The position numbers and the translations under genes are program-made. A DNA stretch of 57,056 nt, filler included, from Jimgerdemannia flammicorona (Eukaryota): NCBI GenBank assembly GCA_003990765.1. It is 3 parts of 3 records of this genome, joined end to end, with 100 filler letters (N's around TTAATTAATTAA, not from the genome) between each part and the next. Parts side by side here need not be neighbours in the genome. Positions count along the whole stretch, not along the records: positions 1 to 18,954 come from RBNJ01002065.1; positions 19,055 to 38,007 come from RBNJ01002066.1; positions 38,108 to 57,056 come from RBNJ01002067.1. The stretch is one strand, 5' to 3'. The stretch's first letter is position 1. Every line of letters starts with the position of its first letter. The notes below the pieces were generated by a model that had not been told where the DNA came from, did not search any database, and saw nothing but the letters and a program-made list of their open reading frames with translations. Positions 1 through 57,056 of the stretch are shown here, in pieces.

Positions 1-162
1 AAAATAAAAAATAAAAAATAAAAAATAAAAAATAAAAAATAAAAAATAAAAAATAAAAAATAAAAAATAAAAAATAAAAAATAAAAAATAAAAAATAAAA
101 AATAAAAAATAAAAAATAAAAAATAAAAAATAAAAAATAAAAAATAAAAAATAAAAAATAAA
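1..162 (+). repeat. (AAAAAAT)n microsatellite, ~23 units; possibly an expanded retroelement A-tail
   Basis: T recurs every 7 nt from position 5 to 159. A similar A/T-patterned tail ends the retroposon at 55426-55460. Confidence 0.9.
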
Positions 163-544
163 GCATTTGTTCTACATGCAGTGCACACAGCGCGGAATGA
201 TTGTAGCGGGAATTACCGTTTTTCAATGTAATATTCCGTTTAGGCGATCGCCGCGGTCGGAAGGCGTGGGCTTTCGAATTTTCCTGTTAGGAAATTATGG
301 CGTCCCATAGATGACGTATACATCTACTCGAGTTGCATATTTCAACAAGAACAACAATCATATTGTTTTTGTCTCCTAGCCAAGAGGCTCATAACGTTTT
401 TTCGCGCAGCTCATGGTCATGCTCTATATCTCTGCTGTATTCGGAGCCGAGGAGGGAGGAGGGGTCGAAACGATTACAGTGATGATGTCGATGCAAGCCA
501 CCTGTATTTTGACGCACAGTTTAGTCACATGATAATTTAATCTA

Positions 545-2722
545 TTACATAGCCCGCAGAAAAAGGAGCCCGTCGAGGGGCCACAGGAAGGTTCAGACGA
601 GGACCGCTGAATGTTATTCAGCCGCGATGTGTTCAGCCCGAGCATCGAGAGCTCCATTATGAGGGGAGACAGGTATGTACCTCTTCCATTCTTTTGACCC
701 TCGATTCGGCTGGAACATGTCCACCAACGTTCTATGCTTTTCCTGATCCCATATAACCCTAACTTCAACTTTGGCGTGAAACAAACCAACGAAACCAAAT
801 TCCCCTGGCCACTGTCCAATGTCCTAGGCGAGGCTACGGACGAGCCGCTCGACCGGCTGGGACAGTTCCTCTTGCTCAAGGGAAGAAGAACGACATCAAG
901 GGTGTCGTTAGGCTTGTCGAGAAGTAAGTCCAGGGACAAAGGCGAAGGGGTATTTTGTCACAAGAATAATGTAGAGATCATGAATAACGTGTCCCTCTTC
1001 ATATAATGAATCGTGATGACTCTCAGTTTCCCGCCCAACCTCAAATACCACTCCGTATCTGATACGACGGGCGAGATCTCAAGGACGCTACCGACTCGTC
1101 TGGCAGAACAATCTGATCTTCGCGCAGAAGATAGCGGGGTAAGTGGATCTCGTGCTTCCTTCTGAATTCGATTGGTTTGAATGGCGTCACGCATGGCTGT
1201 TGTACATATATCTCATCACACTTATCCTTTCAAAAAATAAATAAAGGCACAGACGCGATTACTACTGTCATTCGTTTTCGGCGACTGGTAGCGCGACGGC
1301 AGCAAAGCAGCTCAGGGAAGGACGGACCAGGAACCCGGGAAATGGAATCCACGCGTGCGTAGTTTTCTGTTCTCAAATTCGTCCGTTGGAAGAGAAGATG
1401 AAGGAGGTAGTCGAGATTGAAGGTACGTATATACATGCTTCGTCGTCTCTTTAATTTTTTGAGGGGATGTTTGAGGGCGTAATTTGCATCGATCTTCTTC
1501 TGATCCCCTTTCCCCACATTCTCAAACAGTCACAAGCCAAGAGATTGGCCAAGCACTCGCCAATCGCGGTAATCATCGCCCAAGCGAGCACATTGGTGAA
1601 CGCCAAACCCTCTCGCCTGATTGGTTACACATGCGTACGCCCCTTGATGACGTGCGCACGCGCGAACCCGACCTTGGCAACCTGACCGCCGACCACATGC
1701 AGCAGGCCTACGCCTCCTGCACCCACACGGGTGTCGACTTCGCCATCTGCTGCGGCGGAACCAAACGCGGCGACCCCACCATCGACAAGGCGTCATCATC
1801 CTTGGTTACATTATGAACTTCTTTCCATCCGAGGATCCCGTCATCGTAATCCATATTTCCGGCGCGCGCGTTCTAGAGGGACTCGAAAACTCTTTCGCCG
1901 TGTACTCGAACCAGGAGGGAAGGTTTCCGCAGGTCGCATCAACTGGGACCCGAATGGCGAGCCGGTTATTAGGGTACGAAATGTGCTCGTTACGAATTCG
2001 AACGGCGATAATCGTCACAGCAGAGGGAAATAGTGCACAGCATCCGTGGGGACGTCGTCCGGACAGACCTGCACTGTTGCCGTCCGAGCCGTAGGGCAAG
2101 CCATTTGATCTGAAGCGAGTGTATGTGCTGGCGACGCGGGAGTATATGGCACAGGGGTGACTCCGCCCCAGGGCTCCATCGTAGACGGGGAAAACGGTAT
2201 GCTCATCTCGGCCCTATTTCGGCGCTACTTTTGGACTCAAGTACGTCGACGCCATGCGCATCCACGTTGAGAACAAATACATGAGGCTGTCCGCGTGCGG
2301 CGACGGCACGCTAGGAACGCGCGCGCTAGGCGGTGGCTGCGCCGGAATCTTCGGGGCCGAGACGCCTTCCGGGACCGAGATTTCCGAATCGCGAGACCAG
2401 CGGGACCGTCCTCCGTCACGTGCTCAGCCTCATGGCGGGTCGCGTGCGCTCGCGGCGCACTTACGATCAAGGGTGGGATACGCGAGGCGCTCACGCATTC
2501 GGTGAAAAGACGAGCGTTGTCAGAGAGGCGCGCATAGGTCTAGGGTTGGAGAGGATGCCGAGGGCGCGAAGTTTATGAGGAGGTGCGAGGAAAAATTAAG
2601 GGAGGAGATGGAGAGAGAGAGTAAGGAGATTGAGGGAAGAGTATGTGGTTAGGTTGGTCAGGAAGTGGGCTAGTACTGGGCCTGTGGTTGAGGGGAGGAT
2701 TGCCGAGGTTGCGGAATGGTAG
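545..2722 (+). pseudogene. 5'-nucleotidase (calcineurin-like metallophosphoesterase + 5'-nucleotidase C-terminal domain), decayed
   Basis: Family motifs in order: PQKKEPV; LFSRDVFSPSIESSIMRG (cf. FSGDxFxPS); NFNFGV..TKFPWPLSNV (cf. GNHxFDFG..FPWLxSN); DLGNLTAD; FAICCGGT; FPSEDPVIVIHISG..LENS..QEGRFPQV; LATREYMAQG; ENGMLIS; GPVVEGRI before TAG 2720-2722. In-frame stops, a frameshift near 1785 and altered metal-binding motifs. The 5' boundary is approximate. Confidence 0.8.
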
Positions 2723-3169
2723 AATGGGGTAGGTGTGTTAGGTGGGTTGTCACAATTCCTGGGTTCTGATGTTCGATATTAATTTACACTATCCGAATTT
2801 CGTTTCTTTGTAAATTTGTCATTAAATATCAAAAAAAAAATAAAAAATAAAAATAAAAAAAAAAAACCCCGCAACATTCTACATTTCGTCCTTCTTTCTA
2901 TCTCACGGTCATCTTCGGAACCTCGGAAAGGCCCTGTTCCCAACCCATCCGATAACCTCGAACCTTTGACTGCCCGATCGCACATGACCCCTGTTTTCGT
3001 CCTTGCCAGAGGAATATACTTTACCGAAAGAGAATTTCGCCTCCCCAAAAAGAATAACCTTCGAATATGCTCGAAGGTTCTGCAAATGACGCGCTTTACG
3101 GTGACGTAAATACAGCGGTCATGTGACATACTCCGAGTGTCAAAAATCGAAATCGTCCTTGAGTCAAAA

Positions 3170-6100
3170 AATCTAGCCAACCAGACCCTCCAGACAGTCA
3201 TAAGCCTTCTCCTGATCCAAAAAGACCAGGTGCCCATCCAATCCACAGGCCTGTGCCCTTTCAATAATATCTTGTACCCAAGCTGTACCATCCTGAATAA
3301 GTTGGCCACTGACAAATCCCCATTATTCCACCCCCAAGATCTGCTGGGCCACCTTCTGCAGCCTCACTACTACCACCTTAGTAATTAACTTCCTGTCCAT
3401 GTCCAGTAGCATAATTAGTCTCCAGTTCCTCCAGTCCTCCCTCCTGCCCTTGTTCTTATACAGCAGCACTACAAGCTCCAGATCCTGCTCCCCTACCCAT
3501 CTTCTGAACTTCAGTATCAAGTCACAGAGTGCCCTCAGTTCTCCAAGCACACTGGGAACTTCCACCATCTTCTACCAGAAAGCCCAGGGCAGGCCATCCT
3601 CACCTGGTGCTGTACCTAGCATAGTTGTAGCAAGAACCTGGTAAATCTTCTTCTTCTACACTGGCATCACCAGATCACCCAGCCCTTCTGCCTGTGACAG
3701 GTACCAATTCTCCAAGGTATGACCAATGGTAACCTCATCTGCCCCACCCTCCTCCTCACTCCACAAACCACTCCATTGCTTCTTCAGTGACCTGAGAATG
3801 TTCTGTATACTATGTATCAATATCTCTTCAGAGTCAAGAATCCCTCTCATCTCTGCCAAACCCTCCTTGTCTGAAGAGCTCTCATGAGAAACTTAGAGGG
3901 CCTCTTTTCTTCCTCCAGCCCCTGCCAATGGAGATGTACTGTCATACTCTGTACCTGTGCTTCCTCCTCCTCTCACAATATCTGTTATAACTCCACAACC
4001 TCTTTCTTTACCTGTAGTGATCTCCAATCCTCTACCCCCTCCAGGACCACCAAATCTACCCAATCTTCTAACAACCTCATCAGCCTAGCAGAAGCCCACA
4101 ACCTCTTCTTTCTCCTCTGTTTTCTAGCTGCTATATCTGTCTCCCTCTAATAGATCTTAGCAGCCTCCTTTAGCCTCATCTATTGAACATCAACTGAGGT
4201 ACCTTTCTGTATCCACTCCTTTATCTACTGCTAAATATCCTCAGTTCACTTGTCCCATATAACCATTATGTCTAATAGGGAGGAGTTGAGGCACCAATGT
4301 CCTGGTCCATCCCCACTCTCCCCAAAATGGCCCTGTTCTAGCAATCTCTAATGATCTGACCATGGACACCATTCCATCTCTAGAGACCTCTACACATCTA
4401 GACCCCAGCAGACTACCATCAAAATCCAGTCAATTCTCATCCCCAGACCACTCACCCAGTGTATATATATTCTTCTGTCATCTCATAACTCCCTGCCAGC
4501 ATCCACCAAAGCACTCAGCCTCTCAACTTCCTCTCATGCCTCCAAACCTCCACTCCTCCCCTCCATCCCCTGCCCTCCATCAGTTCTATCCAATGGTGTA
4601 TCTCTTATGTATCATATTAAAGTCTCCTCCAAGTACATTCACTCTAGTCTCTGCTAGCATTCCCTCCTCCTGAAGACCCTTTACCCACTCAACACACTCA
4701 CTCCTCACTACAGAACAGTAGCAGGATTCAACTGTAACTGGTCCCCAATCAGTGCAAATCCACTCCCCCCAAACCAGCCTATCTCTTCAGTTCTGTACAT
4801 CCTGGATCTCTCCTCTGTCCTTCCTGATCAGAATTCCAACCTTACTCTTCCAAACTGCCTCCCCTCCCTATTTCTTTGTCTATTCCAGTTTATCTAAATC
4901 ATCCTCATATCTGACATTCTGCAAAATAAAGAGATTGGCCTCCAATTTCTTCAGCCAAGCAAAAATGTTTCATCCATAAAAGGAACCCCTGAGTCTATTC
5001 ACATTTAGAGAGAAAATGTTAGTTGTACTGTTCATAAGAAATAATGTATAAAAGAAAGTATATTCTCTACTGCTCTATGTTTTCTCATCCTGAGCCAGGT
5101 CCAAATCATACTCTACAGCTTCCTCCTCCTCTACAATCCTCTTTTCCTCCAATCCAGCCAGAAGTTCCTTAAGTTCCCCATCTTTCTTCTCCTCAAATTC
5201 ATCACAATACTCCAGGCAGATCTCCTGTCATAGCTGCAGTCCATGCCACTTCACCCAACAGAAAGCAGTTCTTTCACTAGCAACAACTACCAGCCCAACC
5301 TCTCTCTCCTTATCAACCTCATACCCTTCCTTCTCTAGGCAAATTGCAAGAATCTCTACCTTCAGCACCTCTACCACTCCCTCACTATACAGAATATAAG
5401 CCCAATACTCATCACTCATTACTTGCAAGTCCACCTCCCCCAGCTCCTCTGCCATAAAGTTATTCATCATCTTGCAGATTTCCCACCTCCTTCTCTCTGA
5501 GAGTTGCTGGTCTCCCTCTATCCAGCATTGAGATATCAGCTCCCATGCTTGCAGCCTCATCCCACTCCTCCTTCTGAACATCCACCAGTTTATTCTTATC
5601 TATTACCACCACCTACCCCCCCCTTTGCTATCTCAGGAACTTCAAAGTGTACTCTCCAGGCTCTCTGCATAGGTATATCCTCCACCACTCTGCCCCTCAA
5701 AGCTGGGCCTCATCTGATAAGTAGTGTAGGGGATAGAGATGGCCCTCAAACCTCAAAGGTACCATCTACATAAGGGTTATTACTCTTCACCTCCTCTCTC
5801 TCTCCTGGCTCATTCCCTGTATTCTCTTCATCCTTGCTAGTCCAGATGCTCTCCTTGGCTCTCTCTTCAATTTCAATACTACTAGTATCTGCCTTTGCCC
5901 TGCTTTCCAGCTTTGCCAACAGCTCTCTCTACCTCTTGCATCCTTGGGATCTTTCCCACCACCCCTTATTGACCCAAATCCTCTTTCTATTCATTACTTC
6001 CAAATGTGTCAACTCAACATACACCTTTCAAGCCTTAGCCCTCCTCTCTACAGCACTGCTCAGCTCTTCCAATACCTCTAGCAGGTCCTCTTTCTCCTCT

Positions 6101-7142
6101 TCACTCCTCTTCACCCTCATCACCTTATACAGAAAAGCCCCCCAGACTATCACCAAAGGCCAGTCTCTAGCCTTCCTGGTAGCTTCCTTTCCTGCCAACC
6201 AAATTCAAACATCAACATCCCTAGTCCTGAATGAGGTCCCCTCTCAGACCTGAAACCCAACATTGACTACCTCACCATACTCTGCCATGACATCTACAAC
6301 CCTCCTCCTCATCTCCTCAGCCATCACTGTAGGCACTCCCTTTACTAGTAATTACACCACTCTGGGGTCCCACCTCAGGCAGCACACTATCAGAATACAT
6401 ACCTCTCCAACTGTCAACCCTATCTTCAGTACCTCCTCCAACAGTCCAGTCTCCTTAAAGTCCACCTCTACTCCTTCCAGTCCCTTCAGGAACTTCATGG
6501 ATACTGCTCCAGCCACCTGCTTCACAATCAGCCCCAAGACCATTTTTGCTGTCACTGCTAAGCCCTGGAAGCACAAGGTAACTGTAAACTCCAAGATTGA
6601 CTTCTTGAGTAATGGTGCCACCACCAGTCCCATTACACCATCTGCCAGATCACTAGGCCTCATATCTTTCCCACTGCTTGGTCTACTATCAGCAGTCTCA
6701 TCTAGATTTTTTTCCTGATCACCAGTCATGCTCCCATCAGCAGTCACCCCCTCAGCCCCTATACCACTAGCCCCACCACTCTGGCCCCCCAGAGAGACTT
6801 CCCCAGGAGGCTGCTGCCCTGCAGTCTTTGCTGTCACATTATCCTGCCTCAGCCAACTCTCCAGCCCAGCTCCCTGCTGCCCCCCCTTCATTTTCTCCAT
6901 AAAGCTCACTCTCCCTATCCCCTGGCCTCCAGCACTGCTCTCTCCCCTACCACATCCTCCTGTCAGCAGACCCCTCATACTTCTCCCTAAGCCAGAGCCC
7001 CTCCCCACATACTGCCAGTCAAAAGCACCTGAACCACCCTGCCCAGTATATATCTCAGAATACTCATTAGTTGCTATCATATTAATAGCTTTTCTCCAGA
7101 AACTATATTTAAAGTATTGCCAAAAGGTTGTGTAACCTGAAT
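3170..7142 (-). mobile_element. L1/Tx1-type LINE copy 1: 5' end intact, truncated inside RT, decayed
   Basis: Colinear with the LINE at 13219-18954: ORF1 (LAVTAKMVLGLIVKQVAGA, CLRWDPRVV), APE start MNSTTNIFSLNVN, RT NWRLIMLLDMDRKLITKV..LDQEKAYD, then an abrupt break near 3170. Confidence 0.9.
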
Positions 7143-8159
7143 GTTGAACTTGACATCATTCTTGATGAGTTCATAAATTGGATCTATAATATTAGAGAAT
7201 CCTCTGATAAATCTATAGTAGTATGAGGTGAGTCTCATGAAGGCTTGAGCTTCAGTGATAGTAGTGGGCCTTGGGTATACTGCTACTGCTTGAATCTTGA
7301 GAGGGTCTGTATATATTCTATCTTGGTTGATAATGTGACCAAGATAGGAGCTCTCAATTTCTGCAAACTTGTACTTCTTCAGCTTAATATATAGACTATA
7401 CTTCTTTATCTTTTCTATCATCTGCTGGATATGCTACAGATATTCTTCAGCTATCTTATTGTAGATAATAATATCATCTACATAAACCATCATCCATCTT
7501 ATTATATTATAGTGAAAGATTTTGTTCATTATTCACTGAAAGCTTGCTGGTGTATTGTATATTTTAAATGATATTTACAGATAGACATAGGTTCTGTCTG
7601 GGGTAATGAAGGCTGATTTTTCACTTGCTGCTTTAGTGAGACCAATCTGGTAGAATCCTGAGTATAAATCCAAGATACTGTAATACTGTGCTTCATCTTC
7701 CAGAGTTACAAGGATGTCACTAATGAGGGACAGTGATTAACAATTTATCTTTATAGCCAGATTGAGCTCCTTGTAATTAGTACAGAGTCTTGGGACAAAT
7801 TCTTCCTTTTTTCAGATCCAATACAACTGGTGAAGTCTAAAGACTACTGACTTCTTTAATGATACTGGCTTCTTCCATCTACTTGATGTCTACTCTGAGC
7901 CATTCACAATATACTGGCAGGATTGGTCTTGCTTTTTGATAAATTGGTTCAGTATCTCCTATATCTACATTATAATAGTAGTGTGGAGTCTTTCTCTTGA
8001 TATTCTTGAAGTCTGTGGCTAGGACATCCTTGAATTCATAGAGTATCTTCTTGAGCTCCTTCTTGAGTGAGAATTTATCTCCAATGGTATAGCTATACTT
8101 GTTTGTAGTTTCCTCCTTCTTGTGGTCTAGTTCAGTGATCTTAGTACTAGTAAATACTT

Positions 8160-8520
8160 TACTTTCAATAGATCCAAATCCTTTCCTTCCTCTTTCCATT
8201 TTCTCTAACTTCTTAACTTCTATGATCTTGGCTAAAGAACTGGGAAGATCAATATCTGTTCCAATTGGTCCTTATTCTTGATTGGAAATAGAATCATGGA
8301 GTTGTGGTTCCTTACAATGAGTAGTATTTCTCTAATATAGTCTGAATCAATGACTTCCCCTTCAATAGTAATTTCCCTCTTGGCCAGGCTGCTTCTTGTC
8401 TTGAGGATCCTGACACAGTTCTTTGGAATGGTTATTTCCAGACCAGTTGTAAGCAGGGTAGTTGTTTGGGGCTCTAGTACAGTTTTCTCTACTGTGGCAA
8501 TATCTATTCTAGCTATATTC
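8160..8520 (-). pseudogene. dUTPase domain of element A, between protease and RT
   Basis: TTGLEITIP..TRSSLAK..IEGEVIDSDYIREI..ERGRKGFGS match trimeric dUTPase motifs II, III and V. Confidence 0.85.
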
Positions 8521-10739
8521 TCTAACTTATATTCTGGTAGAACTGTATCAGGGTGGATTTTCCAAATCTTGATCTTGATTTCTTCTTCATCATCACTATT
8601 CTCTAGGAGGGCTGGTGGTTTATCATCCTCTTCCTCCTCCTTTTCTTATCTTGTCTGTTTTTCAAGAGTCTTCTGTCTTCTTATATAGTAGATTTTCTTA
8701 ATTCTACTAATATACTGATAGCAATTATTAATATGTTTCATACAGTGCATCTTGATTCCATGAGGGCAGACTTCTTGTGATATATATTCTTCAATAATCC
8801 TTTTGCACTATTCTTCTTTACTAATCCATCCAACTTTCTTCTTCTTTTTCTGGGTAGTTACCATATAGACTTCTTCTTGTTCTCTTTTTTCTTTCTCTAT
8901 CTCAGACAGTACTTCTTTGTTAATATTGATGGAAATTTACATCTTCTGATCTCAGTAGATAATCTGCATCTTCTGGACATTGAGGCCAATTATTGCTCTG
9001 GCTTTATGAAGCCACTGATTGCTGATGAGAATGTCATAGTTGGTAGCATTGACTATAATTACATCTACTGGGATAATTATTCCTCCAAACTTAATGAAAA
9101 TATCTCAGATATTTTCTAGAAGTATGGCTCTTATACCATCTGCTATGATAAATACCAGTTTGGTTACTTCTTCAACCTCCCAATCTAGGCAGTCTGCTGC
9201 TTTCTTACTGAGGAGATATCCTTCTGCTCAAGTATCAATGATGGCCTCAAAGATTCTATCTTTGATTTGACAGGTTGTATAGATAGATATTTTGTGATTA
9301 TCTTCACTCTTTTCTCCTAAATCTTCTTGAACATTGTTGGCCTCAGTTATCTTCTAACCTTGGTCCTTGGTTGTCTCAATAAGTCCATATCTCATTTGCT
9401 ATCTAAATGTGGGTATTTCTGCCAGCGGCCAAAAGTTGCATTGATCTTATATTGACTGAGATCATTGAAGATATCATACTTAAAAGTCTTGGTCTTGCAA
9501 AGCTTCTTCTTCTTTTCTCCTTCACTGGCTGGAGTAGTTTCCTAAATGATATCTTGAACAGTCTGTTCCAGTTCTATATCTTAATTCATCTCTCCACCTT
9601 GGCTTTCTGTAGCAGTTTTCATCTATTTTTTCATAGAGTTCTTCTTTGGTCTTCCTGGTGGTCTCTTGTAGGATTGCTTGCAGATATTCTTCTTAATATT
9701 TCTGTAGAGTAGGCTTTCCTTTCTTCTTCATCTAATTCTCAAATCATCTCAAAGGTGATGGTGTTGGCCTATTCCTTATTTCAAGTAGTATTGCTTAGCT
9801 GGGTCTTATGTTTGGTTTTACTTATATATTTATATGAGTAGTGGCCTTCTTCTCCACAAGTGTAGTAAATATCTCTCTTCTTATCTGAGGTAGCAGCAAA
9901 CTTCTGAACTAGGCAGTAGTCTCTTCCTCTAATTTCCTTTACCACATCTCTAAGATAGGTAGTCATTTAGACAAGTTTCTCTATTGATAACTATTTCTCT
10001 ACTACTCAATAGCTCTTGGCTGAGATGTGTTTTGATTGATCACTATAGTAGAGATCACACTGATTGTCTTAAGTGCTTCAATTCTGACTTCAGTAATTCT
10101 TTCCATTGTATAGTCTTGTGGATGTCTGGCTATCTAGAATTGCTAGGCATAGGTGATCTTCTGTAGTAGATCCAGAACTACTGATAATGAATAGATGGCC
10201 ATAGCTATCTCTGTATGGACTTCTTTTATAAAGATTGCTTCAGCTACTTGATCTTGGATAGCATCAGCATAATCAGTAAGAATTATTTGATATCAGATTT
10301 TGGTATAGAATAAATTTGGATTCTTGCTCATTTCTTGGTATATTATATTGAGCTGATCCTTTAGGACTTACTTGATCTTATCTATGTAGTAGGTGGTTTG
10401 GAGACAGGCCTTCTGTACTGCTAGCATAGCATCATCATTATTTTTTATATGAATTATAGCTGTATATACTGCTCTTGCTAATCCTTAAAGACTGAAGAGT
10501 ATGAGGGCTACTTGCTGTCTTGCTGTCAGGGTTCTTATAGCAGTGTACTGCCTGAAATCATCAATGAAAGTGATGATGAATTTATCAGAAATATATCTAT
10601 AAAATACTGATGGTCTCATATCCATCTTGTCTAGATGTCTTGGTTTGATTTGTGTGATTGTTCAAGTGGTAGCAGTTATTCATTGTTCAGCTTGAAAGTG
10701 AGAGATTTATCTTGAATTACCAGCCAATAGACACCAAGT

Positions 10740-11184
10740 TGTAACATAGCAAACATATAACTATGTAATTACATCCGATTTCTGTATCTTGAAAACTTAA
10801 TCTTCTTTGACTCTACAGAGTTCTCAGGATACAGGGGTGGGTGAGTTCAAAGTATATCTGCCTATAGACTTACTAGTTTCTTAGCTTTCTCTTTGCTTTG
10901 AACTATTTTGATCTGAGGTTTATTCACTCTAGATACTGGGATATTTATACAAGTTTGCTAGCTATATGATGGCTAAGTTATGACTATATTTCCTGTGAGT
11001 CATTTTCTATAAGTATAGATCCTCTACATCTGTGAAATCTCTATGATCATGAAGATTCTACATCTGTAAAATCTCTATGATCATGAAGATTCTATATCTA
11101 TAGAATTTCTATATTTGTATTTGTGAAATATGACTACTATTTGTAAGGCTATACTATATTTAGTAATTGAATTCTGATACTACA
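10740..11184 (-). repeat. 5' LTR of element A, with a 34-bp tandem repeat at 11023-11112
   Basis: TGTAGT..TGTTACA on the minus strand. R/U5 is homologous to the element D LTR (23169-23639). TATA plus AATAAA core at 10913-10949. Confidence 0.8.
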
Positions 11185-11863
11185 ATCAAAAGTCTATTTC
11201 TCTGATTTATGTTACTAATTCAGATCAACTGTCACAATAAATACTTGTTTCTTTGATATTATATACAAGATAAGATCTTTCTCATTTGGGCTTCTTTTAG
11301 TAATAAAAGTTGTTTTGATTATACTTTTCTAAACTAATATTTGATTACTAATCTTAATCTTCTGATTCTTCTAATTTTGGTTCATTTTTTCTGAGCTTTA
11401 ATTATCTGAACTCAGGCTAGATTATATAATTTTATTGTTATTTTGAGGTCTCTGAGGTTCTCATGATCAGAGGTTCTAGACTTCATGGTAAATATTATCT
11501 TAAATAGCTTTTATTTAATAGAGATAGCAGGAGTGTTCTGAATTTTTTATAGGATCTCAAACAACTAGAAGTTCTAATTAGTAAGATTGACTTGGGCAAG
11601 TTCCTTCTTGATAGTCTGGTTCATTTGTTCTATCATATTATTGATTTACAGATAGTATAATAAAGTCTATTTCAGATAAATCTTATAAATTCTAATATAA
11701 CTTGTGATTATATTATTGAAAAATTCTATATCTTAGTTAGAGATAAGTTCTTCTAAGAGTCTATATCTGAGTGCGAGACTATAGAGGAGACTAACAATAG
11801 ATAAGACATCAGCAATTTCTATTAGGAAAACCTTAGACCATTGGTTAGATATTCTATAAATAC
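11185..11863 (-). mobile_element. Ty3/gypsy integrase relic (element B-like family), host of elements A and F
   Basis: Minus-strand translation VFIEYLT..IEIADVLSIV..ELISN..MIEQMNQTIKKELAQVN parallels the element B integrase (31230-31780). Confidence 0.75.
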
Positions 11864-13218
11864 TGTAATAGTGATCTCAGAATGGTGACATTATCATAGA
11901 AGACAGCCTTTCCTTACAAGCCACTAGATTAGAATATAAGAAGATCATACAGCATGACTCACCCAGGCTACAAGATGAGTAATGATGACAAATTATGAGT
12001 CATGATGACTATAAGATAGATATCTCAAGAAGTATAAGATAAGGACTAAGAAACTGTAGCAGTAGCAACTCAAACAAGACTTACAAAATCATGCAATAGT
12101 TTGAAAGACTCACTATAAACAAAATTTCTGCTGCTTGCCAAACCTCAAGATCCAGGAATCACCAAGATCTCTCAGTTTAAGAAAAAAAATATTTCAAGAC
12201 ATCAGGAGAGTCATAAGGACCTATACTAAAAGGATCTCTAACCTTAACTTGGGTACTGGTGATCCTTACAACTTTACTCTCTACTGCTATGAAATGGAAA
12301 CAAGGATCACTACTACTACCAAATGCCTATGGATGTAGCAGGAATACAAAATAGGACATCTTCTCTAATAGGAATTCTCTCAGGCCAGTCTCCAAGAAAT
12401 ATAAGATAACACCTCTATAAATGTATATGAATTGAGAGTGGCCAAAAAGATCTATTAGGTCTTCAGATATACATCTTGATCAATCCCCAACTTGGAGTAT
12501 ACCAGAGTCTCAGACTTTAAGAAATTATCAGCTCACTGCACAGATATACTAGAGGCCATGGTTGCCACAGAAGCCCAATCCACTATTACTCTCAAAAGTG
12601 ATAAGGTAGAAGAGTTCTGGAATCTCATTCTCCAGATCAATCCAGATCAAATCCTATAAAGATTAATCTTAGTATTCCAAGGCCCCAGTATTCAGATCAG
12701 ACCTCCTCAAGATCTCACCTTTGTCTCCTACTTTGTAGAAAAAAACATCATAGACTGAAGAGCCTCTGATCTTTATTCCACCACTATTAAATATAATGAT
12801 ATCACTGGTGATAACATTATTCTGCTAATTGACACATATGAAATAAATAAAACAGAAATATTTGCTGACCTTATTTCCTTTGAAGATATTCTATTCCCAA
12901 CCTCTAGTCTTGATGATAGTAATGAAGATAAAGCTCCCAGGATTCTGAACATTCTACTCTAATTTGTTTATATAACTATTTGTTTGAATACTTGAATGTT
13001 CTGATATTCTGACTTCATGCAACTGTCAGAAATTATTCCAGCATTCTGATCTTATACTACCAATTATACAGATACTCAAATTTGTACTTACAATCTGAAG
13101 TTTTCTATGTTCAAGTATCTTATTTAGTTATTGGATTTTATATTTAGCTTTATATCTTAGCAATTATTGAATTATATTTTGTATAAATACCCCTTTTATT
13201 TCACCTTTCTCCTGTACA
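11864..13218 (+). mobile_element. Putative long LTR (element F) containing a decayed ORF, interrupted by LINE copy 2
   Basis: Begins TGTAATAG exactly where the integrase relic breaks. GTATAAATACCCC TATA box at 13181 matches the element C LTR TATA. No internal domains or second LTR are visible. Confidence 0.6.
12091..12962 (+). pseudogene. Accessory ORF of unknown function in element F (~290 codons)
   Basis: One continuous frame from ~12190 to TAA 12960-12962 (..EYKIGHLL..YELRVAKKIY*VFRY..SDFKKLS..SSLDDSNEDKAP). Internal stops are explainable as CAA/CAG/CGA transitions. Probable ATG at 12091 with a slip in an A-run. Confidence 0.6.
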
Positions 13219-13285
13219 ATTCACGTTACACAAAAAACTTCAAGCAATGGTTTTTGACACAACTAGGAGAAAAGGTACTATCAAG

Positions 13286-15303
13286 ATGTCATCGAGCAAG
13301 AGTTCTGACGAGCATACTGGGTCAGGGGGTGCTAGGGCTTTTGGCTGGCAGAAGGTGGGGAGGGGGTATGACCTGGGGATGGGGGCCTTTGGAGGGTCGA
13401 AGGTGGGAGAAAGCGCTGGAGGTGGACCGGTGTCTGGGGGATCTGGAGGAAGGCCTGGTCCCTCCAGCTTTGCTGACAAGGTGAAGGCGGGTGGATGGCC
13501 TACTGGAACAAGGGTTGGTGCTGCTGAGGGGAAGGGCAAGGCTAGTGTCAGGAGGGGGAGTGGCCCTCAGGGGGGAGCAGTGAGCATAGGGGCTGGTGGT
13601 GCTGTGGCTGGGGGTGTGACTGTTGATGGAAGTGTGAGGGGGGATCAGGAAAAAAAAAGAGATGTGACGGCTGATGGCAGGGTGGGGCAAGGGTTCCTGA
13701 TGCAGAAGAGGGACCTGGCCAATGGTGTTACGGGGCTGGCAGTGGCACCATTACTCAAGAAGTCGATCTTGGAGTTTGCAGTGACTCTGTGCTTCTGAGG
13801 CTTAGGAGTGACAGTGAGGATGGTCTTGGGGCTTATCTCGAAGCAGGTGGCTGGGGCAGCTTCAGTGAAATTCCTGAAGGGTCTGGAGGGAGTTGAGGTG
13901 GGCTTCGAGAAGGTGGGCCCACTGGAAGAGGCACTGAGGGCAGGAGTGGCAGTTGGAGAGGTAGTGGTCCCCATGGTACGCTGTTTGAGGTGGGACCCCA
14001 GGGTGGTGCAGCTGCTGGTGAAGGGGGTGCCCACAGTGACGAAGGAGGAGATGAGGAGGAGGGTAGAGGAGGTGATGGCGGAGTATAGAGATGTGGTGGA
14101 TATTGGCTTCCAGGTATGGGAGGGGACGACAATCAGGACTGGCAATGTTGATGTCAGGATTCGGCTGGCAGGGAGGGAGGCCACAGGGAAGACCGGTGAC
14201 TGGCCCTCAGTGTTAATGTGGGGGGCCTTTATTTGTAAGGTGTCGAGGGTGAAGGGGAGTGAGGAGGAGGAGGAGGATTTGTTGGAGGCATTGGAGGAGA
14301 TGAGTGGTGTGGTGGAACAGCAGGCAAAGGCCTGGAAGCTCTTTGAGGAGTCGACGTATTTGGAGATTGTGGAGGGGAAGCATATCCACACTGACAAGAG
14401 GCAGTGGGAGCAGGCTCAGGGGCGCTTGAGGCAGAGGGAGCTCTTGGTGAGTATGACAGAAGGGGAGAAGAGAAAGGTAGATGGGGCTGAAGGGTCTGGA
14501 GGCGTCCAAGCCAGTGTATGGGCTAGCGAAGGTGGAAAGGAACAGAAGAATGGGCTGTGAAGGTACTGGGCAGAGATTCCTATACAGATGGTACTTTCGA
14601 GGTCTGGGAGGAGGAGTCAGATAGTACCCCCCCCCCACTTATCAGGAGGGGTCCAGTGGGGTGGAGAGGGGCAGCGGAAGATATACTGATGAAGGGGGCC
14701 CAGTGGGTTACCTTTGGGGTCCCAGATGTGGCAAAAGGGGGCCAGGTGGTGGCTGTTGGTGAGGATGAGCTGGTGGATGTCCCAGAAGAGGAGTGGAATG
14801 AGGATGCCAGTGTGGGTGCAGATACTACAATGCTGGATGCAGGGTGGCCAGGGACCCCTGGAGGGAAGGAGATTGGGAATCTGCTGTGGATGAGCAAGGT
14901 GATGGATAATCTTGCAGCTGAGGTGTTGGGGGAAGTGGATCTGAGGGTCATGCTGGAGGAGCACTGGGCACAGATTCTGCAAGGTGAGGGAGTGGTGGAG
15001 GTGCTGTAGATGGAGATTCTTATGATACTACTGGAGGAAGAGGGTTATGAGGTGGATGAGGTGTGGAAGGCGGAGCTGGTGGTTATTGTGGGTGAGCAGG
15101 TAGCCTACTGTTGGGCAGAACGCCATGGTTTGTAGTTCTGGCAGGAGGCCTGTAGGGAGTATAAGGAGGACTTTGAGGAGAAAGAGGATGGGGCAATGGT
15201 TGAACTTCTAGAGGGATTGGAGGTACAGGGAGTTGAGAAGAAGGAACTGGCTGCAGAACACAACTTGGATTTGGCACAGGGGGACTTGAGTGCAGATTTG
15301 TAG
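13286..15303 (+). pseudogene. LINE ORF1 (RRM-like core, long acidic C-terminus), with stops and one frameshift
   Basis: ORF-track pieces 13247-13798, 13808-14560 and 14557-15009. RRM-like VVQLLVKGVP..EYRDVVDIGFQVWEGTTIRTGNVDVRI. Copy 1 reads through the 14557 junction in frame. Confidence 0.75.
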
Positions 15304-15334
15304 AGGAGAGGTTTAATCTTTAACAATATTCCTC

Positions 15335-18300
15335 ATGAACAGTACAACTAACATTTTCTCTCTCAATGTGAATGGTCTTCGAGGATCTGTACGGTATAAG
15401 AACATTTTTACTTGGCTAAAGGAATTGGAGGCTGATCTCTTTTTACTGCAGGATGTACAGTATGAGGATGAGGATGATCAGGTGGAATGGACTAGGGAAT
15501 GGGGTGGGGCTATTGCATGGTTTGGAAAGGTGGCGATTCTGTTAAAGAAGGGTAGAGGAGATTTGGAGGGGATCAAGAACTGGGGAGATCGACTGGTCTA
15601 GAGTGAATGGTACCAGCCAGGGTGGGAATCAGTGAGGGTGGGCTCATGCTACTGCCCGGCGGCTAGGGGAGAGAGGATTGCATGGATTAAGGAACTACTG
15701 GAGGAGGGTGTTCTCTTGGAGGAAGGGGTTGATGTTCTTGGTGGTAATTTTAACATGGTTCGAGATTTGCAGTTGGATAGGACTGATGGAGGAAGAAATG
15801 CTGGTGGGAGGAGTGGCAGTCTGGATGCATGGGAGGAGGTGAAGAACCTTAGCTCCTTAGGGGATATGGGCCAAACATGGTGGAGTGACACCAGGGTCTA
15901 CATGCACTGGGTGAATGGCCTAGGGACAAGGATTGACTGGATTCTGACAGCTGAATGTTGGGGTGCTGATGTCTGGAAGACTTTGGAGGTGGTGTGGTGC
16001 CCATGGTCTGATCACTGGGAACTGATTGGGCAGGGGCGGTTTGGGGGGAGTGGAGATGGACCTGGACATTGGTGTCTTAACTCCTCCCTGCTGGCCGAGA
16101 AGGGGTTGTGGGACTCATGGGTAGAGGACATATAGGCAAAGATTCCGTTTTGGAGGCAGGAGGGTTTATCTGTAGGTGTCTGTTGGATGAGATTGAAGGA
16201 GGCTGCGAGGGTTTATTGGGGAGGAGCTGGTAGGGAGGCAGGGAGAAGGAGGAGGCGAATACAGTCTGCCTCCAATAGGCTGAGGAGATTGCAGTTGGAG
16301 TGGGCAGATTTGCTTGCATCTGATGAGATGGAGGATTGGAGGTTAGTGAGAGCAAAATTGGAGGTTGTAGAACTGCATCAGGTGTTGTGAGAGGAGGAGG
16401 AGACTCATATATGAGGTATGGCAGCCAGGCTTAGATGGCAGGGGCTTGAGGAGGGGGAGCAGCCTACTAGGTACTTGTCTAGGCTCCTCAAAGCCAGGCA
16501 GGTGAGGCATAGGTGGGATGGGATCTTGGATGCTGAGGGAGAGTTGGTGCATGGCATGCAGCAGATCCTGGGAGTATTGAAGGAGAATTGGCAGGGTCTG
16601 TGGAGTGAGGAAGAAGGGGGTGCTGATGCAGAGGTGATTGGTGACACACTGGAAGAGTGGGAGCCGCCACAGATAGAGGGGCTGGGTGACTTGACCTTAC
16701 CTGTCCAGGAGGAGGAGATACAAGGTGTCCTGGTAGCAACTAAGCTTGGGATGGTGCCAGGAGAGGATGGGTTACCATGGGACTTCTGGAAGAAGATGGT
16801 GGAAGTCCCAGGGATGCTGGGTGAGATGGTGGCCCTCTGTGACCATGTTCTTCTGAATGGCATGTGGGTTGGTGAGCAGGACTTGGGGCTGGTTGCCCTA
16901 TTGTACAAAGATAAGAGCCGGTGTGAGGATTGGAAGAACTGGAGGCCAATCATGCTGCTGGATATAGATCAGAAGTTGGTAACTAAGGTGATTGTTGCAA
17001 GGCTACAGAAGGTTGCTCAACAGGTGCTGGGAGAGGAGCAGCAGGGCTTTGTAGGTGGTATACTTATCAGAGATGGAACTGCCTGAGTGCATGGCATTAT
17101 TGAAGGAGCCCGGGCCTGTGGACTGGATGGGAGACTGGTTTTTTTGGATCAAGAGAAGGCCTATGACCGTGTTCAGCAGGTTTGGTTGGGCAAGGTACTG
17201 GACAGAATTGGCATTCCGCCACAGTTTTGGGCCTCTATGTTGAGTTTGTTGGAAGGGAGTTGAGCAGTGCTGATGTGTAATGGTTACAGGGGTTTGGCGT
17301 TCCCCTTGGAGAGAGGAGTCCCTCAGGGGCCCTATCCTTTATGCACTCTCCTTGGAACCTTTGATGGACAGGATCTATAAGAGGGTGACTGGGCTCTCTG
17401 TATATGACATGGAGTGGAAGGTGGGGGCCTTTGCAGATGACATGGTAGTTGGACTTGGATCAGTAGTGGATGTAGAGGCTCTTCAGGAAACAGTGGAGTG
17501 GTATGAGGCATACTCTGGAGCAAAGCTCAACTGGCATAAGTGTGAGACAATGGTGCTGAGGAATGGGCTAGTGGCTGGGGATGTCATTGGAACAATTGTC
17601 CCCACAGGAGAGGTGGTGCGGTACCTTGGTATCTTCCTCTCTGTATATGGATCAGTCCTACCACAGATATGGTGGGAGAGGAGGGTGGCCATTTGGGGAG
17701 AGGCTCTAAAAGGCTGGGGGGGTCGTCACATCTCCCTGGCAGAGAGGGTAGCAATTCTGAATGTATACTGGTTCTCCAAGCTGTGGTATGTGGCATATCA
17801 CTTAGACTTTCCTGCTTGGGTGGTGAAGAGGCTGATGAAACTGGCTAGGGATTGGATCTGGGCTGGTAGAAGGGCCCAGATCTGTTGGGATACCCTTGTC
17901 AAGCCAGTGCTTAGGGGAGGCCTGGGCCTTGTGGATTTCCCTAAGCATTTATACTGCCTGCGAGCTTGGTGGTTGTGGAGGGCTGTTGATCTACAGGGTG
18001 GAGGTTGGGTGCCATTGATGAAGAAGGTGTGGGAGATGAGAGTCTCCCCCTGGGGGTCCACAGGGGATCTACTCTCTTTGGTGGGTCTGAATGGAAGCCG
18101 ACAGCTATGGTATAAGGGCTTCTGGTGGGGAGTGGTTGATGGGGCACACCAGATAGGCCTGCACTGGCGTGGAAATGAGGGGGAGGAGGTATGGGGTCCA
18201 GCTATGTGGCGATGGGACTGTCTGCTTCTAGGAGGAGTTCCACTAGCTGAGTTTGACATTGGAGATGGAGTAGAGTGTCAGCAGCGAATTGGCCAGGATC

Positions 18301-18938
18301 TTTGGCCAAGTAGCTGGCAGGCAGTGAGGATTGGTGAAGAGTGGGATTGGGCAGAGATCTGGTCTTGGAGTATGGAGGTCCGGCGGTGGCTTCCTCTCAA
18401 GTTCTGGGTAGTGTGGTGGCGAATGTTGCAGAGGAATGTTATGTTGAACTTCCGTGCTGGGCATCTGGTGGATGGGGGTCAGCTGGATTGTGAGGAGTGT
18501 TATAATGTTGGGCAAGTTGGGGGTTTTGTGCAGACGCCAGAACATTGGCTGGGGGAGTGTGAGGTTCTGGGTGACTTTTGGATAGCTGTAGGGGACTGCC
18601 TTGAGGTTGAAAGGAGACTAGATGGGGAGAGAGGTCGCTGGGAAGATCTGAAATCTAGACTTGTAGGAGGTGTCGGCAATAGGTGGCTTACTGTAGGATG
18701 GGTTGTGGCAGTGTGGGTGGGGTTGGCTGAACATTGGCTCTTTGTTTTTGAGGAGGGGCAACAGATAGAGATATGGGAAAAGTTATTGAGATGGAAGGAG
18801 TTGGTGGCAGATTTGCTGACAGGGTGGTGGATTGGGTGGGGACCACAAGGTGGGCAACGTTGTCATCTGGTGGAAGGGATCTGTGAGCAGAGTGGTGGGT
18901 GGGTGGCAATGGTGTTTGATAAAGTGGTCTTTCATTGA
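15335..18938 (+). pseudogene. LINE ORF2: AP endonuclease, reverse transcriptase, C-terminal CCHC; several stops/frameshifts
   Basis: APE: SLNVNGLRG, LLQD, GGNFN, TRIDWIL, WSDH. RT: PGEDGLP, NWRPIMLL, LDQEKAYD, FADD, YLGI. Zinc motif: CEEC..TPEHWLGEC. Confidence 0.92.
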
Positions 18939-18954
18939 GGAGGGGTGGGAGGGG

Positions 18955-19054
18955 NNNNNNNNNNNNNNNNNNNNNNNNNNNNNNNNNNNNNNNNNNNNTT
19001 AATTAATTAANNNNNNNNNNNNNNNNNNNNNNNNNNNNNNNNNNNNNNNNNNNN
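18955..19054. other. Assembly spacer (N run with central TTAATTAATTAA)
   Basis: 100 nt of Ns around an all-frame stop linker; same design at 38008-38107. Confidence 0.95.
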
Positions 19055-19751
19055 AGGTTGGCGCGGAGGAGGTCGGCCCAGAGGAGGATATGGAGGAGGA
19101 GGATATAGAGGAAAGCGGTTCGGAATATATGGAGGAAGATGGTTCGGAATATGAGAAGGAGGAGGATCAGTTGGTTTATAGTGATGAAGAGGAGGATCAG
19201 TTGGTTTATAGCGATGAAGAGTAAGATCTGTTCACACCGGTAAGTTCTTTATTTTCCTGATTTACTTCCTATTTATTTCCGATTTCATTTTGATTTCTGA
19301 TTCCTAATTATGTTTCTGTTTGTTTATTCTAAATATATATCTTAGATGTGCAATATATTTTTTTTGGTGCCTTGTAGCTTAAAGGCGGATTAAAGACGGG
19401 TCTTTGTCGGGTTAAATACGGGTCAGGGTCGGGTCACGTATATTTCTCGGGTCGGGTCACATATATTTCTTGGGTCAGGTCACGTATATTTCTCGGGTTG
19501 GGTTAAAGACGGGTTACGTATAATTCCAGGTCGGGTTAAAGATGGGTGACGTATGTTTCCAGGTCGAGTTAAAGATGGGTGACGTAAAATTCCAGGTCGG
19601 GTTAAAGATGGGTGACATATTATTCTGGGTCGGGTTAAAGACAGGTGACGTATTATTCCAGGTCGGGTTAAAGACAGGTGACGTCTAATTCCGGGTTGGC
19701 TGTTTTACGGGTCAGGTTTCGGGTTAATCGGGTCGGGTTTGCGGAGCACTA
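19055..19751 (+). mobile_element. Right end of a hAT DNA transposon inserted in the copia integrase
   Basis: Ends GGAGCACTA, the same TIR end as the MITEs with 8-bp TSDs. Dense subterminal CGGGT(C/T) and ~33-bp repeats at 19400-19740. An acidic ORF tail (..EEDQLVYSDEEEDQLVYSDEE*) at 19055-19224 may be a transposase C-terminus. Confidence 0.75.
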
Positions 19752-22530
19752 GTCTTCAGTGTCGTTCCGGGTGTAGATGTTGTTTCGCTAGCCTTTGTAG
19801 TTGGTATAGATGTCACTGACTATACTGTTGAATTCACCATCAGATTCACTGTCGGATTTGAGATAGGAATTTCCACATAAATTTCCTGCTTAGTCTCCTT
19901 GAACTGTATGTCGCATGAAATAATCATATGTCATTTCTGCAGGTTCCAAAGTCTGTATCCTGCTCCATCGTATCCAAGGAATATATGCTTATCTGCTTTA
20001 GGTTTGAACTTGCCTTGGTTGCTACCTTTGTCCAGAACATATGTCTCACTTCCGAATATGCATAAGTGTGAAATGTCAGGCTTGGATCCATTCCATAATT
20101 CCTCAGGGGTAAGATTGCTATTGTTCCTGGATTGCTTGCCGGGATCCTTGCTTAGAGCTCGAGAGAAACAATGATTTCAAATATATGTCACTATATTCAC
20201 TGCTTCCGCCCAAAAGGACTTCGGTAAGCTGGCCATATTCATCATCATTCTAGCCATTTCCACTACTGTTCAATTGAATTGTTCCACTACACCATTTTGC
20301 TGAGGTATATAAGGGGCTGTTATAGAGTGCTATATACCGTTCTTCTTCAAGAAGTGTCTGAAACCTTTGTTGACATATTCTTTACCATTATCTGAGTGTA
20401 GGGTTCATATTCTATGTCCCGTCTCATTCTCCACAACTGCCTTGAATTCTCGGATTTGTCGAATACCTCGTTTTTCCTCACAATGAGATATACATGGACT
20501 TTGTGTATATAATCATCAATGAATATAATAAAATACTTCTTCCCGGAGTATGATGCCATTCGCATGGGGCCACAAATATCTGTATGAATCAAATCGAGAA
20601 TGCTGGCCGCTCGCTTCATTCATTTCTGAAAAGGTTGGTGGGAAGTCTTGTTTGCTGTACATCCATTGCAAAAGAAATCCGGTGGTATATAGTCTGGTAA
20701 ACCATACATGGACTTGCTCCTTACCATCCATTCGAGACTCGTTTTACCGATATGTCCTAAGCATTCATGCATTATACGCCAGAAATCCTCTCCTGTCATT
20801 GTTGCAGAATATGCAGATATAGTACCACTCAGCATGCCATTGATTGTATATAGATTCCCCTTTTTCGATTTGTACATTAACTCCTTATTGTTCTTCAGAT
20901 TGATTACCGTTATACTATTCAGGTGTATATTTACTCCTCTGTCTCCATGAGCCATCATCTGGCCTATTGAGAAGAGGTTCTTGCCTATATCTGGAGTATA
21001 TAGTATGTCCACAAAGGTACCTGAAGGTTCATCAACGTTTCTATATAGATGTATGCCTACATTGCCTTTCCCTTGAGTATAAATGACATTGTTGTCACCT
21101 AGCTTGATAGGTATGGGATGCTCGAACTTCTCATACATAGAGAACCACTCCTGGTGAGCCATCATATGCTGTGTTGCACCCAAATCCATGAGCCAGATCT
21201 CTTCGCTGTATGCATAAGCGCTGTTCGGCATATAGCTTACATTTGCACTAGTGCCGATATTGACATCACCATTTTTCGCTGTCTGAAAAGTGTTTCCTTT
21301 ATCAGGATTTGTAGATATCAAATTGCTGCCGCATTTGCAACTGGCATTGTTTTTCGAATTATCTCCTGCTTCTGTATATGGGTAGGTTGCCACTTCTGCA
21401 AAGAATAGACCTCCCCCGTTGCCGCTGCTGTCATTATTGGTATCCATCATATTTGCCTGCCATTGTCCACCTTTCTCCTTTTTCTTGCGGTTGCAGTCCT
21501 TTTCATGATGTCCGAGCTTGTCACAATAGAAGTATTTCTTAGTGAATTTTTGACCGTTGCATTGCTGGCTCTTGCCTCAGCCTTTAATTGACTTGTCTTT
21601 GCCATTGCCTTGTCCACATGCTCCGCCATAAAAGGCTTTTTCCTCACCATCATTGTCTTTATTGGCGTTCAGCCTCATTTCCTTGTTTAATAGGCTTGTG
21701 ACAATGTGCTTGTAATCCGTTAATTTGCTAGACTCTCTCATAGCTGCAACAATAACGTTGTACACCTCCGGAAGACCTCGTGTAAGGGTCAGGACCTTGT
21801 CTTTGTCCCTAATAGTGTCCTCTAGCATAGTTGTAAGGAAATTCACTTGATTTGCTAGCTCATTGACTCAGTTGGCATATTTCTGGATGTTCTCTGTCAA
21901 CTTCATTCGAAGATTGAATAATTGCGCCTTCAAGTGGAATCTGTTTAAAGCAGATGCTTGTTGGTGGTAATTCTGCAAGATATCCCAGGCTTCATTCACC
22001 ATTGTAGCATTGATTATGAGCTTCATTTGCACATTCAAAAGGATAAACATAATCTCCCTTAGCACCTTATGATCGTTAGTAGCGTAATACCCTGTAATCT
22101 GTGCCTATGGCTTCCAATAGTCCTCCAAACTACATTCTTTAAGGAGATTCTTCATATGATATGCCCATATGGTGTAATCTGTGCTGTCAAAGACAGGAAT
22201 CGTCCTTTTTACTGTGTTTGTAGTTGTAGGTACTACTGTCATTGTTGTCATCGTCATTGTAATGGGGGCTGCTGTACCCATACCAGTACCCAAGTCTGTG
22301 TTACCACTGGGGCTTGGCGTACTGCTAGCACTGCTTGTATTCATATATAGTATAGTATAGCATATGTGTTAGAGGGTGTATTATAGCCGCTAAGCAGGGC
22401 TCATAACCTGTTGTGGAATGTGGACTTTGGAGAGAGAAGCAAACTGTTTATTGCTAATTCTTACATGCTTTTATGCATTGTAATTAGTGACATTTACATG
22501 ATGACGTAGTCAAGGAAGGCTGCACCACCA
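19752..22530 (-). mobile_element. Ty1/copia element (5' LTR-gag-PR-integrase), truncated
   Basis: Gag IPVFDSTDYTIWAYHMKNLL, zinc knuckle YCDKLGHHEKDC, protease WLMDLGATQHM, HECLGH..CNGC, integrase LDLIHTDICGPM. LTR ~22409-22530; its outer boundary is uncertain. Confidence 0.92.
22396..22408 (-). promoter_or_regulatory. Primer-binding site GGTTATGAGCCCT (tRNA-iMet anticodon stem-loop, half-tRNA priming)
   Basis: Directly follows the LTR end ..CAACA on the minus strand; same PBS type as yeast Ty5 and Drosophila copia. Confidence 0.85.
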
Positions 22531-23168
22531 TATATCGAGTTATAACCTATATATTTTAATATTAATATATATAGTAGTTCTATGTTTCTTAAAACTATTA
22601 ATACTACTGTTAGCTATAGTAGATCATTATATTATAATAAGATAATATAATTTAATATATGAAATATATATAATAACTTGGTCTATTCTGTTATATATAA
22701 ACTAGGTTCTATCTATCAATATTATCAAACACTAATATATAATGATAGTAATACTAATAAAAAGATATATATAGTTCTCATCAAACTTACTAAACTTTTT
22801 ATAAGCTGAGAGAATATTTTGAAATAGATGAAATTGATACTCCTTAATAATAGTTTATATTCTGATTCTCAAAAATATTAGTGAAATGAAAAAAACTGAA
22901 CTCATGTTAAAATATTATAAACTATACTATAAACTCTATTTTTATATATTCTGGCTTTGAGTCAATAATAGTAAGATAACTTTGGATAAGTTCTAATAGT
23001 CAGTAAAGAAACTTGGATTATATAAAGATACTAAAAATTCTAATAGTAAGATAATAGAGATAGTCTATAAATAGCTCAAATTAAGGATTGAATAACTGTT
23101 ACTTTTTAATAAAATAGATTATATTGAAGATATATACTCTTATATTCTATCAACTAGTAAGATATAAT
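22531..23168. other. Unclassified, extremely AT-rich repeat relic
   Basis: TpA-rich and nearly CpG-free like the oldest TEs here; no motif recognised. Confidence 0.4.
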
Positions 23169-24888
23169 TGTAACAACTTGCAATTATGTCCTATCTACTT
23201 AGAGAACTATAAAACAATTAGAGAATAGATATTTATTTATAGTATCTAAATCTGATTCCTGATATAGTATAGTATATAGTTTAATAGTTACTTGATCTCT
23301 CAGTTGTACAATTTGTACAGCTATATAAAACTTATAATTATATAAATTATATAGATATATAAATCTCTTAACTATATAAAATGACTTATAGAAAAAGAAG
23401 TCTTAACTTAGCTATTATATAGCTAAAAAACTTATATAAATATCTCTAGTATCTAGAGTAAATAAACCTTAGATCAAAATAGTATAAGGAAAGAAATAAG
23501 GAACTAGTAAACCTATAGACAGATATACTTTGAACTTACCTACCTCTATATCTGAGAACTCTGAAGAGTTAAAGGAGATTAAGTATTTAAGATAAAGAAA
23601 TCTGCTACACTTTTATTAATATATATTTATTACATTATAACTTAGTACTTGTTGACAGATAATTTAAGATAAATCTCTCACTTTTAAGCTAGATAATGAA
23701 CAACTACTATCTTCTAAACATATACTCAAATTGAACCAAGATATCTAGATAGATAGATATGAGACCACTAGTATTCTATAGATCTCTGATAAACTAATTA
23801 TCACTTTTCTTGATAATTTTGAGCAATATACTACTGTAAGAACTCTGATAGTAGAACAGTAAGTAACTCTTATACTATTCAGTCTCTGAGGACTATATAG
23901 TAAGAGCTGTATTTACAACTGTGAATTATATAAAAAATAATAATATTATAATACTAATGATAAAAAAGAGCTAACTGTAAGCTATCTATTATATAGATGA
24001 AATCAAAAAGACTCTGAAGGACCAACTTAATACTATATACTAAGAAATAACTAAAGACTTAAACACCTTCTGCACCTAAATCCTCTATTAGATAATTCTG
24101 ACTAATTATACTAATATTATCAGAGATCAAGTAGCTGAAGTAATCTTTATAAAGAAAATTCACTCAGAGATAGCTATAGTAATCTGATCAATACTACTAG
24201 TTTATAAAAGTAACTTATACTCAGTAATATTAGATAGTCAGACACCCTCAAGACTACAAAATAAAGAGAGTCACTAGAGTCAGAGTTGAAGCACCTAAGA
24301 TAATTAGTATAATCTCAATAACTATAATTAATTCAAATACATTTCAGCTAAGACTATAAAGTAGTAGAGAAACAGTAATTCTATAGAGAACTTACTAAGA
24401 AGTTTATCAAAATAACTGAACATCTGAAAGATATAGTGAAGGAAATTAGAAGAAAAAACTATTACCTAGATTAAAAGTTTGCTGCCATTATAGATAAGTA
24501 GAGAGAAACCTACTACACTTGTACACTACTCTTATAAATACATGAGTAAGACTAAGTATAAGGCCCAGCCAAGCAATGCTATTAGTAATTATAAATAGAT
24601 CAATATTTTCAAACAAAGCTAAGACTATAATTAATATAAATTTTCAGAAGATGCAGATTGTCTACTAAGTAAAAAGATGTGAATTTCAATTAATGTCAAT
24701 AAAAGAGTACTCTCTGAAATAGAGAAAAATATCAGCAGGCAAGAAGAGGTCTATATAGTGATTACTCAGAAGAAGAAGAAGAAGATAAGATAGATTAGAA
24801 AAGAAGATTAAAGTAAGAAGATTGCTGAAAGATATATACCATAAGGAGTCTGTCTCTATAGAATTCAGATATACTATATGAAGTATAT

Positions 24889-26045
24889 TATCTAAAAACT
24901 TAGCCAGATGATGCAAACATTAGCACAGCATAGTAACCAGCAACTATTGCTGTAGAAAATGTATAAATAACCCAGATAGCTAAAGAAGGGAAAAACCCTG
25001 ACAGTGGCTGTCACTCTGATAGTAGCTATTATTCTGATAGTGGCTGTCACCCTGACAGCAAATGCCACCACATAAATAGCATTTTATAGTTAGCCAGAGA
25101 GCAACCAGATAATAACCACAATATATAAAATACCCCAGAGATAAGAGTGAATAAACCTCAGTTCTGAAATACAAAGCAAAAGACAAGTCTGCCTACTATA
25201 CTTTGAGAGATATGTCTGCTAAAAGTCACTTGATTCAGGAAGGATTGCAATACTTAGAAGAAATGCCTGCTCTACAGCCACTACCAGGAGATTGTGAGCT
25301 TTGCCCCTTTCCCACTCCTGTCCACTTTCTGTTACAAAGAATGAGTCTGTTTTGGTTCGCTTGCCAGATAAGCCCAAAGAATCTGAGTTTGCTGCCCAAG
25401 TTCAAAGAAGAACTTTGCAGTCTTTTGAGTAATCCACTGCTTGAGAAATAAGCTGCCATTTTTAAGTAATCTGCTAGTTTAAATCTGCTGCTCACAAAAG
25501 CCAGTCTATCAGATGCAACTTCACAGTGAATCCATTTGCACAAATAAAGCCAGTCCTTGATATAACTTTGCCAGCCACCATTTAAGAAAGTCTACCACGT
25601 TTTGTCTGCCAATCTACATTATTCTATATCCTGTCCACCAATCTGCCACATTCCGCTGCACCACAACCCATACCATTCAAGTAAACCATACTTAAGAAAC
25701 CCACTACATTTAGTTCACTGTCAGAAAAGGAATCCAATTGCTATCACACCAGTAACCTAATCCCCAGAAGAACCAGCACTTATAAGAAAACCAGCTAAAT
25801 TTGCCATATACAAGATCACCATATCATGCAAATTAGTTTGCTGCCTAAGAAGGAAACCCATTCATACACAAAAGACAAACAATCCAAGAACACCAAATTA
25901 GGAAGTTACATACAAGAATTCTTCAGTTTGAATATATACAATATCTGAACATTTTGTTGCTTTTGATAAAGTAACTGTGGGCTCAAGCCAATCTATACAG
26001 CTGCCCAACCTTGAAATTTGCCTCTATTGAGCCAGGCATATTACA
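24889..26045 (+). repeat. Element B 5' LTR
   Basis: Direct repeat of 32519-33657; ends ..ATTACA. Confidence 0.9.
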
Positions 26046-28819
26046 TTTGGAGGCTTAACTGGAAAGATTTCAAAATTGACATGACTTTTTAGCTCACAAG
26101 AACCTACAGTCAAACTGAATATATTTGACACAACACCAATCTCTGCCACTATAGGAGAACCAGTCATCACCAGTATTTGGATAGGAAGAGAAGTAATTAC
26201 ATTAAGACTTACTAACTACCTAGCATCAGAAAAATCTCAAATAGAACCAGAAGGCAGTATAGCCCAAAATCCCCAACCAGATCAACCAGACAATATAGGC
26301 AGTCCTGCTAGAGATTTCAAAGAACTTGTATAAGAACTAGAAGATTTTATTATACAAACCCGAGACCTTACAGCCAGACACCCCATACCAGTCCCACCAA
26401 TTTCACCAATAGAACCTTTACCACAACCCCTTATAGAGTTAGAAGTAGCTCCTACAAAAATATCTAGACTTATTCTACTCATCCAAAGTCCAGAATATCA
26501 TCCTCAAGATACCCAAGCACCCTTATCTCCAGTGATAGCTCAGAAAGTGAATCAGAATCAGAATCCAAACCTGAATCAGAATCAGAAGTGATGAAAAAAT
26601 GGCCACCTCATTGCCAACCTTTGCAAGATACCTAGAGAAAGACCCCAGAGAATTCCTTGATGGAATTGAAGGAATTGCAGCCTTGAGAAATCTCTCAGAT
26701 GAAAGAAAAATCACCATCTACAAGACTCAGCTCAGAGAACCAACCAGAGGAATTTTCCATCGAATAGCAAATAACTCAGATTTAGAACTGGCAAGACAGA
26801 TATAAGTAGCAATATCTTATAAGCTAGAATATGAGGCCATGGTCCACTGACTCATTGAAAAGTATGCAGGAAATGAAACCCACCACAAGGCTCAGGAATC
26901 TATCATAGGGATGAAGACAAATCTTAAAGAATTACCCAGAGCCTTCTTCACAAGAATCCAGAAGAGAATACATACTACCAGGTTCAATGCTATCAATCAG
27001 AACATCATCAGTCTAATGACCTTCATGAATGGAATTCCCCCCAAACATTGCCCAGCATGTTTGCACCCTAGGCATCAGAAGGTCTGAAGAGGAAGTAGAT
27101 GTAGCCTAAGAATTCTTTGATGTCAGACAAGGAACTACCTGGAGCAATCATGATAGAAAAGAAGAGAAAGAAGACATCCTGGTCAAAGCCCTACAAGGAC
27201 TCCTTCAAGGACAAGAAAGATCTGAAGAAAGAAGGCCAGCCAAGGAAGAAAGGAAGAACAGAAGTGAAATCTGAGACCTTGGCTCCAAGTTGGACCAATT
27301 GGTTGGACAGATTGAAAAACTCACTACATATAAAAATCAGAGCTACCAAGACAATAGAGAATACTCATCACAGAGGAGCCAAGGTTATCCACCCAGAGAT
27401 AACAGAAGTTATCAGCAAGAAGAGAGAAGATACCCTGTCTGAGATAGAGCCCAAGTCCAATGCTTTCACTGTGGACAATTTGGATACTATGCCACTAAAT
27501 GTGACAATAAAAGAAGTAACTGAAGGGACTCAGAACCACCAAACCTAAGGGATGATACTCGGTACAAGAAGACTAAAGCCCATCCTGTGGAAGATTTTGA
27601 GGAAGCAAGCAACAGTAAAGACTATAGTGATCTGGACTTATACCCTATCAAGATTATCTCCTAAAAAACAGTTTACCCAGCAGAGAAAAGGAAGAGACCT
27701 GTGGGAAGGCCATATAGGAATGTTAGCAGGAGAATCATTCAAGAAGAAGATGAAGAACATGAGGAAGAACAAGTAGAAACACCTCCCTAAACCCCCTTAC
27801 CTTTTGTCTCTGAGACAAATAAGTTGCCACCAAAAGATGAAGAAATGGAACAAGAAGAATGGAAACCTGTTACCTCAAAGTCCAAGAAAAGGTACACCCC
27901 AAAAACTATGCCTAGAGATATGTATCTACAATATAGTCTGGTAGAAGATCCAAGAGGCCAAGATGAAAGTCCCCCTCCAGTAGTTCCTGCAACTAACACC
28001 TAGAGTCCAAAACAAATTGCTGAGAACTATCAGGTCTAGCACTGGCTGAGTTCCAATTCCACAGCAAGAACCAGTTCACATCTCTATCCAGGCAGCTGAA
28101 AGACATGTCAGCACCTACCTATATGGAGATATTGGAGGACAAAAGGCAAAGATCCTCATAGACACAGGAGCAGCTGTCTGTATTATTGCCAAATGGTTCC
28201 TGTATATCCTCCAATGGCCCATTGATAGACCATCCAACCTCAGCATTATAGTAGCAGATGGAGCTCAAACTCAACCCCTTGGAGAAATATGAAACATTAC
28301 TATCTCTCTTAGACATATTCAGTTCTCCATCCCCAAAGCTGTTATTACCAAAACTGTCATCTATGATATGATTCTTGGCACTAACTGGATGAAGGAAATG
28401 AATGCAGTTGTGGATATTGGCCAACAAGTACTCAAGTTCGATTATTGAGACAAGAAGTATAGAGTTAAGATGACTAGCTATGAGCAATCAAAGAAGAACA
28501 AGAAGGTCACTATTTAGGAAAAATATGCCAGCAGTGAAAAATCTACTATAGAGGAGAAAGAAGAATCTGAAGATAGAAATGATCCCAGACTCAACCCCCA
28601 AATTAACCTGGTGGATGATAGACCAGAGGAAAATGTATGGGCCAAGAACACTGTCCCCATTACCATCAGAGCCATTGCAGGAGAAATCAAAGGATGCCCT
28701 ATCTGTCTCAAGAGATACAAGTATCTTGAGCATTCCTCTAAGATCATGGAAATGAGGAATTGCCTGGCACAGTCTGGAGGACAAATCTATTAAGTCTGGA
28801 AAAACCTTCATGATCAGAA

Positions 28820-29100
28820 CCAGATTAGCTATGCAACCACCCCAAGGAGCTTACATCCAACTGACCTCAATGTCTGGACTTGCCAGATAAGGAATAACTG
28901 TTAAAGGAGGAACTATTGACCCAGAATATATAGGTGAAATCAAGGTTATCTTACATAACAGCAGTATAGAATAGCACTGAATTATTAGAAGACAGAAGAT
29001 TGCCCAAGCAGTCTTCATGAAAGTCAAGACCCCACAGTTACAAGAAGTCTCTGAACTAACTGAAGGAACAAGACAAGCCAAGAGATTTGGAAGTTCAGAC
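28820..29100 (+). pseudogene. dUTPase domain of element B (PR-dUTPase-RT order)
   Basis: QPPQGAYIQLTSMSGLAR*GITVKGGTIDPEYIGEIKVILHN..KIAQAVF..TRQAKRFGSS. Confidence 0.88.
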
Positions 29101-31950
29101 AGGAAGGAAGTACTCCTCCTTCAAGTCAACCACCTCAAGAGAAATGTTCTCCAGTAAGTGTACTGGCAACTAGTCAGACTGTATAAGAATTTTATCCTGG
29201 AGCCCAGAAAACAAACAACCTTTGAGATCTTTGTACCACCTGACTCCAGAAATCTTTTCTTTGAACCTAAGGAAGATATTCCCCACCTGGATATAGAGGG
29301 ACACACATTTCTTGACAAAATGAACCCAGTACATTTCCAAGTAACCAATCAAAGTTGGGAAACCATCACCTTGCTGAAAGGAACCATCATAAGACACCTG
29401 GTACCATTCCTCAACCAAACTCATAGGGAAGTTTATGAACTAAATCTATCAGGAAACAGCAAAAGGTCCCAGAAGAAAGGAAAGACACCTCTGCGACCCA
29501 GAAGACAGTGAAGCCTTCCACCAATATTGGAGAAGAATTGATACCCCCAGCAATAGCAATAATTAGCAGAACTCCTCAACAAGTATTAAGATATGTATCT
29601 TCACTACCAATTATGACAACCTATCATACAATCCATCAATCACCATAGTATAAATATAGGAAATGCAACACCCATCTGGCAGAAATCCTATAGAATACCC
29701 CATTACTTGAAGACCTTCAAAAAGGAGCACATTCAAGAACTCTTAGACAATAGAGTCATCTGACCCTCTACCAGCCCCTGGGCCAGCCCTATACTTATCA
29801 TACCAAAGAAGAGAGGATGGAGACTCTGTGTGGATTACAGGAAACTCAATTCAGTCACTGAAAAAGATGCCTATCCTTTGCCCAGAATCGATAACCTTTT
29901 GAATCAGTTACAAGATGCTAGATACTTCAGCAGTATGGATCTTTTTGCAGGATTTCATAAGATCTCCATGGACCCAAAAGACATTCAAAAGACAGTCTTC
30001 CTTGCTCTAGGAAAACTGTTTGAATACCTCCAAATGTCCTTTGGACTTTGCAATACACCCCCCACCTTTCAGAGGATGACGAATTCAGTCTATGCTCCCT
30101 TGATCCACTACTACCTGATTGTATATATGGATAATTCCAACATCTATTCAGCAAATTTCGAAGAACACCTGCACCACCTAGAGGAATTCTTCAAGCTCAC
30201 CTGTAAGAACTACTTGAGGCTGAATGCAAAGAAATGCTACATTGGAAAACAGAAACTCAAATTCCTTGGATTCATAGTTTTAAAAGAAGAAACTCACACA
30301 GACCCAAAGAAAACTGAGAAGATCAACAATTGGTCAGTACCTAAGACCCCAAAGGAAACACTATCATTCCTGATACTAGTATCCTACTACAGAAGATTTA
30401 TCAAGGATTTTACCCAAATTTCTGCCCCAATCTGGATCCTTCTCAAGAAAGAAGTACTATTTAAATAGACAGAATCACAAGAAAAAGCCTTTAAAGAACT
30501 CAAGAACTGCATGACTATAGCACCAATCCTTGTGCACCCCAATCTACAGAAGCCATTCATCTTGTATACAGATGCTTCTAAAGATGGTCTCAGAGCAGTC
30601 CTAGTCTAGGAAAGACCTGACCAACAATACCATATGATAGCTTATATAAGCAGAGCTACCAATCAGCAGCAGATAAACTATGGTAGCACCAAACTGGAAT
30701 ATCTTGCAGTCATATGGGCAGTCACTCTGTTCAAGTATTACCTAATTAGAAAAAGATTTACTCTGATTACAGATTATGCAGCTCTCAAATAGTTATTCAA
30801 CTACAAGAAACCCACCAGAATCCTAGCCTGCTAGATTCTTATCCTTCAGGATTACATAATCACCATCATCCACAAAGTAGAGAAAGCCCACAACAATGTT
30901 GATGTACTTTCCCACCAATCTCAATGAACCAGAAGAAGGGTGTCCCAAGGAACTATACTCTAAAGGAGGCTCCTCAGACCATCAGAAAGCCCACCAAGAA
31001 CAGATAAGTACAGAAGACAAGATTTGAAAACTGTATCAACACTGGCCCTATCTCAGAACCCAAGTCTGAGATATCATCCAGAAATGTAACACTTGCCAGA
31101 AGTACTAAGAAAAGAAGAACTATCAAACCCCTTTGTAACCAATTCCCCCACCCACTTATATCTTTCAGAGATGCAGAGTAGATGTAATAGGACCCCTGCC
31201 AATAATACTAAAATGAAACAGATATATTCTAGTATTTGTTAAACACTTGACCAAATGGCCCAAAGCATACCCTATGGAGATTACAGATGCCCTTTCCATC
31301 GTTGGGCATTTTTATAACCTCACCCTCTGATATAGACCCCCTGAAGAACTCATCTCTAATAGAGGAACTGAATTTGTGAATAATATAATCTCAAGTTATG
31401 CACGAATTCATGGGATTCATCTGAAATGAACTACCTCTTATCATCTTCAAACTAATGGAATGACTGAAAGAATGAACCAGACTATCAAGAAAGGACTTGC
31501 CCAAGTCAACTCCACCAATTGGGATCTCTGCCTATCTGAGATCCTATGAGAAATCTGAAATACCCCTACTCCATTAACTAAACAAAAGCTCTACAAAATG
31601 ATATTTATCAAAAAGACCAGAACTGCTGACCATGAGAACCTCGGAAAGCTTTTTGAAAAAGGAGATCAGCTGTAAAATAAAGCCTGAATTCAGATTATTA
31701 AGGCCCAGAAAAGACAAAAGAAGTATTATAACCAGAAACAGAAGGATCAGAAGATCAAGATTGATGATCAAGTCCTAGTTTAGAGAAGCATGATAGAAAT
31801 AAACTTTGCTGCTAAACTGGAACCAAAATGGAAAGGACCATACCTTGTACACAACATCAGAGGAACTAGCATCTATATAAGAAGCATGGATGGATGTATC
31901 TTGAGAACTCCAGTCCACATCAATCGCCTCAAGATATACTTACACAAACT

Positions 31951-32445
31951 ATGACTCAGAGGATAGATCAATGTCTCCAGACCCTCATCCTCAGCTCTTT
32001 CTAAGCCCTGCCAATTCTCCTGCTCCAGTTTTGCTAACTTGAAAGAACCCCCATACAATTGATTCAGAAGTATCAAGAGAACCTTGCTATTGCTCAGAAG
32101 TTGCTTCAGATCTACCATCTACAAGTCTTCTACAACATTGGCAGCTATTGATAGAACAACCTTAAATAAAAGAGCCCAGCCAGAATTACTCTCAGAGAAG
32201 TAAGAACTACCAAATAAATCTACACCCTATACAAACAAAATGTTAGAGCCCTGGTGTAGTCTCACTTCTACCTCAATGATATTCATCAGATAAATGAGAC
32301 CATCTTTCAGAGTATTCTTCAACAAGTAGACATCCTGTTTCCTGAAGAACAAAAAGAAGATCCAGAGCAAGAATGGAGTGACCCAGATACAGATAATAAA
32401 GATAATGGAACAGACATAGATGCAGAAGATGCTTATGCTTATTAG
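31951..32445 (+). pseudogene. Element B ORF3 of unknown function (164 codons) between integrase and PPT
   Basis: ATG 31951-31953 overlaps the integrase TGA 31952-31954. Single frame to TAG 32443-32445, internal stops only of transition type, acidic tail EEQKEDPEQEWSDPDTDNKD. Confidence 0.7.
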
Positions 32446-32496
32446 AATGATAACTAAAGAATAGCCTGGGACAGACTACCCTTTAGTGGGGGCTGA

Positions 32497-33657
32497 TGTG
32501 ATAATCCATAAAATGCAGTACCTAAAAACTTAGCCAGATGATGTAAACATTAGTACAATATAGTAACCAGTAACCATTGCTGCGGAAAATGTATAAATAA
32601 TCTAGATAGCTAAAGAAGGGAAAACCCCTGACAGTGGCTGTCACCCTGACAGCAAATATCACTCCATAAATAGCATTCTATAGTTAGCTAGATAGCAATC
32701 AGATAGCAACCACAATGTATAAAATATCCCAGAGATAAGAGTGAATAAACCTCAGTTCTGAAATACATATAAAGTAAAAGATAAGTCTGCCTACTATACT
32801 TCGAGAGATACATCTGCCAAAAGCTACTTGATCCAGAAAGGATTACAATACTTAGGAGAAATACCTGCTCTATAGCCACTACTAGGAGATTGTGAGCTTT
32901 GCCCCTTTCCCATTCCAGTCCACTTTCTATTACAAAGAATAAGTCTATTTTGGTTTGCTTGTCAGATAAGCCCAAAGAATCCAAGTTTGCTACCCAAGTT
33001 CAAGAAAGAACTTTGCAGCCTTTTGAGTAATCCATCACTTGAGGAATAAGTTACCATTTTTAAGTAATCTGCTAGTTTAAATCCACTGCTCACAAAAGCT
33101 AGTCTATTAGATGCAACTTTGCAGTAAATCTATTTATGCAAACAAAGTCAGTCCTTAACATAACTTTGCCAGCCACTATTTAAAAAAGTCTACCACATTT
33201 TGTCCACCAATCCACATTGTTCTATATTCTGTCCACTGATCTGCCACATTCCACCACACTGCAACCCATACTGTTTAAGTAAACTGCACTTAAGAAACCT
33301 ACTGCATTTAGTTCACTGTCAGAAAAGGAACCTGATTGTCATTACACCAGTAACCTAATCTCCAGAAGAACCTGTGCTTTTAAGAAATCCAGCTAAATTT
33401 ACCATACACAAAATTGCCATATTATGCAAATTAGTTTGCTGCCCAAGAAGGAAACCCATTCACACACAAAAGACCAACAACTCCAGAACACTACCAAATT
33501 AGGAAGTTACATACAAGAATTCTCCAGTTTGAATATTATACTGCTAGACACAATATCTGAACATTTTATTGCTTTTGATAAAGTAACTGGGGGCTCAAGC
33601 CAATCTATACAGCTACTCAACCTTGTAATTTGCCTCTATTGAGTCAGGCATGTTACA
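32497..33657 (+). repeat. Element B 3' LTR
   Basis: TGTGATA..TGTTACA; follows the polypurine tract. Confidence 0.92.
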
Positions 33658-34145
33658 ATATAAATGAGTGTTATTAATATATTACTAAGATCTATAAAAT
33701 TTATTATAAAAAGAAGAAAAGAAGATAGAATTAGCAAAAAAGGAAAAACTAGGAGAATAAACCAGTAGTCTTCTTAAAGAATAGTGATGATAAAGAAGAT
33801 ATCAAAGTCAAGATTTAAAAGATTCATCCTGATGTAGTTCTGTTAGAATATAAGTCAGAAATTATAGCTAGAATAGATATCACTATAATTAAGAAGATAA
33901 TTCTTCAATTTTAAACAACTACTCTACTTGTAACTAGTCTAGAGATAACTATTCCTAAGGACTATGTATGTTGAAATATTTAAGATAAGAAATAGTCTAA
34001 GAGCAAAATTTAGATTAAAGAAGAAGTTATTAATTTTGATTATATTAGAGAAATTCTACTTATTGCTAGGAACTACAACTCTACAATTTTATTTATAGTT
34101 AAGGAACTTATTCAAATGCTGATCTGTACAGATTACAATCTAAGA

Positions 34146-34780
34146 TAGTGCTCCTAATGAGTCAATTTAATCCAGATTGGATTCGGATTGATTCGGATTG
34201 AATCCCATCCGAATCAACTCGGATGGGATTCGAATCAACCATTGTTTTGATTTCCAAATTAGATAATTAAATGTTTACATCAATAACACAATGAATAATC
34301 ATCCAAATTTGATGATCTTGGTGTCATTTGAAAGCCCTTAATAAGGCCTATCTAATGATACCAAGAACATTGAAATCCGATCATGCGTTGCTGAGTTATG
34401 AAGGAAACCATCTGAATCGCCGATTTTGGAAATTCTTCGATTTGCCGATTTTGGAAATTTCGTCAAATAGAACGTTTTATTTAATATCTCGGCAACGCGC
34501 AATCCGATTTTAATGTTCTTGATATCATTAGAAAGGCTTTATTAAGGGCTTTCAAATGACACAAAGATCATCAATTTTGGATGATTATTCATTGAGTTAT
34601 TGATGTAAACATTTAATTGTCCAATTTGGAAATCAAAACAATGGTTGATTTGAATCCATCCGGATGGGATTCGAATCCAATCCGAGTTGATCCAGATGGG
34701 ATTCGAATCCAATCCGAGTTGATCCAGATGGGATTCGAATCCATCCGAATCCCATCCGGATTGACTCGTTTGGAGCACTA
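34146..34780. mobile_element. hAT-type foldback MITE, copy 1
   Basis: TIR TAGTGCTCC..GGAGCACTA. Perfect 8-bp TSD ATCTAAGA (34138-34145 / 34781-34788). Arms inverted over most of the length. Confidence 0.95.
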
Positions 34781-36476
34781 ATCTAAGATATTAAAAGTAA
34801 AGAAGTTAGAGAAAAGAGAAAGAGAAAAGAATTCTGATCTACAGAAAAAGGAGTTTTCATCAATACTAAGATTACTAATCTAGACTATAAAAAGAAGAAA
34901 ATTACAGATAAGTATAGCTATACTATTGGAAATGAATTTTTATTCAAAAAAAAACTCAAAAAGCTATTGCATGAATTTAAAAATATTCTTGTTACTAATT
35001 TCAAGAATATTAAAGAAAAGATACAATATTATTATTATAATATAAATATAGAAGATACTAAGCTAATATACTAAAGAGTAAGACTAATCTCACTAGTATA
35101 TCATAAATAGCTCAAAGAAGAAATCAAGCAGATAGAAGAAGCTAACATTATTGAGAAAACTATTAGTCTATAGTCCTCAACAATTATACTAGTCCTGATG
35201 AAAGAAAGTAAGTTAAAAGAATTTATTCCAAGACTCTATATAGACTACAAAAAACTTAATAAAGTTATCAAAAAGAATCAATAACTACTGTCACTCATAG
35301 TAATATCTTAGTGATATTAGGAGATGAAGTACAATACTATATCATCTTGAATTATATTCAGAATTCTACCAAATTAGCCTTGCCAAAGAAACTAGCAAAA
35401 AGTCAGCCTTTATTATACTAGATAGAATCTATATCTATCTATAAATACTATTCAGAATATATAATACTCTAGTAAGTTTTTAAAGAATATTAAATAAGAT
35501 CTTCTGAGAAGATATAGTAAAATAGATACTAGTCTATATGGATGATATAATTATCTTCAATAAGATAGCTATGGAATATCTAAATCATATATATTAAATC
35601 TTACAGAAACTGAGAGAGCACAGTCTATTCATTAAGCTAAAGAAATATAAGTTGCAGAAATCAAAATTTCTATATCAATCAAACTAGAATTTATACAGAT
35701 TCTATCAAGATTTATGTAGTTGTGGGTCTATCTAAGACCCACTATAGTTACTGAAGCTCAAGCTTTTATAGGACTTATAACTTATTATAGAAGATTAATC
35801 AAAGGATTTTTCAACATTATAGACTCTATCTATAAACTATACCAAGTTTCAATAGACTGACAAGTAGTAATAAGTCTACAAATATCTCAAGGTCTATTTG
35901 ATCTAGATACCTATCTTGAGAAGACCTGACTAGTTTCAAGAGTTCATCCTGCAGAAAGATATAAACTCAATTGACCTAGAAGTAGTTCTTATATAAAGAA
36001 GGATAAAGTTAAATATATAATTTTATATCTCAGCTGAGGAATCTATGAAAATGAAAAAGAATATAAATTCTATAAGTTAAAATATATTGTAGTTATCTAG
36101 ACTATGGAAAAGTTCCACTACTATCTTACTAGAGGATACTTCACTATTCTGACTAACTATTCAGCTCTTACCTAGTTGTTGATCATAAGTAAATCTAAAG
36201 AAATATTTATCAGATAGATCATGAGGCAGATATACTTTTATAGATATTTCAAATGATTTATAATCAGCAAAACCAAAATAAATAAAAAACTCTACTATAG
36301 AATTATTATCTACCTGAGATAGCAAAAGATGCCCTAATATCTAGAAGATAGAATACAAATGATTATCAACAGAATCTTAAAACAATTCAAAACTGATAAA
36401 GAAATACTAAAAAAAGAAAAACTACTAGTTATATCATTGTATAAAAAGGAATAAATAATAAAGTTAGTATATAAAC

Positions 36477-37090
36477 TAGTACTCCTAACGAGTCAATTTA
36501 ATCCGGATTGGATTCGGATTGAATCCCATCCAAATCAACTCAGATGGGATTCGAATCAACCATTGTTTTGATTTCCAAATTAGATAATTAAATGTTTACA
36601 TCAATAACTCAATGAATAATCATCCAAATTTGATGATCTTGGTGTCATTTGAAAGCCCTTAATAAGGCCTATCTAATGATACCAAGAACATTGAAATCCG
36701 ATCATGCATTGCTGAGTTATGAAGGAAACTGTCTGAATCACTGATTTTGGAAATTCTTCGATTTGCTGATTTTGGAAATTTCATCAAATAGAACATTTTC
36801 CTTAATATCTCGGCAACGTGTAATCCGATTTTAATATTCGTGATATAATTAGAAAGGCCTTATTAAGGGCTTTCAAATGATACTAAGATCATCAAATTTG
36901 GATGATTATTCATCGAGTTATTGATGTAAACATTTAATTGTCCAATTTGGAAATCAAAACAATGGTTGATTCGATGGGATTCAAATCCAATCCAAGTTGA
37001 TCTGGATGGGATTTGAATCCAATCCGAGTTGATCCAGATGGGATTCGAATCCATCCGAATCCCATCCAGATTGACTCGTTCGGAGCATTA
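36477..37090. mobile_element. hAT-type foldback MITE, copy 2
   Basis: Near-identical to 34146-34780; perfect 8-bp TSD ATATAAAC (36469-36476 / 37091-37098). Confidence 0.95.
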
Positions 37091-37572
37091 ATATAAACTT
37101 AGCTATCTAGAAGGAATAAATATCTATAATAAGGTAAGAAGAATAATATAGTTGTCTAGAATAGAGGAACATATCAGATGATTTGTTAAGATCTGCAATA
37201 AATGTCAGAAATAGAAGTAAGATCAAAAAAATCAGACACTAGAATTAGCAGACATAAAACTAATACTATTTGTTTATATTATAATAGATGTAATTAACCT
37301 ACTATCCATAATATTAACTGGTAACTGATATGTCATTGTCATCAGAGACCTCTTTATAAAATGGATAAAAGCAAGATCTCTTAAAGAAGTTAATATATAG
37401 TCAATTGCTGTTTTTTTTTTAATAGAGAAATCATCTGCTAATTCAAGACACCAAAGTAAGTAACAATAAATAGAGAAATAGAATTTATGAACTAGCTCTT
37501 TAGGTTTTATACAAGAAGTATAAGATTTAGCATATTTGAATTATAGCTTATCATCTATAGAGAAATAGATAG

Positions 37573-38007
37573 TGTAACAGACCAAAAACGTACCACCTGA
37601 ATTATAACTTAGCCGGATGACACGAACAATTAGCATACTTACTCAGCATGATGTGACTTCCAGTGTAGCATAGTTACTCATGCCCGCCACACTTATAATT
37701 AGCCAAGAAACCAGATCAGGATTGTTTACCTGTGTCCTGCAGACACACTCATGTCCTGCGGACACACTCATGTCCTGCGGACACACTCATGTCCTGCGGA
37801 CACACTCATGTCCTGTGGACACACCTATACCCAGAGGACACACCCAAACATTGCCAAAGATAACAAATGTATAATTAGCCACATAGCAACCAGATAGCAA
37901 CCAACTTGTATAAATTACCCCAGTGGCGAGAGTGAATAAAACCTCAGTCCGAAAGTTGAATACAAACCAAAGCAAAAGTCAATTGTCTGGTACACTTAGG
38001 AGAAACG
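37573..38007 (+). mobile_element. Young LTR (element E) inserted in the D integrase, running into the gap; 19-bp tandem repeat at 37733-37825
   Basis: Starts TGTAAC at the break in the integrase. Shares TTAGCC(G/A)GATGA and the TATA-AATAAA core with the B LTRs. Retains CpGs. Confidence 0.8.
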
Positions 38008-38107
38008 NNNNNNNNNNNNNNNNNNNNNNNNNNNNNNNNNNNNNNNNNNNNTTAATTAATTAANNNNNNNNNNNNNNNNNNNNNNNNNNNNNNNNNNNNN
38101 NNNNNNN
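38008..38107. other. Assembly spacer (N run with central TTAATTAATTAA)
   Basis: Same design as 18955-19054. Confidence 0.95.
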
Positions 38108-38124
38108 AAAAAAAAAAAAAACCC

Positions 38125-38153
<29 letters not shown>

Positions 38154-38155
<2 letters not shown>

Positions 38156-38259
38156 TACAGCAAACCAACCTGAGGTAGAGGAGGTAATAATTGTGGAAAG
38201 TGGACTTGGAAGGTTGCCTACCAAACCATTGTGACTGGTAAGGTAGTGGAGAAAGGGGC
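38154..38259 (-). mobile_element. 5' terminal fragment of the 1.2 kb non-autonomous retroposon
   Basis: Matches 54505-54611; begins GCCCCTTTCTCCACTAC on the minus strand. Abuts an A-run at 38108-38153, probably the tail of another insertion. Confidence 0.8.
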
Positions 38260-38716
38260 ATGGGGTACATCTCGTTGAGCGGGACTTGAGTAACAAGTAA
38301 TTTGAGTGGCTTATGATTATCATCAATAGTTGAGTATCAATAAAAACATTCCTCGTTCTTCCACCCTTTTTGACGTTGGAAAATCGTCAAAAGATGTAAT
38401 TAAAAGACGCTATCATTGGTTTCGGAATGTGTCCGCGACTAAAATCACGTAAGACGGAATAAAATTCATTAGCATGAGCATTTCTCGACTTTTCTGCCAA
38501 TGTGAGCACATGTACACTAGTATCGTTTAATTGGGTCCATAATTCTCATTATTAACATGAACGAATCGTACAAAAGATATGGGAGGGATAAATAGTTCTC
38601 ATTCCATCCTCCCTCGAGTTTGCTTTCGCCACCTTCACCTCCAGACTGTCCACAGATCACAACACAATTTTGCACTTGTGAATCTGTATAAAAACGCTAT
38701 GCTAGCAATATATAAT

Positions 38717-41343
38717 TCATTCCCTCTTAATGAACATCAAAGGTCCCTGTGGATTGGCTTTAATGGACCGTGGCACCGCTGGAGTCGGCCTCACAATCCG
38801 GTACTTGCGGATGAGGATACACACGATTGTCTTGATCTCTTGAATGGCAAAAAAACGGCCGGGGCAGGCGTGCCTTAATGATATGATGGACATCGAGCGG
38901 GATGATTGGTTGGAACAGAAAAATTAATAAGTATGGAATCCGCGTAGAGCTGGCAAAATAATATGTATAAAAAATATTGAACATTGTGAGAACTCACTTT
39001 CCCATCCCGAATCGGAGATAGTCCACGCCGACTTTCGTTGCCTGTTTGTTCTTATTGACGAAGCGCCACGGGTTGAAGTTTTCCGGGTCAGGACCTTGGA
39101 GCTCTTCGTCGTACATAATCGACTGTGTATTCAGCAAGACATGCTCTCCTGAATTTAGTTGGTTAGGTGAGGAGAGAATATTACTTATGTGCGGACAGGA
39201 TAGGTATCCAAGCCATCCTCCTTAGCATTTCACAACAATACACGTACAAATCAAACAATACCTTTAGGAACTATTGTGCCATCTTCCAATGTGTATTCGC
39301 CCTTCGTTATGTTTTTATGGGGCAGCGTCGCAGGCTCTTCAGTGAGCCTGAAAATCTCTCGCAAGAGGCTATCAAGTTTGGCCATCTTCTTGATGGCCTT
39401 TGGTGAGAAACCAAAATCAGCCCGTGGTTCCCCGGCCTCTTCTTCGGCCTCTTCCTCGGCCATGACGGCATCTTGTTCGTCCAGTAACTCTTGGACGTAC
39501 TCCTCGTAGTCCGCGAGTACATAGAGCGCCAAAACGGAGTGCATTGTTGTAGTGTGGATTGAGGCAAAGACGAGTGATAGCAAATTGTGAGAAACGTCTT
39601 GAGTTACGACGGGGGCCGGTGTATCGGATGGAAAATGGTCAATCATGATTTGGAGAATATCTTGCTGTTTGGTGTGGGTGTGCAATGGGAGCGAGAGGTT
39701 AGCTTGGAAATGGATCGGTGGTGAGAATTGGAGGAGCGTCGGGAACTTACGGGTCGGGTCCAAGAGTCCCCTTGTTCGCGGGCCTCTTTTTTGCGGCGCT
39801 CAATTTCAGGGCCGGTGACCCTGCAGACGACAGCGAGATGGCGGGAGGTAGGATTCCTAAACCTAAACAAGTACCTTTAGGGCATAGGGTTTTGGCACAT
39901 ATTAGCATAGATTCCTCACTTGTGTCATCGATATTGGAATGAAGTGACGCTCACCTCTGGTACAGGATCGAGAGCCCGGGTATCAGCGCTGTCCACGTTA
40001 CTTTCGAAATTGCATTGCCGATGTCCGTAGTGAATATTTTTGCTGTCATGAGAAACTCCTCGTCGTTGCACAGTTCCTATTATATGAGTTGAGATAAGTG
40101 GTTCAATGCTACGAATTTCTTTGTGCGAGTGAGTGTTTTTTTTTTTTTTTTTTTTTTTTTTTTTGGCGTAGAATATATTCAAAGTGTAGCATAAAATAAA
40201 TAGCACATACCTCTCCGACAAACACACTGGCACCTATGACAGTACAAAATTTGATTGTTCGATGTTTAGTGGAAATATCAAGCCCAAGTAATGCTTCGAG
40301 AACGTCAAATAACAAAGAGGAGGCAATCCTGTTTCAGATACGTACTTGCTTTTGCAACCATGTCTTGGACCATAATGTAGGGTATTTCAATTGTTATGCT
40401 ATCTATTAATGTGGAGATCAATGGTGAGCATATAGGCTTTTTGTTTAACGGACCAGCAAATGCACAATACACTAAATGAAACCAAAAATTAACGGACCTT
40501 GCACACCACCCAACCAACTATCAATTGATTCGTGCAGCTGTTCATACTGGGTTGTTAGGTTTCAAAAAATTTCAAAACGAGCTTCTAGCGATTTAAAATA
40601 AGAGAAACATTTTACCTTGCGCACGACACGGGGCGTGTAGGATTTGAGATTTGGGGTGATGTGCTTGGCGATTATGGCGTGAATGTCCATGTTTTCCGGT
40701 TTGTTACCCCGGGTCATGTATTCGATATCAAATGACTGGAGTTGAATGGATTATGTCAGTTCGTAGAATCGGTAGAAGGGCATCGAAGTAGACGAAATCG
40801 TGGCGTGTCGACTTCCGAGTGACTTACGTCAGTGAAGGCCTTAAGAAAACTTAAATTTTCGTCGGTGGCGACATTTCGCACCAATTCTTTGCCCACGACA
40901 GTCTTTAAGGGAGAGCGCATAAATTTGGTTTCATCAGCGTTATTAATGTTTAATCATTCACGGTAGAGATATTACCGCGTCAACAGCAACGCTCACCTTC
41001 ACACGTCCATTGGTGTATATGCGGAACACGGATCCATATTTTTCGGTAGCATCCTTAATAAATTTGGTCGGATTCGCATCCCACTCCCATGTGCTTCCGA
41101 TGATGGGAATCTGGTATGGCACGAGGGGAATGGATTGCTGTGGGAGTTGAAATTGATATGATTAATTAGCTTTGCTAAAACCAACCTAGAAATTGAAAAC
41201 TAGCAATTCCCCACCTTATTTCCGTCCTTCCATCGCTGCGCGAGGTATAGAGCAACACCAAGCGAGACTCCGTATCCGAGAATCTTGGCGCTCGTCGAGT
41301 CAAGGTGGGAACCGAAGATCATTTTGGGAATGGTGTTTTCCAT
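38717..41343 (-). CDS. Cytochrome P450 (CYP503/CYP512-like, FASIHTT type), 12 exons, apparently intact
   Basis: Spliced by eye with GT-AG introns: MENTIPK..TM helix, IPLVPYQIPIIGST, KYGSVFRI, I-helix FASIHTT, K-helix REIFR, FNPWRF, heme motif FGMGK/HACPGRFFA, stop TGA at 38717-38719. Confidence 0.93.
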
Positions 41344-42547
41344 TCCGGTTTCGAATGTCTGATATGCTGCAAAATGGATGGTATTAAGCGTAAAAGTTTG
41401 TAGGATCCAGAACGCGAATTGTAGGAAGGGTGGTGAGTTTGGGTTAAGAACGGTCGCCGCCTTTTCTTTTTATTCTTTTTTTTTTTTTTTTGGTGTCATC
41501 CTATTCACCGATATTAATTCCAAGGCGTCGGTTGATATATACAATTATGACTAGTATGATTGTTGTCAAACACGAAAAATATCCGTGATTCCGCGCCCTG
41601 GATCTGTCTGATTGTAACGTGACTGCCAAAGAGTCCCGTATATCCGCGCCCTTTGTCTCCGTTCGGTGCGGCGCATCTATAAACCTCAAAAATTTTGAAG
41701 AAATAGTACATAAAAAAACAAATATATATTAAAAATCTAACTCTATAAAATGATTCTCTGATTGATTTACTACAATGTAATAGAGCCAGAATTTTCATTT
41801 AATTTTTTTTCTAATTAATTTTTTATTATTATATTGAGTCAGATTATGGCGCCAGTCACATACTCCTTAAAAAGGAAATCACCATATAAATTTTATAATA
41901 CTATATAAATTTTATAATACTAAATTTTATAAATGAACAGATGCCGACAGATAGATAGCCCCTTTCTCTACTACTATACTGGTTACAAGGTTTTGGTAAA
42001 TAACCTTCTGGGTCCTCTTTTCTCTGCTTTTACTCCCTCTATCTCAGATTGGTTTACTATACCTATAAGAATATAGTAAAAGAGAGGTAATAGTGATGAG
42101 TTGCTCTTTTATCATTATCAGATCAGTGTCTTCTCTACTTTTTTATAGTTTCTAGTATCTCTGGCTTTATCTGCAGTATATCTATTTTGGTATGATATCT
42201 TCTTTTTTTTGCTATTATCAATAAGATATTATTTTAGTATATTATAGATTATATAGAGAGTTAGTTGACCTTAGATATTAAGTATTAGTATAGATTATCT
42301 ATAGATCCTTGATATTTGTAGTGAGACTCTCTGAGCTTTAGCAAGCTTCTTAGTAAGTATAGTTCTGATATAGGTGACTGTCTCTTGAGTGGAGTTAGAA
42401 TAAAACAAGAGATGACTATTATAAATAAGTAAAAGAGTAATTATAGTAAACTAGTTGAGTGCTAGACTGGTGATAGTTATTAGAACTGAGACAGATGCTG
42501 TATTAATAGAGTCTTCTGATTAGTACAGAGTAGTTATATAATAAGTA

Positions 42548-44595
42548 TATAAGAGGGTTATTTAAAAGTACTATTACTTAGTTCTGGAAGAGTTTTCTGG
42601 AAGTTCTAGATATTCTGGAAGACTGTTTTCTTAAAGTTAAAATCAATTTTATATAGAGTATATTCTCTATACTTATTGATTTTTAGATTAGATTAATGTC
42701 TTAACCAAAGTCCTTTTTCGGACTAGTTCTGGATGTTCAGGATTTATCATATTTCAGAAGTTTAAAAAACTAAGACTAGCTTAGTTAAATTAGCATATTG
42801 CTGCAGATAATATCTAATTAAAAAATTTTATAATATAGTTAGAAGTAGGATCTAACAGGGTATAAATTTACTTAAGAGTAGTTTGTGAGTTATTAATTAG
42901 ATTTATTTGCTATTTATGATATTACTATACTAGGAGTAGTTATATAAAAAGGTATTATGAAGAAATATTCAGGAGTTCTTATATTCAGATTGTTTAAGTC
43001 TGAGTTTCTGAGATCTGAAGGAGGGGATATTTATACTAATGGAAGGCTATCTAGACTATGCTAAATATAGATATAGTACTTAGTATCTTACTGAGTTAGA
43101 ATATAGTCACATAGTATAATTGTAAACTGAAATGTCAAGAGATCATCTGATTGCTGAGTCAGTATATAGTTATATTATATAATATTAATTTAACTATACT
43201 AATGATTATTAAGCTATCTATAGATTTAGATATTATCTAGATAGTCTTTAGTGATATTACTATCAATGACATCATCTCTGATAAAATAATTATCTAGGAA
43301 GAGTGATTCTTAGATTACTTTTCTCTGTTTACTCAGATAATAATATACATATTAGAATTATATCACTATCCTATAGAATAGTATTATCTATTTTATATAC
43401 TAGATATAGAGTTGGTAGGTGAAAGAGAGATATATTATCTTTACTTTCATCAGATTCACTGTCTGCATACCTTCTATAGGTTACAGCACTATATATTGCT
43501 AGATTGTAGTAAGCTAGTGGCTATTCTTTATATTACTTATACTCAGATAGTAGAGTTGTTAGTTTAATTTTAAGGATTGTCTGGAGATATAAATTGTGTT
43601 CTCTGGTCTCTTCATTGTAGTTGAAGTAGTTGGACATAAATATAGGTTAGTACTCAAACCAGTGGTCATTATCTCAATAGGTCTTGTAGATGATTATAAA
43701 CTATTATAAGTTTATTAATAAGATTGGTAGAGTAATCAGAGCTGGCAGAAATTCTTAGCTGGAGATCATATTGGTATCAGAGAGATTGTTATCTTCTACT
43801 TTATCATTATTGAACTAGATTATATTATAGATATTCTTTATGATATATCCAACTTGAGATATTTATAGAATATAGTCATCAGAGTATGAGAAGATTCTGT
43901 CTATAGTTTGAATATACTTAATATACTTGTGGTTGAGTTCTTATACCATATCATCAATTTGGCTATAGGACAGAGTAGCAATCATTTTAGTAGTAGTAAT
44001 TTAGAGATAGAGAATAAAGATACTGTACTTATAGAAGAGATCTCAGTATTTATGAGTGATAAGTTTCTAGTGTTGAGATATCTGGATAATATCTATATCA
44101 TAGTAGTATTTGATCATATCTTTTAGGAGGTGATCAATCTGATAGTAGCTTGAGATTTATCTAATTTAGTAGACTTTACTGAGTATGTTCAGGGTATTTC
44201 ATCAGGCTTCTATAAAGTAGAGATATCAGACTATAGATATTCATAAGAAACAAGAGAGAGATAGCTTGGTTGACAATAATATTCCAAATATCAGTATAGA
44301 TACAGTTGTAGATCTCAGTAGTTATGATTATATATATGTTTAAAAGTTGTAGTTATTTGTTTGATTCATTATAGTTCTCTGTTTCAATATATCTAAGTAC
44401 TCAGAATATATATATTTAGTTCTGATTGATAAGATTCTGTTTATATAAATCTTATATTCTGTACTTCAAGTTGACTCAGCTTTATGCTCTGTAACTTTAG
44501 TTCAACTCAGCTTTGTGATCTTGTATGTGATTTCTAGATTTATTTAGAGGGTGATATATATGTGATTTTGATAGCTTAGAGATTGTATACTTACA
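42548..44595 (-). repeat. Element C 3' LTR (~2.05 kb)
   Basis: Aligns end to end with 51086-54858 once two insertions are removed; TATA at ~43021-43037. Confidence 0.92.
43226..44369 (-). pseudogene. Accessory ORF (~380 codons) inside U3 of the element C LTR; second copy in the 5' LTR
   Basis: ATG at 44369. The two-copy consensus reads MNQTNN..LYFVKVRWNSLNILSEVYQIEQISSYYQIGHLLEDM..KYRDLFYKYSIFI..SESDESKDNAP..; many stops and some frameshifts. Confidence 0.6.
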
Positions 44596-47500
44596 ACTCT
44601 CTCCTTTTTAGCTTTTGATATTCTTGTTGAGGTCTTCTAATTTTGGTCTAGTATTGTTACACTATTTGAATGATCAAAAGTCTGGTAATGTTCATTTTTC
44701 TCAGAAAGTAGCATGCTTATAGTACAGTTACCTAATATATTAGATTTATATATTAAAGGATCATATATTTGATACTATATACCAGAAGTGATTCTGACAT
44801 TATTTACTGCTAGAGAATTTCCTCTAAGGAATCTCCTTAAATATCTATACCCCATTTTTTACCAGTAGTATAAAGAGAATAGACTGGCTTTCAGTTTTGC
44901 TATTTCTCTAAAGGATCAGTATTCTTTTATTTTATCTTTGCTGAGTTTTTGATTTCATTTATGATAATTATAAAAGTACTTAATATTCAGAAGTAGTAGT
45001 ATATAGTATAGAACTGATAGGTGTTGGAGTATTCAGTTTTCAGTTATTCAAAGAATTATATTCTTAAACTAAGTCCATGGCATTCTAGAGGTTAGTCTTG
45101 GGTTCCTATATTGTATTATAAATTAAATAATCTTTCTATTTGACAAGATATTCTGGATGGTTTTTGTTATTATATTTGTTGAGAATTTGTTCAACTTTAT
45201 ATTCTTCTTAATCATTAATAATAACAGATATAGATAGTTCTATAGTTTGGTTCAGAAATAGCTCATTATCATTTTCATTATATTGCTTAAGATATTGGAT
45301 ATTGAAGACTGAGTGAATCTTGATAGTGTCTGATAGTACCAATTTGTAGAAAGTTGGAGAGACTTATGTGATAACTTCAAATGGTCTAATAAATTTACTA
45401 TTCAGTTTCATAGATGGTCTGTACTTAAGGTTGTCAACTCAGTATCCTCAGATATCTAATAGAACTTTTTCTTTTATATCAAAAGTTTCTTCTTAGTAGT
45501 GCTGGTTGATATATTATAATTGTTATTCTTGAGCTTAGGATAAATTCTTGATTGTAATCTGACTTAAGTTATATATTCAGAGTAGGAATTCTTCAACAGC
45601 TTCAATAGTAGAGAGTTCATTAGTAGTTCAGATAAGTATCAGAGGGGTGTTTAGGTTTTGTTCTATATTGATGAAGAATAGGGTCATTCTAAGAGAGGCT
45701 TGCTTGCTATTATTGTAGGCAAACTCAACTGTGGTGAGGTATTTATGCCAATTATCTTATCTATAGAAAATATAGTTCCTTAGTATTTGTTCTAGAGTTC
45801 AGTTCATTCTTTCAGTTTGATCATCAGTTTTGGGGTAAAAAACTGTAGATAGTACAAGTTTCATTCAAAGGTATATATAAAGAACTTTCTAAAAACAGCT
45901 GGTAAATTTTGGGTCTTGGTCACTAATAATGATCTTGAGAAAACCATAATAGTAAAAGATATTATCAAACAAGAGTGTGGTTATATCTGGTACTATAGTG
46001 GTAGTAGTAGTTGATACAAAATAAGCCTATTTGCTAAGATAGTCTATGAAGATAATAATTATATCTTTTCTATTTTTGATTTGGGATAGTTATATAATGA
46101 AGTCTATAGAAATTAATTCCCAATTAGTAGATAGTACTAGAATAGGGTAGAGTAGACCAAGTTTTACTAGTGTTGAGAACTTATTGCATTAGCAGGTATC
46201 ACAGAAAGTAATATAAGTCTTTAGCTGATCTATCATGCAGAGCTAATAGAAGTTTTGAGAAATAACTTTATAGTATTTATTAAATCCTAGATGTTTGACT
46301 ATAGGGACATCATGATATTCAAATAGAATAGTTTTTTGGATATCTTGATTGTTTGGAACATACAATCTATTCTTATAGTAGATAGCATTATTCTTTAGTT
46401 GGTATTAGTAATACTAGATATACTTATTAATATTATTACTGTTCAGAATTTCTCAGAGTATCTGAGCTTCTTTATTATCAATATATGTTATAATGATTTA
46501 TTCCATAATAGAGTTAGTAACCAAGGTGAGAGTTTGGATAACTTCTTTAATTAGTGGTCTGAAAATTGCATCAGCAACAATATTCTCCTTACTAGATTGA
46601 TACTGGATTTTATAGTCAAAGTTGGTGAGAACTTTCACTCATCTAGCTTGCTTTTGAAAAAGGGTAGCCTGGGTCTTAATATTGACTAATAATTTGTAGT
46701 CTGTTAAAATAATGAAATGTAATCCTTCAAGATATAGTTGCCATTTAATCAGAGTATCTATAATAGCTAATATTTCTTTCTTGTGGATTACATAGTTGAT
46801 TTCAGCATTATTAAACTTACAGAAATGATAGGCCACAGGGTGTCCTTCATACATAAGTACTGCTCCAAGAGCTAGGTCAGAGGCATTAGTAATAACTTCA
46901 TAAGATAGGGCAGAGTTTGCTGCTTGAAGTACTAGAGTAGTTATCAAGATATCTTTTAGTACTTGAAAGACTATATCTTGTTCAGGTCTCCAATTTACAA
47001 GATTATTGAAGTCTTTTTCTTATTTTGTAGTTCAAGATTATTCTTCTTTTTTGCTGTACTTAGTCATTTGAGTAAGAGCAGTAGTGATCTTAGTGAAGTT
47101 AGCAATAAATTGTCAGTAATAGTTTGCTAGTCCTAGGAATAACTGGAGGTCCTTCAACTTCTTGAATCTGGGCCATTTCTTGATTACAGAGATTTTGCTG
47201 GAGTCCACTTTTATTTTATTAAAAGTAATAATATATCTAAGGAATTGGATTTCCTTCAAGTGAAATTCACATTTATTGAGTTTTACAAAGAGTTAGTTTT
47301 CTTGAAGCTTCAGTAGTACTAGTTTAAAATGTTCAAGATATTCCTCCAGAGTTTTTCTGAAGACTAAGATACATATCATCAATGTAAACAATAATAAATT
47401 TGTCTAGATATGAGTATAGGATAGTATTCATCAGTATCTGGAAGATTGTATGAGTATTAGTTAAGCTAAAAGATATAACCAAGAACTCGAAATATCCATA

Positions 47501-48679
47501 GTAAGTTTGAAAGACTGTCTTATAGATGTCTTTTTCTTTTATGACAATTTGTTAGTAACTATTTCACAGATCAAAAGAGCTCATAAATTGTGAGTTGATA
47601 AGCCTATCAAATATTTCATCAATTTAGAGTAGTGGATAATAGTTCTTGATGGTCTGTTTATTGAGGTCTTGATAATCAATATATATTTATAGGTCTCCTT
47701 CTTTCTTGACAATAAAGAGGACTAATATACTATAGAGTAATAGACTAGATCTAATAAATTCTTATTCTAGGAGTTCATCAATCTCTTTCTTAAGTATATT
47801 GATTTTCTTAGAAGATATATAGTAAATTGACTTAAAGACAGGCTTGGTATCTGAAATAGTCTTGATGATATAATCTACTACTCATTTAGATGATAGGTCT
47901 TCCAGGAGTTTCTTTGGGAATATGTCTCAGAATTTCTGGAGTAATGGTCTGATATGGCTGTCAATTGTAAAAAAGTCTTCTTCAAGATTTTCAGGTTCTT
48001 CTTTGGATAGACAGATAGAGATAGTAAAGAGAGAGCATTTCTTGGCCAATTTCTTGAGTTATAGCTTATTGATGTGAGTGATCCTTGGTCTGGGATCACT
48101 AGAACTGAGTAGGTCCTTTTCACCTTGTAGTTTGAAATTGTAGCATCCTTTCTTGATGATCAAAGAATAGTTTACCCAGTCAATCATAGGGTTCCAAGGA
48201 TGATTTCATTGTCAGAAAGTAGTATGATCTAGAGTATAATATATTTGATAGTTATTAATTTAGAAGAGTAAGTTGAAGACTTCTTTGCTAATAATATATA
48301 AGATTTCATCAGCTATAGCAACTGCTTGAGTTTATTGTACTGGAGAGGTTAAGACCTTGAGTCTGTTGGCTATTTCTTCATTGATAAAGTTGCCTGAGGC
48401 ACCACTATTTATCATAATCTTAACAGATACTTAGTTGACAAAAGCTTGGAGTGTAAGTAGTTTGTCTGATCCAATAGTAGTGATTTTAGTTAAAAGAGCT
48501 TTTCTTCTATTGGTTCTCCTTTAGGCCAGTTCATTGACACAAAAGAAGCAATTGTTGATTATTTAGAAAGAGTACATTTCAATATCATGAGGGTATTAGC
48601 CACTTGGTACAAATCTATCTTCAATTTTCTTATAGAATTGTTCTTTTTTATTTGTAGTAGGTTGGGCTGGGGTCTTGTT

Positions 48680-49040
48680 TGATGAGTCAAATCCTTTGGA
48701 TCCTCAGATAGTAGGCAGTAGTTTAGAGACTTTCTTGACTATCAGAGTTGATTTAATTTTCTTAAATAGAATCTGAGTAATACAAAATCCAATAGAGATC
48801 TTGAATAGTATCTAGCTATAGTTTTGGATGAGGATAATAATTTTGCCTATATTATCTTCATCAATGACTCCTCCTTCTACTGAAAGTTCTTTCAATACTA
48901 GGCTACTGTAACAGTATACATATTCTTCTAATATATTCTTCAGGAATTTGAATGCTAATTCCTATATAGACTTACTTAACTTCTTGGTTGGAAACTATAG
49001 CTTCTTCAGTTGTATATAGATCATATATAGCTGCTTTTTG
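48680..49040 (-). pseudogene. dUTPase domain of element C, upstream of the protease
   Basis: AAIYDLYTTE (motif I)..GISIQIPE..SSLVLKELSVEGGVIDEDNIGKI..ITQILF..*GSKGFDSS; lies between the gag zinc knuckle (~49200) and the protease (~48400). Confidence 0.85.
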
Positions 49041-52000
49041 ACTTCCTTTAGTTGGGGCCTTAGCAGTTTGCCTTAATTTAACAAAATTCAATATTTTGGT
49101 AGTTAGATTATTGAGATGGTGCAGGGTAGTAACAGTTGCTCATATTGCTGTTCAGGGTTTTTAGTTAAAGTAGACACTAACTATATATTCTGTCTTTTAG
49201 ATAGAAGTATGTTCCACTTCTTCAGAGTTAGTTTCTTTCTCCTTCAGTGAGTTTCTTAAAGATACTTGGCTAGATGAGTTCAGAATTTTGGGGTATCTAA
49301 GAGGTAGATATAAAGAGAGCTCAAGATACTTCATGCTTAGGTTCTTCTTTCTTAGTCCAAGTTTTTTTTTTATTATTGAATTGTCTTTGAGGTAGAATTG
49401 GTCTTGATTCTTACCAGGCACTATTATTGGTGATTGCAACCAACTGAGTGTTTTTATTTTTGGATTTTTCTTGTAAGCTATTCAGATAGTACATTGAATA
49501 AATGATCTGCTCTTATACTATTTCATACTTCATCATGGCAATGTATCTTAGACCAATAGTATTTAGGAGTAACTCAAGTTTTATATAGAAGATTTCAAAT
49601 TCCTTCTTGCCATATATATCAAATTTGAGATTATAGAGTTTAACTCAAGATTCAGCAATCAGAGTTTTGCTACAATATTGAGTAATCATAAATTGTTTGA
49701 GTCCAAGGGCTACAGAATAGTCTCTATATTCTGGGGCATTATTTGCTGTATTTTGAGTAATGACTGTAGGTCAGATATCTCTGTAAGGAGTTTTTCAGAA
49801 AGAGTTTGCATTATTCTTCAGCAGGTCCTCAGAAGAATGTAACAACTTGGTGAACATAAGTTAGGGTAATAGAAAAAGAGTTATTCCAGAGTGTGATCTT
49901 AATTGTTTATTAGAAAGTAATCAGCAGCTCATTCATTGGTCTATTGGTTGGCTTTGAAATTGATATCAACTATACTAATGAAGTTTTGAACTTCTTGTAT
50001 AGTATCATTGAAGATAGGTAGGCTCAGACTTTTTGTTGATTGAGTCTGTTTAGCTAAGATAGTAATGGTTGCTATCATTATAACTACCTGAGCTATAAGG
50101 TCTAGAATCTGTTGATTTGCCATATTATTTACTAAAGGTGGTTGGACTACTGATAGTAGTATTATTGATATAACTTGAGATACTAATACAGAGTATAATA
50201 GTGTTCTTTGAGTCTGTATAAGTTGCTGAAGTAATTGTTGTAAGTCTGGAGTAAGGGCTTGATAAATAGCTATCTATTGCTATATAGGTATGTTTTGTTC
50301 TGATAGAGATGTATCTCTTTCAGTAGTATATTTAGGATCAAATTCACTAAGATACTCCTTCTCTTCTTTGCTGTAGTCCCCATGTAGTTGAGTTTGCTCA
50401 ATATTGAAGTAGATAGTATTAGTTATATATTGGATTTCAGATGAGCTTAATTCAAAAGCTGGTTCTGGTTCAGTATTGATTTCAGTTTCAGATAGAGCTA
50501 TAGCTAGGCCTGCTTCTGGTTCAGGATCAGGTTGTTGACAAAGGGTTTCTCTTACTTCTTCCTTAAGAATATAATAGGCCTTATAATTCTAGAAGTAGTT
50601 ATATAAGACAGTCTTAGTTCTAGTACAGTAATACTCAGTAGAGTTGAGCTACTTAGCTACTAAGGCTTAGGCTTTGTGAGAAACTAAGGCTAGAAAGACT
50701 ACTGCTGGTTATCCTAGGTTGTTCAGATTTGTAGAGCTGACAAAACTCTTATTAAGAAGAGTAAAGAAAGTTTCTATAAGACCTTCTTCATCTTGACTTG
50801 TAAGGTATAGAGTAAGAAGTTTAGTATATAGAATTTTACCTATCTGCTGATTTAATTAGAGTACTTTTTTTTGTAAATAAAGTCTGTCTCACTTATTATA
50901 GGTGTGGAGATCAAATTGTCCTTATATATCAGGTTCAATTCTCTTCAGATTATCAGATGGTTTGGAATGAATTTTAATTCAGAGGTTGGTCTTTATATCA
51001 ACTTATAGAAATTTTTATAGAGATTTGTAATAGAGAGAGAAAGTATTTTGAAGTAGAATTGAATTATAAATTACTGCTACTAAGTTGTAAGAGAATTACT
51101 TATAAAAGTACTATTACTTAATTCTGGAAGAGTTTTCTGAAACTTCTAGATATTCTGAAAGACTGTTTTCTTAAGATCAAGATCAATTTTATATAGAATA
51201 TATTCTCTATACTTATTGATTTCTAGATCAGGTTGATATCTCAACCAAAGTTCTTTTTCAGACTAGTTCTGGATGTTCAGAATTTTTCATATTTTGGAAG
51301 TTTAAGAAACTAAGACCAGCTTAGTTGAATCAGCATTTTACTGCAGACAATACTTAATTAGAAAATTTCATAATATAGTTAGGAGTAAGACCTAACAGAG
51401 TGTAGATTTACTTAAGAGTAGTTTGTGGGTTATTAAATAGATTTATTTATTATTTATGATATTATTATACTAAGAGTAGTTGTGTGAAAGAGTATTGTGG
51501 AGAAGTGTTTAAGAGTTCTTATATATTTAGATTATTTAAGTCTGAGTTTCTGAGGTCTAGAAGAGGGGGTATTTATACTAATAGGAGACTATCTAGACTA
51601 TATTAAATATAGATATAGCACTTAGTACCTTACTGAGTTGGAATATAGTCACATAGTATAATTGTGAACTAACATATCAAGAGATCATCTGACTGCTGAG
51701 TTAGTATACAGTTATATTATATAATGCTAATCTAACTATACTAATGACTACTAAACTATCTATAGATTTAGATACTATCTGAGTAGTCTTCAATGACATT
51801 ACTATCAATGATATCATCTCTGATAAAGTAGTTGTCTAGGAAGAGTAGTTCTTGGATTATTTCTCTCTGTTTACTTAGGTAATAATATATTGGAATTATA
51901 TCACTATTTTATAGGATAGCATCATCTATTTCATATACTAGATATAGAGTTGGTAGGCAAAGGAGAGGTGCATTATCTTTGCTTTCATCAGATTCACTAT

Positions 52001-52449
52001 CTGTATACTTTTTATAGGTTATATATATTACTATATATATATTGCTGAGTTATAGTAAGCTGATAACTATTCTTCATGTTACTTGTACTTGGGTAATATA
52101 GTTATTAGTTCAATCTCAAGAGTTGTCTGGAGATATAGGTTGTATTCTCCAATCTCTTCATTGTAGTTGAAGTAGTCAGATATAAATATGAGTTAGTACT
52201 CATATTAGTGGTCATTATCTCAATAGGTCTCATAAGTGATTATGAACTGTTGTAAGTTTATTAGTAAGGTTGGCAGAGTGATCAGGACTAGTAGGGATCT
52301 TTGGCTGAAGATTATATCAGTATCAGAGAGATTATTATCTTCTGCTTTATCATTATCAAACTAGATTATATTATAGATATCCTTTATGATATATCTAACT
52401 TGAGATATTTATAGGATATAGTCATCAGAGTATAGAAAGGTTCTGTCTG

Positions 52450-52898
52450 GGGAGCATTTGAGAGTAGTGTATAGGGGATATAGTATGTGGGGCCAGTGGG
52501 AGGACTTGAGGGATAGACTGGTGGGGGGGGGGTGAGAAAGAAGTAGCTTATATTAGATTGAGTTCTGGCAATTTAGGTGGAGTTGGCAGGTTACTGGTTA
52601 TTTGTTTTTAAAGGTAGGAGGTGACTAAGCTTGGGGGATTGGCTGCTGTGCTGGCATAGACTTGTAGAAGACACCCTGACAGACTGGTGGCTTGGTTGGG
52701 AATTGCAGAGTAGGCAAAGGCATCACTTAGTAGAGAAGATTTGTGGGCAGAGTGGAGGTAGAGTGAGAGTGATAGGTGCAAAGGTAGCTTTTATTGATAA
52801 TGATGCAGGGGGAGGTTCCTCTATGAGGATCAGGTAGTGGAAGGCAATATTATAAACTTACTTTATAGAATAGTAATAAATGGTAAAGTCCAAGTAAC

Positions 52899-52936
<38 letters not shown>

Positions 52937-52938
52937 AG
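52450..52938 (+). mobile_element. 5'-truncated LINE 3' end with poly(A)
   Basis: WLLCWHRLVEDTLTDWWLGW..HLVEKICGQSGG matches the ORF2 C-terminus. Poly(A) 52902-52934. TSD AAGGTTCTGTCTG (52437-52449 / 52939-52951). Empty site in the other LTR near 43890. Confidence 0.93.
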
Positions 52939-53402
52939 AAGGTTCTGTCTGTAGTTTGAATGTACTTGATATACTTATGGTTGAGTTGTTATACTATATT
53001 GTTAATTTGGTCATAAGATGAAGTAGTAATCATTTCAGTAGTAGTAACTCAGAGATAGTAAATAAATATGCTATACTTATAGAAGAGTTCTCAGTATTTG
53101 CAAATAATGAGTTTCTGATATTGAGACATTTGAGTAATATCTGTGTTATGGTAGTGTTCAACTATATCTTCCAGAAGGTGGCTGATTTAGTAGTAACTTG
53201 AGATTTGTTCAATTTAGTAGACTTCACTAAGTATGTTCAGGGAATTCCATCAGACTTTCACAAAGTAGAGAGATATCAGGCTATGAATATTTATAAGAGG
53301 TAGAGGAGGAGTAACTCAGTTGACAATAGTATTTCAAATATCAGCATAGATGTAGTTGTAAATCTCAGTAGTCATAGTTGTATATATTTAAGAGTTGTGG
53401 TT

Positions 53403-53406
<4 letters not shown>

Positions 53407-53443
<37 letters not shown>

Positions 53444-54611
53444 GACTCAATATCCTGCAGATTTTTATTGGAAGAGAACCTAGACTATATAGGCCAAAAC
53501 CCTCCCCCACCACCCATCAAGTACTGTCTCTCTATTAACCTAAGCTAGCTATTGTCCAGTAGCTCGACTATACCAGATGTAGTAGAACCTATATTGGCCC
53601 ACACCTCATTCTGCACACTATACTCTCTCTACTATCAGGGGGAACTTAGCCATATTCCAACAACTGAAAGCACATATCTAAGACTCCAATATATATATAA
53701 GGCCATGTCTGAGTCAAATAGAATAGCCTCTGCCATCTTAAAGAGAATAATAGATAAAGAAAAACTCTCATCAAAGTACATTACAGTGGATAGAACCTAG
53801 TTCTCCTAGTCAAGGTGAGTAAAGAACTTATATATGAGATGAGAGGAGACCCCTAATATCCTACTACTCAAGCCTGTAGGCCTTGATCACATTGTCATAT
53901 CAGCTCTCAGTTCTAGTTAAGTATAGCCAAAATGTCTGAAATAGGTAGCCTTGGGCCCCCTAACCCCCTCCCAATGACCAGGGCCTCATCTGCTGAATTG
54001 CCAAAAGAAGCTGAGAGTGATACCTACCACCTAACTACTCTACACCAATCAAAAGGCCCCACCAAAACAGCATTCGCCCCAGTCCTGATGACCACCCCCA
54101 GCCTGGCACCCTACTAATTTACCATAATCATCCTTCCTCCTATCCGTGATGATCATCTCTCCTCCTATCCTGATAACACCTGAAAAGCAGTTACCTATAT
54201 CAGAACCATACTTACCAGAAAGCTTACCAAAGCCAGAGGGTCCCACCACAGATACTGAGGACCTGTAAGTAACCTATACTGAGCACTTGATGCCCAAGGT
54301 CAGCTGACTCTCTATGTAATCCATAATATACTGAGACAGCACTTTGTTAGTAATAATAAAAGGAAGAAGGTGCTACACCAAAATAGATATACTCCAGACA
54401 TAGCCAAAGGTATCAAAAACTATGAAAAAGTGGAGAAGACACTGATTCAATACTGATAAAGGGGCAACTCATCACCATTATCTTCCCCCCACTACCTTGC
54501 AAATAGGTACAGCAAACTAACCTGAGGTAGAGAGGGTAATAATTGTGGAAAGTAGACTTGGAAGGTTGTCTATAAAACTATTATAACTGGTAAGAAAGTA
54601 GAGAAAGGGAC
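53407..54611 (-). mobile_element. Full-length 1.2 kb non-autonomous poly(A) retroposon
   Basis: Poly(T) to 53439, AATAAA about 25 nt before the tail, 17-bp TSD AAGAGTTGTGGTTGTTT (53390-53406 / 54612-54628), empty site in the other LTR near 44342. Confidence 0.92.
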
Positions 54612-55460
54612 AAGAGTTGTGGTTGTTTATTTGGTTTATTATAGTTCTCTATTTCAATATATCTGAGTACTCAGTATATATTTAGTCCTAATTGATAAGA
54701 TTCTATTTATATAAATTTTATATTCTGTAACTTCAAGTTGACTCAGCTTTATACTCTGTGACTTCAGTTTGACTCAGCTTTATAATCTTATATTTGATTT
54801 TCAGATTTGTTTGAAGGATAATATGTGATTTTAGTGACTTAAAGATTGTGTACTTATAAGGTATTACTCTCAGTTACTCTCAATATACTGTGGTATTACT
54901 TGGAGATTATGTATTGAGAGATTCAAGACTGCTATACTTAACTAAAACTAAGAGCTGATATAGTAATATAATTGAAGCTCACAGACTTGAGTAGTAGAAT
55001 ATTAAAGATCTCCTCTCATCTCATATATAAGTTCTCTACTTATTTCATTAAGGAGAACTAGATTCTATTTATTATTCTATATTTTTTAGAAGAGTTTTTT
55101 TTTACCTATTACTCTGTTTGGAGTAGCAGAGGCTTTTCTATTCAGCTCAGATATAGTTTTATATATACATTAGAATTTCAGACATATGTCTTCAGTTATT
55201 AGTATATAACTACTTTCTCTCTAATAGTAAAGAGAGTATAGTATATAGAATGAGATATAGATAATAATATTTTACTCATCTGATATAATTAAGCTGCTGA
55301 ACAATAACTAGTCTAGATTAATAGAGATATAGTACTTAGAGGGGAGTAGGGGAGAGTTTTGGTCTATATATATATATAGTCTAGGTTTCCTTCTAATAAA
55401 AATCTATAGAATATAGAATCTATTAAAAAAAATAAAAATAAAAAATAAATAAATAAATAA

Positions 55461-56233
55461 ATAGTGATGAGTTGCCCCTTTATCAGTATTAGATCAGTAC
55501 TTTTTCTACTTTTTTGCAGTTTCTGATACCTCTGACTGCATCTGAGGTATGTTTGTTTTAGTATAGTACTTTCTTTTTTTTACTATTATCAATAAGATAT
55601 TATTTCAGTATATATATTATAGACTACATAGAGAGTTGGCCAATCATGAGTATCAAGTATTAGTATAGGTTATCTGCAGGTCTTCAGTATCTATAGTAGG
55701 GCTCTCTAAGCTTTGATGAGCTTCTCGATAAGTATAGTTCTAGCATAAGTAGTACTTTCAATAAATTAAATCAAATCAAAAGTCCAATTTAATTCAATTT
55801 AAATTGAATCAAAGGTCTAATTTGATTTAAGATTCAATTTAAACTCTATTTTTTGAAATATAATAACTTAATGAAAATATGTCCAAATTTAATAATCTTT
55901 AGCTTTTTAGATTCCTCTATATAAGAAAAATCTAATAAGCTAAAGATTGTCAAATTTGAATATATTTTTATTAAGTTATTATATTTTGAAAAATAGAGTT
56001 TAAATTGAACTCCAAATTTAATTTGAATTCAATTCAATTTAAACTTTATTCAAATTGAAAAATCTCCAATTTAATTCAATTCAAATGACTCTCAATTTGA
56101 TTTGATTTAAATTAATTTAATTTATTTGAGAATACTAGGTATAAGTGACTGTTTTTTTGGATAGAGTCAGAATGAGAGAAGAGATGACTATTATAGATAG
56201 ACAGAAGAGCAATAATGGTGAACCAGTTAGGTG
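55461..56233 (+). mobile_element. Internal fragment of a fourth retroposon copy, interrupted by a MITE
   Basis: Matches 42090-42463; directly follows the tail of the previous copy. Confidence 0.8.
55750..56137. mobile_element. Old hAT-type foldback MITE (different family)
   Basis: TAGTAC..ATACTA ends, long inverted arms, degenerate 8-bp TSD AGCATAAG/GGTATAAG; host sequence resumes after it. Confidence 0.8.
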
Positions 56234-56486
56234 CTTTCACCGACAACAACCAGTGAAATTCACAATCACAGCTCCTTATTACGGGAGCTACAACAATCCC
56301 GGCTACGGACCTTCATTCAGAGGTGGACATGATCTTCATATTTGCGATCAGCCGAACGATAGTTCGTCATCCTATAGCCGCTTACCACATGGTTATACCA
56401 GTATTGGTGCATCAGACACGACTCTTGCTGGTGCGCGCAATTTTACGGTCGCCGATTACGAAGTGTTCTCTATTTCGAAGGTGTGA
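56234..56486 (+). pseudogene. C-terminal part of a TLDc-domain protein gene, 5' part missing
   Basis: PVKF..YNNPGYGPSFRGGHDLHICD..SYSRL..Y..LAGARNFTVADYEVF is the typical TLDc C-terminus. The first ~30 aa of the tracked ORF (56145-56233) are retroposon sequence. Confidence 0.8.
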
Positions 56487-57056
56487 TGGCCAGTAATAAG
56501 CAATGATATGCTGGAGAACAGTGTATAGACGTTCTTCTGTTTGTGTGACCTTGGCTCAAGAAAGGAATTACATATGACCGAAGTCATTCATAAAATCTAG
56601 CGAAATCTTCCCATGTTTTCAAATCAATCCCTGACCATCATCTTATTAGTTATGTGACCTTTTTGTAATTTGAATCAATTCAAATAAATAAGGCAAAAAT
56701 ATGACGGAAATTTAGTGGCAATATCAAAGCGTTTGTAAAAACTCATTATAAGACCAAGCACTGTTGTTATGCGCACCATGCATGATCATTGAGCGATTTC
56801 GGCAAGATCGAAACCCACAAATAGTCAACGATGCGCACCCTACGGTTTCAGCGCCAATTCCAAACCGACCCTGATTTACGCCACTCTAGCCATTAGTAGC
56901 CAACTGCGATCTCCATAAATTGGCCACCACGCCATGTAAATGTCAATTATCGCAGTAACGTTGGGACATTTGATTTATTCGCATTACAAATGAGGGCTAT
57001 CTATTGCTAACTAAGATTGAATAATGCGAATGGAAAAGGATTAGCGAAGCATTCCA

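What the first reader, a model, noticed from the sequence alone, without database searches (positions are those of the whole stretch)
12091..53200. Shared unannotated accessory protein family in three different LTR retrotransposons
Seen: three decayed ORFs outside gag-pol align by eye. F (12340-12550): EYKIGHLL..YELRVAKKIY*VFRY..IPNLEYTRVSDFKKLS. C LTR consensus (44148-43960; 53194-53010): YYQIGHLL..QKLI..KYRDLFYKYSIFI.YL.VTTTEMIATLS; the Gly is recovered from GAT in one LTR and AGC in the other. B ORF3 (32125-32310): FYNIGSY..REVRTTK*IYTLYK..FYLNDIHQIN. All have acidic C-terminal tracts (F SSLDDSNEDKAP; C SESDESKDNAP). Carriers B and C differ in pol domain order and chromodomain. Inference: a mobile, probably helical accessory module exchanged among gypsy lineages. 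It could be a transactivator or silencing antagonist in a genome that erodes TEs heavily. It shows no env-like TM or furin signature that I could see.
Basis: partly seen in the sequence, partly recalled or inferred. Interest (0 to 1): 0.8.

Follow-up and report, generated by a model that had tools for sequence, protein, structure and literature searches.

The report
Shared accessory gene of Gypsy retrotransposons
Three very different jumping-gene families in this probably fungal DNA carry decayed copies of one unnamed extra gene, placed either right after the polymerase gene or inside the terminal repeat with a promoter-like signal of its own, and it appears to have been swapped between families.

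Summary
Confirmed. F, B and C are dead copies of real genes: each family has one frame without fixed stops across 30 copies, and stop-free relatives exist in the genome and in metagenomes. Direct pairwise profile matches are weak (F–C not significant). The shared part is a soluble helical core of about 110 aa with no Pfam, PDB or fold match and no env traits. Carriers share only 36–43% RT identity. F's closest ORF relative (F2, 34–37% over its whole length) sits in a chromodomain element while F's carrier has none, which supports module exchange. B and G couple the ORF to the integrase stop; F, F2 and C carry it in U3 behind a conserved TATA, so a solo LTR could be a complete gene. Function is untested; best guess is an HTH-like regulator of the LTR (about 40%). 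This scan has noted the same family in other windows of this genome (10 notes seen).

The parts
11864..13202 (+). Family F LTR, cut at its 3' end by a LINE (full length 1.6-1.8 kb in other copies); inserted in an integrase remnant of another element
   Evidence: 26-29 of 29 other copies align from bin 11850 to bin 13150 and none outside; LTR pairs 7.3-7.4 kb apart around dUTPase-RT-RH-IN in C157 and L223
12033..12039 (+). TATA-like box upstream of the F ORF (one base changed in this copy)
   Evidence: TATAAAA in 27 of 30 eroded copies; TATAWAW 86-87 nt before the conserved ATG in 9 of 9 young F copies long enough and 72-73 nt before it in 7 of 7 F2 copies
12124..12962 (+). F accessory ORF (about 275 codons), dead in this copy; shared core about 12333-12600, acidic tail to 12938
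   Evidence: leave-F-out profile scores 12339-12536 at 23.8 bits against reversed-decoy maximum 8.7
13182..13188 (+). Main TATA of the F LTR, downstream of the ORF, placing the ORF in U3
   Evidence: seen in sequence; young F LTR has TATA at 1313 and AATAAA at 1340 of 1774
24889..26045 (+). Family B 5' LTR (aligned extent)
   Evidence: 84% identical to 32519-33657
29764..31954 (+). Family B pol: RT, RNase H, integrase without chromodomain
   Evidence: RVT_1 E 6.5e-28; tblastn maps
31951..31954 (+). ATGA overlap: ORF3 start codon overlapping the integrase stop
   Evidence: ATGA in 24 of 30 eroded copies (ATAA in 6) and 19 of 19 young B-like copies with a matched start; same junction in metagenome locus L221
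31951..32457 (+). B accessory ORF3 (168 codons) between integrase and the polypurine tract, dead in this copy
   Evidence: 8 database relatives at 53-86% identity
32519..33657 (+). Family B 3' LTR (aligned extent; TG start at about 32496)
42539..44640 (-). Family C 3' LTR, about 2.1 kb
   Evidence: 22-29 of 29 other copies align from bin 44600 to bin 42600
43229..44325 (-). C accessory ORF in U3 of the 3' LTR (about 365 codons), dead in this copy; shared core about 44213-43920
   Evidence: 16 stop-free copies of 351-410 aa among fetched loci
44400..44414 (-). TATA-like box about 75-80 nt upstream of the C ORF start
   Evidence: TATA[AT]A in 14 of 15 young and 26 of 30 eroded copies; background 3 of 75 windows
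45046..50009 (-). Family C gag-pol: gag, dUTPase, protease, RT, RNase H, integrase, SH3, chromodomain
   Evidence: Pfam on read-through frames: chromo E 0.009 and protease E 0.002 are below cut-off, SH3_Tf2-1 E 1.8e-11; map
51771..53375 (-). Second copy of the C ORF in the 5' LTR, split by an insertion of about 490 bp at 52449-52933

Best explanation
SHOWN: B, F and C are eroded copies of one accessory gene family of Ty3/gypsy LTR retrotransposons. The shared unit is a soluble, all-helical core of about 110 aa: a long helix ending in Y-x-I/L-G-x-x-L, two helices joined by a short turn ending in A-K/x-R/K-I-x-x-I/L-F/Y, then short helices, followed by family-specific, mostly acidic tails. It sits at the 3' end of the element RNA, either fused stop-to-start to integrase (B, G) or in U3 behind its own conserved TATA (F, F2, C). 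It has moved between chromovirus and non-chromovirus backbones at least once. INFERRED: B and G make it by termination-reinitiation, while F, F2 and C make it from a short U3 transcript ending at the LTR's own poly(A) signal, so solo LTRs could express it. MOST LIKELY MECHANISM (inferred, untested): the central helices form a ParB/DUF3102-like helix-turn-helix that binds DNA in the element's LTR and keeps the LTR transcribed, as a transactivator or by holding off the methylation that erodes repeats here. The confidence given is for this mechanism; confidence in the shared gene family itself is about 0.9, and in at least one exchange about 0.75.
Confidence: 0.4

Rival explanations
1. RNA-binding helper of the genomic RNA (nuclear export or packaging), like CERV, Rev or Rem: the helical core oligomerises on the element's RNA.
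For: Small, soluble and helical, with a long N-terminal helix. Translational coupling to pol in B and G would make it together with Pol from the genomic RNA. CERV shows that a Ty3/gypsy element can encode such a protein (PMC10309623, abstract).
Confidence: 0.22
2. Self-limiting or competition factor: the protein restricts its own or rival LTR elements (copy-number control or interference), which would make an LTR-borne, solo-LTR-expressed copy useful and worth capturing by other lineages.
For: Many co-occurring, mutually nested families in this genome. The gene travels with the LTR and changes backbone.
Against: No direct evidence. The carriers reached high numbers (first-look candidates 6386 for F, 4495 for C, 2528 for G; these are not copy numbers).
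Confidence: 0.15
3. Antagonist of host silencing that acts through protein contacts (for example on RNAi or methylation machinery), not through DNA binding.
For: Strong repeat-specific CpG loss; fast divergence of the protein relative to pol (cores barely alignable where RT is 67.5% identical, F versus G); acidic low-complexity tails.
Against: No known suppressor domain was matched; copies carrying the gene are still eroded.
Confidence: 0.13
4. The families are unrelated small helical ORFs, and the similarity, especially for C, is convergence of amphipathic helices.
For: Pairwise profile probabilities are low (B-C P 4, F-C P 0.4). Reversed C scores up to 22 against 25.6 observed for the B+distant profile.
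Against: All matches fall in one register around the same Y-x-I-G motif. The leave-C-out profile scores 17 of 17 C proteins at a median of 18.9 bits against a decoy maximum of 6.4. Same genomic position, and TATA spacing shared with F and F2.
Confidence: 0.07
5. Env-like or membrane protein for cell-to-cell spread.
For: B and G occupy the env position between pol and the 3' LTR.
Against: Highest 19-residue hydropathy is 0.03-0.91 in five representatives; an R-x-K/R-R site in only 1 of 5, near the N terminus; 0-4 Cys.
Confidence: 0.02

Closest known systems
Sense additional ORFs (aORF) between pol and the 3' LTR (PMC7264820: abstract and section 4 read)
   Same: Position and orientation of B and G; present in most copies of a family
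   Different: No transmembrane segment; the same family also lies wholly inside U3 in other carriers
'add. ORF' of unknown function in fungal Gypsy elements (PMC2864245: passages seen, figure legend only; supplements not read)
   Same: Extra ORF in fungal Gypsy elements, some with dUTPase in varying places
   Different: No sequence was compared, so it is open whether any of those ORFs belongs to this family
ORF3 types shared between diverse bdelloid rotifer retroelements (PMC5408684: passages read)
   Same: One accessory ORF type shared by unrelated LTR lineages, some with dUTPase; modular exchange
   Different: Those are GDSL esterases, DEDDy nucleases, env, TM or coiled-coil ORFs; this family matched none of these in Pfam
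MMTV sag (title of Gunzburg 1993 seen in the reference list of PMC2723071; abstract passage on multiple promoters; the rest recalled)
   Same: ORF inside the LTR with a promoter of its own in the LTR
   Different: Sag is a membrane superantigen (recalled); no sequence likeness was tested or expected; here the host is probably a fungus
CERV of C. elegans Cer1 (PMC10309623: abstract read)
   Same: Non-env accessory protein of a Ty3/gypsy element that may regulate its expression
   Different: CERV comes from a spliced mRNA and exports genomic RNA; no sequence comparison was made
VANC anti-silencing proteins of VANDAL transposons (PMC5735166, PMC10398659: search listing and start of abstracts)
   Same: Model for a transposon-encoded, sequence-specific protector against DNA methylation
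   Different: DNA transposons of plants; no homology found; no target motif found in these LTRs
ParB/Spo0J central DNA-binding domain; DUF3102, DUF1016_N (YhcG) and LmbU-type proteins (likeness of motif recalled)
   Same: Helix ending in I/L-G-x-x-L followed by a helix-turn-helix and short helices; weak structural rows on model 55-134

Membership tests
Ty3/gypsy LTR retrotransposon (carriers B, C, F, G) | LTR pair around gag-pol with RT-RH-IN order | tested here: met
Chromovirus (C, F2 carrier) | Chromodomain at the integrase C terminus | tested here: met
   C: Chromo E 0.009 (below cut-off) with SH3_Tf2-1 E 1.8e-11. F2: chromodomain motif read by eye in L149, integrase groups with C at 100/100; F2's RT was not sampled
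Conserved additional ORF (aORF) | Present in most copies of a family, in sense orientation 3' of pol | tested here: met
   29 of 29 other B copies align across the ORF; one open frame per family
Conserved additional ORF (aORF) | Purifying selection | tested here: met
   B and C clear, G fair, F weak after masking transitions; sets chosen by protein search
Env or env-like ORF | Transmembrane segment, furin site, cysteine-rich ectodomain | tested here: not met
   five representatives
ParB/KorB-type HTH domain | HTH fold with structural match above background | tested here: inconclusive
DUF3102 (PF11300) / DUF1016_N (PF17761) | Profile match above the curated cut-off | tested here: not met
   no listing at E up to 10 for 8 intact proteins; 0 first-look candidates in the genome; remote homology is not excluded
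LTR transactivator or anti-silencing protein (Tas, VANC type) | Binds the element's own DNA and raises its transcription or lowers its methylation | not testable with these tools
   needs binding and reporter assays
RNA export factor (CERV, Rev type) | Binds genomic RNA and is needed for its export | not testable with these tools
   no arginine-rich stretch seen
LTR-encoded gene with own promoter (MMTV sag arrangement) | ORF wholly in U3 with a promoter upstream of it inside the LTR | tested here: inconclusive
   position and conserved TATA shown; a transcript start was not shown
Termination-reinitiation coupling | Overlapping or adjacent stop and start codons | tested here: met
   ATGA in B; in G the integrase stop lies 8 nt after the ATG in 11 of 11 copies; pattern as described in PMC10275272 (passages read)
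Termination-reinitiation coupling | RNA element next to the overlap and coupled translation | not tested
   no folding or translation data gathered

The most novel reading that the evidence does not exclude
Fungal Gypsy elements carry a portable regulator with a prokaryote-type (ParB/DUF3102-like) helix-turn-helix. In several lineages it has moved into U3 with its own promoter, so that each of thousands of solo LTRs is a complete, expressible gene acting in trans to keep related LTRs active against methylation. The whole LTR-gene cassette is traded between chromoviruses and non-chromoviruses.
Probability: 0.2. Interest if true: 0.85.

Novelty: new variant of a known kind. Interest (0 to 1): 0.55.

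Why it matters
Fungal LTR retrotransposons are usually modelled as gag-pol only, and LTRs as non-coding. Here one unnamed protein family is kept by at least five element families whose RTs are as little as 36% identical, uses two different expression routes, and has changed backbone. If it is a regulator, it would be a retroviral-style accessory gene in Metaviridae and a candidate explanation of how such elements multiplied in a genome that strips CpG from repeats. Intact copies make it directly testable. If U3 copies are transcribed, solo LTRs in such genomes are genes and are mis-annotated as inert.

Full report
Setting. The window comes from a 231-Mb, 35,354-contig genome and is mostly nested retroelements: Ty3/gypsy, a copia remnant and LINEs. 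The B, C and F elements have CpG observed/expected of 0.00-0.05 (the LINE 0.19) against 1.0-1.3 in two gene-like stretches, which points to methylation-driven decay of repeats. That the host is a fungus is my inference from this pattern and from the element types; I did not test it.

The observation. All quoted motifs are at or next to the stated places. I fetched the 30 best DNA matches for each locus (of 40, 40 and 42 listed) and counted stop codons per alignment column. Each family has one sense frame with no fixed stop over the region: F 12100-12960, B 31951-32455, and C from about 44450 to 43373, with the true C end at about 43229. Stops inside these frames are polymorphic and nearly all one transition from a sense codon. 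None of these 90 copies is stop-free over the whole ORF (best: one stop in a B copy). Their private transversions fall about evenly on the three codon positions (F 47/55/41, B 16/19/20, C 35/35/48), so the window copies and their nearest kin are dead. Protein searches of the genome found younger copies. Among fetched loci, 14 F proteins of 238-301 aa, 16 C proteins of 351-410 aa and 20 B-like proteins are stop-free; the B-like ones belong to sister subfamilies. Databases hold 8 relatives of B (53-86% identity), 5 of F (60-70%) and 1 of C (50%), none named other than 'hypothetical'.

Are the three related? On eroded copies alone, no: the best HHalign probability is 6. On stop-free sets, direct comparisons remain weak: B-F P 10.7 (1 of 25 block shuffles reached it), B-C P 4 (0 of 25), F-C P 0.4 (10 of 25). 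Bridges change this. The B profile found two distant database proteins, P0023 and P0024, among 1.84 billion (E 2e-5 and 5e-4). P0024, searched blind in the genome, returned B-like ORFs and a second F-like family, F2. A B-core profile with these two proteins and no F or C sequence, run over 842 kb in six frames, hit 71 of 78 F places (top 21.9 bits) and 54 of 69 C places (top 16.8), against a reversed-decoy maximum of 9.5. Some places overlap and some hits lie below the decoy maximum. Its best hit outside known families was a fourth family, G, of 153 aa with many stop-free copies. Leave-one-family-out profiles gave F P 93.9 (E 1.6e-7), G P 90, C P 30.5 (E 5e-4) and B P 97, with 0 of 30 block shuffles reaching any of them. 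The B and G values are partly circular, because P0023, P0024 and G were found through B, and the F target includes F2. The non-circular results are the leave-C-out test (17 of 17 C proteins, median 18.9 bits, decoy maximum 6.4) and the window's own F locus at 23.8 bits with the leave-F-out profile (decoy maximum 8.7). F plus C against B gives P 37 and E 3.6e-4, 0 of 30. I put the homology of B, F and G at above 0.9 and of C at about 0.85.

Selection. Among stop-free copies, dN/dS is 0.11 between B subfamilies (dS 1.4), 0.13-0.16 in C for all but one pair, 0.04-0.25 in G and 0.16-0.34 in F. After dropping codons with transitions the pN/pS ratios are 0.36 (B), 0.12-0.16 (C), 0.14-0.33 (G) and 0.74-0.79 (F, few sites). 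These sets were picked by protein search, which lowers dN, and transition bias raises dS. In the DNA-picked sets, shared transversions favour third positions in C (4/2/15), weakly in B (2/4/6) and not in F (6/7/7). Conservation of F with F2 over their whole length is the better evidence for F.

Anatomy of the carriers. B has a 1.16-kb LTR, and its ORF lies between integrase and the polypurine tract, with the ATG overlapping the integrase stop (ATGA in 24 of 30 eroded and 19 of 19 young copies). Two named metagenome contigs show the same place after integrase, one with ATGA. G has a 470-bp LTR, and its ORF starts 8 nt before the integrase stop in 11 of 11 copies. Such overlaps are the signature of termination-reinitiation (PMC10275272, passages read); coupling itself was not tested. 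In F and C the ORF lies wholly in a long LTR (1.6-1.8 and 2.1 kb); in F the LTR's main TATA and AATAAA lie downstream of it. A second TATA precedes the ORF: 86-87 nt before the ATG in 9 of 9 young F copies long enough, 72-73 nt in 7 of 7 F2 copies, at window position 12033 in 27 of 30 eroded F copies, and 50-110 nt before the ATG in 14 of 15 young C copies, 13 of them at 72-80 nt. The C background is 3 of 75 windows. F and F2 LTRs share almost no DNA similarity, so the matched spacing is notable. Of F loci, 12 of 30 eroded and 14 of 20 young ones show no adjoining internal sequence; short contigs account for some. I infer that a U3 promoter, the ORF and the LTR poly(A) signal make a complete gene in a solo LTR. 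No transcript evidence was obtained.

Exchange. RT identities are B-F 43%, B-G 42%, B-C 38%, C-F 36% and F-G 67.5%; F and G are sisters at 98/98. F2 is linked to a chromodomain integrase in two loci that align over 1,782 nt at 94.6%, and that integrase groups with C at 100/100, apart from B, F and G (with a long-branch warning). Yet F's nearest ORF is F2 (37% in the core, 34% behind it, E 1e-16), not G. In ORF-core trees F+F2 has 96/97 support with all 16 rows and 98/99 with the two distant proteins left out. AU tests give p 0.109 (F2+C) and 0.082 (F+G) with them, and 0.006 and 0.041 without them. One swap of the ORF, probably with its LTR, between a chromovirus and a non-chromovirus explains this best. 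Ancient duplication with differential loss is not excluded, F2's RT was not sampled, and no F2 LTR pair was seen.

Mechanism. I commit to an HTH-like DNA-binding regulator that keeps the LTR active (0.40). The rivals are an RNA export or packaging helper (0.22), a self-limiting or competition factor (0.15), a protein-level silencing antagonist (0.13), convergence (0.07) and env (0.02). Shown: gene family, positions, junction and TATA signals, lack of env traits, discordant trees. Inferred: the expression routes, the HTH, the target and the effect.

Comparison and novelty. Extra ORFs in LTR elements are known in plants (PMC7264820, abstract and section 4), in bdelloid rotifers, where types are shared across lineages (PMC5408684, passages), and as unnamed 'add. 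ORF' in fungal Gypsy elements (PMC2864245, passages; supplements not read and may bear on this). An LTR ORF with its own promoter is known from MMTV (reference title in PMC2723071). Regulators of the kinds proposed are CERV (PMC10309623, abstract) and VANC (listings). Five searches listed no description of this family, in a library that lacks most subscription papers. Earlier notes of this scan report the same family from other windows of this genome (9 distinct notes listed below, 10 listings); these are unchecked AI notes and not independent support. Verdict: a real, undescribed accessory protein family; a new variant of a known kind; interest 0.55.

Noticed in passing
window 7146-11005 (-) and 23409-24581 / 33738-36173 (+): Two remnants of the G-type carrier (gag-PR-dUTPase-RT; 79% and 67% DNA identity to L226). 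The first is cut by a LINE, the second has element B nested inside it. Neither shows the G ORF.
   Followed up: partly
window 11224-11843 (-): Integrase remnant 38-56% like B's, into which the F LTR has inserted.
   Followed up: no
window 13203-18938 (+) and about 2900-7150 (-): Two related G+C-rich LINEs in opposite orientation (endonuclease and RT hits in the first; inverted repeats) with strong GC skew.
   Followed up: no
window 20620-21867 (-): Copia-type gag-pol remnant (Pol_BBD, gag_pre-integrs, Retrotran_gag_2).
   Followed up: no
window 52449-52933 and 53411-54614: Two insertions in the C 5' LTR; the first is G+C-rich, begins with a poly(T) run on the minus strand and has no other copy in the window.
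   Followed up: partly
window 34190-34790 and 36511-37128: A duplicated element holding a palindrome of about 200-nt arms with a 60-68 nt spacer, MITE-like.
   Followed up: no
window 1651-2091 (+) and 39254-39799 (-): Likely host gene pieces: 5'-nucleotidase C-terminal domain (E 9e-4) and cytochrome P450 (E 1e-9), with normal CpG content.
   Followed up: no
L156:1544-2916: Two B-like ORFs back to back in opposite orientation with no pol domain hit nearby.
   Followed up: no
L223:7477-7521 and L226:8290-8335: F and G carriers share a near-identical polypurine tract yet have unlike LTRs (1774 versus 470 bp), which fits an LTR swap.
   Followed up: partly
L202:1409-1867: G residues 85-145 score E 8e-5 to tryptophan 2,3-dioxygenase (TIGR03036), far below its cut-off; no other family member does.
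   Followed up: no
window 19463-19726 and 37714-37865: Tandem arrays of 33-nt and 19-nt units; the second lies next to a B-like LTR piece at 37870-37940.
   Followed up: no
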